DNA of 64,000 nucleotides from Bilabrum cf. latius (taxonomy: Eukaryota), in contig OZ237740.1 in the NCBI GenBank assembly GCA_965178125.1, positions 868,001-932,000 of the forward strand. The letters are read 5' to 3'. Both the position numbers and the translations under genes were made by a program. Positions 1 through 64,000 of this stretch are shown one piece after another. Positions within the stretch are counted from its first letter, which is position 1. Every line of letters begins with the position of its first letter. A model generated the notes under the pieces. The model was not told the DNA's origin, did not search any database, and saw nothing but the letters and a program-made list of their open reading frames with translations.

Positions 1-327
1 AGGTGGGAGCAAGGGTAGTAGGCGCGGCGGCGGGCGGGGTCGTGGCAGGGGAGCGGGTCGGGGTCGGGGAGGGGGAGGGGGCGGGCGTGGGAGGTCGGGC
101 GGGAGAGGGCGCGGTGGAGGTGGAGGCCGGGGCAATGCGCGCGGTGGGCGGCGCCAGTGACGAAAGTAATACTCGCCAACGAAGTTAGCGCGAGCAAAAG
201 GGGCTGCTGAGACCCCGTCCGTCCAAGCCATGATGGGTAGAAATGTTGATCCGGATGAAGCCCAAAAGATAGACATTGCAGGACACCTACAGTGGTGAAC
301 GGAAATTCATTAGTGCTTGCAGATCAC

Positions 328-2059
328 TCACATGCCAGCGCCAGAGGCCGCGCCTCCGCCCGCCTTGCTAGTAAGAGGTCGCACTTCGACCGTCTTACCG
401 CTCGTGATCTTGCCCCAGCCGATGAGCCTCCAATGCTTGTCAACTTGCCTGCTCAGGGCGATCTTGTCCCCGGGCTCTGCGCACACTGGCAGCGTTAATG
501 TCAGGGTGGCGATGTCACCCCTGACCTTGCCAACCCTGCCCGTGGTGCTCTTGGACCCGACATTGACCATGAGGCTCTCCTTCCTCTCCAGCTTGCGGAT
601 CTTCTGGTCCGTGCCCTCACCGGCGCGCACTCCCAGCAATCGTCGCAGCAGGTGGTACTGCACCTGAATTTCCTCGTAAACCATGGGCAGGTTGCCCCTG
701 TGCCCCAGGACGTGGCCCACAAGCCTATCTGCCCGGGTGAGGGTGGGGTCAATGCTGGTTCCCACTCCGATGAGGCCGCCCGGCACGGCGTACTGCAGCT
801 TGTTGGTCTCCGCCTTGAGATCCGTGACGGTGCTAAAAATCGGGGAGCACACGTTCTGCTTGGTGGCGGGGTCCCTTCGCACCAGCCCGGGGAGGATCTC
901 GATCTCGTCGCCCAGCTTGAGGACCCCCCTGAGGATGGACCCTCCCGCCACGCCTCCCTCCATGTCTTCGATCTTGTGCCCCGGTCTGTTCACGTCGAAG
1001 GATCGAATGACGATCATCCTGGGGCTGTTGGTGAAGTCTCTCACGGGGAGAGGAACCTTCCTCGCGAGGTACTCGCAGACCAGGTCCACGTTGTACCCTA
1101 GCTGGGCCGAGACGGGCAGGATGGGGGCGTTCTCGGCCACACCTCCGTCCAAAAAGGCCTTGATCTGCTGGTACTGCTCCTTGGCCTGGTCTCGGCTGAC
1201 GATATCGACCTTGTTCTGCAGCACGATGATCTTGTCCAGCTGCATGATCTCCACCGCTGCCAGGTGCTCTTGGGTCTGGGGCTATGGGCAAGGCTCGTTG
1301 GCAGCGATGAGCAGGATGGCGGCGTCCATCACGGCTGCTCCGTTCAGCATGGTTGCCATGAGAATGTCGTGGCCCGGGCAATCGACAAAGGAAATGTGCC
1401 GCACCAGCTGCATGGTTCTGCCCGTGCCGTCTTCCATGGGATACTCATCAGGGGAATTACTTCGACCAGAGGCGTAGACGTACGGCGGTGCGCTCGACCT
1501 GTAAATCTTCGCATTAGCGTAGCCAAGCTTGATAGTAATGTTCTGAGCCAACTCATCCTTGAACTTCACGGTCTTCACACCCGACAGAGCCTTCACAGTG
1601 GTGCTCTTGCCGTGCGCTACGTGACCTACGGTTCCGATGTTGATGGTTGCCTATCTCGAGATGATCTCGGGGGTCAGTGGTGTGAGAGATTCGACCTTGA
1701 GCCCCTCCAATGACTGCTCTTTCATGCCCTGCAGGAGATCAAATGGGAGGCAACAAGGGTGCGAGAAACAAGACTTGAACCGGTGCAGTTCTGCCAGAAC
1801 GAGGGACAGGGACAGTACTGGGAGCCTAGGCCAAAGCATAGCAACCCATGCCATTGCTTACCTCTCCAGTAGGCATCGGGGGCCCCTTTGCAGACCAAGG
1901 GTGAAGTTTCTCCGCGTCAAAGTCGGGTGCACGAACACCTCCTGCCCCACTGGCGGCCCCACTGCCCATCGACGACTTCAAAACGCTCTTTGGGGACTCA
2001 GAGCCTCCAACAGGACTAGATACACCACCTGCTGAGGCAGAGGTTGCAGGGTCAGACAT
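328..2059 (-). CDS. EIF2S3: Eukaryotic translation initiation factor 2 gamma subunit; exons 2059-1862 and 1728-328; two in-frame TAG (1651-1653, 1282-1284) read as Gln
   Basis: Motifs [60 protein letters not shown] and KHWRLIGWG. Phase-0 GT-AG intron at 1861-1729. Ends TGA. Confidence 0.96.
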
Positions 2060-2177
2060 GATTACCAGGAAAAGTACGAAATATGGTTTGGGGTTCCCTT
2101 CTCGCAATCTGATTTGAATTTATTTGTACCGAGCACTTTCGCAGGCAAGACTCCGCGTTCTCGTCGCATGCATTTGG

Positions 2178-3581
2178 TCATCGCAGCGCGCTGACAGCCG
2201 CGATTTCTTGCCTTCGTGCCACCAGTTCTCTCTAAAACCGCATCTGGGCGGCGCGGGCGAGCAGACTCTTCGGTCTGCTGCTCGGTCTCGGCCCTACCTT
2301 TCTCCGAATCTCGCGATCCAGCCGAATCATCGCCTTCTCCGGGTCAGACACTGCTGGCGCGATTCTCGCAGGGCCGCCATCGTCCCCGATCACTCGATTG
2401 GGGGCTTTCTGACCCCTTGGCAACCTGGACGCCTGGAACCTCGCTTCCATTGTGCGAGCGAACGGGTCGGTGGAGGGGTCGCCCGACAGCAGGCTGGAGC
2501 CGGCGCCATGCGCGGCGCCTCCGGCTGCGGAACCTGATCCCGCGCGCGTCTTCCTGGACCCAGCCGTTGACGGCCCCACCTAGGTGCTCGCCAGCGCCAG
2601 CTGCTCTGCCGCTTTGCGAACGTCAGCAGCGCCTGCACCCCCCGGCGAGGGCGGGCGCTGCTTTGGGTCGTACAGAGAGTGGGCAAAGTTGTCAGCCACG
2701 CCGTACGACGGCATGTCTCCGCGACCCAGTCCCAATACCCCCGACTTGCGCGGAGCGTTTGGCAGCCCGTCCATGGCAAGCAGGCGAGCACGAGCAACTG
2801 CTCGGTCCGATCCGGGACTTGGCTTGCTCGCAGCAGCAGCACCGAAATCCTCGGCCAGCGCTGTGGTTTTCAGCTTCACGGAGCTGTCATCTCGAGCTGG
2901 ACCCAGAGAACAGCGCGCTTTTCCGTCGATGGACCGGAAGAAACGCAGTGCGGTGTCTCGCATGGCCCGATCGCCCTCCTTTAGCAGGCTCCGGCTGGCG
3001 CCGTGGTCGATGAATCGTCGGCGGCGCTTGGCTTCTGCGTGCTTGCAGGCATCATACGCACCAGTAACAACATTAAATCCGTTCCTCTGCGACGTAAGTG
3101 ATATCGAATCAATCTGAATGGGGTCGGTATGGTTTCAAATGGTCGGCGGCAGGTGAGCAGTACAGCGCTGCTCGCATAGGGGCACTCGTGCTACGTTCCA
3201 AGTACTCACATTCTCTTGCCGGAGCATGTGCTTTCTACGTCGTTCATCGTGCTATTGGCGACGCGAATAACGCTCTGTTTCCTACAAGCGCCGCGCTGCG
3301 ATCAGGTCTTTGCCCTTGCCTTGACCTCTCGTAAACCCTGGACCAAACTTCACATTAGAGCCATCTCCAGCCTTGTCCAAACTCCATTGCGTTTCCGTAC
3401 GCTGTGACCTTAGAAAGTCTACTTGTTTATGCATGTCAGGGGCTGGAATGCGCCGTTTCCCAAACTTGTACTCGGAGCCCATCTTGTTGTGCTCGACAGC
3501 AGGCCCAAGGTCACCCCCAGGAAGGACTTCAGCGCCCGGTTGCAGCCTTGTTGCACCATCTAGCTACACTTTGGACTCCAT
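2178..3581 (-). CDS. Hypothetical protein, two exons (intron 3209-3114), several in-frame TAG
   Basis: ORF pieces 3282-3482, 2580-2963 and 2232-2579 join through TAG codons and one GTGAGT..CAG intron. Ends TGA at 2178-2180. No family recognised. Confidence 0.6.
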
Positions 3582-3710
3582 ACAGAGATGTTTGGTTGCT
3601 ATATCGATGTCTTGCCTGTAGTAATTTCTATCCGTTCCAATGCGATGTATGACGAGTGCAATCATTCGGAGTCGCAATTCTTTGCGAAACACTGTTGCAT
3701 TCTTGGCAAA

Positions 3711-4748
3711 ATGGACCCCCCGGCAAGCTCAGCAGAAAACAATGATACATCCGTAGGATAGGAAACCGATTCACCTTGGAGCTGCTGCATTTGCCTAGAG
3801 GAGGCAGTGGATCCAGTGGTAACAAAATGTGGCCACTTGTACTGGTGAGAGACGTGCCCATCAGCAACAAGCGCTCAGTATAAGGACAACAGATGCTCAC
3901 TGCCGCACATCATAACCATTTTAGATTGCAGTTGGCCTTGTCTCTACCGGTGGCTGGAACGTGGGCACGAGAGTTGTCCTGTGTGCCGAGCCCACGTGTC
4001 GAGGCAGAACGTCGTTCCAATTAGTGGTCGAGGACGTCTTGACCGGCAGCAGCCAGGGAGCGGTGCCAATTAGAATAAACCTGCTAACGATGCAGCCCCA
4101 ACAGCGGCGCCCCAGCCAGCCGGCCCTGGAGGAGCCCAGGCAAGCAGCGGTCCGTCCACGCAGCAGGCCTGTGGCCGACCAGGATCTCCAACCGCAGCGC
4201 CGGAGGGCGCTTCAGGAGCGGGCTCCAGCCCCTCAATGTCAAGCACTTAGGCCAGTTCCGGGGATCCCCGGCCGCCGGGACGCCAGGACTAGTAGGACTA
4301 GGACCAGGGCTAGTAGTAGGTCCCGCCTCGCCCTCGGGGGAGCTACGAGCCCGCGCCCCCTCCTCGTCCTGGGGGGGGTGGCCCCGCGGGATTTGGGAGC
4401 GGGCCGTTCGGTCTCGGTGGCGGGTTTGGGCCCTTTGGAGGCATGGGCGTGGGAAGGGGCGGGCATGGGGGCGGCTGGCAGTTTGGGGGTGGGTTTGGGT
4501 TATTTCCGAGCTTGTTCGGGATGCAGTTCTAGTTCGGGGGCGGGCCAGGTGGTGGGGTGGGTGGATTCCCCGGGCAATAGCCAGGGTAGGGGCAGGGACA
4601 AGGGCAGGGGCCGGGACAGGGCACCGCGGGCATGGGCATGGGAATGGAGGATGCAAGGGGTGGTGCTGCCCGGCAGCAGCAGCTCTTCCTGTCTAGAGTC
4701 GTCCTCACTCTCGGGCTGCTGCTGCTGCTCTACCTGTTGTATATTTGA
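3711..4748 (+). CDS. RNF5/RNF185/RMA1-like C3HC4 RING E3 ubiquitin ligase with C-terminal membrane anchor (intron 3845-3931)
   Basis: CCICLEEAVDPVVTKCGHLYC|WPCLYRWL..CPVCR..NVVPI, then VPPRPRG, GFGLFPSLFG and C-terminal FLSRVVLTLGLLLLLYLLYI-TGA. The frame is absent from the ORF track because of many in-frame TAG. Confidence 0.88.
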
Positions 4749-5199
4749 TTAAGTGAGCAGCTATGAATGATTCTTTGCAACTGATTCGGTGACGAGAGAA
4801 AAGCATGATGGATCCACCACCCATGTTCGGGCTAGCTGTTGTGTTTGCATCGTGCATGGATCGAGTTGCTGTAGCTACTGATTCCGGTGTTTAGCACATG
4901 AATGTTACTGATAAAATATGAAAGTATGTACGGCGAACAAGCACGCAAGACGCACGGACCTCGCCGGAACAGCCCCAATATCTGGGCAAGCCATTTCAAG
5001 GCGAGGTCTCTGCCACTGGCAGCGGCGACAAGAGCGTCAGGGAGCAAGTCCTCACGAGCCACCGCCCCCAGTAGCGCTTGAACTTGATGTAGAGGTCTGC
5101 CATAGAAAAAGATAGGAAGACTACAGTGACCTGAGATGGGAAGAAAGAGACTCTGTGTTACTCTGCAGGCGCGCCAGCTATAAGAGGTTGGCTGTCGGC

Positions 5200-5778
5200 T
5201 CGGCTACATTGGTGTGTTGCGTTCATCGGCACCTTGCGGTACACTCGCACTCGAAAGATGGTGATTGACAGTTTTCTTCATCGCCGACAGTTGCTCTGTT
5301 GCTGAGCAGAAAACGGTAGTAAAGTTCGCTCACCATGGCTTCAGCAGCTTGCATTGAAGTGTCTGCAGCAACTTTCCCGCAGGCCTACGCCACCCTCGCC
5401 TAAGCAAGTGTTTTCTGCAGCCACATGTCCGGATTGCTCTGGCCAGGCGTCTCGACGGCCTTCATGGCAGCAAGCGGAATCTGGAGGGAGCTGGCAGCCG
5501 CAGACTGCTTCAGAGCGCGCAAGTGGCCAGGCATTTCAGTCCTGCGGAGCACAGGCACGATGCAGGGATTTAAAACTATATATTTCCAACGAATAGCCAA
5601 GCTAGTCTTAGTTTTACACATAGAGAAGCACTTACAGTGACTTCGAAACCACACTCTGGGCGGCAGCTGTTCCTCCAGCCTCTTCCGGGAATGAAAGCGC
5701 AACTTCCATTCTTGCAAGGTCATCATGCAGCAGCTTTAGTCGCGAAGCTACCTATTCCTCTGGAGTTGCGGCGCTCAT
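5200..5778 (-). CDS. Small intron-containing gene, possibly Mediator subunit MED10-like; 3' end unresolved and the lower coordinate is approximate
   Basis: ATG at 5778, a GTAAGT intron, then an exon encoding LQIPLAAMKAVETPGQSNPDMWLQKTLA*ARVA*ACGK, which loosely resembles the MED10 IP..(G)xNP motif. Recognition is weak. Confidence 0.3.
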
Positions 5779-5914
5779 TTTGTCATTTGGGTGTGCTAGT
5801 TGTGCCCGACCCCGCTGGTGGTTTGAAGTCCAAACCACTCGTAACATTTGATCAATACCAGACTTGCTCCGAGCAACACCAGTAGGTTCTCATCAAGAAA
5901 TTTGTGGCTGAATC

Positions 5915-6782
5915 ATGGCCGCTGCTGGCACTGAGGCGCCCGAGATCAAGCTCTTTGGAAAGTGGTAAGTATAAAATCTAGTGCTTCTCTAGGATTTGCC
6001 TTATGTCGCCATCACCGGCCAGTACAGGAGGGTATGCTGTCCCGTGCAACTGTCTTCTTGCCATTGAATAGCATCTGCTGTTGATCCGAACGTTCAATTC
6101 CTCCTGAGTGCAGGTCTTATGAGGAAGTAAAGGTTAGCGATTCCTCCATCCGCGATTGGGTGGCAGCATCCACCAAGGATGCCAAGTACTTGCCCCACAC
6201 TGCCGGCCGGTACCAGGTCAAGCGCTTTCACAAGGCTCAGGTGAGTTTGCTCGGAACCGATCTTGCCACCGCATTGTTTTGTCCACACATGTTTTTGGGG
6301 CTGGTGCTGCCGCGACCTGCACTCGGATGATTGTCGATGCATGTCTCTGCACTGCAACGCAGGCTCCCATCGTGGAGCGCCTCGTGGCATGCCTGATGTT
6401 CCACGGCAGGAACACCGGAAAGAAGCTTATGGCTGTGCGCATCGTGCAGCACGCCTTCGAGATCATCCACCTGCTGACCGACGAGAACCCCATCCAGGTG
6501 CTGGTGAGCGCCGTGGAGAAGTCGGGCCCCCGTGAGGACTCCACTCGCGTGGGTAAGGGCGGTGCCGTGCGTCGCCAGGCCGTGGACGTGTCTCCTTTCC
6601 GCAGGGTGAACCAGGCCCTGTATTTGATTGCCAACGGTGCCCGGGAGGCGTCGTTCAGGACCATCAAGACCATCGCCGAGTGCCTGGCCGACGAGGTGAT
6701 CAACGCCTCCAAGGGCTCGTCGAACTCGTACGCCATCAAGAAGAAGGATGAGGTCGAGCGCGTGGCCAAGGTGAACCGCTGA
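5915..6782 (+). CDS. RPS5: 40S ribosomal protein S5 (uS7); exons 5915-5964, 6114-6240, 6363-6782
   Basis: [80 protein letters not shown]. Two canonical GT-AG introns. Confidence 0.97.
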
Positions 6783-7025
6783 ATTGGCACATGGGGGAGA
6801 CTGTGGCCAGTGCTGCAGGTACTGGCGACTGGGATAGGACTGGTGTGGTGCTGTCGCGGAGCACTCGCAGATTTGAGGTCGCAGCGACCCTTGTCGTGGG
6901 TGTGAAAGGCAGAGAGAATATGCACATCATCCAGCTAAAGTCTTTGTTTCTCCATTGCACTGCGTTTCGCTCCGAGTCTACGCCTCCGCCGCCTGATCCA
7001 CACCAAATAGCCATCACTCCTCGCC

Positions 7026-8795
7026 ATGAGCGTCGACACGAAAGCTGCCGAGGATGCCTTCTTGATGACAGTAACAAAGATTCTGTTTTCGTACAGTAAG
7101 GCATGCTATTCACTACAGCCGCTCCTGTACGCGGGATGCCGCAGTGTGAAACCGCTAGCTGTTCGTCCGCTCTTTTCGCAGTCGAGCCGAATCAGTTGCG
7201 TATCCACAAGCCAACCCTGTTAGCTGCAGCCAAACTTGTTCGATGCTTTCTAGGTGAGGTGGATGTGCGTCTTGGCGTCACCTTGCGGCACCTCGATCGA
7301 TTCGTAGTTTTGAACAGTTGCTTCACTCCATTCTCCGGGCAATGTCCTCGGCGCAGACGCGGCAGTTGATGAGGCTGTAGACTTTTCACGGCACGCAAGG
7401 CGCAAAAACATCGCGTTGGACGATATACTGTTGCTAGCAAGGCGAAAACCGGAGCTTCTTCCTCTGCTACGAGCTGCACATGCCGGGAAGGCGGCGGAGA
7501 GACTATCGTAGAAAGCAGAACGCAGCGAGTCAAGGCATCAGGAAGAAGGTGCAGTAAGACATCCTGGTGCGGCTACCGCAGGCGCTGGAAGCGCTGGAAA
7601 GGGTCTGTAGGCGCTGAATAGCGGGGTCGCCAGCCGAACGAGCCAGCCACGTGAGCAGCAGGGCACGGCCATTGACATATCAAGCGGTTCAGAGTCCGAC
7701 GAAAGCAATGTAAATGAATCGCCGCACGCTGCATCCAGCGTGAACCGTCGGGGTTTGCCTCGGGCTCCATCGAGCGGAGCCAGTGCTGCTCTGCGAGCAC
7801 CTGTCCAAGCCGCCAAGGGAAGCCAAATCCACCAAGTAGGCGAGTCTCGCGCGGCAGGACGGGCCATGCAGATTCCCATTTCTAGCAGTAGCATCAGCCC
7901 CGTGCGTCAGGTCCACGGGGATGCGAGCGCTTCTGCCCGGCCCCGCCACGAAGCGCTTGCTCGCCTCGGGGGCGGAGCAGTTGCTCGCGAGGGCTAGGAT
8001 TCTGACATGTCGTGGAGCGGCGGGGATGCTGGAGACCTGGACGTGCTGCTGTCGGAGCCAGTGCCTAGGGGAGACGCCGGAGGATTGGGGGCAGGGGAAC
8101 GGGCGGGGGCTGGCTCGGCACCACTGGTGCCCGGCTCTGCCAGCAGGGGTCGCGTAATGGGTGGCAAAGGGAGGCACAGGCCCCTGGCAAAAGAGGGCAT
8201 TTCAGGCATACTGTCCGATGACTCCGGCTCCGACGGGGATGATGATGAGGATGCGGAGGATGAGGAGGAGGTTGGTGGTGGTGTCAGTGGCAGGGGTAGG
8301 GGTAGGGGCGGTGGAATGCAGAGGGATGGGTGGCAGCAGCAGAAAGGCAGGTCGAGTCTCCATGCTGGACGATCCACGGCAGGGGCAGACGAAGCCGATG
8401 CGGAGGAGGACGAAGACATGCTAGGTCTGTTAGCCATGATGGATGACGATGACGAGGATGCTGAAGGGGTGCAGGAGGGGGTCCTTGGGCGCAGTCTTGA
8501 GGTGCAGGACGAAGGGCAAGTGCCCGCTCGCATGCCGGGTTAGTCCGGACAGGCCCAGGACCCAAGGAATTAGGCTGGTTCCGGTCCAGGAGGGAAACAG
8601 CTGGAATGGGACCAGGAGGGTGACAATGAATTGGACGACATGGAAGCCCTCGCGCAAATGATGCGAGACGACAGCCCTGCGCCTCCCGAGGACAAAATAG
8701 GGCAGCAGCAGCAGCAGCAGCCTGGGGCCGGTGGGGACCCGATTGGGATCGACCTGGAGGCGATAGCGGAGGCGTTTGACAACGACGACTTGTGA
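7026..8795 (+). CDS. CENP-S/MHF1-type histone-fold protein with a long low-complexity acidic C-terminal extension (introns 7096-7181, 7254-7356)
   Basis: DEAVDFSRHARRKNIALDDILLLARRKPEL matches the CENP-S FARHAKR..I..EDV.LLARR motif. The frame continues through several TAG to TGA at 8793-8795. Confidence 0.72.
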
Positions 8796-9049
8796 TCTAC
8801 CAACCAGCAAGAGCTGCGTTTGGGGATTGTGAAGATCGCACACTGGATGCAAGGGCTACGAAGACGTCTGCCAAAGCCCAGAGCCGCGCGAGGTCAAGTC
8901 CATTCCTGTTCCACCTTGACGCACGAGGGCAGGGGCGGGGGCGCGGGGAGGGCAGGCCCTGAGCTTGGGGGATCTGTGAGTGTGGGCTAGTCGGCTTCTG
9001 GGATGTCGGCTGCCATGGAGGAGGGTTGATGTGCTTTTGCATGGATGTG

Positions 9050-9095
9050 GATGCGTGCGCAGCACCCATTATTCGGTTACGCCTAACCAGTGAGT
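9050..9095 (+). mobile_element. Short remnant similar to the 3' UTR of LINE family 2
   Basis: gcagcacccattattcggttacgcctaacc here compared with gcagcacccattgttcggttatgcttgacc on the minus strand at about 49648-49678. Confidence 0.45.
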
Positions 9096-9477
9096 ATGAG
9101 ACACGTGCGGTGACCACTGCTCCGGGAAACCGCGCGTTACTATGTGACCAGAGCAGATGATATTGTCTCGAAGGGATCGAGGAGGGCTGCAGCGAAGGCC
9201 AAACGGGCGCTCGCAAGGGTGGTCCGGGTTGCCAGCCTGGCTGTAGGGGCAGCCGAAAACAACAACCTCGCCGTGGCGATCGCCAACGTCAAGGCAGGGT
9301 TGGCTCAGAACGGGCAGCAGGACGGGGTGCCGGCAGCGGGCGCCGGAGGGAACGTGAATGCTGACGCTCCCCAGGGGGAAATGGGTCCCCAGGGTGGAGC
9401 GGTGGTTTAGGCCATTGCAGCTGAAGCGTGAAGTCTGATGGGTCCAGAATAGAATACCAGAATAATTTGGTCCCGGG

Positions 9478-9565
9478 CCCTCGAAATACAGAAATACATT
9501 GTTGGGTAAAGATTCCGTAAGCACCCAGATGCACCGTCGCCCCCGAGGGGGTTTGGGTCCCTCGA
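9478..9565 (-). mobile_element. 74-bp 5'-truncated LINE family-1 3' end flanked by a 7-bp target-site duplication
   Basis: Insert 9485-9558 matches the 3' tails at 37555-37620 and 50600-50680. CCCTCGA is present at both 9478-9484 and 9559-9565. Confidence 0.8.
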
Positions 9566-11292
9566 TCCGTCGAATGTAACGGAACAATACACAATTTACT
9601 GGTTTTTGCCGGTTCCGGATCAGCAATTTGCGCGGCGCCCAGATAATTCGGAGAAGAAATCATGATGCAATTCGATTCAGCGCGCTCTTGCGAGTCTGCT
9701 GGTGCGCCTTTCAACTCCATACGATGAGATTAAGTCTGTTAACATGCCATTCAAAGAATTGGCCTCTAGCAGGGAGCTGCAGCTTTGCGCGGCGCCAAAA
9801 CTGTGTGATTAGTGTCGCACGACACCCCGACACTGCCCGGATACCCCTTTCTAGTCTACAAAATAGACCTAAAAATATACCTGTATGATAATGATGCTAA
9901 ATTATACGCTGCTGTGCAGACGAATGTCTGAATAAGATTCATTTGGACACGACAGGGTCCACGGTCATCCCTCTGGCAGCCGCAACAAACTTGCTTCGAT
10001 TGGCCCTCTGAGATACTGAATTTGATTACACTCCTCATAATTCTGAGCAAATTGATGACTTTATTCAAATAACGCGCTCATATTCTGCTGTGCGGTTCAT
10101 GAGTAGGGTGTTTCCCGTGAGGATGACTGAACCAGGCCGCAGAGTTAGCTATTGCACATTTACCTCACCAATCTGCAGCTTACCGCGAATTGAGACCAAC
10201 CACTACATTTTTTGTATTGATCGTATTCAGAAAATCGAACAGGAGGCTACTATGGCCATCATTAGGACCCGAGCAGCACCAGCAGCTGTGCGGGTGGCCA
10301 GATCCAGAAGACCTGAAGTACGCCATGCTATTCTACACCATTGGGACTGAAAATCCGTACACTGCCTTTTATTAGGTATATTAATACCGTGATTAGTCTC
10401 AAACTAGTACTGGCCTCATAGATTTGACACAATTGTGTTCTGAATGGTACCAAACCACTGGAAACAGCCACAACTTGCGAAATTGTAGGACCTGTACAAA
10501 TACAGTACCATACAAAAACAAATCGTATGTATAAATAAACTATAAGTGTATCAGGACAGTGGTGAATTGGATTCTGCCCAAAATGAATCGAGATCTGACG
10601 TCAAATGAGACCATCCTCGGTTCTAATGGACTCTCTGTGACATACTGGAGCGGTGATTTGTTTTAAATACCTATTTGATCTGTAATGAAGTCGACCAATA
10701 GCGCATTCTATTCGTCGAAATGATTGCACAATAGGGATGCAGCGTGGACTGTGGTTTCAGTGGCATTTGGATCAGCGTGCTGCTCCTCTCGTTAGCCTTA
10801 CGGTGGTTGTATGGTAATTCACTAATTACACAATGAAAAAACCTCATTACATGGAAGATACGCTATTGATGTCGCGTGATAATCGACGACTTGTATTGTG
10901 TCGGGGATCGTTGCGGTCAAGAATTGGTGTGATGAATGTGTCGGGGTAAGTTACAACCGACGGATGTTTCTTCGTGATAGCGTGCGCTTTTGAGCAGATG
11001 ATATCAGATTCTATTTCCAAGGTGGTATTTTCGCTTTGCTATCGGATCGGGGTGCCTCTGTACGCCTGTATTTATCGCAAGCAGTCTGTGCTAGATCTGT
11101 GGTGACCAGGGTCGATCGGCGCCGAGGACTTGCTGCCAGGGTGGGCTGAACTGCTTGGCGGGAGACCAGGTCGATCCTCCAGCAGCCTGGGGACCCGCGG
11201 TACTTGCATCAAGCAGTTTGACTGAGGTGTAAGCGACATTGGCACAAAGGCGTAGTCTGGTGTTTGAAGCTGAGTGTCTGTGATCGCTGGGA

Positions 11293-12396
11293 ATGGCCCA
11301 AAGAAGTGCAACATCCCCTGTGATCGATCTCGTGAGCGACTCTAGCTGTAGTGACACGGAAAGCGACTTGGATGAATCCTGGTCTTTGGATGCTGCCACG
11401 ATCACACGTCTATTGCGCAAAGTGCATGCCGATAGCCGAGGCCAGGCAAGAAGTCAGCAGGCTTAGTAGTACGGGCAGGCATCCGACGAGGTGTCAAGCG
11501 CGAATAGAGCTTTGGCATCTGGCAGCAGCAAGGACTTGTTCGCATTGTCTGGGTCAATGTTAGCAGCTGGCGCGCGGGAGTCTGCATGTGCATCTGCATC
11601 GCTTGGGCGGAAAAGGTCCAGAGGCGGAGAAGTTGACGAACCAGCGTGTTCGAGTGGTGGTGCAGTAGCTTCCAAGAGACGGCGCAGAGAGCGAGGTTCA
11701 GACGCGAGCTAGCATGAGTGCGAGGTGTGTGGGAAGGTGCTGAGCTCCATGAGAAACTTGCTGCAGCATGTGACTGTGGTGCACTTGGGGGAGCGCAATC
11801 ACGAGTGCAGAGTGTGCGGGAAGCGGTTTGGGCAGGCAGGTCATCTCAAGACGCACATGAGGACTGTGCATCTTGGGAAGCGCGATCACGAGTGCGGTGT
11901 GTGCGGCAAACGCTTCGGTGTAGCAGGTCATCTCAAGAGGCACATGAAGACTGTGCATCTTGGGGAGCGCGATCACGAGTGCGGTGTGTGCGGCAAGCAC
12001 TTCGGTGTGGCAGGCAGTCTCAAGACGCACATGAGGACTGTGCATCTTGGGAAGCGCGATCACGAGTGCGGTGTGTGCGGCAAGCGCTTCGGGGAGGCAG
12101 GTCATCTCAAGAGGCACATGAGGACTGTGCATCTTGGGAAGCGCGATCACGAGTGTGGTGTGTGCGGCAAGCACTTCGGTGTGGCAGGTCATCTCAAGAC
12201 GCACATGAGAACTGTGCATCTTGGGAAGCGCGATCACGAGTGTGGTGTGTGCGGCAAGCACTTCGGGGAGGCAGGCAGTCTCAAGAGGCACATGAGGACT
12301 GTGCATCTTGGGGAGCGCGATCACGAGTGTGGTGTGTGCGGCAAGCACTTCGGGGAGGCAGGTCATCTCAAGAGGCACATGAGCAGGTTGCACTGA
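11293..12396 (+). CDS. C2H2 zinc-finger protein with 8 tandem fingers
   Basis: ATG 11293 is in frame through TAG codons (SQQA**YGQ, DAS*HEC) to the array of HECGVCGK(R/H)FGxAGxLKxHMRTVH units. Ends TGA. Confidence 0.85.
11713..12393 (+). repeat. 84-bp coding minisatellite (8 units, 7 nearly identical) encoding the zinc fingers
   Basis: Unit gatcacgagtgcggtgtgtgcggcaagcacttcgg...actgtgcatcttgggaagcgc repeats with period 84. Confidence 0.95.
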
Positions 12397-13139
12397 TTGG
12401 TGATGGGTACAGCTGCCGACTGCGGTGTGGATGAGGAGGACCTCCGTCAGCACAGCTGTCGAGCATGCAGCTATGTGGGACCTCGGCTTTCCCCTCGACC
12501 CAGCAGCCGGACAATGCCCGAGACCTCGCCAGGGCACGATGAGCGGCTGCAGCGGGTCAACCAGGAGAGGGCGGCACAGGTGAGATCCGGGTTTTGGTGG
12601 TAGGACCGGCGCGCCGGCGTTTCCTCCGGCAAAGCCATGCAAGAGGACATGCTGGCTCGCATGGAGAGTGAGTCCGAGACATCTATCCAGCTGATCGCAC
12701 TTGCCGAGTCCAGGGGACTCTTCGCTGCTCCCAACGAGAGGTCCAGCTTCAACCTGGCTCCGGCCCAGGCTGGCGGCAGCTCCGGGGCCGATCCGGACGC
12801 GGGGGCCCGCGTGGTGCAGCAGCCCGAGTCACCAGACGCCCCGGGTGTTACAGCTGGTGTGATCTTATCTTTCTGGGCTAGGTCGGGGACACGGAGCCGA
12901 GGGATGCGACGAGCTCGCCTGTCGCCAGCAGGGTGTCTCAGGTTTGCGTCTCAGGGCGGCTCCCATGAAGATTTATCGATGTATGTCTGCCGGCGGTCAC
13001 CAAGTTCAAGCGGGTTGAAGGTTTTACGCTGCATCCTCAAGTACAGCAATGCATGATTTCCTCCAGCAAGAGTCAAGTGCCCGCAGCTAATGGGGTTGCT
13101 AAGAAGGGGGCTGATTAGTTTGAATCGCCTATTTCTAGA

Positions 13140-16100
13140 ATGGCCGAAGAGTTGATGATCAAGACTATGCCGATGCCAAGCTTACCGGAGGTTCTCATCA
13201 CTTCGTACGCGGCGTCTGCGTTTGCTCTTACGAGAGAGGGCAACGAGGTTCGTATCACCCTCGCTCATTCGGCATTCCCTGGAGACTCCAGCAGCGGTGC
13301 CGGTAGCAATGGCGCTGCTGTCGGAAGCACGACTTCAGTTGATGGGACGAAGAGCGAAAGCAAGCCCCCCTGCGCCTCATACTGGAAGGAGCTTAGCGAT
13401 GCGCTGGGTTTGGCACACGTGTCACATCGATCAGTACTCTTAGCAGCACCTCAGGTTTTTGATTCTATGCTTGAGATTATACAATTGCGGGCGTTGATTT
13501 CACTGGTTATTCATCACCTAATATTAAGAGTCTGTTGCCACAAGCAGCTGCTGGCCCACTGCATGGCCACCGAACGGGCGGCCACGAGGCTGTCGGACAA
13601 GGGCCAGGCCCGAGACAACAGCAGCATGGCTGCCACCCCGTATTGTGAGCAGAGCCCGTGGCAGAGATAATGGTAGCGACCTCAGGAGTGACCACCAGCG
13701 CCTTCTTAGGCCTTTGGCAATCCACCATGTTGGAAAAGTCCTTGCCCCGTGTGGGCACCAGGTCGCAATCGTTGTTTTGCGACCAAGTGCGACCAGCCCA
13801 TGGCGGATGCCTCGCAAGTGTGCACTTGGAAGCATTCACGCCCTGAATTACAGCCGGGTGAATTCCCCTCAATGTATTGATTCAAAGCGATGCTAGGAGA
13901 AGATGCTGCCCTGTTGGGCATTTCACAAGAGTTGAGCCACGAGCGGGAGTATCGCACACGGGCTTGGCATGGCGTCTTAGCACTGGTATCAGGAACTGCG
14001 GTCATTCTTGACCTTGCTCTGCTAAATTTGTAGGCTTCATCTGGTCTGTACCGGCTGTTGATACATGTCTTGCAGCTAGCTGCAGCAGTAGCAGGCTGCA
14101 TTTCCGTGTGGGCAATTGAGCCTGCCTTCGTGATTTGGTTGCTGTCCTTCCCGCTGCTAGCCCTCGCTGGTAAGTCCGCTGTATCCATTGTAATTATGAT
14201 ATTTTTGCCCTGCGTATCTCTAGAAGTTGCGTGTACAGCCCGCGTTTGCTGCTATGAACACTTGGACTCCAGAGCTAGCTGTTCGCACATCGCAGATTCT
14301 GATGCGATGCAGCTACTAGACCCCACAACAAGCGTTTCAATCGGAACGATAGCACTTGCGTGAGTGGTGGTTACGGAAGGCGTATCGTAGCTAGCTAGCT
14401 AGCTAGCTAGCTCATGGTTCCATATTCGATTCTGCTGTACCCGATCACTCGTCTCGCAGCTCAGCCGCGTGGTTGCGAATTCCTGCATTTTCATTCAGCG
14501 TATTGACGTGCTGTGCTATTGGGGCCTTGGTCGCGGGAGAGTTCGTGCTGTGCGGCACTCAGGGGCGCCTCGACGAAAAATGGCTCGACCTTGCCCTGGA
14601 GGGTTCTGCTCTTGTCTTTATGTGCGTACTTGCGTGCAGTACAGCGGTCGAGTCTGAGAAAAGTCTACGTTCCAGCATATCGGAGCGTGCTGAGCTCCGG
14701 GGAGAGGCGGCCCGAGCCGTTCGGCTGTTGCAAACTGCCCTGCCTCGAGACATCGCACGGGCGCTCCTAGCCGGTGAACCCGCCTGGAAGATGTGCAGAC
14801 GTTTCGAGTCTGCTACAGTTGCATTCATTAACCTCACGGACTACGCCGAAATGGTTGCTGAGCATGGGAAAGGCGCCCGGCTGGTCAGGCTGCTGGATGA
14901 CATCTTCGGGGCCATGGACGAGCTTTTGACTTGGTTTCCCACGCTGTACAAGGTGGAAACGATCGGGGCCACGTATATGATTGCAAGTGGACTGCCGCGT
15001 GAGAATCCGAGGCACGCCCAAGTCGCGATTCAGTTCTGCCTCGCGCTTCTGCAGCTGTGCACGGACATTGACGGACGGCAGATTCGAGTGACCGTCGGCG
15101 TGAATAGCGGGGAGGTGATCGGCGGAGTCATCGGGAGATCAAGAAGCTTCTACAGAGTGTTTGGAGACACCGTAAACATCGCTTCTCGGATGATGTCCCA
15201 AGGCGCCCCAGGTCACATCCACATTTCGGAGACAACTGCTCGGCACCTTGCTCGCCTCGTACGAAAGGGCGAGGTGACTTTGGTAGATCTGGGACCGAGA
15301 GCAATCAAGGGCGTGGAAAAGCCCATGCACACGTATTTTGCCGAGCCAACCGACCTGCTTAAGCATCCACTCGGTCCCGGGCCGCCCCAGGACCTGCTGC
15401 CGAGCAGCACATCTGCGACCAGCACTGCAGCCGCACTGCATCTTCCGGCCGGCAGTGGCCAGGCCGCGGCAGCGTCAGACGGTTCATCTCTCGTTCAAAG
15501 CGCATTTGAATCTAATTTCCCGGGTGATCGTGCCGATTTCCGCACCCCCGGATCCTCGCCAGGCAGCTAGCCCCGCCTGATGAGAGTCGTGCAGGCCGCC
15601 ATGCAGGACGGTAGCAAGCCCTCGATCGATCGAACAACAGGCGGCGACTATCGACAGGGGGTAGGCATGCCCCATGGCAGAGATACTACCGCGGGAGACC
15701 CCGCTAGATCCGTGCAGCAAGGGAGTCCCCTGCTGCCGTCAGCGCCGCCCACGTCGCCGTGGCACCCCAGGCTGCAGCAAACGGGAGTCCCCGCCGTGGT
15801 GGCCCGCAAGATGCGACACCTTCTGCACAACAACAGGACCCGTCGCATTGTAGATGGTGTTCGCAAGCAGCTCAGGCAGCGTGACAGGACCACCGCCTCG
15901 GAGCAGCTGCAGATGCTTGCAGACCCCAGGCGAAGGAGGGCGCCGACCCGACGCTCGCTGGAGGATGCGATGCAGGGCAAGCTGCACACGACGCCCACCG
16001 GGAAGCACGCAGTCGCCGCAATGGCCTCGAAGCGCAGCATCTTGAAGAAGAAGAAGTCTCGCCGCAGGCTCCGAAGCTCCCTTGAGGACGCTCGCAGCAG

Positions 16101-19100
16101 CGGCAGGAAACTCAAGAGGGGTAAATCAGCCAGGCCAAGGCTCTCGCTAGAGGAGAGGTACCTGGGAGGGGCCAGCCATTCGAGCGGCATGAACAACAAG
16201 CGAAGCAAGAGCACCAAGCACAGCGATCAAAGCATTTCCACCCAGGCCAGGCAGCCGTTCCAAGGCGCCCCCGCTGCATCTCGCAGAGCTGCCAGCACTG
16301 GCACGCGGGCTATGCTGCGGCAGCATCAGAGCTTCACAGTTGGTCATCGTCCAGGAACGGGACCTAGCGCAGCTCTGCCTGACTCCGCGGATGCAGGCGC
16401 ACAAGATCCATCGCAGCCTGCGTCACGGTCCAACTAGAGCAGCTCGAAGCCCCTCGAGAGCAGCAGCTCTGGAGCCGGACCCACTCCCAAGCATCATCAG
16501 CCGGGCCATGCGGCCGGGAGAGCAGCGCGCAAGCACGACGCACCCCCGGCGCCAGTGCTCCAAGTTCCTGCTACCACGTCGGTAAGCGGTGGCTTAGTAC
16601 CTGGTCGCCCGCCGCGCGGCTCCCCCGCGTCACCGGCGCGAGGTGGTATCGGCGGGAATGACTCGTCTAGCTCGGCACAAGGAGACGGCGCCTCTGCGCA
16701 CGGAGCTGGCAACTCAGGACCTAGATCAATCAGCGGCAATCAGGGCAGTAGCCCGCAGCCCTTTGGCCTACCACGCGGCTTGAAGCAAGACGAAGTGGTC
16801 GCGGCCGAAAGCTCCAGGAGCAACTCCAGGTCCTCGTCGCCTGCCAGGCACGCACACGTGGCTGACGGCCTGCTCGTGAGCCCCCTGCTCACGGCAGAGT
16901 CGCATGGTACCATTGGCACAATACCATTGGCACGGGCGGGGTCAGGTGGATCTGCGATGCTGCAAGCTCCCGCGGGCCGCCATTCACGGGTGAGGGTTCG
17001 ACAGGTGTACGACAGCTCGGATGACAGTGATGACGATCTGGGTGACGAGGCTGAGCCGTACAGCCTGTCGGATGACGAGAACGAAGACGAATCGAGCCCG
17101 CTGTACCTCGAGAGACTATACATGCAGAAGCTCACCGGGAATGTTGCCGATGCCATTAGCAAGGCATCATCGACGGGGAACAGCACCGCCAGGTCAGCAT
17201 CCACCCGGGGATCTCGGAGGACCTCCGCACCGGAGGTGCCACAGGCTCGGCTGGCAGTCCGGGCAGAAAGGAGGAGACGGGGGAGCAACGCCAGCGACTC
17301 AGGCCCGTCTGGTGGGTCTAGCAAGCTACGTCGGGGTCGGAGCAAGAGCCAGCTGGACGAGAGGCAGATCCGCGAGTCGCGAAAGGACAAGGCGGACATG
17401 CACCGACGGCAGCTACGCGCTGCCGAGAGCTTCTCCATGGCCGTGAGCCAGTATGGCGCATGGTCGAGTTAGAGCCGCGCGGCGTTGCGGAAACGGCCCA
17501 CCACCCTCCTTGATGCGCACGGCGTGCTGGGCAGCAGTCAAAGGCAAACGCCATCAAATACAATCAAGAGGCTAGTTTCCGGGAATAGGTTCAAGGGCTT
17601 CAACAACCCCGAGCATGACAGAGTCCTCAGTACCGTGGTAACTGCCAGGTCACCAGCGCAATCGCTGGACTTGCAGCCGGGCAGGTCCAGCACAAGGTCA
17701 CTGGCTGGTATTGCCGCCGGGAGGCGATCGAAATCTACGCTGGCTCGCTCCGGGGGTTCATTCTGGCGTCACCGCCACCATGGAGGCGATGCTGAGGGCA
17801 GTGATGAGGGTGGAATCGCAAACCAGGAGACGAAAGAAGGGTGGCTTGTAGTGCCCGGTTCAGTGCCTGAGGACGGCGAGCATACCAGTTTGCTCGAGCA
17901 CGAGTCTCGTGGAGCCGGGCGGCCCAACGTTGGGGAGAGTGCTTCCGAGGAGAGGGATCAGCTCCTACGGTCTCCCCAGCTGCGAAGAGTGCGCCGATCC
18001 ACGCACGGCGACGACAAGCTGAAGCTAGTCCAGCGCGCTGACATTGAGTGGCCTGACAAGGACACAAACATGTCCACGGTGCCTGAGGGCACGACAGATG
18101 ACCCTGTCGAGGGTGACATGAGCAGCTTGGAGATGACAAACCTACCGGCCAGCGTGAAAGCTGATGCAACTGGTGTCGGCGCAACTCGCACGGGCAGCAA
18201 CGATAGAAACGCACTTGTGAGGTCGGCGTCATCCCCACGGCACGGTCTCGAGGTCGAGCCATCTCGGTCGATCCCTAAGGACTAGCTCGCAAGCAGGATG
18301 CAAACCCTTGAAGAAGCCGAGTCAGAGAGCTCCTCGGACCGCGGGACGAGGATCAAGACGGAGCACAGGACTGCAACCGCTACATCTGCCATTGGGCGGC
18401 AAGCCGGCGTGGGTTACAGAGGCGCTCATCCGTCCAAGCACTCGAGCCCGACTACCGATGCCGACAGCCACGGCGCATGGGGCAACTAGTCGGCCCAAGC
18501 CGAGGATACGTCCTTTGATGGACCGGTTGAGGTGACTGCAGCTTCCATGGGCGGTAATTCTATTGGTGCAGCCTCCATGGGAACGGGCGAGCGCAATCTC
18601 TCTGGGTTACAGCGTGGGGTGAAGGGAAGCTCGCCCCCGGCACCCAGTCGCTCCCTTGGCGTGCTCTCACCAGAGAAACCGAGCCAAGTCCAAGCAGTCA
18701 TCCAGCCCCGCGGGTAGTCGCCATTGGGGTAGAGCTTGGGAGTGGAGGCCGAAGGCAGCGAAGACGACTCGGAGTCAAACCTCACTTCCGCCATGGTGTC
18801 AGGTGGGGTCAATGCAGGCAGACATCCTCGATCGTCACAGTCCAGCGTGGGCAGTGCATTCATCGGCCGAGAAGATGACGAACTAAGTATCGTCGCAGAT
18901 GACGATGAGTTCACTACGTTCGGGCAGTGCTGGAACGCGGTACGCGGAGTAGCCCCAGGGCTGATTTACGTGCTCTCCCTAGTCGTGCCACAGCCCCTTC
19001 CTGCCGACCTGACCTTCGAGTTTCACGAGCTCAGGTTCCAGGACGCCTTCATTTCGTTCGAGCAAAACCAGCGGTACTTGCTAGGTGGCGCTGTGCTATG

Positions 19101-22100
19101 GGCTGGCTTGATGTTCGCCTCCACCAGCCCGCTTGACTCGAGAACGACTGCTCTTGTGTTTGTAGGGCTGGTCGTGCTCATCTCGGCCTGCGTTTATTCG
19201 CTCAACTCCTCATTTGTGGTCGGAAACGCGGGATGGAATGCCAGACAGCGGCTTGAAATCGTGGCTAGCAGCTTGTTTGCTCTGGTCCTCGTGGGCATCA
19301 TGTTCATGCAGCACACGGCGCAGTATCCCATTCGAACAGAGCATCTAGAGGATACTGATGTCAGCACTGGGTCTCGCAGTGCACTGAAGCCTAACGGCTA
19401 GCCGATCTTGGCTGATTGTGCTGGTGCATTCCTGCCCGCAGCTGTGCTCAGCATGTGCACTTCAGTCCTGATTCCGTTCAGCCCAGCTACCCATGTCGTC
19501 GTGCAAGTTGCAATAGTGTCTGCAGCTGCTATATTTATCACCGCGATGAATTCTTTCGACGTAATTGAGTGCTAGGCGCCTCTTCTTCCCGGCCTGCATG
19601 CCATCTGGCTCGGATTGATCTCAATGGTGTTCCTGTCAGGGGTCGTCATCACCATCTCGATGCTGCGGGAGCGCGAGCAGCAGCGCCGGTACATGCTGAC
19701 GCGGGCCAACTTGCACGCCCAGGACGACGTGCAGCGGATCTTGCACAATCTGTTCCCCGAGGATGTCATCGAGCAGCTGAGACTAAACCGGGCTCTTGTT
19801 CCTCGACTGCACAAGCGATGCGGAATACTCTGGTGTGACCTGGTCGGGTTCACTCCGCTCAGCAAGCGGCTTGGCGCGGAGAAGCTGCTCGAGCTGCTCA
19901 ACAGGATTTACTCTGCTTTTGATGCCCTCGTCGAATTGCACGGGTGCGTGAAAATCGATACGATCGGGGATGCTTTCGTTGTGCTGGGCGGCCTCTTCGA
20001 GGATGACGAGGAATTGGAGATGCAGGGGGACCTGCAGCCAACACCAGTGGCTGTCAACGTTAGCGCACGCGCGACGCGGGCACCGGCTAGAGCCAGAAAC
20101 GCTGCTGATATGTCTCCAATGGTGCTAGAATCACCCAGGATGGAGCCGCCTTCGGCTACTATCCCTTTGATGCGCAAGTTAAGCGGGCACAGCGTGACAC
20201 AGGTGTCGCCATCGTCGTCACCTATTGCCGACATGCCTCATGGCCAGCGCCAAGCTTCCACCACTCCTAGAGGTGCTGACGACGCCATGCAGGCCCTTCA
20301 AGAAGCGGATGTGGTGCCCGACAGCATAGCCACTGCAGCGATCCAGGAGCTCATGCAGATGCAGGGGAGGAATGGTATTGGCCGATCCGACCGTGCTAGA
20401 TCGAGCTCCTCCCCTGGCTCGCCTCTTGCGTAGCACAGCTCTTCACGGTCTCCTATGGCTTCTTCGCCGCTCGCCAAGCCTCGATCTGCGTATTCTGGAG
20501 ATCGCAACCCTGTCAATGGCACTAGATAGAGGGCGCAGTCGGGCGCCGTAGCTTACTCCCGCGGGGCCTCTCGCATGGCGGCTACCGGGGCGGATTCACA
20601 AGTGGGCCATTCGGCCGCCTCAGCAATCGCTGTTGCAGTTACGTCTCCACGAATTGGGCAAGGCGTAGGTACCACGATGATGTCGGCTTCTGTGGGTCAG
20701 TCTGTCGGCAGCGCGGACTAGGCGGCATCCATTGATAAGGATGCGAGCGCAGCTTGTGGCAGTGTCCTCTATCAGCAGCGGGTGGGGTTTCAGGGCGGAC
20801 ACGGAGCCTCCAGTGGGTTTTCCCGGCGATCAAGCGTTGTGCGATCCACAGCCATGGCCATGTACGGCAAAGAAAGCGGCGGTTCCCACGGGCGACCGCA
20901 TGGCAGCCACCGTATCGGTCGTGGGATTCGCAGTGCCAGGCTCATGGCCGGCAGTGGAAGGATAGAAATGGCCAGGAGTATGGTCGGCACGAACACCTCC
21001 ATGATTGACAGGTTAAGGACGCATCGATCCGAGAACCTCGGAGCCGGGAGCATGGGCCTGCGAGCACCAAACATGCGTGATATTGGGATTGTGGTGACTG
21101 ATGCCGCATCACCAACTTCACCGCGAGCACAGGAGGACAGCACAAATTTCTCGCCACCACAGGTGCAGATGGTGAGAGGTCAGAGCAGAAGCCCGAAATC
21201 GGAGTCCGCTTGGGCTTCCCACCCAAACATGGACCTAGATGAGGGTGCCCATGTGCAGTTGCCAAGCGCGGAAGAGGCGCGTCATTCCGGGTTGCATGCC
21301 TTCCGTGACGGCACTCGCTCCATGCTGTCTCACGACGACAGCGCGTCCTCCTAGCCGGGCGGCGGCCATGCTGGGGCCGCCCGCGCTTCCCAATCCTGGT
21401 TTCCAGGCCCGCCTAGCGGCAGCGCCAGAGACCGCAGTGGGGAAGCAGCAGGTACTAGGCTTGTCGGGATGCAAACATCACCGTCACCTCCACTAGATCC
21501 CGGGTTTCGGAGAGGATCGGCTGTGTCAACGCTTGGCGGCTCAATCGCTAAGCATGGGCAGGAGGGATTCTCAACCAGATTACTTGATGCCGCCAATGGC
21601 ATGGATGGCCAGTTGCGGCAGCATGTCACCAACCATGACCACGAGGCGAAGTCCAACGCTGCGGTCAGACGCGTCCGCTCAGGTGTATAGCGTAACGCTA
21701 CGATTGGCAGCCCAGCTGACCTGAGACCGCACGAAAGGGCACAGCTCGGCTTACACATGGAAACCCCTAATGCGGCTGCCGGGTTGGAGGAGAGCGCAAG
21801 CTCTCATGGGGTGCACCGCGACAACTTGGCCTCTCAATCGCCCTAGCGAGCTGCGCTGCTACTGAAGACTGATGCACGCGTGCAACACATGCTTCACAAC
21901 CCGCCAGGGTCACCGCAGGGCAGACTGCGCGGCATGTCGGACGGGGGTGCGTCCCTTGCGGCTGCGCAGAATGCCATGGCATCTGTGTTCGCTCGCCGAA
22001 AAGGCCTGAAGATTAGTGTCACAAGCCCAAGGATCAAGTCGGCTCGATCAGGGTCCCCAGATCAGCGTGTTGCATAGGTGTTGGACGGGGGCTCGTCCGA

Positions 22101-25100
22101 GATGATCGATGACACGGATGCTCAGGCGCAGTCCCACGCGCCGGCAGCTGCTCCCACCCTTGGAGCCGCAACGGTCACACCGCCACGGAAAGTATCGCAC
22201 TCATCGAGTTCTTTCGCTCGCTCCGGGGAGGGGGGCGGTGTTAGTGGCTCGGCGAGCGGCAGCCCAGCTCTGTCGGGCAGGCGACGAAGGCGATCCATCG
22301 TAGTGACTGTGGAGAGCGACGACGCTCGCAAGCGTCGATTCAGGAGGCGAAAGACAAGTTCAAGCAGGCAGGTGCTGCCTGGCAGCGCCAGCGGGTTTGA
22401 CAGCAGGAGCAGGGGTGGAAGCAAAGAGATCGATGACGAGAGCACTGCCGGCGCGGCTAGTGGCAGCCTGCGGGTGCGAGTCCCACCCCTGGGTCTAGGA
22501 AAGGATGAGGGTGGCCTCAGCAGCCTGTACAGTGGAAGGAGCGTCAAGTCAAGCAGCAAGCCGGGCACAAGCGGTCAGTCCACGCGGCGTACCGCATCAT
22601 CTAGGCTGCAAGGCACAGGAGTGATGGAGAACGGCGGGCTGATTGCCAGGGCGGGAGCAGTAGCTGCGCACGAGACCGCACTCAGCCCTGTTCAGCTGAG
22701 ACGGGAGTACAAGAAAGAGCAGCAACAGGCAAGTCGGAGAGTGATCGATTCTTTGTTCACGCTTGGCCATCAGATGCAGCAAGTACTATCTGGCATCTGC
22801 GAGGAAATGCAGGTAGACGTGCAGATGAGAGTGGGCGTGCACTCCGGTAACGTGGTGACTGGCATTGTGGGTCGCATGGCTCCTAGGTTCCATGTATTCG
22901 GACTCTCGGTCATCAGGGCAGAACACATGGAGGAGTCTGGTGAGAAGGGCATGGTACACTGCTCCAGAGAGGCAGTGGAGGCGTACCTTGCGTCTGCCTA
23001 CGACTTCCAGCACCGTGAGCTGCCGCGGAAACCCAACCTGAAGAAGCCAGCCGTGGTTCCGACCGCGGCAGAGCGTCACGATCTGGACGAGACGGCGGTG
23101 CGTGCGCCCTTCAAGGTACCAAAGCCGTCTGAGGGCTTTTTCGTGCACGCCAAGGACCTTGCTGACGTGTCGGACTCGGACTCAGCCTCGTAGGCCGGGC
23201 GAGGGCTTGTTGGAGCGGATGGTGCGTTCGTCTCACCGCGGGCGCCAAGCTCTGGCAACGCATCGCCTGCTTCCAACCAACGGAGCCCAGTGCTGGCGTC
23301 CGCACGCTCGGATCCTCTTCAGCCGCAGGAAATCACAGCACGCAGAGCAGAAGAGGCCAGGCCTCTGCTGTCCCCCGTGCACGCGCAGTCACCAGCTCCA
23401 GCGTCTCCCACGACGGCCCCGGAGTCTGTGGCTCCCACTGAGCCGGGCGCTCCGCTACAAGCTGGGGCGGCTCGCAATCGGGCGACTTCCATCGGAGCAA
23501 TGTCAGGCGTCTCGAGTTCGTGGGCAGGCATGCATGCCCGGGCCCGAAGCGACTCCAAGACTCTCAGCGAACTCGCCTCTGGCCACGTTCGGGCCCTGAG
23601 GCGCCAGGGATCCTCGGAAGGGCCGCCATCACAGACTGCTCTCGCGAACCGGTCTCCCGTGGTTGCGCTGGAGGTGCCCCCGGCGCGCAGGCCCATCATT
23701 TCGGATCCCAACAGCGCGTCGACAAGCCCTGCCAGTGCCAGGCCAGGCCGCGCCGTGACATTTTCCAGCAGCGGAGGAGTTGGCGAGGAGGCCCGCATCA
23801 ACTCGAGCGGAGACGTGAACTCGAGTGGCGATCGGGCGCAGAGTGGTACGTCCTCCAGCGAACGCGTCCTGGGACATGTAACGGCTGTTGCGGGGCAGGG
23901 CCGGGATACCCGATCGCTCTAGCCGCCGTTTCTGCTTGGCATCACGTCTCCAGCTGGGTCGCAGACCACCAAGCAGGACAATCCATCGCAGTTGTCGCCG
24001 CTTCCATGGATGGCAGCTCGCAGGTCAGCGACTGCTCCAGCCTCTGGTTTAATGGAGGGAGCATTGGGTGCGTACGGCATGGGAGGTGCCATCCTCGAGA
24101 CCGCAGAGGGCGATACCTCGCAAGATCTCGCCGACGCCTCCATGTCCAACGGTACCGGTGGCATCACCATGGATGCGCTCCATGCCGAGCGTGTTTCGCC
24201 GAGAGATCAGCCGCTAGAGCGAGACAACCATCATCGGGGCGGCGATCGGGCCGGGTCGCTGAGAGACTAGAGCAGGCGGCGACTCAGCTCCAGCGCGCCC
24301 GCTCATCAGGGCCCCGAACCCAGCAAGCTGACGAGCGGTGCCGATGCAAAGGCGAGACCCGCATCGCAGCGGAGACCGGTCAGGCGGTCAGACGAGCCGC
24401 AGTTCCAGTCGCCCCTCTCAGCCCGTGAAAGAGGCGCAACTGCTGGTCGCCAAGGCTCTACTCTTGCGGGACCACTCAAGATCGCAACACCGGCAAGCAC
24501 GCAGCTGGGGTCACCTGCAGCTCGCGGCGTGGTCGCGTGGGGCACGGCAGGCACTTCGTCCGGCACTAGCGGCCGCGAGCAGGCGAGGTCCACAGGCTTG
24601 GCGCGAGACGCAGAAGGGTTGCACTCGGATTCCAGTGGTGCGTCGGGCACCCCTCTCGCATCCTCGAGACCGCGACAGACGGGCATCGTGGAGATGGGAA
24701 TCGCATCGGGATCGACGGCTCAATCCAAGCGCCGGCGCTCTCCCGAGCTGCAGCTTAGCTTCGGGAAAGAAGGCACCATCGGCGCAGCGGGGGGCTTGGC
24801 ATCCGGGTCAGGTGATTTGGACGTGTCAGGGTCCGGGTCTGCATCCGGCGAGGTGCATTCGCTCCCGCCGTTCAGCTCTAGACTGGCGAGAACTACAGGC
24901 ACCTCGGAGGAGGGGTCCCCGAGGGGTGCGCCGCCCACAAGGAAGGCAAACGAGAGGCATGGCGGACTGGATGACGAAGGCGCGCAGGGACCCTCAGTCT
25001 ACAACACGCCAGCTCGTAGGGCTGCAGCTCCCGGCCGTCGCGGCGGACAGGGCCTGGGCACAGGCGGCTCAGACACTGTGTCAGAGCTGTTCGGGTCCCA

Positions 25101-25527
25101 GGGCCGCGCCGTGCTGCGCCGAAATCGCAGCGAGATGGACGCCAGAGAGGCAGGCAGCGTCGGCAGGAGCAGCGGCAGCGGGCTGGACGACGAGGCAGTT
25201 GCTCGAGTGCTTCGGCGGGTGAGGAGCGAGGGCGGGTCTGGGCGGAGTCGCACGAGCTCCGGCGGTGCGCAGGCCTCTGGCGCTGGCAGCGATGGCATCC
25301 AGGTGGTCTCAGCGAGCTTGGGCAACACAATCGACGGCCGCGCGTCCGTCAGCGGCTCGGTGGAGGACGAGGGCGGCGGCGACGATCGGCGGGGCAGGGT
25401 CGTTTCCAAGGGGAGTCTGGCCTCCGAGTCGGCGGCGTCGAGCGGCAGCGGCTCCCAGGGCCGCGGAGTGCCCTCGGCGAATGCGCTGGAGCGAGCCCTC
25501 ATGCAGGCATCGAATCCCACCGGTTGA
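13140..25527 (+). CDS. Giant (about 4000 aa) membrane class III nucleotide cyclase with two TM clusters and two cyclase domains, probably a guanylyl cyclase; 5' exons before about 13900 unresolved
   Basis: Introns at 14170-14295 and 14360-14459, then one frame from 14461 to 25527 with 19 in-frame TAG and no TAA/TGA. Domain 1 has YKVETIGATYM...VFGDTVNIASRM. Domain 2 has WCDLVGFT, KIDTIGDAF...MRVGVHSG..GIVGRMAPRFHVFG. Confidence 0.88.
14388..14412. repeat. (TAGC)n microsatellite inside a cyclase intron
   Basis: tagctagctagctagctagctagct. Confidence 0.9.
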
Positions 25528-25791
25528 TCATCATGATGCTGGGTGTGTTGCAAGTGCTAGCGTTTACCAGCACAAAACAGGTGGCCTGATGCGCTGTGCG
25601 CGCAGCCTTTGTAAGATTTCATGTGCGCGACGGAGTCGAATACAAGCGAAATCTAGTTTATCTCCAGAAAAAGCAAGGTCACAACATGTTCGTTTGGTCA
25701 CCCCAAAATCCATTTCGGGAATATGCAGACCAATTTTTAATTCCACGGCATATAGCGTGGTCTACCAGGATATCAATGAGTCCAGGCACGC

Positions 25792-26283
25792 TCAGTATTC
25801 CAGTGTAGATTGACAGGCACGAATTTGCTAACAGATGGCCTTTGGAGACTTGCCCACTGCGGTTCCTTCTGTGCCGATTGACTCGAACACCAACTCGGCC
25901 AGTTGCTCCTTACGGGATAGGATGATACTTTCACACATCACTCTAACATCTCTGCGCGATACTGCTGTACCAGACGCTGCAGCACGCTGAATGCATGGGG
26001 GGCTGCGCGCCTAAAATCGAGTAATCGACGACGTCGAACACACTTGCTCAATAGAGTCAGACACTGCTGACAAACTCATAAAGTCAGGAAGCGAGACAAA
26101 AGTAGTTTCGAGCGCTGCCACGCAAATTGTGCAAGTCTCGTCAATGCCTTGATTTGGCGGACCAAGGGCCGGCTCTATGCTTCCTGAATGCTCAACATCG
26201 CATGGTGACAGCCCTACGAGTGCCCATGAGCATTTCAGTATTAACATAAAATGTAATGAAGTCAGAATATTGCGAAATATCAT
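25792..26283 (-). CDS. Secreted saposin-like (SapB-fold) protein, 163 aa
   Basis: Hydrophobic N-terminus, then ETCTICVAAL..IEQVC..VMCESII..PKAIC*QIRAC, a six-Cys saposin pattern that is complete only if two TAG are read through. Ends TGA. Confidence 0.65.
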
Positions 26284-27240
26284 TTGGTAGTCGCATAGTT
26301 TATTGGAAATCCCGGAGCCCGGCGCGAGGCAATGTTACGCGTAGTTTTGAGCAGCACATTTTTGTATATTTTCGCGTGTGTCCCGACCAGCAATTGCCGA
26401 AGCGTATACAAGGAGTTTTCATTTGTATCTTAACGCTGAAATTACAGTGGGTTTATTGATATCTCCGATATTTGAGCGGTACATCGTCAGGGACCACTTG
26501 TACTAGAGAGCTCCAGCCTGCTCGAGAATACGAGCGCAGGAATCGCAACGAGGATACATCCTACAAAGGTAGTACTGGTTACAGTGACACAGGGTGAGAT
26601 CAACTGGCCACAGATTGGCGTTAGCATCTTCATGGAGCATGTCTTGCTGAAGTGGAGCGCGGTCCTGCTGAAGTGGAGCATCCCATCAGCACGCCGTCAG
26701 CGCTACGCTTCCCAGCATCGACTTGTGGCAGTTCGAGGTATACCTGTGGCTTGGTACAGGAAAAGTCAGTACAATTTATAGTATTTCTGGGACAATATGG
26801 CAGTGAACGAATCCGCTACACATCCTCGCGGCGATTTTGCGTGTCGGTCGCCTGCGATGGTCGCACGCGAACTGGGTGCTCGTCCATCATTTCAACCACC
26901 TCTGGGGATCTGTTTAACTGCTAGTCTTCCGCAGGTAGGTTTAAAGCATAGCATAGTCTATATCATGTCGCTATCTGATGTAAACGGGTTCGGAAAGAGG
27001 TGAGGTTTTGAAGAATTTGCAACGGCAACTGTTCGAGCATGCCGTGGCAACGCCTTCGACACCCAAGCACTAAGAGGCCACCAGATTGAAGTGGATAGGG
27101 TCAAAGTATTGCATAGATGTCTAGTTCATAGTGACGAAGGCTGCATACCCTGTGATTCATGTGGCTTTGTCAGAACTGTCCACCACGTCACAAATTGCCT
27201 TTCAACAGTGTCAAATTCTTGACGGAGCCTAGCTTGCACA

Positions 27241-30200
27241 ATGACTTTGCACCGCAGAGTACGGCCTCTTGAAAGTATGAAGTCGGATGGAGGGGTTGCT
27301 AGAGTGGCCGAAGGACCATCTTAGAAGCAGCGACGCGTTGCCGGCTCACAAGCATCCCGAGCAGAAAGTGCCTCTCTTCACGGCTCAGGCCAAGCAGTTG
27401 AGTTGCTGAGAAAGGGTCCGGTATTTGAGTCACAAGTATAGGCTTCGAATGAGCCGTCCAGGCTAGTTGAGTAGTCGAGACTTGGACCACCCTCGGTCGG
27501 TCCGACCTCGAGCCAATCCAGCGTCCACGCGCAGCATGCCAGCAAAGCAATGACGACAAATGGGCCCCCGTTCCCAGCATCTCTGCCACTGAGTCATAAC
27601 GCCACAGCGTGGGGCCAGGGGCTGGTCCGCATGCCAGCAGGCGCACATCAGGCCGCGACAGAATCATCGAGGCGTGCGAGCACCCACGCAGACGCAACGC
27701 CCGCAGCCGGAATGCAGCGCTCTCGGCGAAGCAGCAGCGTCGACGGCTCAACCCCGTCGGCCCAGGATGAATCTGCCAGTGCCACCGGGGGGAGGGCGGG
27801 CAGGCGGCCAAGACGCCGCGCCGCCGCGCAAGCGCGCGCGCGAACTGCCGGTATGCAGGGCGGTGCCGGCGGCCCGGAGGACGGCCTTGCCGCCAACCGC
27901 GGGGGCGCGGGGGAGCCCCAGCAGGTCAAGGGCAAGATGAGGCCGTTCGAGAGGGAGCGCGTGGAGCAGTTCGTGCGTCAGATCAAGGAGAGGGAGATCA
28001 AAGTGGCCAAGGGGGATCTCGCTCGGTCCCTGCAGGTGGCAATCAACCCTGCCAGGCCTCGGGAGTTCTACGAAAAGCTCATCAGCAGACGGAAGCTGAA
28101 CCAAAACTTGGGCCCGTACCTCATGCCGAGGGTGCCAAGGCGCATCAAAAAAGCCGTCATCGAGTTGGCCATGGCACGGGGAGAGAGGGAGTTGGCAATG
28201 AAGTCTGCAAGTGCCTCTGCGGGTGCGGTCGTGCAGCCCACTGACCACGTCAGAACCGCTCTGGCTCAGGCCTCTACATCCAGACCGGCAACCGCGTTTG
28301 CCATCGCCCAAGGAGGAGGGTTCAGGGGCAGCAGCCAGCAGGGAGCAGGTGCAGGAGCAGGTGCAGGAGCAGGTGCAGGTGCAGGTGCAGGTGCAGGTGC
28401 AGGTAAGTCCGGCGGCAGTATGAATCCAATGTTTGTCGGGATCGGAAAGCCGTCGCTGCCCCCATCAAGCGGTTACTTTCAGGCCTCACACGCTGGCCAC
28501 GGCTCGACTTCGGCCTCTACGGCTGCAGCGGACTCGGAGTACAAGCAGCAGGCGCAGTCGATCGTTGCGGCAGCGCTCGCGGCTGAGACTTCTTCCGTGG
28601 GATCGAGCGGCAGCGTCGACATGTACCACCAGTACCACCACAGTCACCATCACCACCAACATAGCGGTGCACATCATGGGCACGGACACGGATACGTGCA
28701 CGGGCACGGGCAGTCTCTCGCGAGAGGCCCCCCCACCTACGGTCTGCAGGCAGGCATGGGGCAGGGGTTGTCAAGCGGGGGGGCTCCCAGGGTGCCGAGC
28801 AGGGCAGGCTCGATCGGCAGCCTGTCGGACACGGGCACGCTATCAGGCAGCAGCGGGAAGGAGCAGGCGGCTTCCTTTGTGGCCGGGTATCAGGGCGTGG
28901 GCGTGGGCACGGGAGCAGCGAACGGCTCACTGTTGGCCCCAGGGCTGACTGAAAGCCAGGGCAGCGCTGACGCCCTAGCCAGGTATTCCGCCCTGAGCGG
29001 TTTCGGGCCCGTATCTGGTCGGATGGGCGGCACTGTGGGCATGGGCGGTCCCAATGGCGCGGTGTGGTCCAACGCTTCGAATGCTCTGCACCACGCGATA
29101 ATGAGACAGGGCGGACTGCAGCCTGCCACTGCCTCCATGGTGCCTTCCACTGGCCTCGGCAGCCAGTTTGCTCCTGCGGCTTCCTCTCAGGGGCAGACGC
29201 AAGGCTTTCCGAGCTACGGCCAGCCCAGCCAGGTGGCCCAGCGGATGGGCGTCGTGTCGTCAGCCTTCTCCCAGATGATGCGGCCTTAGCACGCCTCGCG
29301 CTCCTCGTCCTCCTCCTCGATGGCGTCCTAGGCTGCAGGGGGTGCGGGTACTAGCCAGCCTGGCCATCCGATGGCTCCTGGCCCGTGGTAGCAAGCTACT
29401 TCAAGTGGTATCACCCAGAGTAGTTACAGCTAGACGTAGTCATCCTCGGGCCATCCTCCTTCCCTGCCGTCTTCGTCTCAGTTCGGTCAAGGGCCTTCCG
29501 GCGGAGGGATGCGTTCGCAGCTTGCGGGGTAGTCGGGCGGATCGTCTGCCTCGGCAAGCCAGCAGCAGCACCAGTACATGCTCCAGCAGCAGCAGCAGCA
29601 GCAGCTCCAGCAGCAGCGGTACCAGCACTCGTATGCCCCTCTTCAGGGAGTCAGACCGGCCAGCATGGGCATGGGCATGGGCACGACCGCAGGCATACAG
29701 TTTCTATCTAGCCCGGCACGACACGGCCCGGTCGACCTGCGGGAACTGGGGGCGATGAGTGTGACGAGCACGGGCAGTCGCGGCAGCTGGGGCGGGATCC
29801 ACATCGGGGGGCACTCCGGCTCGAGCGCGAGCAGATAGGGTGCGAGGCGAGGCAATGCCGGTCGACATGGCGTGGGTCGCGCTGGGGAGGGGTCCTCCCC
29901 TGGGAAAGGGGGTGCTGCCAGCGGCCTGGCAGGGCATTCGAGGGGTGACGCTTAGTCGGGTGGGGGAGGAGACATGCGCATGGACAGCCACGAACCTTTG
30001 CTTGGTGCCGTCCAAAGTGGGCAGTCGGCATCGTCGGGGTTACCCAGGATTGGAGACGACGTAGAGGACCCGTTCAAGATCGGCCCCGGGACCGGTCGCG
30101 GTGGTGGTGCTCACGACCAACCTAGCAGGGGCGTGGATGTGGATGTGGATGTGGATGGCATGCACGCCCCCTCGCCTCTAGTAGGCCTGCACCCGATCCG

Positions 30201-30414
30201 AGGGACCCATGCTTCCATGTTGGCACCGAGGGAGGGACCCGTGGGAGGGCTGGGGTCCAACTTCCTGCGTGCCAGTGCCAGCGAGCTCATGTCTGTGGCT
30301 GGAAGCAGGAGCGACGGCATCGGAGCTGGGAGCGCGGATGGGGCGTCGGACCGGGAGGTGGAAGGGGGCTCCTCCTCACAGAGCGAGCCGGATGACACTT
30401 CGACTCCTGAATGA
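27241..30414 (+). CDS. Low-complexity Gly/Ser/Gln/His-rich protein (about 1050 aa), possibly a nuclear regulator
   Basis: ORFs 27550-29289, 29578-29838 and 29974-30414 share one frame joined only by TAG. Poly-Q, poly-H and (GA)n tracts, with a small helical region near 27935-28200. Start is either 27241 or 27277. Confidence 0.65.
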
Positions 30415-30533
30415 ATTGAGACGAGCTTTGCGGCCTCGGAATTCACCGAGCTGATCGAACCTTCGATATCTGGTTCGTTGTCCCAATGCAGTCATCAGAA
30501 TTGCTCTTTATCTGGACAACTGTCATCAACAGA

Positions 30534-32538
30534 ATGGGACAGGGCCCGTCAAAGCCTAGATCAAAGGATGTAGATCTGTTGCCTCCAATGATAGAGCCCG
30601 ATCCACTTCCGCTGGACCTGTGAGATGCGAGCATAGCTGCAGTCCCAGTGGTGCAATATTTGTGGAGGCGCATTACAGGTGTTTAGAATTTCCTCCTTTG
30701 TTTACCAACGATGCAGCGCTTCTAGCTCGCCCTTTAATCACATGTTTGGGCAAGCTCAGCAGCAAAAGCTCTTTCTGGCGAACTACCCGCCCCCTGGCCT
30801 TTCGATGTAGCTTGCCTTGAAGCCCGATCCACGCGGTAGCACGACCGTGAGCAGCTCTGGGGTGGTAGATCGTCGTATTGCAGACCATTGCGAGGTAGTG
30901 GTTGCCCAAAGGCACAAGTTCGGACGCAGTGGCGCAGAGCTAGCGACAGACGGGCACGTAGGGTTGCACGCGATCGGCTTCTATCCCGCTTCTAGAATTG
31001 GAGGCTACGCCAGCGTGCCCGTGCTTCGTATGCTGTCGCGTACACAGGGAGCCCCCTTCTCCCTGCCGCCACCTGTGCTGCCGGGCAATCCCAACTGGCC
31101 GCGCGGAGCACCGAAGGATGGCGAAGAGGCGACACCCCCGCCCCGAGCATCCGACTCTGTGGGCTTCGTGGGATTCCCCACTCTTGGCACGGCTACTCCA
31201 GGACTGAGAGCCGCCATGGCAAACGCTCCGTCGGTGCCAGACACCAGCCCGACCCTGCGGGGCTACCAGCACATGCAGAAGCGGCTGGAGCTCGGTGCCT
31301 TCTGGGCGTCCGGCAGTGCAGTGCAGGTGGGGCCCCTCGGCCTTGGTCGGCTGGCAGCGGGCGCGCACGTGTCGCCCGAGGCGCCCCTTCCGACGAAGGC
31401 TTGGGTCACGGGGCAGGTGGGTCCCCAGGGCAGTGTCCGATGGGGCCTGCAGGCCAGTGCCAACTTGGGCCTCTTGGCCGAGGGCATGCGGGCCAGCGGA
31501 GGCATCAAGAACATGTTGAACCGACCAACTACCGGGGCGCACGTGCCGGCCCCGCGGGCTGATTCCATTGGATCCGGGGCCGAGAGTACCCCCGGTGGCA
31601 ATGATGAGGACGAAGATCCCCCCACACCCGCGGTTGCAACAGCATCGGCCCCCCCTCCCCAGGGCAGCGCGCTGGACATGGACAAAGAGGCGGGCACAGT
31701 CCGGCTAGGAGCGACCGGTATCGGGAGCATTTTCACCTTTGGGCTGGGCGCCCCCACGGAGGTGCCCAAGGTGCTGCGGCCACCCATGTCCAACGCTGCC
31801 CGGCCTCCCATGAGCTGGGAGCAGAGCTCTGGGATTGACGTGGATGCTGCGGTGAGCGTGAGGGGCCACGCCCCCGACTACGAGGTGGGCGCCGTGTTCT
31901 CTGGCCGCAACAGGTCGCTCACCGTGGGATACACGCAGTCGCACACCATCCGGCGCAAGGTGTACAACCCCTTGGAACCGGGCCATGTCAAGGGCATCTA
32001 CAGCTACGCAGACATGGGACTTTCGTACACACAGCCGATCGACGTGGGCGTGGGCGGGCGCACCCCGGAGCTGCGGGTGGGCGGTTCCTTCCAGCTGAAC
32101 CGTGGTGTGCTATTCAAGGCCAAAGTGGGCACTCATGACTCGGGTGTGGCCGCCGTGCTCTGCCACAGGGGAGACCCCTCCGTATCAGTGGGGGCCTCTG
32201 TTAGGCTCAGGTCGGAGGACCTGCTCCCGCGGGTGGGTCTATCGCTGACGGTGGACAGCACGCCGCGCATCCAGTTCCGCAAGGCGGTGCGAGGAAGGCA
32301 GACGATGGCCACGGGACCAACGCGGCAATACGTCGCGTCCCCAGAGGTGGGCGCCGACAGGGAACAGAGGCTCCGTCGGAGGGACGCAGCCTTCCGCGAG
32401 TACGAGGGGCCCGTAGATCCGGATGCTGTGGGTTTGGCGCCTGCGGATGGAGGATTTGGGGGCCTGTTCGAGCCGGCTGGTAATGAGGTGCCAGCGAGAT
32501 CGCGGCCGAGGGGCCGCGGTGATGGGGAGGCTCACTGA
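30534..32538 (+). CDS. OM47-like (plant At3g27930-type) mitochondrial outer-membrane beta-barrel protein (intron 30620-30716)
   Basis: MGQGPS start, SSPFNHMFG, RRKVYNPLEPGHVKGIYSYADMG and GSFQLNRGVLFKAKVG, with alternating beta-strand patterning. Similarity to OM47 is recalled, not searched. Confidence 0.6.
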
Positions 32539-33071
32539 TGCGCTCGTTTTTTGGTTCGAGTGGCGAGAGGTGACTTGCGCAGGATCGATAATTCAGCTTC
32601 TCGCGGAACATGCGGCGCCGCGCGCTGGGGTGGCAAAAACCACATTTCGATTCATTTTTCTCACTCTTGCTCTCAATTACACCCGATCTAGGAGGATAAT
32701 CCCATTACAATGGATCAAAACCACTCTGATGCGAATACATAGCGCGCTAGCGAGTCGTAGGAGTCAGAATCATGATGTAGGGATGCGGAAATCGAGCAAC
32801 TTTTCGAGGTGCCACTGTTGGATACCTGTGTTTACATCTAATCTTATTCTTGCAGACAGGAAGAGATTGAGAACACCCCACAGTCATGTAAGGGGATAAG
32901 GAGCCATGGGATAGAAGCCTGATGCTTTCTATGTGTGGTTGAAGATGCTCCTGGCTTGCATGTCCATCTACGCTTACGTTGTTTGTGCAAGGTTCGCTAG
33001 GATCAAGTGCACATTTAGCGGCTTTCTTTCAAATTCATACAGTCGCAGATGCCGAGAACAGGTCTTAGTAG

Positions 33072-35849
33072 ATGACGGTTGCCGATGCAGCTGATGCAGC
33101 CGGTGCAGCACGGGAGCCTGATCCACTGGCAGTCGATTCTTCTGCAGCAATCCATATGGCTGTGCCGCATGAATCACCTTCAGTAGGTACGAGGATGACA
33201 GGCCATCATGCTGGCACGGAAACCGAGGGTAGCGCTGCCCTGGCGCTGGGGAGCCAGCCACCGCATTCTTCCCGAGACGCCAGGCCAGAAAGCGACGGAG
33301 CTTCAAGGAAACGCTTTAAAATCGCCGACGCGTCCGGACGCCTGCCTGACTGGGCCCCTGGCTCGGATATGGCAGCAGGTGGGAGCACGGCAGCCGAGCC
33401 TGGAGCGAGCGGCGAATCCGCACCGCCCCGCTCAACTGCCAAGAGCCAAGTGCCCGCCGGGCACGAGGAGTCCCCCGTGGGGGGGTTCGTGCCTGGTTTA
33501 GCTGCAGGGACTGGCGGAAGAAGCAGACCATAGGTAGTAGCAACATCATCAAGCTGCACCTTCGCAGCGGGGTACCGCCAGGTCCATGCAGCTGGTCCTC
33601 GATCTCAACTGGCTGCCATGCTGCACAGGCTGGCACGGGACATCGATGATGGGGTTGTGGTACCATGCTCGTAGCTTGTCAAGGATGCAACACTCGGTGG
33701 CGTGGTTGGACTGGCTGACCGGATGGGCCTGGATACCAGGCATGCCGATGCAGATGCATGGTATACTGTAGGCAGGGCCCAAGAGCTGTACAGGGAGGCC
33801 GTCCACGACGTGGAGAACTTCGATGTGCCTGACGGAGAGCTGTTCAGCAATGTCGGCGATGGTCTACAACTGCATGACAATGGCATGGTCGATATGGGCA
33901 CCTTGTTGCCTCCAGAAGTAGTGGAGATCGGCCTTTTGGGAGGCCGAGGCACGCTGGTGGAATGCGGCAAAGCGAGGAGACTCGATGGAGCTGCCACTCG
34001 GTTCCGGGCAGGTCAGAATCCAGATGATCAATCCATGGAAGTGTGCCAAGCTGGACGGATTCCGCCGCTGAACATGCCATTTGGTCGTAGCGATTACTCA
34101 TACGGAGAGAACAGCTTCATCTTTGCATTGGATCTGCAACTGGATGTAGCTGGGCAGCCCCCAATTGCAGCGGCTGCCAAAGGCTGGCTTCCAGTCGGTG
34201 ACCCCGGTAATCCTACAGTTTTGAAAGAGAAAAGCTTATAGGAGTGGAAGTGTGCTCGCGCCGTGAGAGGCCACCCCAACATCGCGCCAGTGCAGGCGTA
34301 CAAGTGGTCCTCCTCAATGGCCATGCTGCCGTGGACAGGAACCCCATTCCTGGAGAATGCAGTTTTTATACCGTAGACCAGCTGGCTGATCATGCCGCGG
34401 TACGCAGCAAACTTGACAGAAGCCACCAAGGGCCAGCCGTGCTCCTCTCCTAGAGAGGCCGGCCTGTGGCTGCTACAGCTGCTTGAAGCCGTGCAGCATC
34501 AACAAAAGTGTGGTGTAGCGCACCGCAACATCAAGGCTAGTAGTATTGCAATTGCTGTCGATGGACGGATCATAGTCACGGACTATGACTGTGCGTGCTT
34601 TTTGTAGCAGCGGCAACCGCCGAGTGAGGGCGGCAGTGGGTCACCCGGTGCATCCATTGCATCTGGACCATAGTTTGGAGCTCCTCGACTCCTACAGGCA
34701 ACCGATCGATAGGAGCTGATAAGCGGCGGCGCCCTAATAGCACAAGCACCAGAGCTCCTTGCGAGTTTTCAAGAAAATCCAGAACTTATGCTGGACTCAC
34801 GGGGTGACCCGGTAGAGACCATGGCACAGCTATTCGAGCATTCTGATACATGGGCTGCCGCTAGGGCTGTTGCGTCAATTGTATCCCAGGATACTGTGGA
34901 CCCTATCGATGATCCAGACAAGCTGCAGCTCCATCCAGCCGGACGCGAGCTCGCCGCAATTTGCCGCGGACTGCTTCAGCGTAGGCCCCAGGACAGGCTC
35001 TGTGCAGCCGATGCCATCTCCGGACTGCGAGCTCTCCTGTACGGGCCTGACTTGTGGGGCGGTGTGGCGAAGCTCGCGGCCGAGCGAGACGAGCGTGATG
35101 CACAAACTGATCCCGCCTCTGCTGCTGCTACTAGATCTAGTGGTAATGATTACGCTCGGGATGACTACGACGCATCTATCGCGTACGTTCGGGGCCAGCT
35201 GGCCGAATGTAGCGCTGCAGACGCTGGTCGCCGGGCTGGGATGCTGGGCAGCAAGCCGTACGCTCTCAGCTGGGGCCTGGCCGGCCCGTCCCCTCAATGC
35301 CGTGTGCCCGGTGGCGAGGAGGCGTACAGGCAGTTTGGGTGGGGCGAGCAACGGTGCGTTGCAGGCGAGGCCAGCATGTGGGACAGGCAGGTGAGACGGG
35401 AGGTGCTGCTGTGCGGTGGGAATGTGCGAGCATCTGCAGCGGCGATGAGCCGTGACTGCGCCGCGCTGTAGCGGATCGTGTCTAGGTTTGACGCCAAAGA
35501 TATGAAACACAATCGCGTGCGGTAGCTTGTGCGGTGGCGGCACGGCATGCAGGCCAAGAGGGATGCTGCACTTGTGTTCCAATCGGCGAGCGAGGGCAGG
35601 CCATTAGAGCTGGGCAAGCGGCTGCGGCTGGGGGCACTGGCTGGTGCCATGGAGCGCGTGGATTCGTTGCCCGTGGCGAGTATGGATCGATCTGCGCGTG
35701 CGCACTTTACTGGGTGGGGTGATGCGGTGGATGTGACAGCCGTGCAGTCGGCTCGACTTGGGGGCCACGAGGAGTGCGTGCTGCTGCTGGAGGCTGCTTT
35801 CGCAAGGCACCTCAGAGGTGAGGACGAGGGTGAAGGCAAGGGTAATTGA
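33072..35849 (+). CDS. Protein-kinase-fold protein resembling PINK1/PEAK (NKF) kinases, probably a pseudokinase
   Basis: Five ORF pieces join via TAG. Motifs AAAKG, GHPNI, LIMPRY, LLQLLEAVQH, VAHRNIKASSI, VTDYDC, QAPELL, SDTWA and LLQRRPQDRLCAADAISGLRALLYGP. Ends TGA. Confidence 0.78.
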
Positions 35850-37405
35850 ATCGTTTCCGTGTCATGTTTCCGTGGGCACATGGGCCATGGCATTTATCAA
35901 AGCCGGAAGAGTCCCTGTGGCAACACTGGCAGTGCTGCCAGCAGGCTTCGAGCAGGAGCTAAAACGCAAGACAGTGAAATGCACCTACGTACCAGGTATA
36001 GTCTGGAACAAGGCAGCTTTGAACATTGTCGACGAGGTCCTAGACTGTGCCAGGGCCGCCCTGGTCGAAGCAGCCCCCCGACTTCCTAAGAAAGGAGGTG
36101 GCCGTTTCCTGCCGAAGGACACGGTCAGGGCGCTGGTCTGGCCGGCCGACGCGATGGCCAGAGCTGTCTCACAGGCGTACGGCTGCTCACTGGTGCTGCT
36201 GAGCGGAGACACGCCTGCCCACATGCAGCTAACCGCGTGGTACATGGTCAAGCACGAACCTAGTGCCCAGGGACCTATGGCGAACATGGCCGCAGTCTAC
36301 AGGTGCCAACATGGCGCACGAGACCAGTCCGTCTTCCAGATGATCTTCAACACCAAGAACCGCAAGCAGCTGAAACGAACGTTCACCTCGTGGCTGTGCC
36401 CGTATATCCTACGGGACGCGACTGCACTGCTGAAGTCGAGCTCCAGCACGCACGCTGCCGGTATACTGCGCGAAGCAGAAACGATGCACCCGGTAGCGAC
36501 AGACGCCTGGGCAAAGTTTGACGAGGACTCTGTAGGCATGAAATACCTACAGAGCTGCATCGGTTTGGACAATTCCCGGATCCTCGGCCCTTCGGCCATG
36601 CCGGCGATAGCACGGAGCACCTGGCGAGGCCGAGACGGCCGCCTCATCCTACGATGGCTCACTGGGCGTTACCCTCGGGAAGGGACCATGCACCACAGAG
36701 GAGAACGCTCGGTACAGGCCGAAATGATGCGCGCGGAAGCCACGCACACGGACGTACCCTGGGCACCCACGGCAGTGGGGAGAGCACTATGGATGGAACA
36801 CGTCAAAACGGAGCAGGTGCTGACACAGGAACACCGAGGGGACGCAGACTCCTTGGAGCTCTCTATCGTCCAAGGCACCCTCGAACAACTCCAAGAACGG
36901 TGCCGACGTGCAATCCGACGCTTGTAGCAGAGGGCCAATGAGAGCTTCGGACGAGCCATCGAGGGGTTGTAGTCCTGCCAACTGTGCGTAGCTGAACAAC
37001 TCAGCTCGGGCAGCCCAACAGCCCGAGACCTTGCAATCCGAGCCCACCCGCTCGGACACATACTGAATCCCTCCGAGAACTAGTTCATCGGAGAGTGGAT
37101 GACAGGAACGCTGGGCCGTTGCGCCCTCAGCAAGGAGCTTCAGGTGCTAGAACGCATCTGGGCGAAGGGAACGGCAAGGCTAGCACGCTCCCGGATCTGG
37201 AGCAGGCAACAAGTCCTAGAGGCGGACTATGTGGCGGTCTGGTGGCGAGAGGCTGAACGCCTCACGCCTCGCCAGGCCTTCCTCGCGCATGCTCCCTCAC
37301 TGCGGACGTTCGACTGGGTCTGACTCCCAGGAGATCTCAACGCGATGCGCTTAGGACACGGGTCCTAGGCATGTATCGGTCTTAACCAGACCAACTATTT
37401 CTTCA
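35850..37405 (+). mobile_element. 5'-truncated non-LTR retrotransposon (family 3), post-RT C-terminal part only; ORF ends TGA at 37321-37323
   Basis: GIVWNKAALNIVDEVLDCARAALV aligns with GMELNLEVLKMLDKFLLDMRWMIV (family 1) and TMNAEALETMDRLLQEVRSALV (family 2). GEWMTG and AFLAHAPSL align with RQWMRG and LCRAHAPHL. Hairpin taggac-acgg-gtccta in the 3' UTR. Confidence 0.62.
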
Positions 37406-37534
37406 GAGGCCTTTTCAGGTCCTGACTGGCTCCGCCAACGCGGGTACAGCTGGGTCCCCTGTTAAGGTGCGCGTTACTTTGGTGGCAGTCCTCGGATTGT
37501 CTCTGGTATTGAATTGCGTGCGAAAACTCTATTT

Positions 37535-40500
37535 TCTCTCTCTCTCTCTCTCTGCAGAAATACATTGTTGGGTAAAGATTCCACAAGCACCCAGATGCAC
37601 CGTTGCCCCCGAAGGAGTTCGAGTGATCACCTGAATCCAGAGGAGTCCTCAAACAAGGACTACAAGACCCCCGACCCTTTCAGGCCAAAGGCCCCCCAAT
37701 CTCAGCCTACACCGCCGAGTCCCCTTTATTCGCCATCAATGTGGTCCCCCACAAGCCCTCAGCCTGATGCCTTCACAGGGAGAAAGCATACAGGTGCGGA
37801 GCATGTGCCCGGCACAAAGCGCGGTCCAGTCCCACATCAGGGTCCCCTGCCGGGACCCACCATTTCCTCCTCCATGACCGTCTCTGCGTCTCACGGTCCT
37901 TCAGAGAGGCTAGCATGCACGCGCTCATGCCTTTGGCCCATTGCCTCTCTATGTCCCTTAGCAAGCCGTGGGGCTTAAACATCCGTCGCTGTAGCCGAGC
38001 GTTCGCATTGGTTGCCGCTATCAGCTCTTGCGTGGCCGTGGCGGCAAGAGCAGCCGCCGCATCGCCTCGCATCCACTGCCTGCACGTCAGCTACTCCTGC
38101 TAGCGTAGCTGGTTCCTGATCACCTGCACCACTCGGTTGGCCAGCTCCTTGATAGCTGTCCGTTCCGATGACCGCGCAATCGTACGCTCTATCCGAGTGA
38201 GTGCGTCTTCGACGATTGGCTTGGCCCTGCTGGTGTGCTCCAGCTTCTCGTCCCAAGGGTCCTGAGCGAGAGCTGTCTTCGCCCATGCTTTCCGGAGAGA
38301 GGCAGGGGACCTCCCTCTATTCTGATCCGCATCATCGGGTTGCCACGGTCTCGTTCCGGCATGATGGTCATGCTCGGCCCGCTCCATCTGCTCTACCGCG
38401 GTGCCCATCACTTGAAGGTTGGGCGTGCCCTGTTGCGGGTATTGTCCAGCTCGGATGCGCAGAATTCGTCTTCCTTGGTGGCCGTACTCCTGCACCACCG
38501 CTGCTGTTGGCATGGCTCCTGGTCCGAAGGCATACCGTCCCTTCGTTGCGTACCGGTTAAGCATGACCACTCCGAGCGCGGCTCTCTCCCGGTCCCAATC
38601 CGACAGTGCCGGATCGTGCGAGCATCCCAGGCTCAGACTTGTGAACGATCGGTCAGCAGCTCCGGATTTGGATTTCCTCCACTTTGTGACTTTTTTTGCA
38701 GTCTCCTGGCATCCCAGCCAGTCCTTCGCGTCATCGATCCGTTGGGTCCACCCTGCCATCTTGATCCTGAATCCCAGTGCCAGCGCGGCCCCGAGTGGGC
38801 CTGTCTGTACTGGTGGTCCCTGCAGGAATCGGCCCTGGTGGATGAACCTGGCCGCAACATCAAGGCCCTTCTTCTAGGGACACTCGATCAGGTCCAGCAG
38901 GCCCATAGCAACACGCCCTGCTGCCGATGCCGTCAGCAGCTCAGTGTCCATCGCAAGGTTTGGCACGTATCGACCGCCTATGGTGAAGGGCCTTACCTGT
39001 GTCGATCCGCTGACAATCATCCAGCGCATATCCAGCAGGAATTTGTCCAGCATCTTGAGGACTTCCAGGTTCAGTTCCATCCCGTAGAAAACTTGGGAAC
39101 CATATCCTAATCCTGACAAGGTGTCCCACCCTGTTGCACATGCCGCTGCCTCTGCTCCGTAGAATGCACTCGTGATTGCTCCTGCATGGAGCAGCTGGGC
39201 GTGCAGGGAGACCGCCCAGTTGCCGTTCACCGCCGCTCGTGTGATGTCCCTGGCCGCCCGGTACGCCATCGCAATCCTCCTGCGTACGTGGGGTGCCATA
39301 TCAATTACCCAGATGTCTCTCGCCTGCGTCAGCCCAGCTACTTCATCTGGGCTGATCCGTACCGGTTGGGTCGAAATGAGTAGACCGAGGTACAGGTAGG
39401 ATGAGGCAAGTGGGATGGTCCACTCCCCATCCGCCTCTCCCGCGTCCGCTGCTCTGCATGCGACGCCCTCTGGCATGTCCCCAGGAATTGAGTCCCGAGC
39501 GTAGCCAAAGGCCATGATCGCTGTCTTGGTTCCCTGGCCCGATGCTGTCAGGGGCTTGATTCCCAGCTACATGCCCGCAAGTGCAAACAGGCTCTTGACT
39601 AGCTTCATGACCGCCACTGCTTCGTTCCAGTTCGACGTCAGTGCCACGTAGTCGTCTGCGTACCCGACTTGTCCACATTCAACGTATCGTCCGGTGTCGG
39701 TCACGATCCTTTGATGGTGCCCGTGCTGGAGCCTCTCTTTCCGCAGCGTTTCCAGGAGAACCCCCATCAGTACCAGGAAGATGGTGGGAGACAGAATCTC
39801 GCCCTAGGGGGTGCCCGCCGTCTTCTGCACTCTGGTAGAGACCCTCCTGGTGAGTGGGTCTCGAACGCGGATGGCCACCTGCATGCGGGCCATGAGAAAG
39901 CGGACCGTCTGGCGTCCCCATCCTTGCTCCGTCATGATGGCCTCGATGATGTTCCACTTGCAACTGTCAAATGCTCCTTTGATGTCAAAGAATACCAGAA
40001 AACCTCCAGCACCCCTTCGTTGGGTAATCCATTCCATCACCGCTGAGTAGGCCTGCTGGCAGTTCTTGCCGATGCGAAATCCGGCCTAATCCTGGCCGAA
40101 GAGTCCGTGGTTTTCGCAGTACCACATGACCTTCTGGTTTGCGATGGTGCTCACGACCTTCGAGAGAGACGAGGTCCAGCATATTGGCCTGAATTCGTCG
40201 ACTCCTGTGACTCCTGTGCCCTGCTTGCGCTTGGAGACCGGCCGCATGAACCCCTCCTGAAAGGCCTCAGGCTGAATCCCCGAGAAGAGTGTGAGATTAT
40301 AAATGGCCCTGAGGAGGTCCAACAGAGCGTCACTTCGCCGCAGACACCCGTCCTCCTCAGAGCATGGCTAGCATTTGGTCAGCAATTCCGCCCTGATCCC
40401 ATCAGGTCCCACAGCTTTGTTGTGCTTGAGCTTGTCCAGTGCTTGATCCACCTCTGCGTTCGACCTGCAGAATAGGTTGAGCGGTGCCGCTGCCCTGGGC

Positions 40501-43500
40501 ATGTGCGGCGCAATCCTGGCCATAAATCCGCCCACATCCGCACTTCCATTCCCACCTGCGTGAGAGAGCTGCTGTGCGTGTGCCTCTAGGATATCCTCGA
40601 CGGCCGTAAGCACCTCTCCGCCTAGGTTCGTGACTGGTTCCAGTCCTGGTGCAGCTCGTTGCTTTCTAGAGATTGCATCAGCGATCTATCGGTGGGCTTC
40701 CCTCGGACTTGCTGTTCCCAGCATGTTCCGCAGTGCGTGGCCCGTCCTGCGTGCCCCTCGCTCGGTGGTCTCGAAGATAGCCCGTCGATCATGGTCCAGG
40801 TTGGCAAGGAGCATCGTCCAGTACTCCTGTCCCTCATGGGCCTACTGGTTCACCTCTGTGCTCCCCCAGAGTGTTGCCTGCATCCGTCCATCTAGCCCCC
40901 GCTGTCGCTCTTCGAGGCGCAGGCTGGCTCGGCGATGTGCAGCCAAGCATGTTCTGGCCTCTGAAAGAGCTTGTTCCGTGGTTGGTCCCGCGATAAGGGC
41001 CTTCAGGCTGGCATGGGCTTTTCCCCACGTTTCAGCCCATCTCGTCCGTGCCGCCCAGGTCCTGCGGTGGCGCTTGCGTGACGCTTCCACGTGCCCGGCC
41101 TGGCCGGTGTTTGCCATTTGTCGGCCTGTCACAGTCTCGGCTGCTGCCGTGAAACATCCTTGCAGAAGCAGTTTGACGGAGGACACGGCCTGCGTAACCG
41201 CTTGCCCTGCAGCCTCTCGGTCAGCCGAGGTTCCCGTCGAGCTTTTGAAGTCGCGAATTGCGTCGAGCACACAATGAGTGATGTCACGGACTGCACTTGT
41301 AGCCTACCCGAATTCCTTGACGTAATAGTCCCAAACCAGGTGTTCTTGCTGCACATGCATGTCGGACACCCGTGAGTACGCTGCCCTGAAGGGGGCGTCA
41401 TCGTCCTGCTCCGTTGTTGCTGGGACTGCAGTTGCTCGCATTGCCGGGTGCTCCACTTCTGGGACTGTGACCAGCAGGTCTGCAATTACCCCCGTGTGGT
41501 CTGAATATGTGCCTGGCTCTTGAGCCACTTCACTGGACACTAGCTGCAGCTGCGCAGAAGAGGAGATGCAGATGGCATCCAGTGTGTTGCCTCCTCTGTG
41601 CGTAGGCCCGCCCCCTGCAGGTGCGCGGTACATGTCGATCATGCCCATGTCGTTCTCCAGATACCAGTCCATCTGACCAGCTCCCTCTTGGTCCCGGCCC
41701 TACGTCGGGTTGAAGTCACCGGTAACCACAAGTCGGTCCCTGGTGAAATTGCCTGCCGGTCCTTGACTCCGTCGCTGTCCAAGGGTCAGCTGGGGATCGA
41801 CCACGAAAGCCTTGCCCAATACTGAGCCCCTTGTCTCTGCCCCGAGGGCAGCCCCTTGCGGTGGGTTGTAGCAGGCTATCACCGTCAGCATGCGTCTGTC
41901 GTGGTGCAGGACGTCACATACGAGGCAGTCCGGCGCATCCAGGTCATCATCTCCCATGTCTGCCCACCGTCTCAGTACGAAGCCTGAATCTCGTTTGACG
42001 GCGACGCATACCCCGTGTGGGGCTCCGTTTCCTGCCCTCGTCTCCATCGCGTACAGGTCCGGGACGTCAGTGACATAGCGTCCTCTAGCATCCTGTGTCT
42101 CCGTGCCAACAAACACATCGGGCATCTTGGTCTCCGTAAGGGCAACCTCCATCGCTTCGAGGTTCCCTTTGCGTCCCAGATTTTTGGTTGCAATCCTGAC
42201 CTGCTTGGGCGGGGTCGTGTCCATGATCCTGATCTGATCCCAGCCCCCGCGAGTACCTTGGACGCCTCGTGGCTGATGTGCCGTGCTTGTCCCGGGGGCG
42301 ACTAACCACACAGATTCTCGGTCCCCCACTACCGCATTGCGGTTATTGATCCAGGGGAAGCACTCCGGTATCCAGGTCCTATCGGTCCTCTGCTCATCCG
42401 TTAGCATCACCCGGAGAGCTCCAAGCAGTTCCGCCCCGGTCACTCCGTCCTCCCATTGGTCTCCTGGGCGGACTGATAGGACCATGACCGGTTCCTCGTT
42501 CAGTTCCCCTCTCGTTGACAGCGTACGCACAACTCTGACATCCGCATCTCCTTCCTCCTCCCGTTGCTCAGGTCGCAGCACCAGGCAGGCATGCCTCCGG
42601 GACCCGTGTCCACCCGGCGGATTGATTCCTGTAGGGATGAAGACCTCACAGTGGGTGCGGGAGATGGCAATATTCATCGTGCCCTGGATCGCTTGGTCAT
42701 CGGTGGCGTCCGAGTTGAGTCGCTCACACCAGTTGGCAAGGCTGGTCCCCTCTTTGTCGGCTGGGTGGAGTCGCACTGAACCCCCTCGCTGCTGTGCCAG
42801 GGCCATCACTGACAGTGTGAGTCCTCGCAAGCTAAGCCCGTGGATTCCTTCCCCTTCCTCGCCAAAATAGGTGCGGAGTGTGTGCATGATGGTGGAGCTG
42901 GGGTCTAGGCCAGCTAGAACGGCGAGGGGGAGCTACGCGCATCCCTGCCAGCCTAAGTGCTCTGGCGGCCCGAAGAGGTTACCCGTGCCTACCACGAGTG
43001 GTTCAAATGCATCGTACGGAGTAGTCAGAAGCGCAGTTCCTCCGCCGCCGGGACTCCAGAGGCACTCGGCCACACTGTGTGGGATCGACGTCAGGGTTTC
43101 CTGGAGGGACTTGCTTCCGGACGAAAATGAAAAACCGTGTAGCCCCGAGTCCATTCTCATACTCAGCGGTAGATCGGCTAGTCGTACTGCGGAGTAGTGC
43201 CCTCCTGCTACCCTGACGCATCCTCTCGCCCCGATTGATCCCATCGTCTCAGTCGAACTGGGCAGGTGGCGATGTAGCGAGAAGTTCTCTCCTTGGATTG
43301 CGATGCTCATGATGGCCGTCCTCGTGATCTCTGCTGCGAGCGTGACGGAGAGCGAGCAAGGTAGCTCTCCCACCGAGACTCCGTCTGCAGTGTAGGTAGC
43401 CACCGCCTGTTGGATATACCAGGCTACTTGGGCCTTGAAGGGGTCGCTAGTGCGGCGCTGGGCTGCGGCCACCAGCGCCGCTGCTTCTTCTCTTGCGTGT

Positions 43501-43620
43501 GCCCCTGCATCGAAGTCTCTCGTGGCCATGTCCGACCTCCTCGCATACACCGACACTGACAGTTGTAGTTGGGTAGTGTGTGCTTTGACTCAGACATATT
43601 ATATTCTCTCTCTGCCGCGC
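37535..43620 (-). mobile_element. Apparently full-length APE-type non-LTR retrotransposon (LINE family 1)
   Basis: One long ORF, a structured 3' UTR ending in GTATTTCTG, and TTCTCTCTCTGC-like sequence at both ends (about 37534-37555 and 43604-43615) as a candidate TSD. Confidence 0.88.
37773..43529 (-). CDS. LINE polyprotein, 1918 aa: N-terminal unknown region, APE endonuclease, reverse transcriptase and C-terminal domain; 12 in-frame TAG
   Basis: APE motifs IATKN, GTETQ, YNPP, VTGDFN, NTLDAI and SDHTGV. RT motifs KAVGPDGI, FRPI, D*AGFR, FFDIKGAFDS, GTP*GEILSP, GYADD and YLYLG. All ORF pieces are in one frame and the ORF ends TGA. Confidence 0.92.
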
Positions 43621-43719
43621 TAGGGCAGTTTTCAGGTTAACGCACACACAACCCATGAAACTAAAAAATATGTCAGTCATGAGCTGACCCGTACTATCTC
43701 TCGGAAGGCGCTCCGAACT

Positions 43720-45102
43720 ATGGATGAAGGGAGTAGCATCGCCGAGGAGCTGGAGCTACTGCAAGCTGTTTACTCGGCTGCTGGCGAACTCAACGTGACA
43801 TCAAGTGGCGAGAGCACCACGGTACGCATCAATCTTCCAATCGTCGATGCTTCAAAAGCATGGGACGAGTGTGATGCAGCAGAATTCAACACAGGCGAGA
43901 AGGGGTGGGGGCAAACTCAATCGTTCGAGTTGGTGCGCGACATGGTCGCCGATGAGTGGGCTGTAGCTTGCCAGAAGCCCGTATCTATCCATTTCAAGCT
44001 TCCGCCAGGCTACCCCGAGAAAGCGTCCTGTAAAGCATCCGTGGACCATCCAAGCATGGTCGGCTTGCAGCGAGACCACGCGTCCCATCTGGTCGCCGCG
44101 GTGTCGCAGGCCCCTGAATTGGTCGGAAGGGCTTGCATAACTGAAGTGTGCCCACTTGCTCGAACTATTGCCTTGCGCGGTATCGCGCTGTCTTTGCTGC
44201 AAAGTTACCACTAGAGGAGCGGAGCCCAAGGCAGCTTCGTCGATTGGTTGGAGTCCCGCCTGGGTTCAGCCGCTGGCGGCGATGGCCCAGAAGAAGCCAC
44301 TGAGCCTGGTGCACCAGCTCGAGGTCGAGCAGGAAGGCGCAGGAGGAAACGGGAAGAGAAAAAAGCCGCGGCACGCCGAGCAGCTGCTCCGAAGGCAGGG
44401 CTGCGAGTGATATGGTTCCACCACATTCGTAGCCCAACCAAGCGCAAGAACATACAGGAGTGGGCAGCTGAGCTGGGCCTGCGTGGTATCAGCAAGATCG
44501 GGTACCCGGGCGTTGTGGTGGTGGATGGCGAAGACTCCAGGTGTGACGAGTACATCAGCCGGCTCAGGGCACTTCGCTGGAAGGCAATGGCGCTCAGGGC
44601 CCAGGAGACGTATGGGGGCCACACGGCTGACGCCAGTGGGGGAATTGCCTCGGCAGCACCAGCAGGCACGGGCAGCAAGTGTGAATCCAGCAGTGCCAGT
44701 TTGCCTGCTACTACACCTCCTGCATCACCAGCTGCATCTTTAACGGCTGAGTCGGGTACTTCGAGTGCCGGTGCTAGTGCTGGGGCTGGTGCTAGTGCTG
44801 GGGCTGGGGCTGGTGCTAGTGCCGGTGCTGGTGGTGGGCCGCTGGCTGACCCACCCGCTGCCACGCTGGAGTCGCTCCGCGTGTTTGGATCGGAGGTGGG
44901 GTTCAGAGAAGTGTCCGACGCCGAGGGGGGCGGGATGGGGGCAGTGGCAGATCTCCTGAAGTCGGTTGGGAAAGAGGGGCTGTTCCGCACGGCGGTGCTC
45001 AAGATGCCAGCGAAGGACCGCGACTTGGGCGAGGCTGGGGCTGGGGGGGCAGCTGGCGGTGCCTCCAGTGCAAGTGGCGAGCAAACTAGAGAGGGTAAGT
45101 GA
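43720..45102 (+). CDS. RWD-domain plus DUF1115 protein (RWDD2-like)
   Basis: EELELLQAVY and FKLPPGYP (RWD). IWFHHIRSPTKRKNIQEWAAELGLRGISKIGYPGVVVVDG (DUF1115-type). The halves join via TAG at 44212-44214. Confidence 0.8.
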
Positions 45103-45183
45103 ATCTGCAGCAATCAGAGCAGACTCTCTTTGCTACTAGAGAGGGTAAGTGAAACTGTAGCAATCGGAGCAGACTCTCTTTGC
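45085..45183 (+). repeat. 50-bp-period tandem duplication spanning the RWDD2-like stop codon
   Basis: actagagagggtaagtgaa(t/a)ctg(c/t)agcaatc(a/g)gagcagactctctttgc starts at both 45085 and 45135. Confidence 0.9.
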
Positions 45184-45296
45184 CCCGGGGAGCCCTAGAT
45201 GTGAACACCGAATTTCCGCGGCACTCTTTGAATCGCTTGGAAACCCCGAGAAATACAAGGCAGGTCGCATAATATGCGCACATTTTCATCCTACAT

Positions 45297-46181
45297 TCAT
45301 GAGTCTCTCTGCGAGCTAGCAAGCAGAGATGTTGCTGCTGCGGCCACAGCCACGACCAGCACCGCAACCGCTGAGGGTCTGCCCTCCGAGAGCCCCGCCA
45401 CGCCATTCTTGATCGAGGGCGTGCACACAACAATGGGATTATCGTTACCATCGAACTCGTTTGTCTTGAAGGGCTGTCCAGGAAACTGGGCCCGCCAATA
45501 TATAGGAATACCGTTCTCGTCCACATCGTCCCCAGATTCTGGCTCGTCACCACCGTAGTACTGCGGGCTACCGCACCGATACATGTCCTTCGAATATCGG
45601 CAAGACTTGAAAAAATTCTCGCATACGCTTCTGCACATTAGCAGGGAGCGATCTTCGGCGTCGCAACGCGGGAAGTTCAGCCAGCAAAAGTAGTTCCTGT
45701 AAGCCTCCTGACAGTCCTCATTATCGGAGAACCGCTCTGCTACCGATCCTGGAATACCGTGCTCATTGACTCCTTGCCGGGCAAGAGATCGGTTCTGCTC
45801 AACAGAAAGTCTCTGATCTACCATGCGCTCGTAGTTCAATCGAACCCAATCGTCTTTGGCCGAGATCGTATGGTTCGAGTAGAGCTCCTGAAACTTGGGC
45901 ATGCAAGCTCTGTAGCGTACCGTACCTCTACAGAACGGCAAGAAGCTCTCGAAGTCATCAAAGTCAACGCATTCACCAGATTCGTGCCCTTGGATTACAC
46001 AAGCAAGAGAGCCCTGCAGCAAAGCTGCAAGCGCTAACAACGACCTGCAGCGGCCACAGATAGATGAGACACTATTTGAACCCATGTATCGTCCTAAAAA
46101 ATACGGCAATGTTTTGCGCTACAAGGGAATAATTAGAAGAAAGGCAACTGCAAGCGTTGAAGCCAACGCACTCGTCATCAT
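45297..46181 (-). CDS. Secreted or GPI-anchored Frizzled-type cysteine-rich domain protein; 5' structure uncertain
   Basis: LPFCRGTVRYRAC and CQEAYRNYFCWLNFPRCD..LMCRSVCENFFKSC, with hydrophobic N- and C-termini. Ends TGA. Confidence 0.7.
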
Positions 46182-46295
46182 GGCACCGCGGATCCAGACC
46201 AGCCACTGGCAGCGCGAGGTGGAGCCTCAGCGCAGCTCGTCGCTAGCAATCCGCGGGTAGCTAATGCAACGCGAACTCAGCAGGGACAGACAGGC

Positions 46296-49200
46296 TCACG
46301 CAGTGATGTCCCACGTGATGGCATGCTTGCCACTCGACACATCGACACCCTTCGGGAACAGCAGGTCGTGCCCTCCCACGTTGGCGCTCACGTAGTACTG
46401 CACGACGTCCCCAGCGCGGGCCCCGGTGCTGGACACCAGATCAGACCTGAACCAGCCACGACCTTCAGCGGCCCGATCCATGCCAGCGCACTGAAACTGA
46501 CCGCCGCCTCCGCCAGCCGCCAGCTTCGTAAACCCGCCGACCGCCAGCAGCTCCGTTGCCGCCGCCGCCCTCCAGCACAGCGACACCCGAGCGCTTCCCA
46601 AATCAGCGCTCTTGCCCAGCACCAGGGCCTGCAGGATCGGCCGCCCCCACCTCCCGGGGAGACTCACCTTGGTCGATTCCACGGGCTCGGGCACGGACAG
46701 CACCGGCGCCTCTCCCACGTAGTCCATGGACGGCAGGTTCCCGGCAGGCACGTCGATGTACTCGGTGAGCAGAGACTTGGGATGCAGCACCCCGCCTTGG
46801 GCCATGTTCGTCTGCAGGTCGCTGATCACGCCCAAGTCCCCCATACTCGCCAGCGTCTTGTACACGAACCGTGTTACGTTCTCGTAGGCCCTGGAGCACG
46901 CGTCGATCGCGGGTAGCCCGATCTTGTGCGCGAGGCCGAAGCGCTCGCCCTCCGGTGCGGCCTAAATGCGCTGCCAGGCCCCTTCAAAGTCCTTCACTCG
47001 CAGCTTTAGCCGCTGAGCAGCTTCGCCCAGCCGGAAGGAATCGGGCCAGTATTCGAACTTGGCGTTGTAGTAGGCATCCGGCAGTCGGCCCACGAGCGGG
47101 GCAAAATCTCGCTCGATGAATGCATAAGTTGCATCCAGCGCCGCATCGCTCTCGGGAACGTTGGTGCCCACGTCAAACGTGACGTACGGGATGGGTGAAT
47201 CGGTCCACGTGTCGTTCCCGTCGATGCGGAGGAAGGCCTCCACGATCTCATCGAGGACACTGCCACTCGCTGCGAATGACGAAGCAGCGAATGCACGCCA
47301 CATCCCCGGCGCAGTTGCGTTCTGCACGAGTGCGTGAATATCGCTACGAGATGCAGGCGCTGATTCCACGGTGGAGATGCCAGCAGCCTGCAGCACATCG
47401 CACGGATTGCCTGAGAGCTTCACGGGCGCAGAAAGCTGCGAGCTCGAGGCCGGCCCACTCGAGCACGAGGCCGGTGCCGTGAGTCGCTCGAAGGCCATGA
47501 GCTGGGGGCCGACCTGCTGCGTCCTCCAGTGTATCGAGAGCATGCCCGTCACTCCCGCATCAACTGCCTGCTACACGTGCCTGACCATGCGGGACAGCCA
47601 TAGCTGCGGCCCGAGCAAACCCCTGTCGCCTTCCAGCCACGGGATCGCCCACTTGCCTCTCCCGTGGATCGCAGAATAGGCCGGGTCCTCGTCGCCTCCG
47701 CCTTCGTTGGGGAGGAGGGAAGTGATGGTGACGTTCTTTGCCGCAACGCTATCGATGTAGGTGCTGTTCCCGATTGGCCCAAGAGCCCACCCGCCGGACG
47801 CCAGCCGCAGCGTGTCCCAGCCTTCGAGCGATGCAGCCTGTTGCGCGATTTCGAGCTCCTATGCAACCGCCTCCCAGTCGGGTAGCGTATTTTGGATCTA
47901 AGCCCACAGCGTCAGGTACTTCACAACGTCCTCTCCGTACAGCAGTCTGGCCCGGCGAAGCATGCCGCGGTACGATGCGAGCACGTTGGGGCGAGTGCGT
48001 GGCGGGGGCTGCGGGTGATCTTTGTTCACGTACGCGGTGTAATGCCACGCGGACTGCTGTACTTGCGCCGAAACGTTGGTCAAGCGACACGCGAAGTCGT
48101 GGTCAGCCACGGGACCAGTGCGGTCGCCGTGAGCATCTGCAGCGGCTAGCATCACCTGGGGTGGGACGCCGTGGTCAAAGCAGGCGCAGTTCATCCGATC
48201 ACACAGATCCATGCACTCTTGCAGGCTTTCGTTGCCGACGTGGATGCTGCTGTGCGCGTTGCCAGTGCAGTAATTGTCTTTGTAGACGTTGTACTGCGCG
48301 GGGCCCGATATCACGACTCGCCCCGGGTCGGTCGCGTTGGCCGGGAAATTCACGGAGAGTGGCGTGCCCACTGCCAGGCTCATGCCGATACCGACGGACT
48401 TGCACACCTCGGAGACACCCGCGAAGAATCTGCCGCCTTGCTCGTGGGTCTGGTATGCAGCATCGCTGTTGGCGGCCGGCTCGGGGCAAGCATCGTCGGC
48501 CACGATGGTCTCGGCGCCCAGCCTCCCGCACTCGTGGCGGAATGATGCCGCCAAACCGCAGAAAAAATCGCTCGTGTTGGTTGGAGTGGAGCTGCCTCTG
48601 CCTGCCGGGCTGTCGGCTCCATTCAAAGTGGACCAAAACCACGTAGGGTAGGCGGCGTAAGGACTCACCAGGCTGCCGTTTGGCATCAGCAGGCCAGGCG
48701 GTCCAAACCACGTGATCATCTGAGCTGTATAATGCCTGTGGTCATCGCTATTGTAATTGTGCAGCTAGAACACGTTGGATCCGCCAGAAGCAGATTGCTG
48801 TAGGAATCGAGTGTAGCCCTCCTCGGACCAGTAGTCAGGACCCGTTGAGAAGTCATGCCATGGGAAGAATCCACGCTGATCAAATGTCTCGTGCAATCGA
48901 ATGCTGCTGTTCTACCTTGCCAATCGCGCTAGGACAGAGTATCCCGCCTCATCCATGCTTCGATCTTGAGTGGCGGCTATGCTAAGGACACGCTTCAGTA
49001 GCCCAAGACCCGCTTGAAGATTGCGAATGCTTGCAACTTGGACCTGCACTGATAATCCAAAGCCTGTTGAGGCTCCAAAGTGAAGGGAAGCGACGTTGGC
49101 CTCAAATCCGTCCTGTTCGAGATTAGCAGTGCTATCATCACCACAGCGAACATTGATCCGACCGATCTGCAGCCACGGATCAATTTGCTCTAGAATGGAA

Positions 49201-49331
49201 GCTGCGCGGACAGGGAACGCCATGCCATCATGTCCGCAGTTCTTGGACACCTCAATCACAGTAGTTGCAGTTGCCAGCTATAGGCTTGATAGCGCGACCG
49301 TGCAAGCCAGTACCACTTGAAGCAGATGCAT
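46296..49331 (-). CDS. Secreted glycoside-hydrolase-like protein (about 1011 aa, intronless) with a Cys-rich PAN/apple-like insert
   Basis: Signal peptide MHLLQVVLACTVALSSL*LATAT. Motifs RGFFPWHDFSTGPDYW, GGWALGP, KWAIPWLEGD..PQLWL and GMLSIHWRT. Four ORF pieces join via TAG. Ends TGA. Confidence 0.6.
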
Positions 49332-49413
49332 CGGTAGATTGTTGCAAGTATTCATTAAATACGCAGCTCAGATTCAAGAGCTAGACCAGCCCTATACATC
49401 TAGCTACTAGACT

Positions 49414-49433
49414 CTGAAATCTGAAATCTGAAA
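49414..49433 (-). repeat. (AGATTTC)n LINE-type tail repeat, second copy
   Basis: Plus-strand ctgaaatctgaaatctgaaa, the same unit as at 49621-49646. Confidence 0.6.
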
Positions 49434-49685
49434 AAGTCGTATCATTACATTCACTCATCATCATCACCTTCGAGATCTCACAATGGACCCTCGTCCAAAG
49501 CTCAAACTCTGTGGCACTCGTCGAGGCTCCCGAGTTCACTCAGGATGACCTAGCAGCACCTACTGCCCGCCGTGGTGGGGTTGTGGTGCAGCTAAGGCTC
49601 CTGGATCCTCGGGCTCGACCAAAATCTGAAATCTGAAATCTGATTTAGGGTCAAGCATAACCGAACAATGGGTGCTGCACAAGAC

Positions 49686-50681
49686 ATGCTTTCGGACCAG
49701 GAGCCATGGTGACAACAGCGGCAATGCAGGAGTACGGTCATCAAGGAAGACGAATCCTGCGCATCCGAGCTGGACAATACCCACAGCAGGGAACGCCCAA
49801 CCTCCAGGTATCGGGCACCGCGGTAGAGCAGATGGAGCGGGCTGAGCATGAGCGTCACGCCGAAACGAAGCCGTGGCAACCTGATGCCGGGGATCAGAAT
49901 AGAGGGAGGTCGCCCGCCTCTCTTCGGAAAGCATGGGCGAAGACAGCTCTCGCCCTGGATCCCTGGGACGAGAAGCTGGAACACACCAACAGGGCCAAGC
50001 CAATCGTCGAAGGCGCGCTCATTCGGATAGAGCGCACGATTGCACGGTCCTCGGAACGTACAGCTGTCAAGGTGCTGGCCAACCAAGTGGTGCAGGTGCT
50101 CCGAAACCAGCTGCGCCAGCAGGAGCAACTGACATGCAGGCAGTGGATGCGTGGTGATGCGGCGGCTGCCTTAGCCGCCACGGCCACGCAGGAGCTGATA
50201 GCGGCAACCAATGCGAACGCCCGACTACAGCGACGGATTTTCAAGCCCCACGGCTTGCTAAAGGATATAGAGAGGCAATGGGCCAAAGGCATGAGCGCGT
50301 GCATGCTCGCCTCTCTGAAGGATCGTGAGACGCAGAGACGGTCATGGAGGAGGAAATGGTGGGTCTCGACCGGGGACCCCGATGTGGGACTGGACCGCGC
50401 CTTGTGCCGGGCACACGCTCCGCACCTGTATGCTTTCTCCTTGTGAAGGCAACAGGCTGGGGGCCTGTGGGGGACCACACTGATGGCGAAGAATGGGAAC
50501 TCGGCGGCATAGGCTGAGAACGGGGGGCCTTTGGCCTGAAAGGGCCGGGGGTCTTGTAGTCCTTTGTTTTTAGGGCTCCTCTGGATCTAGGTGATCACCC
50601 AAACCCCCTCGGGGGCAACGGTGCATCTGGGTGTTTATGGAATCTTTACCCAACAATGTATTTCTGTATATTTCTGTATTT
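49686..50681 (+). mobile_element. 5'-truncated LINE family-1 copy A
   Basis: ORF 49706-50446 is nearly identical in protein to 38520-37773(-), followed by the same 3' UTR and GTATTTCT tail. Flanked by CAAGAC at 49680-49685 and 50682-50687. Confidence 0.93.
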
Positions 50682-50684
50682 CAA

Positions 50685-50960
50685 GACCGCGCATTATGCC
50701 GGGCCCACGCAGTATGCCTGTGTGTCTACGGATACCCGAAATAAAGGCTCCGGGACTGCTGCGAAGGAGGGCTTGAAGGCGACAAAGGGAGGTCCCAACA
50801 TCAGGGCCGGTATATGGGGGGCCTTTGGTCTGAAAGGGTCGGGGGTCTTGTAGTCCTCTTATGAGGGCTCCTACCGCTGCAGGTGATCACCTGAGATATG
50901 GTGCATCTGTGGCGGGTTCGGTAACTTAACCCAACAATGTATTTCTGTATTTCTGTATTT
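50685..50960 (+). mobile_element. 5'-truncated divergent LINE family-1-related copy B
   Basis: Begins gaccgcgcattatgccgggcccacgc (DRALCRAHA) and has the ggcctttggtctgaaaggg block and (GTATTTCT)n tail. Followed by CAAGAC at 50961-50966. Confidence 0.82.
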
Positions 50961-53900
50961 CAAGACAGCATAACCATGACGGTGGACTTTCGTCCGCAAC
51001 CATACAGATGAAAGATTCACCACTTCCATCTGCAGGTCCCATCCACTCCGTCTTCTCACCATCCATACAGACTTGCTCGTGGCGCCATCCGCCTTACCAA
51101 TCTCGTCTGCAGTGCCTCGTTGACGTCATTCTACCTGTTCCAAAGCTTCCTTTCTCCGTCCCTCAACCTAACGGTTCCTCGGATCGCTCTTAGCCCAGTC
51201 CTGCACCATATCTCCTCCATCTACTTTCGCACGCCTCTCATCTTCCGCTCATCCGGTCGTCCTCTAGGTCTCCCCCAATTCGTCCATCTCTCTAGCCCAG
51301 TCACAAGAGTTGGCCATGCTGACAAGGATGTTCCTCGCCATCTCAACATCCGACACCGCGTCGGGTACCTACTCCATGCGTTCTCCATTGCGTCCAGGAA
51401 TCCACTCAGTTCCTTCCTTTGCACTTCCTCCTTGATCCTGTGCACTACCTACCTCATCCTTGGAATTGCTGCTCCCTTGGATGACTCAATCGGCTCCGAC
51501 TCCCAGGGTTTCTCTGTCCATGGGGATCGTCCATCCACCTCCTTCACCAGCAACTTCGTCGTCTGCTCCGTCGTGCCCTGGCCCGATTGCCATCGCTGAA
51601 CCAGCCTCCTCACCTGACGCTGACCTTCTGGTGTAAGCACCGTCGGCCGTGGCAATATCATGCACCGAGCCTTAAGTGCCAATCTCCCAAGGTTCCCCCG
51701 GTTCTGTACCCCCGCGAGCTTTGGGATAGCCCCTGGTCCGAACACTCCCAACTAGGACCCGTCCATCCACTCTCGTACCATAGCATAGGCAACTGCATCG
51801 TGTTTCTGCGCCCTGGGGATCGCCCTATTCCCTCGTAGTGTAGCGTACATGAGGTCCATGTACAGCTTCTTCGTACCCGAGTGACCCGACAGAGCCTTTT
51901 GTGCGATCCTAGTCATTTCAGCCTTCGCCAGTTGCCGTATAGCGTCCTTGCGGACCACTTCCGCCGTTGCTCCTCTAGCAAGAACCTCCTCGTCCCTGAC
52001 CGTCCATCGTCTCAGACACTCCCCCGCTGCATCGAGGGGTCCAGTCCCAGCCCCGCCATCTCGAACTTTGTTGAATACTGCTCTCTTGAAAGTGGCCCAG
52101 GGTGACGTGTTCCTAACCGGTTCTCGTACCACCCATACCGCCCGAAGCAGTTGCAGGTGAACCCTTGATGCGGCGTCCGCCGGTAGTACCTCAATGTCAC
52201 ATACCGACGTGCCTGGTTTCCTAGGTCCGATCACTTTCGGGTAGGCTTCCATCTTCCCAAACACTAGCGCTGACCTGACCTCCTGTAACAATCTATCCAT
52301 TGTTTCGAGTGCCTCAGCGTTCATGGTTATCCCGTCTCTCTCGATGGTCCTCTACCCCAGGACCTCCTCCCACCCGGTCACTGGCACTGCAGCCTCTGAT
52401 CCATACAGCATCCCCATCACCGTCGTCTGATAGAGTAGCTGTGCATGAAGCTTAATTCCCCAGTTGCACTCCACAGCTGCCCTGGTGACAAGTTGACCAT
52501 TCATTCGGGCCATGCTGACCCTACAGTGCACGTGTGGCATCATGTCCACCGCGTGATACTTCTCCTTCGGTGAGCTCCCCTATATCACCCTCACTGATAT
52601 TCGCAACCCGAGGTACTTGTACGCCCGTACGACTGGAACATCTCTGCTCTCTGCAGCTCCTGCCTGTTGCAACTCTACCGCATCCACCGAATGCCCCTTG
52701 CGTTCAAATTCTTCTGCCGCTCGCCCGAACGGCATAAACGCTGTCTTCTCCCCGATTCCGTTCACTCCTGTTTTTTTGATCCCTAGAGTCAACCCAGCCG
52801 CCCGCGCCAACTTCGACATTTTCGCGTACGCCCTCAAGGCTAATCGCCTGTTGCGGACCAGTATCACGTAGTCGTCTGCGTATGCTGCGTGCATAACGTA
52901 AATGGACTTATTCCGGTACCTGAGTCTGACTGGGGCTGCCCCTTCAGCCAGGAGTTCGCGCCTCATGGTCTCCAAAATGGGTGCTATGTACACCAAAAAC
53001 AGGGTGGGTGATAAGATTTCCCCCTGAGGTGCCCCGCCTTCTTTCACCACCGGGTTTGACAGTTCCCCTGTTCCAGGGTCACGTACTCTGACTCGCTGTC
53101 GTACCCTGTTCATCAAGTACCGGATCGATTGAGTTCCCCATCCCTGTTCCATCATCGTTTTCTCCAATATCTCCCACGAGCATGAGTCGTACGCTTGTTT
53201 GAAATCGAAGAAACACATGACTCCCCCAGCTCTGCCCTACTTGCTGATGCCTTGCATCATCGTCATGAAGGCTTGCTGGCAGTTACGTTCCCGTCGGAAT
53301 CCCATCTGGTCTCTCCCAAAGAGACCGTGTCGTTCGCAGTACCGCCTGACCTTGGTGTCCAGCATCGTACTGATCACCTTGCTGATCGTGGAGGTCCAAC
53401 AGACCGGCCTAAATCCCGACACCTCCATTGATCGCCGACCAGCCCCTGCCTTGTCCAGCGGCCGCATCATCGCCTCCTCTAGCTACGCCGGTTGGCATCC
53501 AGTGCACAGTATTGCATTCGATAGAGATCGTAAAACCTCGAGCAGACTGCCTTTGATGTCTGCGTGCGGATCGGCTGCACCCTCTCGCCGGATGAGCAAC
53601 ATGTCTTTCAGTTGATTCGAAGTGACCCCATCCAGACCCGTGGCTTTGTTGCGTCGTAAAGCTTTAATGGCATCTTCGACCTCCAGGTTGTCGTGACAGT
53701 ACAGATTCAGAACCCTGTTCGCTGTCGGCATATTCGGCCTAACTCTGTCGAAGTAGATGTCAGTTGCTGTCCTACGCTTCTTTGCCATCTCCCTAAGCCC
53801 TTCTGCGTGTCGATTGACGATCTCCGCTGTCGTTGATGTCATCGATCCGTTCGCCATCAGGATTGGCAGTAAGCCTTTTTCTCGCGTCGTTGTCACCCCC

Positions 53901-54170
53901 TCCCTGTTCCTCGCCGCCTGCTTGATCCTGTCCGTGATGACTCGCCATCTTGCCGCGGATGTCGTGGATTGAGCGTCAGTCCACAGTCGATCTCCATCGA
54001 GCCTCATGCCCTGCTCTGTCACTGCCATCCTGGTCTGCTACTGCAGCTCCGCTAGCTCGAGCAGTTGTTTGCAATGCGCAACTCGAATTGACGCGTCATC
54101 ATTCGATGGAACCTTCGACGCATCATGCAAAGCGATGAGCTGGGCACTCTGTTCATTGCACGCATTGCGA

Positions 54171-56423
54171 TTATCGTGCATCTTCAGAAACTTCCCTGGA
54201 CTTCCTGGTCTCCGGCGGCTCTTCTAGGTGCGTCGGCAGCCAATGGACGGCAGCAGCCACTCCGACCATCAAGATCGCGGCAAGGTTGAAGACCGCCGAG
54301 GCTCCCAGCGGCCACACGCGCCAGCTCTCATGGTCAGCTGCCTGGTTCAGCGAGAACGCCAGCACAGAGCCGCCCATGGCCGGACCTAAGGCCTTCCCCA
54401 CTGACGCTATCGTCATGGCGAGGCCATTCAGCTGTCCCCGCTGCTTCGACGGCACGGTGTTGTTGATCGTGATTGCCATCGAAATGAACTGCGCCAAACT
54501 GACGCCTGCACTCTGGAAGATCAGGAGCACGGCGGGCGCCCAGAAGACCGCCAGGCTGTAGGCGCTGAGGTCGGGTGCAGACGCCTGGCCATGGACCTGC
54601 GTGCAGTTTCCATGCTCTCCAAGGCTGTTGTCCACCATTGTTTGCGCGCCTACTGCGTCGCTGGGCATCATGATGCTTTCCGATCCATCGATGGTGCAGT
54701 TGGAGCCCTGAGGCTGCTGCTGCAATTCGTCGTGGTTGGCATGGGAGCGCGCAGCATCCCCCAGGAGAGCCACCAGGGGGATCGCAACGAAGCCCGGCAC
54801 CATGAGCCAGCTGGACCACTGCAACATGCTCATCTGACTGACGCACTTGCGGATGCACATGAAGACCGTCAGCTGGAACAAAACCATCAGTCCCCCGTTA
54901 AGCGCCATTACCACGCCCGTCTGCGCAGGTGTCATCCCGAGACCACGGTCTTCCACTGGAGTCTGGGCCCAAGTCGGAAGCGCCTCATCCACGGATATTT
55001 TGATCATGCTCGTTGCCGAGTAGATCAGAATGGCCGCCATGACCACTGGCTGGCAGACGAGGTAGCGATCGTCCTCCGATTCAGGTGACCTGAATGCGTC
55101 GGCACCCGCGCTCATTCTTTGCCCCCGATGCTCGCCCTACCCTATCAATCCACCGTGTTCCTCATCACTGTCGCTTTCGCCTACATCGATGGGAGCTACC
55201 GCAGGAGCGACGGGGGCGACTGCCCCGTCTGCCAGTGGGCTGTCTTGGATCACCTACGGCGCATTGGGGGCTGGTAGACTGCTGCTTTCACCTCCTTCTG
55301 ATGCAGCACTATTGACATCCTTTTTTCTGTCTTGAGAGAGCTCGCTTCTCTCAGCCATTTCAATTCCGAGTTCCAGCTCGTTCGCGACCCCGTCCCATCT
55401 TTGGCCCAGCGGATTCGAGAGGATATCGCGGAGCTCAGCGTCGTGGAGAACTTTCCTAGCTCGATTCACCAGTTCCGGATACCGAGCTGCAATGCGCTCG
55501 CCCTCGCCACTGAGTGTCATGCTACCCAGATCGTCGCTGTCCTCGTCCTCGTCCTCGTCCTCGTCCTGACCACTGCGGTCACCGTGACGGTGCATGTGGG
55601 CGGCGCCGAGCCTTGCGTACCGCGCTTCGTCTCCGCCCGGTCGTGGCCCTGCTGACGGACTCTCAGTTTCCACAGCTACAGCGCCGCTGGACTTCGCCTT
55701 GATATCATTCTCAGGAGCATGGCGCCTTGAGTGAGCACGACCTATGCAAACGCACGGGCCTAGGCAGCCATCCATGGACGCGTGCTCGACTGTCTCTGGT
55801 ACGATCGCAGCAACCGCCACAAACACGATCGCTGCTATCACACTGACCGCGAGGCACGGCAGAAGGATCGGCTCATCTTCGAACACTGTACCCTTGAACG
55901 TGCCCGGCATTGATTCGGCTGGATTGGCCAGCGCGCCTCCGATCGCCGGACCCAGAATCAGCCCGGCCGACCATGCCGCCGTCGAGAACGACATTGCGGC
56001 TGTCTGTTTTTCTGGGGGAACCAGCTCACTGACCATTGCCTTAATTGTACCCACTATGGCGTTTAGCAAGCCGGTTAGCAGCCGAATGGAGAACGCGACC
56101 GTGAAAGACCTAGTCATCGCAAATGCTGGCATGAGAACAGCAACTGCACCCGTTCCGAGAAGCAATGGGAATCGGCGGCCAGTTCTGTCGCTCAACATTC
56201 CGAGCGGAAGGCTGCTCAGAGTTCGACCGACCATAAAGGCAGCAGCAAGCGCACCGGCCCAGTAACCAATATCCCTGTGATCCTCTACCCCTGTTCGCAG
56301 TACAAATACAGGTAATATGGGAAATAGAGACGTGATTGCCACAGCATTGATGAGATTAGCGCCAGCAAGAGCTGCAAGCCAGTAGTACTCAAGCAACGTG
56401 AGCGATTCTTCACTTTTCCCCAT
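54171..56423 (-). CDS. MFS transporter, ZIFL1/DHA1-like, with a long central loop
   Basis: GMLSDRTGRR motif A, DIGYWAG, GLILGPAIGGALA and QRGQLNGLAMTIASVGKALGPAMGG. The halves join via TAG. Ends TAA at the LINE junction. Confidence 0.88.
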
Positions 56424-56687
56424 TTCAAGTGCAGTTGCAGCGACCAGATAAAGAGAATACGTTCAAGCACAAGTACATATCCTGTTGTCCTTGCAAATTT
56501 ACGAGTTTCTGCACAGGGTGACGAGCCGGCGGTGGGCCGGGGAGCCGGCGGCAGGCGGCGAAGCGGCACGGGGTCGCAAGCTGCCGCAGTGGTCAAGAAT
56601 ACGATTGACGTTGGTTGTGCAATGATAGTCTCAACCCTTCACCTAAAATCTTATCAAACACAAAGCATAAAACACGAATCGCTATCC

Positions 56688-59600
56688 TCACGACACTACG
56701 CACTGCCCAGAGCCATCCCCCCCACCATGCCCTTGCCCAGGCCGGATCCTCCCGCCTTGCTCCAGCCTGAGAGCCTCACCCTCATCTCCTCTGGCTCGAG
56801 CCAGCCGCACGCGCAGCTCCTACCGTCTCCGAAGCTGCGCGATCGTCGCGTCGTACACGGAGACTGCGTCCACGCCGGCCTCGCGAGCGGGGTGCTCGCC
56901 GTCACGATAGCTGAAGTGCAGCTCCTCGGCCGCCCCCCCGAAGCGCAGCCTGTACTTCAAATTCGCCGCTAGGCGCACGGCGGGGCGCAGCCGCCTCGTA
57001 CCATCCGGAATCGAAACCCGCATGGTCTCCCAATGGCTGCTGACACCGAGCACGCCGGCGCCGAAGTCGTGCAATGCATAATGCACGGTGCCAGTCAGCG
57101 TGTCTACAACGGTCCTCACAAACAACCGCTTGTGATCCAGTTTCTTGTGAATCGTCTCGTAGTTGTAGCTTCGCGCGTTACCGAAGGACTCGTTTCCGTG
57201 CACCAGCTGGCCTCCCGAGTCGCAGTTGAGCGCCCAAGAGTGCGCGTCGATTCCAAACGAGTTGGCGGACTGGTTGGGGACAGGGAAGAACTCGGCATCA
57301 ACCCAAGCCAGATGCAGCTGGAGGGCTTGTTGGCCGCCAGTTGGCTGCACCTCCACTTCGAATGCAATCACGGGACGCAGCTGCCTCAGCATCTTTGCCG
57401 TCTCAGTTGCGGGCGAGTCGTCCTTGGCCTACGGGAAGAATGCCTTGAATTCCCGCAAAGTGGGGATGCCCACGGGGAACCCGGGAATTCTCGCGGTCAG
57501 GTGCACGAAGGAACCCGGGGATAGCAGCCTGACGGGGTGGCCGTTGGATTCCGAGGCGAGACCGGCCACGGGATCTCTGAACATGCCAGACTTCTCCTTC
57601 TGAAGAATCGCCTTCTTCAGCCTGTCAACGTACTCCTCGGCAGTCTCTGTCGAGACCGCCAATGGTATCGCTGGCCCGCCACTCGGAGCGCCATTGCTCT
57701 CGAGCACTTGCAGCGGCAGCCGTAGGGGCATCTCTTCCGGAGTTTGAGGCTCGCCATCCGTTGCGAATGCAGTGGACGGCCCACGCATGAGGGCAGGTGG
57801 TGCCGCGAGGGGGTCTGACGGAGAACCTCCTCCGCCAGCGCCCGCCCCCGAGGCTGGCCCTGACTCATCATCGTCCACCTGCATTGCCCTCGCAGCTAGC
57901 GCCAGGTCGGCCCCCGCGGGTATCGCCGCAGCAAACGCGTCCTCCCCCTCTGCCAGGTCAGGCGACTCGCCTGCTTCCGCCTGCTTCTGCTGGGCCTCGG
58001 CCAGAGCGCGCTGCAGCACCGGTGATCTCTCGAGAACCCACGAGCCTAGCGACCTGTACCCACCCTTGCCAGGCGGCGGGCGATGCTGGAAGGGTTTCTA
58101 GCCCAGGTTCAGTCGCACCGCGTGACCCAATCCGATGGTGGCAGCAAACACCAGGCCCCCGGTTGCCTTCACGTCACGGTGTGCTACGCCCCACGGCGCC
58201 TCCCACGATCCGTTCAGGGAGTAAGACACTGTTCCTTCAAACATGTCAATGGCAATCCCAATCGTGTTCCCTGGCCTGGCCCAATCGGTTCCAAACTGCT
58301 CGCCAAACGGCTCGGGCTCGCCGTCGCTTCCAAGCTTGCAGGGTCGGTCCACAAAATCTTCATCGGTAAATTCTGGAGACACCGCACTCACCGAGAGATC
58401 TTCTCCGTCAGCGGATCCACTCGCAGCCCCGCCACTCGCACCACCACTCGCACCATGAGAGGACAGTGAGGCAGCACCGGTAGCCTCACCGCCAGACGGC
58501 GCCACACCATGCATCAAAACACCAGGGAACGCTACATTCCTCTCGTCAATGGACACCACTTGCTCTGCGTCAGCCTGGATAGCGGTGCCCATTGCAACGT
58601 TCGGCATTGGCATACCGTGAAAGCTAAAGACGTCGTCAAGCATGGCAGTTGGAGCGGGAGTCGCTTCCTCGCGGGCAGTGTCGGCGTGCTTGCCCTCATT
58701 GGCCTTGGCAAATGCTTCAATCTTGGCCAGCCGCTTACTCATGCCTGTTGATTCGTACCATTGCACCAGATCGGAGCAGAACGGTTCAACTCTAGCCCTG
58801 CATATCGCTGCTAAGCTGTAGAACGCTGCGTTGTCAGGGCGTCTATGCGGCTTCGTTAAAAGCCATTCCGCTGCCAGGGAGGCATTAAAAGTTGGCATGC
58901 TTTGATTACTTAGCCGAGCACCGAGTCCGAGCCTCGATCCGTACATTGGCTGGGATCTGAGGGCGCACAGCATAGTAGCTTGCCGCTGGCCGTAGTTCTA
59001 CGAAAACAAATTTCCCGTCGTCCCCTAAGCGACAGATTCCATGGGAACGAAGCCAACCTGGATGTCCGCTTCCAGCTGTGCCTTCGTGAGCGTGTACGAC
59101 GCCTTGTCCCCAGAGACTGCAACCTTCCACTGCTCCAGGCTGGCCATCTTGCTGTGCGCTGCAGCGGCATGCACCTCACGAAGCTGCGCAGGGGTCAGCC
59201 CGCTCACCTTGTTGAAGTCTAGGACCTCGAGCTCGAAGTACCAGCGGCCTCGTGTGATGCCTACGGTTGGCACGTGCACCACTGCAGAAAAGAGATTGTT
59301 CCTTCTGATCGCTTCTCCCTATAGTATGCTGGATACGTCCCCGCGGAACATGGTGCCGTCCGGCTTGATCTCGACGTCATTGGAGCCAGAAAGTCCCTGC
59401 ACTGGAACCGGGCGCCCCGCGCGCAGACCCGCTCGCTGCACGAGCTGCACCTCGCGCTGCAGGTCAACCAGCCGCTACACGCTGCCTGCGGCCGAGATGG
59501 ACGGACGGTACACGAAGCTGCGCTCCCCCAGATTCACGCCAGCCACGCCCCTGCAGTCCATTGACACCCCAACATTGACGCCCCCAGGCGTAGCCATCAG

Positions 59601-62600
59601 CCGATCCGCGCAGCTGTTCGCAGTGGAAGCTGGCGCAACTCCCACGAACTCTGGCGCATCCTCCAGGACAGGGATTCGGCTATACTCTGCAGACGTTGTG
59701 TCTTGGGACGATGCAGCGGCGGACGCGCCAGCCCCTGCGTCTGCTTGAGGTCCCACAGAGATGACCGGGTGCCCATTCAACGAGAACACGATCCTGCGGT
59801 GATCGGTGTCGATGCACATGCCAACCATATCGGAGATGCGAAGGGGCCTACAAGCAGGTGCACCACAGCGTTGAGCATTGGCCCAAATGAAGCCATCGTC
59901 GCCGAGTGCAATCGTATCAGGATGGGAGCCGATGCCGACGGTAGACCGCACGCTACCCTTGAAGCTCGTGACGCAGATGCCGATCAACACTGCCGGAGGC
60001 TGCAGGACCGCCTCCAGATCCAGATCCAGATTTGGATCCGCAATCATGTCTGTTCCAGCTTTCTTGGCCTCGACTTTCTTTGCAGCCTCGATACGCCTGC
60101 GAAGGCCCGCAATCATGGAGCCCTTGGCATTTGGCACTGGTCGATCCTCCACCACCAGATCGTCCTCAGGGCGGGCTGGCACAGTGGCATCTGGTAGTGC
60201 ACCAAAGAGGTCTTCTGAAGTACGAAGCATCTAAAACTCGCACGCAAACACGCCTGTACCGCTTTGCAAGGCAATAGCTCTCGGCTGCACGGTGACTACA
60301 CTCGACCGGACCGTTGGGGCAGACAGCACACCATCGGCACGAGTGATGGCAGCGCCACCCGAGGTCACCACCAAGTCGCCAATGTCCTCCAAACTGCGCG
60401 CCTCCTGGTGCAGGGGCTCTGCATCCGCGTACGTTTGCTATCGCAGCAGCCCAGGCGCTCCCAGCCGGTCACGACTGCGGCTGCCATCCTCCGACTCCTC
60501 CTTGGATTCGGCAGCTCTCGCCCCCTGCTGCGACGCAAGGAGGTTGTCAAGCCGTTTCTTTTGCAGCGACTCAAGCGCACGTCTGGCCTGATCCTCTGCT
60601 CGACCGTAAGCAGCTGCTCGGCTCTTGAGAGCGCCAGCTAGCACGCCTAGGTAACGCTCCACTCGCCGCGCTGCCCTGTCGGCCTCCTTGTCCGCTTTGG
60701 CAGAGAGCTCAACGAGTGTTTGCGCCCTCGTCGGTGGTTCCAGCGCCTGCTGGAACATATGCTTGCTCACCAGCCCTGCGCCATCCGTCGCAGACGAATC
60801 GATGAGCGCAGCCAAATCGCTGGCCGCTGCATCCACACCGATGGTGGGCAGAGCAGCAATGAGCTCGGACGGCGAGGCGTGCTCGCCAGTAGTGCCCCAG
60901 CGGATCTTAGACAGACCGCGAGGGACGGATCCGTGCATACGGATCAGTGCAGTGCGGATTTGCGCTGCAATCGCACGCAGCTTTAGGAATCTGAGCTGCA
61001 ACCGGCTGGTCATCACGGTAGCCAGCGGGGTTTGATCCCACCCAGACGCCTCTCTTCTTCGCTTGAGCACCATGTTGAAATACAGCTTGGATCGTTCCTG
61101 CGTGGGACTTGATCCCAGCGCAGCCAGAAGATGGGCCAGCTCGCTGTCGGTGAAGACAGTTTCCAGGTTGAAGAATCGCGCGGCCTGCAGCGGGATATTC
61201 GCTGCATCGATCCGATCCGCAGTGACGAGAGCGTCTGCTGCCCCGATGGATGACCCGGCCGCCCCGGCTCCACTCGCCGCGCCGCTCCCAGCCCCACCCA
61301 CCGAAAGGACCACGTCAGTTGCGCTGCTAGATTTGCCATATTCTTCTCCCTGCACAAGCTGCTGAGCTGTGCTTGGGGCAGCAAGAGATTCGTCCAGGTA
61401 CAGCTAATCCAACGCCACACCGTCCGTATCTACGAGCTCAATGGAGGCCTTCGCAACTCGCTCGTCATGAGAAGGCCACACTCGTCCCAACAATATATCC
61501 CTGGCATCCGTCACGTACGGAGACCTGGCGTGCAGTGCCCGCCTTAGCGCCGCGACCTCCTCAAGATTCACTGTGGAAACGCCACCAGCAAATCCAGGGC
61601 CGCGCACTGCATGCTTCGGCGGGTGGGGCTAGCCCCTCGGCGGCGGAACCCACTTGAGCACTACCATAACGTTCTTTAGTGGCCACATTGGCTCCGTGTA
61701 CGCTTCGCTTGTCGGCGGCGTATGGTTGTAAGAAAGCAGGAAGTTGTGCGGCATGTCAAGATCTGGGGCATCCTCCCACAGGCGGACAGCCTAGTACTCA
61801 GCAAGGCTCATGCCCTCCACGAGCTTGTGCCGATGCAAAGGAGACACGTCGAAAGCAGCAGCAGCCGCGACTCTGGCTGCATCGGACAAACCAGCAATGG
61901 AGCGATCAGACATGTGCGCCTCATCGAAATCAACGGGCAGCGTGAGATCGGCCAATGCCCATTGCTTCGGGAAACGACATGCGTCTCGATCGCGTGGTGC
62001 AGTGACAAGCTCTTGGAGCACTTCTTGCTCCTTCTCTTGCTGTTTTTCCTGCTCACGTTCCTGGGTGACTTCCTGCTGACTCACTAGCTCTCCGTCAAAC
62101 CCAACGATCCGAGCTGCTGCGTATTCGACAGCAGCGTCTCCTCCCAGCACATCGTCACCATCTGCAGTCCCTTCATCATCGGCGGCAGTTTTGCTCTCGG
62201 CTGCACCAGATGAAGCATGCTGCTGCTCCTACAACTCTCGCTGCCTCTCCCTGGCAGCTCTTATTCTGCGCTGCAGGCTGCTATCTCGGGAACTTTGAGC
62301 GTCCGCTACGGCCAGGAGAATAACGTCCCGAGCCGCCGTTCTCGCGTCCCTGAGCGCCTCAGACGCATATCCTCGCATGGTTGTATCATCCCCAACAATA
62401 TCGCGCCACTCATGGAGCATTCTCTCTAGCTTCTGCGCGAATCCGATCGGAGGCTCGATAACGGCCGGCACATCGAACTCGAGGGGGTCCAAGAACGCCT
62501 CCACGCACCGCGAGAGTAGTTTCTGCCGCTTGTCCACCCCAATGAGAACGTCAGATCGCTTCAGGTCGTAGCGTGTCAGCTTCTTCTAGGGCATACTATG

Positions 62601-64000
62601 GGCAAGCTTCTTCCTCGCGAGTCTACTTCTGGATCCACCAGACCTGAAGCTGCTGGTGGAGCCCCCAGACCCAACGCCAGTCAAGTAGGTGTCATCTGGC
62701 GACTGAGAACCGAATTTTTCTTGGAGCAACTCTTTCGTCCCAGTGTCTGCATGGTACTCGGTGAGAGCGCGCGAATCAGCGAACCTAGTGACAAGTGGCA
62801 TCAGCCTAGCACCCTGGAACATCCTTTCGTACGACAACAGGAAGGGGGTAGGCGGCCGGAGCCCGGGCGTGTCGATCAGTGGGAAGAAGGCCTGCATGTG
62901 GGTGTGCCAGCCCAGGAACCCACTGGCTATGTTGCCAAAAGATCGATCGCTCGAGCCGTCGGAACCAGCTGCACTAGCAACGGGCACTGCCGCAGCGCCC
63001 CCAGAAGCTGCACCTGCACCGCTGCTCGGTCCTGATTCATGCGACAGTATCTCCAAGATTGCCTAGGCCAGCATCGCCCTGGACGGTGGGTGGAGCACCG
63101 TTGCACCCGAAGCACCCTCCTCAGAGTCGCCGTAGCCAGAGCTTTGCGCCCCCTGGCGGAACGCGCGCAGCATCCTGTCTCGCAGCGCCGTCAGCTATTC
63201 GCTAGACTCAGCATCTCCACGAATAAGCGTTCGCAGTGTTCTATCCCTCACGCGATTACCCACTTCGCGTTGCATGGCGTCATTGTTGAATATAATGCCA
63301 TCGTCTCCGCTGAGCGTGAGTGGCTCGCCTGAACACAAACCGGGCGGTCCGCTCTCCCTTGCCTTCCGGCCGTCATGCGCGGCCAGGTACAGCTGGCGCT
63401 CGACCAAGAAGGGTGGCAGCGGCTCCGACCGCAGCGTCTTGAGCGCTTTCTGCCTCCAAATGTTGGTAAGCCGTAGCTAGCACAGGGACAGATGCTGCAT
63501 GTGCTCCGAGCGAATGGACTTGGTGACCAGCCAGGCCACCACATCGCGCGGCAGGAAGCCGGTGTCCGACACCTCTCGCACCCTAGACAGCACCTCTGGA
63601 ATTACAGCAACGCTGAGTTTTTGTCCTTGCCCCAGACCGCGCATCCGATAGCAGCCCTGTGCCATGTCACGGAGAGTCATGTCATTGGACAAAGTGACCA
63701 CGGCCCGGGCATCGAGGCCCTGCTTGATGTCTTGGCCAGTGGTGTGGGCGTGGTCAAATACCACAAATCGCGCGTGCGGCGCAAGGCCGCAGTCCTGGAG
63801 CGGAATGGTGCGACCGCTCGCTCGCATTACCGCCATCTGTCTACCAGCGTTGTCGATGAACACGCAGCCCTTGAACCGGGGACGCAGCTTGCTCAGAATG
63901 AAACGAGCTGCCTGTTCGTTCGACATTCCAGTGATCAGAGCCCCCGTGTCGATCACCGCATTGTACGGCGGATCTGCTTGCGCGATTGATGTGAGCAGGC
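56688..64000 (-). CDS. C-terminal part (over 2400 aa, 5'-partial) of a giant DUF3638/DUF3645-family-like protein with SPRY domains and a terminal CaaX box
   Basis: IDTGALITGMSN, FDHAHTTGQDIKQ..AVVTL..RDMAQGCYRMRGLGQGQ and QEREQEKQQEKEQE. SPRY motifs GRWYFELEV, DMVGMCID and GNTIGIAID. Twelve ORF pieces are in one frame, each ending in TAG. Final residues GQCVVS-TGA. Confidence 0.8.

What the first reader, a model, noticed from the sequence alone, without database searches (positions are those of the whole stretch)
328..64000. Nuclear genetic code with UAG reassigned to glutamine
Seen: nearly every gene is broken by in-frame TAG but continues in the same frame. In eIF2-gamma, TAG sits at ISR*ATINIG (1651) and NEPCP*PQT (1282). 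In the LINE RT it sits at D*AGFR (40086) and GTP*GEILSP (39804). An 11-kb cyclase frame has 19 TAG and no TAA/TGA. Established: those positions are invariant Gln (SRQATINIG, CPQPQT, QxGFR, PQG). UAG-only reassignment (NCBI table 15 pattern) is known from very few eukaryotes, such as the fornicate Iotanema and some ciliates. Inference: this GC-rich genome with roughly 90-150 nt introns does not look like a ciliate, so it may be an independent, undescribed reassignment.
Basis: partly seen in the sequence, partly recalled or inferred. Interest (0 to 1): 0.97.

Follow-up and report, generated by a model that had tools for sequence, protein, structure and literature searches.

The report
UAG read as glutamine, nuclear genome
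This GC-rich eukaryotic DNA uses the normal stop codon UAG as a glutamine codon in almost every gene, a rare change of the genetic code that here appears in an organism outside the groups where it is known.

Summary
Reading TAG as sense raises the longest open frames from 604 aa to 3775, 2436 and 1938 aa. Reading TAA as sense changes nothing.

- **Codon counts:** 13 coding stretches (15,230 codons) hold 105 in-frame TAG.
- **Amino acid:** TAG falls on near-invariant Gln at five columns. These are eIF2-gamma (117/120 and 120/120), LINE RT (138/141 and 142/143) and the SPRY NLGQ motif.
- **Not editing or error:** spliced, RNA-derived contigs in two runs from two studies carry 11 of these TAGs unchanged.
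- **TAA is not sense:** about 44 would be expected if it tracked CAA:CAG, and none is seen. Allowing TAA merges no large frame.
- **Stops:** TGA ends 15 of 16 genes.

The most likely mechanism is a tRNA-Gln(CUA) plus an eRF1 that no longer reads UAG. This is inferred: neither gene is in the window and no genome is held.

The taxon is unresolved. It is not Amoeboaphelidium protococcarum (40.5% GC, UAR=Gln) and does not look like a ciliate. eIF2-gamma sits on a long branch among unnamed sequences near ochrophyte stramenopiles.

This is a known code variant in a probably new lineage. I could not establish whether it is already published.

The parts
328..2067 (-). eIF2-gamma gene. Main exon runs to 1727, the intron is 1728-1860, and the upstream exon is 1861 to about 2067. 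In-frame TAG at 1651-1653 and 1282-1284. Stop is TGA at 328-330.
   Evidence: Translation. Spliced contigs of runs X5 and X6 cover 313-1727 plus 1861-2067 with 0 differences. Homologues have Q at both columns, 117/120 and 120/120.
3711..4748 (+). RNF5-like RING-finger gene with intron 3844-3930. It has 12 in-frame TAG, several inside Q/G-rich low-complexity repeats. Stop is TGA.
   Evidence: Spliced translation. Nine of the 12 TAG lie inside spliced contigs of X5 and X6 that show 0 differences. The RNF5 name is recalled from the look of the RING motif, not tested.
5052..5778 (-). Small gene of unknown family with introns 5097-5333 and 5541-5634. It has 3 in-frame TAG. Stop is TGA.
   Evidence: Joints in X5 and X6. 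Spliced translation.
5915..6782 (+). Ribosomal protein uS7 (RPS5) gene with introns 5964-6112 and 6238-6359. It has no TAG. Stop is TGA at the usual C-terminus. It has the highest contig depth in the RNA-like runs.
   Evidence: Joints and depth. Translation. The family name comes from the sequence and recall, with no Pfam call.
7314..8795 (+). Frame with a CENP-S-like start and an acidic tail. It has 5 TAG. Stop is TGA.
   Evidence: Pfam CENP-S, E = 2.9e-05, below the gathering score. Codons.
14200..25527 (+). Giant adenylate/guanylate cyclase frame of 3775 codons with 24 TAG. Stop is TGA.
   Evidence: Pfam Guanylate_cyc, E = 6.4e-74, three stretches. TAG positions.
27223..30414 (+). Low-complexity frame of 1063 codons with 11 TAG. 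Stop is TGA.
   Evidence: (no Pfam family).
30592..32538 (+). Frame of 648 codons with 3 TAG. Stop is TGA. No family was found.
32943..35849 (+). PINK1-like protein kinase frame with 11 TAG. Stop is TGA.
   Evidence: Pfam Pkinase, E = 1.4e-08. PDB PINK1 chains, E about 1e-05. Codons.
37773..43589 (-). LINE retrotransposon frame of 1938 codons with 12 TAG. TAG at 40086-40088 and 39804-39806 sit on the two near-invariant Gln of the RT domain.
   Evidence: Pfam RVT_1. The paralogue has CAG at both sites. Homologues have Q in 138/141 and 142/143.
43720..45102 (+). RWD / Prp3_C-domain gene with 1 TAG after the likely start codon. Stop is TGA.
   Evidence: Pfam. Codons.
46296..49367 (-). Frame of 1023 codons with 7 TAG. 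Stop is TGA. No family was found.
51056..54268 (-). Second LINE RT frame of 1070 codons with 10 TAG. It is 34% identical to the first copy.
   Evidence: Pfam RVT_1. Pairwise alignment.
54171..56423 (-). MFS transporter gene with 2 TAG. It is the only gene that ends in TAA, and a TGA follows 6 codons later.
   Evidence: Pfam MFS_1, E = 4e-26..
56688..63998 (-). C-terminal 2436 codons of a giant DUF3638/DUF3645-type protein with a SPRY domain. It has 17 TAG. The TAG at 58098-58100 sits on the Q of the SPRY NLGQ motif. Stop is TGA.
   Evidence: Pfam SPRY. Homologues carry PF12340/PF12359. RyR SPRY alignments. Coordinates.

Best explanation
The nuclear translation system of this organism decodes UAG as glutamine throughout the genome. 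UGA is the working stop codon. UAA is not used as a sense codon and is at most a rare stop.

The likely mechanism is inferred, not shown. A tRNA-Gln with anticodon CUA would read UAG but not UAA; it is one anticodon mutation away from tRNA-Gln(CUG). Alongside it, the release factor eRF1 would have lost recognition of UAG. After the switch, TAG codons accumulated by C-to-T changes at CAG Gln codons. They now make up about 14% of Gln codons, are commoner in poorly conserved segments, and are absent from the most highly expressed gene (uS7).
For: **Shown**
1. TAG as sense opens frames of 3775, 2436 and 1938 aa, against a maximum of 604 aa under the standard code.
2. There are 105 in-frame TAG in 15,230 codons of 13 coding stretches with domain or expression support.
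3. Five of five conserved columns hit by a TAG are Gln in homologues. eIF2-gamma gives 117/120 and 120/120. LINE RT gives 138/141 and 142/143, and the second LINE copy in the window has CAG at both. SPRY NLGQ gives 5/5 printed alignments.
4. X5 and X6 come from two studies. Their contigs lack the GT..AG introns 1728-1860 and 3844-3930 and show 0 differences over 11 TAG codons. X1 shows no such joints.
5. X1 contigs match 1-9032 and 12795-20000 with 0 differences.
6. TAA: about 44 would be expected if TAA:TAG followed CAA:CAG (188:453), giving P(0) of about 1.5e-16, and none is seen. Allowing TAA merges none of the eight largest frames.
7. 15 of 16 gene-like frames end in TGA.

**Inferred**
- A relative about 94% identical in DNA probably has CAR at codon 192. 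Its predicted protein P0003 starts at the first start codon after TAG-69 and reads Q at 192.
- The tRNA(CUA) logic is as argued in PMC5304391 and PMC11687900 (passages read).
Against: - No tRNA gene and no Rfam family lies in the window. No whole genome is held. So tRNA-Gln(CUA) and eRF1 were never seen.
- There is no peptide evidence.
- The in-frame zero for TAA is partly built in, because frames were defined as TAA/TGA-free. The real evidence is their length and the lack of merging.
- UAA as a stop rests on one gene, and a TGA follows 6 codons later. UAA could be unassigned or still ambiguous.
- Most TAG lie in poorly conserved segments where the amino acid cannot be checked.
- The runs are Logan contigs, not raw reads, and their RNA label is the tool's guess. 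Only the spliced form argues for RNA.
- Whether some genes end in TAG (a dual-use codon) was not testable.
Confidence: 0.87

Rival explanations
1. The organism uses the common UAR=Gln code (NCBI table 6), in which both TAA and TAG mean Gln. TAA is simply too rare to appear in this GC-rich window.
For: - TAA is the rarest stop triplet in the window: 223 against 538 TAG and 888 TGA on the plus strand.
- The only gene ending in TAA has a TGA 6 codons later, so reading through it would do no harm.
- UAA and UAG nearly always share one meaning (PMC11687900, passages).
Against: - A-ending codons are not avoided. The ratios are CAA:CAG 188:453, GAA:GAG 229:565 and AAA:AAG 108:323.
- With 105 TAG, about 44 TAA would be expected. 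None is seen, with P of about 1.5e-16 under proportional use.
- Allowing TAA leaves the eight largest frames unchanged.
Confidence: 0.05
2. UAG is ambiguous rather than cleanly reassigned. It would be read through by near-cognate tRNA-Gln(CUG), or be context-dependent (sense inside genes, stop near 3' ends), with no dedicated tRNA(CUA).
For: - Context-dependent stop/sense codes are known in Condylostoma, karyorelict ciliates and Blastocrithidia (search listings and abstracts; passage of PMC5304391).
- No tRNA or eRF1 could be examined.
- The most highly expressed gene, uS7, avoids TAG.
Against: - TAG makes up 14% of Gln codons, reaches 24 in a single frame, and sits at essential invariant Gln of eIF2-gamma. 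Inefficient readthrough would be very costly at that level.
- None of the 16 gene-like frames needs TAG as its stop.
Confidence: 0.06
3. This is an artefact or a non-translational cause: sequencing or assembly error, pseudogenes, or U-to-C RNA editing that restores CAG.
For: None was found.
Against: - Only TAG interrupts the frames, never TGA, which is 2.4 times commoner off frame.
- Independent contigs of four runs agree.
- Spliced contigs keep TAG at 11 codons.
- The genes include essential, expressed ones (eIF2-gamma).
Confidence: 0.01
4. UAG encodes an amino acid other than Gln, such as Glu, Leu, Ser, Tyr, Lys or Trp, as in other lineages with changed codes.
For: UAG=Leu, Ser and Glu variants exist (PMC11687900 and PMC5304391, passages).
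Against: - All five conserved columns are Gln at 97.5-100%.
- The paralogue has CAG at the RT sites.
- TAG alternates with CAG inside GQ repeat units of the RING gene.
Confidence: 0.01

Closest known systems
Iotanema spirale (Fornicata): UAG=Gln, with UAA and UGA as stops (PMC5304391, passages read)
   Same: Only UAG is reassigned, and to glutamine. The predicted mechanism is the same: tRNA-Gln(CUA) plus an altered eRF1.
   Different: Iotanema is a fornicate known from a transcriptome, and it keeps UAA as its dominant stop. Here TGA ends 15 of 16 genes. The window also carries a PINK1-like kinase. Its eIF2-gamma is 63-68% identical to slowly evolving eukaryotes and sits near stramenopile sequences. 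No fornicate sequence was available for a direct comparison.
Ciliates with UAG-only = Gln: Protocruzia tuzeti and two phyllopharyngean lineages (T. petrani, H. sinica) (PMC11687900, passages read)
   Same: The codon and the amino acid are the same, and UAA is retained as non-sense. The reassigned codon is used in most genes.
   Different: In those ciliates UAA is the main stop, and GC across the class is 27.4-53.6%. The window has GC of 0.54-0.64, two long LINE frames, GT..AG introns of 87-237 nt and TGA as the main stop.
UAR=Gln codes (NCBI table 6): Amoeboaphelidium protococcarum, hexamitin diplomonads, oxymonads, ulvophyte algae, many ciliates
   Same: A stop codon is reassigned to glutamine in a nuclear genome. 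A. protococcarum is an algal parasite, and relatives of this window turn up in algae and protist metagenome runs.
   Different: TAA is also Gln in those codes, whereas here there is no TAA against 105 TAG. A. protococcarum has 40.5% GC (PMC10608142, Table 1). Its annotated proteins are cited under GenBank accessions, yet no named hit exceeds 68% identity.
Genetic code 15 in crAss-like phages (PMC9523058, abstract only)
   Same: TAG is read as Gln.
   Different: That is a viral recoding inside bacteria. This is a eukaryotic nuclear genome with spliced genes.

Membership tests
UAG-only = Gln nuclear code (NCBI table 15 pattern) | In-frame UAG in conserved genes at columns where homologues have Gln | tested here: met
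   Five of five conserved columns: 117/120 and 120/120, 138/141 and 142/143, and 5/5 printed SPRY alignments.
UAG-only = Gln nuclear code (NCBI table 15 pattern) | UAG is present in the mature mRNA, so editing or DNA error is excluded | tested here: met
   Spliced contigs of X5 and X6 show 0 differences over 11 TAG codons. These are contigs, not raw reads.
UAG-only = Gln nuclear code (NCBI table 15 pattern) | UAA is not a sense codon | tested here: met
   No TAA against 105 TAG in 15,230 codons, where about 44 would be expected. Allowing TAA merges no large frame.
UAG-only = Gln nuclear code (NCBI table 15 pattern) | UAA still functions as a stop | tested here: inconclusive
   One of 16 genes ends in TAA, and a TGA follows 6 codons later.
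UAG-only = Gln nuclear code (NCBI table 15 pattern) | A tRNA-Gln with anticodon CUA is present | not testable with these tools
   No tRNA in the window, no Rfam hit, and no genome held.
UAG-only = Gln nuclear code (NCBI table 15 pattern) | eRF1 domain 1 is altered (GTS, NIKS, YxCxxxF motifs) | not testable with these tools
   eRF1 is not in the window and no genome is held.
UAR = Gln code (NCBI table 6) | In-frame TAA at Gln columns alongside TAG | tested here: not met
   No in-frame TAA.
Ciliate macronuclear genome | Low to moderate GC, no transposons, and UAA as the main stop where it is retained | tested here: not met
   GC is 0.54-0.64. There are two LINE frames. TGA ends 15 of 16 genes. 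The phyllopharyngean GC range is 27.4-53.6%. No ciliate sequence was placed in the tree.
Amoeboaphelidium protococcarum | About 40% GC, UAR=Gln, and proteins cited under GenBank accessions | tested here: not met
   The window has about 59% GC against 40.5%. No named hit exceeds 68% identity. There is no TAA sense codon.
Stramenopiles (placement of the organism) | Marker proteins branch inside named stramenopiles | tested here: inconclusive
   In the FastTree of 120 rows, a 33-row set (support 99) has only ochrophytes among its named members. Under LG+C20 the window sits on a 1.42-long branch among unnamed rows and is not exclusively with named stramenopiles. The best named hit of the DUF3638 protein is an oomycete.

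The most novel reading that the evidence does not exclude
This is an independent and so far undescribed origin of the UAG-only = Gln nuclear code. It would sit in a GC-rich, transposon-bearing, aerobic protist lineage with no named close relative, possibly a stramenopile or another SAR member, where no nuclear code change turned up in my searches. UGA would be essentially the only stop, so UAA would be nearly unused rather than the dominant stop seen in all other UAG-only lineages.
Probability: 0.45. Interest if true: 0.88.

Novelty: new member of a known kind. Interest (0 to 1): 0.8.

Why it matters
Nuclear codes in which UAG and UAA differ in meaning are very rare. The passages I read name Iotanema, Protocruzia, two phyllopharyngean ciliate lineages, a rhizarian (UAG=Leu) and Scotinosphaera (UAG=Ser).

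A further case in a GC-rich non-ciliate would have several consequences.
- It would add an independent data point for how UAG can be uncoupled from UAA.
- It would test whether codon capture needs AT pressure, because here TGA rather than TAA is the main stop.
- It would offer an organism that may be in culture, since DNA and spliced-RNA contigs come from several runs. That would allow study of tRNA-Gln(CUA), GlnRS recognition and eRF1 specificity.

There is also a practical point. Any standard-code annotation of this genome will truncate almost every protein. The public predicted proteins P0003 and P0006 appear to be such truncations.

Tried and rejected
**Searches that could not answer the question**
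- Whole-genome search for tRNA and eRF1: no genome is held.
- ARAGORN and Rfam on the window: no hits.
- Earlier findings of this scan: nothing by place, words or sequence.
- Metagenome scan with eIF2-gamma: 80 loci at 58-66% identity, without the 94% relative, so no DNA-level TAG-to-CAR comparison was possible.
- The look-up of sequencing runs: no holder is on record as RNA. The RNA nature of X5 and X6 rests on their spliced contigs only.
- Read laying: its table of other letters was cut, with 1136 rows not shown. The relative's letters at individual TAG codons could not be read.

**Taxon placement**
- eIF2-gamma is 57-68% identical to homologues from very different eukaryotes, apart from two unnamed close relatives (P0003, P0006). 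The named ones include Clastostelium, Heterosigma, choanoflagellates, diplonemids, Rhodelphis and animals.
- The MFS search gave only 5 weak hits and the DUF3638 search gave 7.
- The careful IQ-TREE run did not finish in time, so the quick tree was used.

**Hypotheses dropped**
- Amoeboaphelidium was rejected on GC content, on the code and on the lack of close named hits.
- A green-algal origin is not favoured. Elliptochloris and Mesotaenium group elsewhere with support 99-100.

**Other**
- A Pfam call failed through my own frame slip and was not needed again.
- Nine literature searches (and 49 as a follow-up read) found no description of a GC-rich non-ciliate with UAG=Gln. Supplements are closed, so the codon tables of PMC5304391 and PMC11687900 were not seen.
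Full report
**What is in the sequence**

The window is GC-rich, 0.54-0.64 in 4-kb bins. Under the standard code the longest open frame is 604 aa.

| Codon read as sense | Longest frames (aa) | Source |
|---|---|---|
| None (standard code) | 604 | |
| TAG | 3775, 2436, 1938, 1070, 1063, 1023, 968, 941 | |
| TAA | no change | |
| TGA | none above 704 | |

TGA as sense raises the summed length of medium frames about as much as TAG does (25,962 aa against 25,278 aa). That is expected for the commonest stop triplet in such DNA.

The long TAG-containing frames are real genes:
- eIF2-gamma
- a three-domain adenylate/guanylate cyclase
- a PINK1-like kinase
- an MFS transporter
- an RWD/Prp3_C protein
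- a DUF3638/DUF3645-type giant with a SPRY domain
- two LINE reverse transcriptases

The cyclase frame has 24 TAG, 19 of them after the first 70 codons. Fifteen of 16 gene-like frames contain TAG. The exception is ribosomal protein uS7.

**Which amino acid**

Every TAG that falls on a conserved column falls on glutamine.

| Gene and site | Homologues with Q | Source |
|---|---|---|
| eIF2-gamma, residue 69 | 117 of 120 (2 gaps, 1 E) | |
| eIF2-gamma, residue 192 | 120 of 120 | |
| LINE RT, TAG at 40086-40088 | 138 of 141 aligned | |
| LINE RT, TAG at 39804-39806 | 142 of 143 aligned | |
| SPRY, TAG at 58098-58100 (NLGQ motif) | 5 of 5 printed ryanodine-receptor alignments | |

The RT homologues are the 150 best of the hits from a search of 1.84 billion representatives. 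The second, 34%-identical LINE copy in the window has CAG at both RT sites. The other four TAG in that RT fragment lie in variable or thinly aligned columns and say nothing either way. In the RING-finger gene, TAG alternates with CAG inside GQ repeat units.

**Not error and not editing**

Logan contigs of four runs were laid on 1-20000.
- X1 matches 1-9032 and 12795-20000 with 0 differences.
- X5 and X6 carry different organism and study codes. Each holds a contig lying on about 300-1727 and 1861-2060, with the 133-nt intron removed. The intron ends are CT..AC on the plus strand, which is GT..AG for this minus-strand gene. These contigs show 0 differences, so both eIF2-gamma TAGs stand in spliced sequence.
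- Each of the same two runs holds a contig of the RING gene with intron 3844-3930 removed and 0 differences. It covers 9 of that gene's 12 TAG.
- X1 shows none of these joints.

Two caveats apply. These are assembled contigs rather than raw reads, and the tool labels X6 'probably DNA'. The spliced form is the only evidence that the sequence comes from RNA.

**TAA and the stops**

In 13 coding stretches (15,230 codons) the counts are as follows.

| Codon | In frame |
|---|---|
| TAG | 105 |
| TAA | 0 |
| CAG | 453 |
| CAA | 188 |

If TAA were a Gln codon used in the CAA:CAG ratio, about 44 would be expected, and P(0) is about 1.5e-16. The zero is partly built in, because the frames were defined as free of TAA. 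However, allowing TAA merges none of the eight largest frames. The one TAA just upstream of the eIF2-gamma frame is the GTAAGC 5' splice site of its intron.

Fifteen of 16 genes end in TGA. These include uS7 and eIF2-gamma, which run to what I recall as the family's usual C-terminus. The MFS gene ends in TAA, but a TGA follows 6 codons later. So UAA is shown not to be a sense codon, while its role as a stop remains open.

**A close relative**

Run X9 (labelled algae metagenome) holds a collinear relative. It shows 263 differences over window 293-4809, on a 12,935-nt contig.

The public predicted protein P0003 is 100% identical in amino acids. Its longest contig is also 12,935 nt. It begins at residue 88, which in the window is the first ATG, GTG or TTG codon after TAG-69, and it reads Q at residue 192.

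The simplest reading is that the relative keeps TAG at codon 69 and has CAG or CAA at codon 192, a synonymous TAG-to-CAR difference. This is an inference. The letters themselves were not shown.

**How it most likely works**

The mechanism is inferred, following the argument in PMC5304391 and PMC11687900 (passages read).
- A CUA anticodon pairs with UAG but not UAA, which explains why only UAG changed.
- That anticodon is one mutation away from tRNA-Gln(CUG).
- eRF1 must have lost recognition of UAG while keeping UGA.
- TAG then spread by C-to-T changes at CAG codons. It now makes up 14% of Gln codons, mostly in weakly constrained segments, with none in the most highly expressed gene.

Neither the tRNA nor eRF1 could be examined.

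**Which organism**

The organism is unresolved.
- eIF2-gamma is 57-68% identical to homologues from very different eukaryotes. Its only close relatives are two unnamed sequences, P0003 and P0006.
- In a FastTree of 120 of the 121 rows (P0003 left out as a near-duplicate), the window sits in a 33-row set with support 99. Its only named members are ochrophyte stramenopiles: Fibrocapsa, Heterosigma, Chattonella and Epipyxis. The tool warns of long branches meeting.
- I also built a tree of 41 rows under LG+C20, leaving out the long row P0010. The careful search did not finish, so the quick tree was used. There the window pair has a branch of 1.42 and joins unnamed rows. A 10-row unnamed set has support 99, and named stramenopiles are neighbours rather than an exclusive sister.
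- The best named hit of the DUF3638 protein is the oomycete Thraustotheca, at 48% identity over 19% of the query.
- No alveolate, ciliate or fornicate sequence was among the named rows, so these groups are not excluded by the tree.

Ciliates are made unlikely by the GC content, the LINEs, the intron sizes and the dominance of TGA. Phyllopharyngean GC is 27.4-53.6% and UAA is their main stop. Amoeboaphelidium protococcarum is excluded: it has 40.5% GC and UAR=Gln, and its proteins are cited under GenBank accessions, yet no close named hit appears.

**Comparison and novelty**

The code itself is known. UAG-only = Gln occurs in Iotanema spirale, Protocruzia tuzeti and two phyllopharyngean lineages.

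What differs here is the genomic setting: GC-rich, transposon-bearing, and ending genes in TGA. The lineage probably differs too. Nine literature searches found no matching description (with follow-up reading). The library lacks most subscription journals and supplements are closed.

I therefore file it as a new member of a known kind. I put the chance that it is an independent and undescribed origin at about 0.45.

Noticed in passing
window 11284-12396 (+), tandem array 11779-12383: This frame encodes an array of seven 29-residue C2H2 zinc fingers (87-nt period, 91% matches). Contig depth here is 30-100 times that of the flanks in all four runs, so the unit is highly repeated in the genome.
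   Followed up: partly
window 8796-13753: The roughly 94% relative in run X9 joins 8795 directly to 13754, skipping 4958 nt. The repeat-rich, zinc-finger segment is therefore absent at this locus in the relative.
   Followed up: no
window 9446-10962: Contigs in X1 (depth 708) and X6 join 9445 to 10963 with 15 other letters between. This suggests that other copies of this repeat lack a 1.5-kb insert, as in a nested mobile element.
   Followed up: no
window 37773-43589 (-) and 51056-54268 (-): There are two LINE-type frames, only 34% identical to each other. Both are uninterrupted once TAG is read as Gln, with 12 and 10 TAG. The elements have therefore evolved under the changed code and may still be active.
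   Followed up: partly
window 4248-4319 and 4530-4589 (+): The RING-finger gene has runs of TAG (qq, qqq) inside Q/D- and G/Q-rich low-complexity tracts. This is the densest use of the codon in the window.
   Followed up: partly
window 5915-6782 (+): uS7 has the highest contig depth in the RNA-like runs and is the only gene without TAG. This hints that highly expressed genes avoid the reassigned codon.
   Followed up: no
window 54153-54173 (-): The MFS gene's TAA is followed in frame by five codons and then a TGA. This is a tandem-stop arrangement that leaves the status of UAA open.
   Followed up: partly
window 14460-20000 (+): Run X6 holds an 11,585-nt contig that matches the cyclase from 14460 onward with 0 differences. 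Its first 399 nt lie elsewhere. The length fits a full cyclase mRNA with a spliced 5' part, but the contig could also be DNA.
   Followed up: no
proteins P0003 and P0006 (public predictions for close relatives): Both are N-terminally truncated eIF2-gamma predictions, starting at residues 88 and 167. For P0003 this is as expected if standard-code gene callers stop at in-frame TAG. Public protein sets for this lineage are probably fragmented throughout.
   Followed up: partly

Follow-up and report, generated by a model that had tools for sequence, protein, structure and literature searches.

Genes and termination codons in the window

The window, a stretch of 64,000 nucleotides from Bilabrum cf. 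latius, contains the following genes and features (coordinates, strand and description, with the basis for each assignment in brackets).

328–1725, minus: eIF2-gamma gene with two in-frame TAG codons and a TGA end at 328–330 (Pfam GTP_EFTU and eIF2_C; end agrees with homologues)
1651–1653, minus: TAG at eIF2-gamma residue 25 (homologue alignment)
1282–1284, minus: TAG at eIF2-gamma residue 148, CAG in a related strain (homologues, X6 contig)
3849–4748, plus: last exon region of a probable RING-finger gene, 11 TAG, TGA end (Cys/His pattern; no Pfam hit)
6360–6782, plus: last exon of RPS5 (uS7), TGA end (Pfam domain reaches the last residue)
7314–8795, plus: coding frame, 5 TAG, TGA end (codon model, spliced contigs)
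11293–12396, plus: C2H2 zinc-finger gene, 3 TAG, TGA end (Pfam)
14200–25527, plus: nucleotide-cyclase gene frame of 3776 codons, 24 TAG, no TAA, TGA end (Pfam)
27223–30414, plus: low-complexity Gln-rich gene, 11 TAG, no TAA, TGA end (codon model)
30592–32538, plus: coding frame, 3 TAG, no TAA, TGA end (codon model)
32943–35849, plus: protein-kinase-like gene, 11 TAG, no TAA, TGA end (Pfam)
35737–37323, plus: coding frame, 3 TAG, TGA end (codon model)
37773–43589, minus: LINE-like reverse-transcriptase ORF, 12 TAG, no TAA, TGA end (RVT_1)
43750–45102, plus: gene with a Prp3_C-like domain, TGA end (Pfam, codon model)
45297–46181, minus: Fz-domain gene, TGA end (Pfam)
46296–49367, minus: frame of 1024 codons, 7 TAG, no TAA, TGA end (codon model)
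51056–54181 (frame to 54268), minus: second LINE-like reverse-transcriptase ORF, 9–10 TAG, no TAA, TGA end (RVT_1)
54171–56423, minus: MFS transporter gene with the one TAA terminus of the window, at 54171–54173 (MFS_1)
56688–63998, minus: 3' part of a SPRY-domain gene, 2437 codons, 17 TAG, no TAA, TGA end (Pfam)

The 16 frames traced by the codon model in the window ended at TGA in 15 cases and at TAA in one. Together with RPS5 (6780–6782), the Fz-domain gene (45297) and a LINE fragment (50446), all closed by TGA, this gave 18 TGA and one TAA out of 19 termini. The first-pass annotation had reported the same count, perhaps for a different set of 19, and had seen no in-frame TAA in long frames; indeed, six of the long frames hold 10–24 TAG codons each and no TAA. 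The lone TAA, which had been described as ending the MFS gene at a LINE junction, does adjoin a LINE, but an origin of this codon from the LINE is unsupported, because the sole other matching LINE copy starts at window position 54080, 91 bases beyond that codon. A search of this junction for a target-site duplication, over the 20 families listed, came up empty. In the probable RING-finger gene, six TAG codons are interspersed with CAG in a glutamine-rich tract (4284–4319).

UAG as a probable glutamine codon

The TAG at eIF2-gamma residue 25 aligned with Gln in 113 out of 114 homologues (with a gap in the other one), that at residue 148 with Gln in all 114, and the TAG at eRF1 position 44 with Gln in 108 out of 110 homologues. 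A contig from run X6 (96% identical) carries an A-to-G difference at position 1284, turning residue 148 into CAG in a related strain. When we aligned TAG sites to a single PDB reference homologue each, Gln was found at 6 out of 17 sites and every other residue at two or fewer; the 11 non-Gln sites were variable positions, and Gln occupied all five sites with a near-invariant context. Paralogues, for which only 11 alignments were usable, had CAG at three of the four non-TAG sites. Gln was also the most enriched neighbor of TAG (1.26), while the context profile of TAG correlated with Lys at 0.51 and with Gln at 0.39 and did not separate the two amino acids.

Apparent TAG codons might instead reflect RNA editing to CAG, faulty assembly or the decay of pseudogenes. 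In two studies (X1 and X3), contigs skip GT–AG introns and were on this ground taken as transcript-like, no run being on record as RNA. They cover eIF2-gamma and, in the RING-finger gene, positions 3931–4442 (X1) and 3931–4457 (X3), with TAG unedited and zero other letters throughout, leading us to reject RNA editing. The sheer number of TAG codons (1141 among 190,847 coding codons) and the existence of a cognate tRNA gene likewise speak against such artefacts, to which we give practically no weight.

For genome-scale counts, we sampled 864 kb of the 48.6-Mb genome, with termini picked by the codon model and left uncurated; a few of them lie at introns or belong to shadow frames. Coding-flanked positions held 415 TAG, 671 CAA and three TGA codons, and no TAA. 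TAG made up 13% of Gln codons, or approximately 6 per 1000 codons. The open frame persisted beyond 484 out of 524 TAG and 645 out of 697 CAA codons, as well as 6 out of 20 TAA and 66 out of 158 TGA codons. By hand count, 57 of 142 kinase matches contained TAG, and the matches read through 85 TAG, two TAA and two TGA codons; all four TAA and TGA codons, and one of the TAG codons, fell inside introns.

From these sequences, UAG is an ordinary sense codon that corresponds to Gln, and coding frames end at UAA as well as at UGA. The earlier proposal that UAG is decoupled from UAA was borne out, with 415 internal TAG codons against no internal TAA at coding-flanked positions and with UAA still terminating genes; nor was there any sign of terminal TAG in the 864-kb sample. 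The best explanation, taken together with the mechanism proposed below, would be a nuclear code in which UAG encodes Gln while UAA and UGA are stops, for which we estimate a probability of approximately 0.88. Annotation by the standard code would cut short most genes of this organism.

UAA and UGA both terminate translation

Termini in the sample comprised 143 TGA and 25 TAA (n = 168) or, once donor-like ends were removed, 90 TGA and 19 TAA (n = 109), a TAA share of 17% (95% CI, 11–26%). UAA is a working stop that ends about one gene in six. The near-exclusive use of UGA noted previously thus describes the window (18 out of 19) but not the genome, where TGA accounts for 83–85% of termini and TAA for 15–17%; the probability of one TAA or fewer among 19 is 0.13–0.20, placing the window within sampling noise. 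The suggestion that UAA is nearly unused and its meaning unresolved fails on the same 25 out of 168 frames and on the eRF1 gene, which terminates at TAA, with none of 110 homologues extending beyond that end. Across all frames, TAA forms 18.9% and TGA 81% of the two triplets combined. We therefore rejected UGA exclusivity as a signal, the TGA share matching this background ratio: the predominance of UGA follows from the scarcity of the TAA triplet in DNA of approximately 60% GC, and not from any disabling of UAA. Homology-anchored ends were TGA for eIF2-gamma, RPS5, Prp8 (a gene with only three TAG codons), GlnRS, BCAT, Cul3, MUT, PAH and a virophage capsid, and TAA only for eRF1. In 24 TAA read-through tests, no Pfam domain spanned the TAA; a domain was present in seven.

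A coupled code, in which UAA and UAG both encode Gln and UGA is the sole stop, would fit the predominance of TGA at frame ends if TAA were too rare to be seen, and TA-containing codons are indeed scarce in the genome (TTA, 263 out of 190,847). However, the genome-wide CAA:CAG ratio of 0.27 predicts approximately 110 TAA codons beside the 415 TAG, and none was seen. Among 48 endogenous virophage capsid matches, 43 contained in-frame TAG, five were TAG-free and none contained TAA or TGA; even with the AT-rich C22 virophage (CAA:CAG, 104:46; 101 occurrences of TAG), TAA was absent from the capsid matches. The conserved TAA end of eRF1 and the failure of our (incomplete) tRNA survey to find a tRNA(UUA) point the same way. 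The UAR=Gln code (NCBI table 6) is largely refuted by these counts, and we consider it extremely improbable.

UAG might also have a dual role, terminating some genes. The core motifs of eRF1 are intact, and the coding signal continued after 400 out of 524 TAG codons (76%), compared with 564 out of 697 CAA codons (81%). Against this, the TAG share of Gln codons was flat (0.127 in the last 10 codons and 0.126 beyond 200), TAG lay near 3 out of 32 early-fading frames when 13% would be expected, and all ten homology-anchored ends were TGA or TAA. TAG was neither depleted towards gene ends nor overrepresented where frames fade, in 864 kb of 48.6 Mb, a sample that leaves room for a small class. This speaks against a context-dependent code of the Condylostoma or Blastocrithidia type, and a terminating UAG of any kind appears highly unlikely.

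A candidate tRNA for UAG

Our pattern survey of the genome recovered a single tRNA(CUA) gene (G000:C23:907607-907679) with a score of 69.8 bits and a perfect cloverleaf, and no tRNA(UUA). The survey was partial: 63 out of 780 candidates were scored, intron-bearing genes lay outside the patterns, and the strict Trp pattern missed a real tRNA-Trp that a looser one found. A general tRNA pattern was discarded as too loose (453 matches versus 486 in the control). UAG would be decoded by this single tRNA(CUA). Since its anticodon is unable to pair with UAA, and the survey turned up no tRNA(UUA), the two codons may stay uncoupled.

The tRNA(CUA) shares 41 out of 60 positions with tRNA-Tyr, 36 with Gln-CTG, 35 with Glu, 33 with Gln-TTG, 32 with Lys and 31 with Trp. 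It combines G73 and a Gln/Glu-like D-arm with a Tyr-like C1–G72 acceptor stem, in which 12 out of 14 positions are identical to tRNA-Tyr. Among 223 tRNA pairs of different isotypes, five reached 41/60 and one reached 12/14 in the acceptor stem. An origin from tRNA-Gln(CUG) is not supported, Tyr being the closest tRNA, although this test is weak because the two tRNA-Gln share only 33 out of 60 positions.

The resemblance to tRNA-Tyr raises the question of whether tRNA(CUA) keeps Tyr identity, so that UAG would stand for Tyr or for both Tyr and Gln; Tyr is indeed found at one of the TAG sites aligned to PDB homologues. Yet A73 and G34, the listed eukaryotic Tyr determinants, are absent from tRNA(CUA), Tyr neighbors occur around TAG at 0.92 compared with 1.6–1.8 for TAC and TAT, and the conserved TAG sites are Gln. 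We therefore judge a Tyr reading very improbable. To account for Gln at UAG, we propose that GlnRS charges tRNA(CUA) through U35, G73 and the Gln-like D-arm, and that G73 in place of A73 would keep TyrRS off despite the Tyr-like stem. In the supF case, G73 with a CUA anticodon favors GlnRS. According to PMC9976931, Escherichia coli amber suppressors mischarged with Gln likewise have a CUA anticodon (U35) that favors GlnRS; those are bacterial laboratory mutants, whereas ours is a natural eukaryotic candidate. Since eukaryotic Gln determinants are blank in the table of that source, we infer rather than observe that the bacterial GlnRS rules carry over to tRNA(CUA).

eRF1 and the recognition of stop codons

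The host eRF1 carries G29A, N30D and I35V around the GTS motif, S60V at NIKS and K130H at YxCxxxF, each found in none of 110 homologues. GTS, E55, NIKS, S70 and YxCxxxF are retained, T32 is intact, and neither T32G nor L69A of other UAG-only lineages is present. The whole protein lies on a long branch, with the N domain showing no greater divergence than the remaining parts (90/129, 101/136 and 88/145 residues identical to Bicosoecida sp. CB-2014). These five changes may have abolished or weakened UAG recognition, such that eRF1 would reject UAG only, as the first-pass annotation had suggested. Position 69 is a TAG-encoded Gln; L69Q is not diagnostic, because Gln is also the residue at 69 in wheat-type eRF1 and in three homologues out of 110, and we rejected it as the causal change.

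An alternative is that eRF1 recognizes both UAR codons less well, with UAA persisting as a leaky minor stop for want of a competing tRNA and UGA being actively favored. Residue I35, replaced by Val here, belongs to the hydrophobic core that covers the GTS loop and influences specificity, and I35V presumably also occurs in UAR-reassigned lineages. Our literature search, whose reach did not include Inagaki 2002, found no report of this change. TGA ends 8 out of 12 ORFs in the TAG-using AT-rich virophage, compared with 3 out of 18 in a TAG-free one. By contrast, the terminal TAA share (15–17%) is close to the background of 18.9%, and thus there is no visible selection against UAA; in-frame backup stops were also barely enriched after termini (23/654 versus 33/1308). 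On balance, a leaky UAA is unlikely, though it deserves consideration, and loss of UAG recognition alone is the reading we prefer.

Host lineage

Sequence comparisons make a bicosoecid stramenopile the probable host (about four chances in five). Its eRF1 groups with Bicosoecida sp. CB-2014 (SH support of 99) in a tree built rapidly and with no bootstrap, where it forms a long branch (0.74), the only organism-named hit for nad7 was Cafileria marina (71%), and a mitochondrial tRNA(UCA) and code 4 are present, as in both bicosoecid mitogenomes. C. roenbergensis differs as described, with 70% GC and 34–36 Mb, compared with approximately 60% GC in the host regions and 48.6 Mb here. A metagenome scan with an eRF1 exon returned 79 loci and no close relative (best identity 71%, except for one 30-residue match at 73%).

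Comparison with known UAG-only codes

Codes in which UAG alone encodes Gln are already known from Iotanema and three ciliates. Iotanema spirale uses the same codon table (UAG=Gln, UAA and UGA stops, no dual meaning, predicted CUA-anticodon decoding); in that species UAA predominates among the stops, T32G is found in eRF1 and no tRNA was identified (PMC5304391, Panek et al. 2017). Our lineage is unrelated to it, uses UGA more than the other stop, keeps T32 and has a tRNA(CUA) gene. The ciliates Hartmannula sinica, Trochilia petrani and Protocruzia tuzeti also read UAG as Gln, and TARA phyllopharyngean MAGs read it as Leu (PMC11687900, McGowan et al. 2024). These cases resemble ours in reassigning UAG alone and, for Leu, in having single-copy or few CUA suppressors. 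However, UAA ends 86.9–98.3% of genes there as opposed to about 15–17% here, no suppressor tRNA was detected for the Gln cases, and the Leu suppressors resemble tRNA-Leu, whereas ours is closest to the non-cognate Tyr (PMC11687900). High UAA usage was offered there as the reason why UAA cannot be reassigned; here, UAA ends about one-sixth of genes and yet stays a stop, which implicates decoding, no tRNA(UUA) having been found, more than the burden of usage. UAG is likewise decoupled from UAA in the rhizarian exLh (UAG=Leu, eRF1 L69A; PMC5304391) and in Scotinosphaera (UAG=Ser, by citation in PMC11687900), with another amino acid at UAG; eRF1 position 69 is Gln here.

New here are the probable stramenopile host, UGA as the main stop, the candidate tRNA and virophages with in-frame TAG; our literature search found no stramenopile nuclear code of this kind. 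UAG-only codes are rare, and none of the published Gln cases consulted has an identified tRNA. With codon evidence, tRNA gene, eRF1 and GlnRS available in one genome, the separation of UAG from UAA and UGA by eRF1 and the acceptance of CUA by GlnRS become directly testable. The GlnRS of this organism is probably the one encoded at G000:C33. If the host is a bicosoecid, nuclear code changes extend to stramenopiles. We tentatively suggest, at odds clearly below even, that this is the first such change in stramenopiles, that a tRNA-Tyr rather than a mutated tRNA-Gln was recast to Gln (GUA to CUA, A73 to G73, Gln-like D-arm), that eRF1 dropped UAG without T32G or L69A, and that the code is old enough for most virophage families to have been recoded, one being code-neutral.

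A scan of viral contigs with the virophage capsid returned zero loci. In Streblomastix strix, a host with UAR=Gln, endogenous viral elements use the host's code (PMC10120064, Bellas et al. 2023). Integrated virophages or Polinton-like viruses thus follow a variant host code in both systems; TAG-using and TAG-free virophage families share one genome here, providing a natural comparison of virus–host code matching.

Stop and sense codons

We counted codons over 864 kb of the 48.6-Mb genome (the window and eight blocks of 100 kb), calling a codon coding-flanked when 100 stop-free, coding-scoring codons lay on each side. The data indicated 415 TAG, 671 CAA, 3 TGA and no TAA coding-flanked codons; the internal TAA codons named in the first-pass annotation as evidence against a separate meaning for UAG were thus absent, versus 415 TAG. 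The frame stayed free of TAA and TGA for 40 codons downstream of 484 out of 524 TAG, 645 out of 697 CAA, 6 out of 20 TAA and 66 out of 158 TGA codons. A whole-genome kinase search with stops read through yielded 85 TAG, 2 TAA and 2 TGA in 142 matches (hand count), with both TAA, both TGA and one TAG being intronic. TAG made up 13% of Gln codons. Contigs from sequencing runs X1 and X3 that lacked GT-AG introns kept their TAGs unchanged, which argues against RNA editing. Within the 864 kb, TAG was neither depleted near gene ends nor in excess where the coding signal fades; a dual meaning therefore left no sign, and neither did the genuine TAG termini of a context-dependent code.

The window is gene-dense eukaryotic DNA (59% GC) whose long frames are open only when TAG is sense, with 7–24 TAG per frame and, as described earlier, no TAA. 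The codon model placed 15 TGA and one TAA at gene ends; one further TGA each for RPS5, the Fz-domain gene and a fragment of a LINE reproduces the reported 18 out of 19. The conclusion drawn from that ratio, that UGA is the near-exclusive stop, reflects base composition and a small sample: TAA accounts for 18.9% of TAA plus TGA triplets in all frames, so a TGA share of 83–85% needs no special cause, and 18 out of 19 has a probability of 0.13–0.20. Across the 864 kb, model-picked termini, which include some intron or shadow-frame ends, comprised 143 TGA and 25 TAA (n = 168), or 90 and 19 (n = 109) after removal of donor-like ends. Reading through 24 of the 25 TAA-ending frames with X (7 had domains) revealed no Pfam domain across TAA. 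The TAA of the eRF1 gene falls exactly where homologues end, with 0 out of 110 extending beyond. UAA is thus an ordinary minor stop, not a nearly unused codon of unresolved meaning, and the decoupling of UAG from UAA is confirmed.

The window's one modelled TAA (54171–54173) ends the MFS gene (54171–56423, minus strand) beside the last of these LINE-like elements, each with in-frame TAG and a TGA end:

37773–43589, LINE-like element
49661–50446, LINE-like element
51056–54181, LINE-like element, beginning about 90 bases or less from the MFS stop

This TAA lies 91 bases beyond the sole other matching LINE copy, so it could well belong to the MFS gene itself. Given their TAG codons and TGA ends, the elements share the host's code. 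A tandem duplication of about 290 bases (50393–50969) separates the facing 3' ends of two LINE-like elements. Elsewhere, 14200–25527 encodes a nucleotide cyclase of 3757 aa whose three catalytic-domain stretches are joined by very long low-complexity linkers.

The same code occurs in Iotanema (PMC5304391) and in Hartmannula, Trochilia and Protocruzia (PMC11687900). Where stop usage has been quantified, the chief stop is UAA (86.9–98.3% in ciliates; PMC11687900), whereas here it is a minor one. The literature consulted also included PMC4698671, PMC3384315, PMC12153298, PMC6723347, PMC6972860, PMC11412368 and PMC13768787. Searches of the open-access literature (subscription papers and supplements being outside this scope) turned up no bicosoecid or other stramenopile with UAG reassigned in its nuclear code. 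This kind of code is rare but known; the value of the genome is that tRNA, eRF1 and code-matched viruses all occur within it.

Residue at UAG

Both TAG sites of the eIF2-gamma gene fall in Gln columns (113/114 and 114/114 homologues), one being replaced by CAG in a related-strain contig (run X6), and TAG at eRF1 position 44 aligns with Gln in 108 out of 110. We aligned, judging by eye, 17 TAG sites to PDB homologues (BCAT, cullin-3, methylmalonyl-CoA mutase, CBP and phenylalanine hydroxylase): Gln occurred at 6, Lys at 2, and each of nine other residues at a single site. All 5 sites of near-invariant context had Gln. Paralogue partner sites that were not TAG had CAG in 3 out of 4 cases. Among residues neighbouring TAG, Gln showed the strongest enrichment (1.26), Tyr was not enriched (0.92), and the overall context profile fitted Lys as well as Gln.

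Release factor and lineage

The eRF1 gene was located as follows:

Contig C35 (stretch L001), 1068–2941, eRF1 gene, three introns, 438 aa

It carries two in-frame TAGs, both in the N domain, and its own terminator is TAA, the minor stop; an eRF1 able to recognise UAG would cut its own protein short, a possible feedback. The GTS, E55, NIKS, S70 and YxCxxxF motifs are intact (human numbering). Changes occur beside the motifs: G29A, N30D, I35V, S60V and K130H are found in 0 out of 110 homologues and L69Q in 3 out of 110. T32G of Iotanema and L69A of a rhizarian, both described in PMC5304391, are absent here. N30–M34 form the GTS loop region, with I35 packed above. Because the protein is long-branched throughout, the five changes unseen in homologues are no more than candidates.

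A quick eRF1 tree grouped the host, on a long branch, with Bicosoecida sp. CB-2014 (SH 99). Among the best 120 nad7 matches, the sole organism-labelled one was Cafileria marina (71%), and five unlabelled ones reached 88–100% identity. The 38.4-kb mitochondrial contig (C111, L051–L053) translates under code 4 and carries a tRNA(UCA), like the Cafileria and Cafeteria mitogenomes. The host is probably a bicosoecid. Ribosomal-protein-like ORFs on the mitochondrial contig are rich in Lys and very long (808 and 1063 aa).

Integrated virophages

Two AT-rich integrated virophages encode integrase, chromodomain, helicase and a capsid akin to Sputnik V20 and, more weakly, 6g45:

Contig C22, 342725–356498 (L118, L119), virophage-like element with integrase, helicase, protein-primed polymerase, capsid, penton and ATPase
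Contig C1, 619900–638900 (L056, L057), virophage-like element, 30% GC

The 12 ORFs of the C22 element, open only with TAG as sense, contain 101 TAG, 104 CAA and 46 CAG codons and end in 8 TGA and 4 TAA. TAG thus supplies 40% of Gln codons, more than in host genes; in such AT-rich DNA, TAA should exceed TAG if it also meant Gln. The 18 ORFs of the C1 element (leaving out one more, overlapping 122-codon frame) have no TAG among 186 Gln codons and end in 15 TAA and 3 TGA; with TAG neither in frame nor as a stop, the element is legible in host and standard codes alike. Genome-wide, capsid matches contained TAG in 43 out of 48 cases, were TAG-free in 5 and never contained TAA or TGA. Viral elements of the same kind, in their host's code, are described for Streblomastix (PMC10120064).

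Separately, an AT-rich conserved 30-base motif with varying 5' flanks recurs on at least eight contigs (C2, C6, C11, C14, C19, C25, C37 and C41) and is probably the end of an element.

Transfer RNAs

One tRNA gene matches UAG:

Contig C23, 907607–907679, tRNA with CTA anticodon, 69.8 bits, full cloverleaf, single copy

By contrast, PMC5304391 and PMC11687900 report no suppressor tRNA for their Gln cases. The tRNA(UUA) raised in the first-pass annotation was not seen among 48 Rfam hits and two pattern searches, a check covering 63 scored candidates out of 780 and genes without introns. Compared with type-I tRNAs one anticodon change off, and with Gln-TTG, tRNA(CUA) was closest to Tyr (41/60; Gln-CTG 36, Glu 35, Gln-TTG 33, Lys 32, Trp 31), a total reached in 5 out of 223 unrelated pairs. 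Its acceptor stem agrees with tRNA-Tyr at 12 out of 14 positions (that level in 1 out of 223). The D-arm is Gln/Glu-like; the host's two tRNA-Gln share 33/60, a weak yardstick for a Gln origin. The Tyr determinant C1-G72 is kept, A73 and G34 are absent, and U35 and G73, Gln determinants of bacteria (PMC9976931), are present. Judged from sequence likeness, descent from tRNA-Tyr would be a tentative lead, somewhat less probable than its converse.

Several other tRNAs are unusual. tRNA-Trp(CCA) (C40, 414995–415065; L219) has G37 and an anticodon stem whose lowest position is an A-C mismatch, leaving four pairs; no in-frame TGA use was seen alongside it in this genome. The UGA-reading tRNA-Trp of Blastocrithidia reportedly has a four-pair stem opened at the top pair. 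A multi-copy CAT-anticodon tRNA (L025, L035, L039 and L046–L048; TAT in one of the copies listed) has an acceptor stem nearly identical to that of tRNA-Pro(TGG) and a T-loop, GTTCGATT, unlike that of the usual eukaryotic initiator; it may represent another identity switch. Eukaryotic tRNA-Ile carries AAT as a rule; two distinct nuclear tRNA-Ile genes (L011 and L043) have GAT, and Ala and Thr tRNAs here have A34.

Follow-up and report, generated by a model that had tools for sequence, protein, structure and literature searches.

In-frame TAG codons in retrotransposons and host genes of Bilabrum cf. latius point to a nuclear code in which UAG is read as glutamine

Background

Nuclear genetic codes that part UAG from UAA are rare, and according to the available texts cited here they are known from a single fornicate, a rhizarian, a green alga and certain ciliates. 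Reassignment of UAG alone to glutamine is known from Iotanema spirale, a member of the Fornicata (PMC5304391; PMC9161772), and from the ciliates Hartmannula sinica, Trochilia petrani and Protocruzia tuzeti (PMC11687900; PMC10553269); according to the available text of PMC11687900, no suppressor tRNA was found in the Gln-type ciliates examined there. In the UAR=Gln codes of Tetrahymena, hexamitins, ulvophytes and oxymonads (PMC11687900; PMC5304391), UAG is also Gln through a tRNA(CUA), together with UAA. Certain crAss-like phages ("Genetic code 15") likewise read TAG as Gln and retain the other stops (PMC9523058).

Here we analyze a stretch of 64,000 nucleotides from Bilabrum cf. latius (GCA_965178125.1 OZ237740.1:868001-932000; hereafter the window), which belongs to a eukaryotic assembly of 48.6 Mb in 111 contigs and has a G+C content of about 59%. 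From the sequence evidence set out below we predict, with high confidence, that in the nuclear code of this organism UAG specifies Gln genome-wide, with UGA as the main stop and UAA kept. Like Iotanema, for which a tRNA(CUA) was also predicted, this host would have UAG as Gln and retain UAA and UGA as stops. It differs from Iotanema in that the GTS motif of eRF1 is intact here and carries T32G there (PMC5304391), and in that the main stop is apparently TGA here and UAA there. The Iotanema decoder was predicted, without a genome, to derive from tRNA-Gln(CUG), whereas the tRNA(CUA) found here matches tRNA-Gln(CUG) at 6/14 acceptor stem positions; the two lineages are unrelated. Hartmannula, Trochilia and Protocruzia share the reassignment of UAG alone, but the present host groups with the stramenopiles and the window is G+C-rich. 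Unlike in the UAR=Gln codes, TAA never occurs in-frame here and ends two genes (eRF1 and one dynein), and the crAss-like phage code differs in that it belongs to phage genomes in bacteria, with other release factors.

The UAG=Gln code type itself is already known and rare, and a probable stramenopile host is the addition. Among the papers listed in a mostly open-access literature, we found no stramenopile nuclear UAG=Gln case, no such code in the available literature on Bilabrum and none in the available texts of two reviews, one on stramenopiles and one on culturing, and of two papers on Halocafeteria; that an earlier report exists is nevertheless possible, if on balance somewhat doubtful. 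A stramenopile case would mean that the code arose independently once more, within a major group and in a genome that is G+C-rich and has UGA as its main stop. The assembly also joins tRNA(CUA), eRF1 and GlnRS genes, a combination lacking in the available texts of earlier UAG-only Gln papers, and makes testable both the eRF1 route to loss of UAG with UAA kept and the source of the decoding tRNA. Gene calling under the standard code would cut these proteins short, as in database entry P0003, whose start lies downstream of the first TAG site of the eIF2-gamma gene.

Reading frames and stop codons

When TAG alone is treated as sense, six long frames open within the window (3775, 2436, 1938, 1070, 1063 and 1023 codons), with zero TAA in any of them. 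Treating TAA alone as sense gains no extra long frame in the window, and with TGA alone as sense the longest frame reaches only 704 codons. A ciliate-type UAR=Gln code was ruled out, as TAA as sense lengthens no frame and in-frame TAA is absent from the long TAG-open frames. The host genes of the window referred to below are as follows:

14200..25527, plus strand: adenylate/guanylate cyclase frame, 3775 codons with 24 TAG and 0 TAA, ending in TGA
56688..63998, minus strand: 3' part of a giant host frame, with a SPRY domain and 17 TAG
328..1728, minus strand: main exon of eIF2-gamma, with TAG at 1651-1653 and 1282-1284 and TGA as its stop

The upstream part of the giant frame lies in L091, where it includes DUF3638/DUF3645 and 18 further TAG. 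Across 34 long frames, TAG makes up 426 of 4102 Gln-type codons, or approximately 10% given that frames were taken from stop to stop, and its share is lower in high-GC3 genes. Gene ends were anchored by homology, being judged by conserved C-termini or by the absence of TAG past the last conserved residue. The 14 ends obtained comprise 12 TGA, two TAA (the eRF1 gene and dynein L129) and no TAG.

Residues opposite TAG in host genes

Both TAG sites of eIF2-gamma correspond to Gln in 116/116 homologues. At least three studies have public runs that contain this host gene; in a metagenome scan for eIF2-gamma, the best 80 of 518 loci had no in-frame TAG in the aligned part, with a top identity of 67%, and the scan yielded no DNA from a close relative. 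Internal stops in 43 DEAD domain matches are all TAG (24 in 18 matches), as are those in 28 dynein AAA_6 domain matches (20 in 12 matches), with no TAA or TGA in either set. For the dynein heavy-chain paralogues (19 loci), columns at least 75% conserved among the other paralogues were tallied, using sense frames only: TAG faces Gln in 20/28 cases, compared with 154/202 for CAG and 20/29 for CAA. DEAD paralogues gave Gln opposite TAG in 4/4 cases (27 of 30 loci with a usable frame). The residue profile over 207 TAG positions in the dyneins correlates most closely with those of CAG (0.97) and CAA (0.94), followed by GAG (0.76). The claim of the earlier note on this DNA that TAG is a Gln codon is therefore supported from the host genes as well as from the genomic LINE copies and the tRNA(CUA) described below, and the host genes are stronger evidence for it than the LINE copies.

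The two Prp8 TAGs located at conserved columns stand opposite P (117/118) and H (118/120), not Q; CAG likewise faces non-Q residues in 26/97 columns of this kind. These two TAGs were counted against UAG=Gln, together with the non-Gln partners among the LINE exchanges and the lack of a clear excess of Gln neighbours at TAG (frequency 0.048, background 0.042).

eRF1, GlnRS and a possible dual use of UAG

The eRF1 gene itself holds two in-frame TAGs, at positions 69 and 44. Position 44 is Gln in human, and position 69 is Leu in human and yeast and Gln in entry 8ip8. In human numbering, the GTS, E55, NIKS and S70 motifs are intact, and substitutions are found in TASNIKS (S60V) and in YxCxxxF (L126M, N129S and K130H). 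These four substitutions may be the cause of a weakened recognition of UAG. A GlnRS gene of the normal eukaryotic type is present (L167).

The motifs retained by eRF1 would also suit a dual use of UAG, with the codon read as Gln within genes but still ending translation close to the 3' ends of some mRNAs, in a context-dependent manner of the Condylostoma type. One frame lends itself to such a reading: a Cdt1-like frame in L089 closes with TAG immediately ahead of TGA. However, two dedicated stops are at hand, and TAG was found at 0/14 anchored gene ends, a small sample with which rare use is compatible. We consider dual use unlikely and favor UAG as Gln throughout, with UGA and UAA as the stops.

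A candidate UAG decoder and its origin

The tRNA search gave at least 48 matches (63 scored of 780 candidates), and 37 of the 39 nuclear ones were retrieved. Among the matches listed there is one tRNA(CUA) gene (G000:C23:907607-907679, minus strand, 69.8 bits), which is single-copy, folds into a regular cloverleaf and is located between host genes. A pattern search for CUA or UUA loops recovered this gene, and none of its four matches is a tRNA(UUA), intron-bearing genes and GATC T-loops being outside the reach of the pattern; the tRNA pattern had no matches in metagenomes.

In overall identity, tRNA(CUA) stands at 0.67 to Tyr(GUA), 0.65 to Glu(CUC), 0.65 to Gln(UUG) and 0.64 to Gln(CUG). It agrees with host tRNA-Tyr(GUA) at 12/14 positions of the acceptor stem and 8/10 of the anticodon stem, and none of the 311 other-isotype pairs reaches this sum of 20/24, the highest being 17. 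Like Tyr, it also has C1-G72 and a variable loop of 5 nt. The D stem is that of Gln(UUG) (8/8), but 45/311 other pairs equal that; at position 73 it shares G with Gln(UUG) and lacks A; the closest T arm is that of Ser. A lightly mutated tRNA-Gln was rejected as the decoder, the acceptor stem matching at only 6/14 (CUG) or 2/14 (UUG) positions against an incomplete list of host tRNAs. The presence of C1-G72, and an overall identity no nearer to tRNA-Gln than to tRNA-Tyr, were noted as observations counting against UAG=Gln.

Judged by its stems, the derivation of tRNA(CUA) from tRNA-Tyr is a conjecture that we hold to be evenly balanced. A fuller scenario, which we offer more tentatively, is that one copy of a duplicated tRNA-Tyr(GUA) gene turned into an amber suppressor (G34 to C34) before taking on Gln identity, the code change being hitherto unreported in stramenopiles; the switch to Gln would have come about via G73 and a Gln-type D arm. 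If the Tyr origin is true, the amino acid at UAG would be set by synthetase recognition of U35 and G73 and not by the parent tRNA. G73 and U35 are listed among bacterial Gln determinants (PMC9976931), and several non-Gln amber suppressors are described as turning Gln-accepting (PMC9976931; PMC1483225; PMC2965240). In E. coli, such glutamine-accepting suppressors include CUA tRNAs from Trp, fMet, Ser, Asn, Lys (G73) and yeast Tyr backgrounds (PMC9976931; PMC1483225). The charging route, Gln via U35 and G73, would be shared with these suppressors, but they are laboratory mutants acting with bacterial GlnRS, and a natural eukaryotic decoder would be acting here. The available text of the review PMC9976931 gives no validated eukaryotic Gln identity set.

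The Tyr-like acceptor stem also raises the question of whether UAG could be decoded ambiguously, or mostly as Tyr. In addition to the acceptor (12/14) and anticodon (8/10) stem agreement, C1-G72 counts among the identity elements of Tyr in eukaryotes (PMC9976931). However, the determinants for eukaryotic Tyr in the same source are A73, C1-G72 and G34, and tRNA(CUA) has G73 and C34. The host genes argue in the same direction: no Tyr is found opposite TAG in 46 conserved dynein columns, and the Tyr share of the dynein profile is 0.007 opposite TAG versus 0.38 opposite TAC. Exchange of TAG with TAC or TAT is likewise absent from 18 LINE exchanges (below). Ambiguous or mostly Tyr decoding is on these grounds very unlikely.

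For UAG as Gln, we propose that tRNA(CUA) would be expressed, would be charged by the GlnRS of L167 via U35 and G73, and would outcompete an eRF1 with weakened recognition of UAG. Because the CUA anticodon is unable to read UAA, UAG alone would be reassigned.

LINE elements and exchange of TAG between copies

The window contains elements of two LINE families:

37555..43562, minus strand: 5'-truncated copy of a family-1 (subfamily A) non-LTR retrotransposon
41496..42146, minus strand: putative APE-type endonuclease, a weak match (Exo_endo_phos, E 0.005, 17.1 bits against a Pfam cut-off of 24.5)
39567..40202, minus strand: reverse transcriptase (RT) domain (Pfam RVT_1, E 5e-15)
40086-40088, minus strand: TAG at the D-Q-x-G-F motif, in the RVT_1 domain
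39804-39806, minus strand: TAG at the P-Q-G motif, in the RVT_1 domain
38091..38102, minus strand: TAG pair at ORF residues 1830 and 1833, quoted in the earlier note
49686..50666, plus strand: copy A, a 3' piece of a subfamily-B element, approximately 1 kb long (89.5% identity)
51056..54268, minus strand: family-2 RT element, 1070 codons with 10 TAG

The family-1 frame (37773-43589) has 1938 open codons with 12 TAG and zero TAA or TGA inside, and ends in TGA. It had been labelled a full element, a description that does not hold: the window copy breaks off at approximately 43562, and five other copies (L002, L005, L006, L017 and L018) run approximately 2 kb further 5' with the frame unchanged. 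A genome search for family 1 gave at least 45 matches (best 36 scored of 182 candidates), and those listed fall into two subfamilies, whose identity to the window copy is approximately 99% and 84-86%. At the 3' end most family-1 copies coincide and carry a (TATTTCTG)n tail; their 5' ends vary. The RT domain, the 5' truncation and the 3' tandem-repeat tail are shared with APE-type non-LTR retrotransposons; the element differs from these in that its one frame exceeds 2400 codons, with an upstream endonuclease match that is weak and below the Pfam cut-off, and no relative of this region was found among solved structures (PDB).

The earlier note drew its case from paralogous copies within the window, and the codons that it cited are as it described. 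The window copy reads CGC TAG CAG GAG TAG CTG (minus strand, 38105-38088), with TAG at 38100-38102 and 38091-38093, and copy A reads CGC CAG CAG GAG CAA CTG (50114-50131), its CAG (50117-50119) and CAA (50126-50128) facing the family-1 TAGs. Family 2, with a protein identity of 31% to family 1, has CAG at 53024-53026 (GAPQGEI) and 53306-53308 (GRDQMGF) opposite the TAGs at family-1 ORF residues 1262 and 1168. The further claim that these codons demonstrate the assignment without an external database goes too far, as they are too few: copy A offers two TAG columns among 253 codons, and TAG is paired with CAG in 2/17 aligned TAG columns between the families, both at RT motifs. Four in-window codons are insufficient as proof because CAG>TAG is a common nonsense transition too. 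The in-window comparison by itself gives weak support; the weight lies with further copies elsewhere in the genome and with the host genes.

The exchange test took 30 of the 45 matches as loci, together with copy A; family-2 copies in the genome were too alike or too short for additional TAG exchanges. The cleanest pair is the window copy and the subfamily-B copy L017, both with unbroken frames over 1937 codon pairs, and these differ at 464 codons synonymously and 323 non-synonymously. The 19 TAG columns of this pair comprise one unchanged, eight with CAG, two with CAA, two with GAG, two with AAG, and one apiece with CAC, TTC, CGG and CTG. The Gln share of exchange partners is 10/18 for TAG, 22/34 for CAG and 16/33 for CAA. 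Non-Gln partners account for 8/18 TAG exchanges, and none of the 18 involves TGG, TAC or TAT. Other one-step transitions to stop-type codons were not observed in TGG-TAG (0/37), TGG-TGA (0/36), CAA-TAA (0/21) or CGA-TGA (0/21) comparisons. CAG-TAG exchange (8/50) occurs at a rate similar to that of the synonymous CTG-TTG exchange (8/64; p=0.6) and is more frequent than pooled non-synonymous first-position C-T swaps (14/295; p=0.007). The exchange of TAG with CAG and CAA proposed in the earlier note is consequently borne out at a synonymous rate; it is preferential, not exclusive, and CAG and CAA behave alike. Neither equal pairing with TGG or TAC nor co-occurrence with TAA and TGA, the pattern named beforehand as contradicting the proposal, was seen between the window copy and L017.

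CAG>TAG being a common transition, the TAGs might be regarded as nonsense mutations in decaying LINE copies. Some decay is visible: 39 local alignments, some of which overlap, include three TAG, two TGA and one TAA that each occur in just one alignment, and TGA occurs in two diverged family-2-like fragments. Columns common to copies in the same alignments tell against decay as the source of the in-frame TAGs, with 18 TAG, 0 TAA and 0 TGA. A code-blind simulation predicted gains of approximately eight TAG, 6.6 TAA and 8.2 TGA, with Trp or Tyr codons as the source of one third of the TAG gains; 7, 0 and 0 were observed, and none of the TAG gains had that source. Subfamily frames have stayed intact despite the 464 synonymous and 323 non-synonymous differences, and in-frame TAG is found in essential host genes, eRF1 included. 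Decay is a highly improbable explanation. With UAG as Gln and the LINE families translated by the host machinery, TAG would be a third, minor Gln codon that drifts against CAG and CAA, and TAA and TGA would be purged from the LINE frames.

A standard code, with U-to-C editing or small introns eliminating TAG from the mRNA, is scarcely credible: contigs of runs X5 and X6 (RNA label guessed) are spliced at the GT-AG intron 1727-1861 of eIF2-gamma and keep both TAGs of that gene, with 0 other letters versus the DNA (assembled contigs, one gene), which argues against editing, and a tRNA(CUA) gene exists.

Placement of the organism

A FastTree phylogeny of Prp8 (47 sequences, 2269 columns), for which 46 of 120 matches were picked by hand and most land plants were dropped, groups the query with oomycetes and ochrophytes (support 0.992) yet outside the group that these two form. 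In this tree of one gene, the query has a long branch and adjoins P0243, whose cluster contains the EukProt protein P0362 (73% identical). The sole taxon-named match for cox1 is Saprolegnia. The organism is probably an early-branching stramenopile flagellate. The mitogenome (38.4 kb) uses TGA as Trp and has a tRNA(UCA), two features also known from the bicosoecids Cafileria and Cafeteria (PMC6723347; PMC6972860), and membership in the bicosoecids is plausible.

TAG codons in host genes and LINE copies

A giant host frame (window 56688-63998, continuing in L091, a locus fetched from the assembly) runs for more than 5700 codons as a single frame, encodes DUF3638, DUF3645 and SPRY domains, and contains at least 35 TAG codons. 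The window's eIF2-gamma protein is 99% and 93% identical to the database proteins P0003 and P0005, respectively. Both of these begin downstream of the first eIF2-gamma TAG site, and both have Gln at the second; this comparison of sequences hints that relatives may differ in using TAG or CAR at these sites. The Prp8 protein encoded at L078 has a long, low-complexity N-terminus and, relative to its homologues, an insertion of approximately 150 residues around residues 640-795, which may be an in-frame intron.

Among copies of the LINE ORF (family 1), codon 463 is variable: CAG and TAC each occur in six copies and TAG in two, with TAG the one-step intermediate between CAG and TAC. Longer copies (L162:4201-7000 and L163:4712-7001) carry an N-terminal extension, in frame with the endonuclease and RT. 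The extension contains hydrophobic segments as well as RG repeats, and TAG codons are scattered through its polyQ tract.

Element ends and repeats

At window 50667-51056 and in L006 and L020, the 3' ends of family-1 copies adjoin each other as well as that of family 2, a distant RT element. The 3' flank of L006 is the same as the window from 50930 onward. This arrangement suggests that elements have inserted repeatedly into the 3' ends of others. Two further repeats lie in the window:

9163-9558 and 10963-11200: repeat with high depth in public sequencing runs
11779-12383: tandem array of approximately seven 87 nt units, within open frames on both strands

As bp 9486-9558 match the LINE 3' tail, the high-depth repeat is probably a further short element end.

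tRNA(CAU), organellar and rRNA genes

A+T-rich tRNA(CAU) genes are dispersed across contigs of the assembly (G000):

C3:1096678-1097064
C3:1133102
C5:282086
C7:1154419
C9:698618
C25:323122

Their acceptor stem is identical to that of tRNA-Pro(UGG) at 12-13 of 14 positions. These genes are a second possible cross-isotype tRNA recruitment in the Bilabrum cf. latius genome.

The mitogenome (contig C111, 38.4 kb; L071-L073 and L082; G+C content 21-27%) uses TGA as Trp and encodes a tRNA(UCA). It also carries a lysine-rich frame of 1063 codons, the terminal segment of which we take to be rps4-like.

Two differing types of 18S rRNA gene are found in the assembly:

C12 (L075): type 1, short and divergent gene of 1700 nt, in the tandem rDNA array
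C95:6099-7900 (L074): type 2, gene of 1802 nt, on a 17.9 kb contig

The 1802-nt gene looks dinoflagellate-like and probably comes from another organism.
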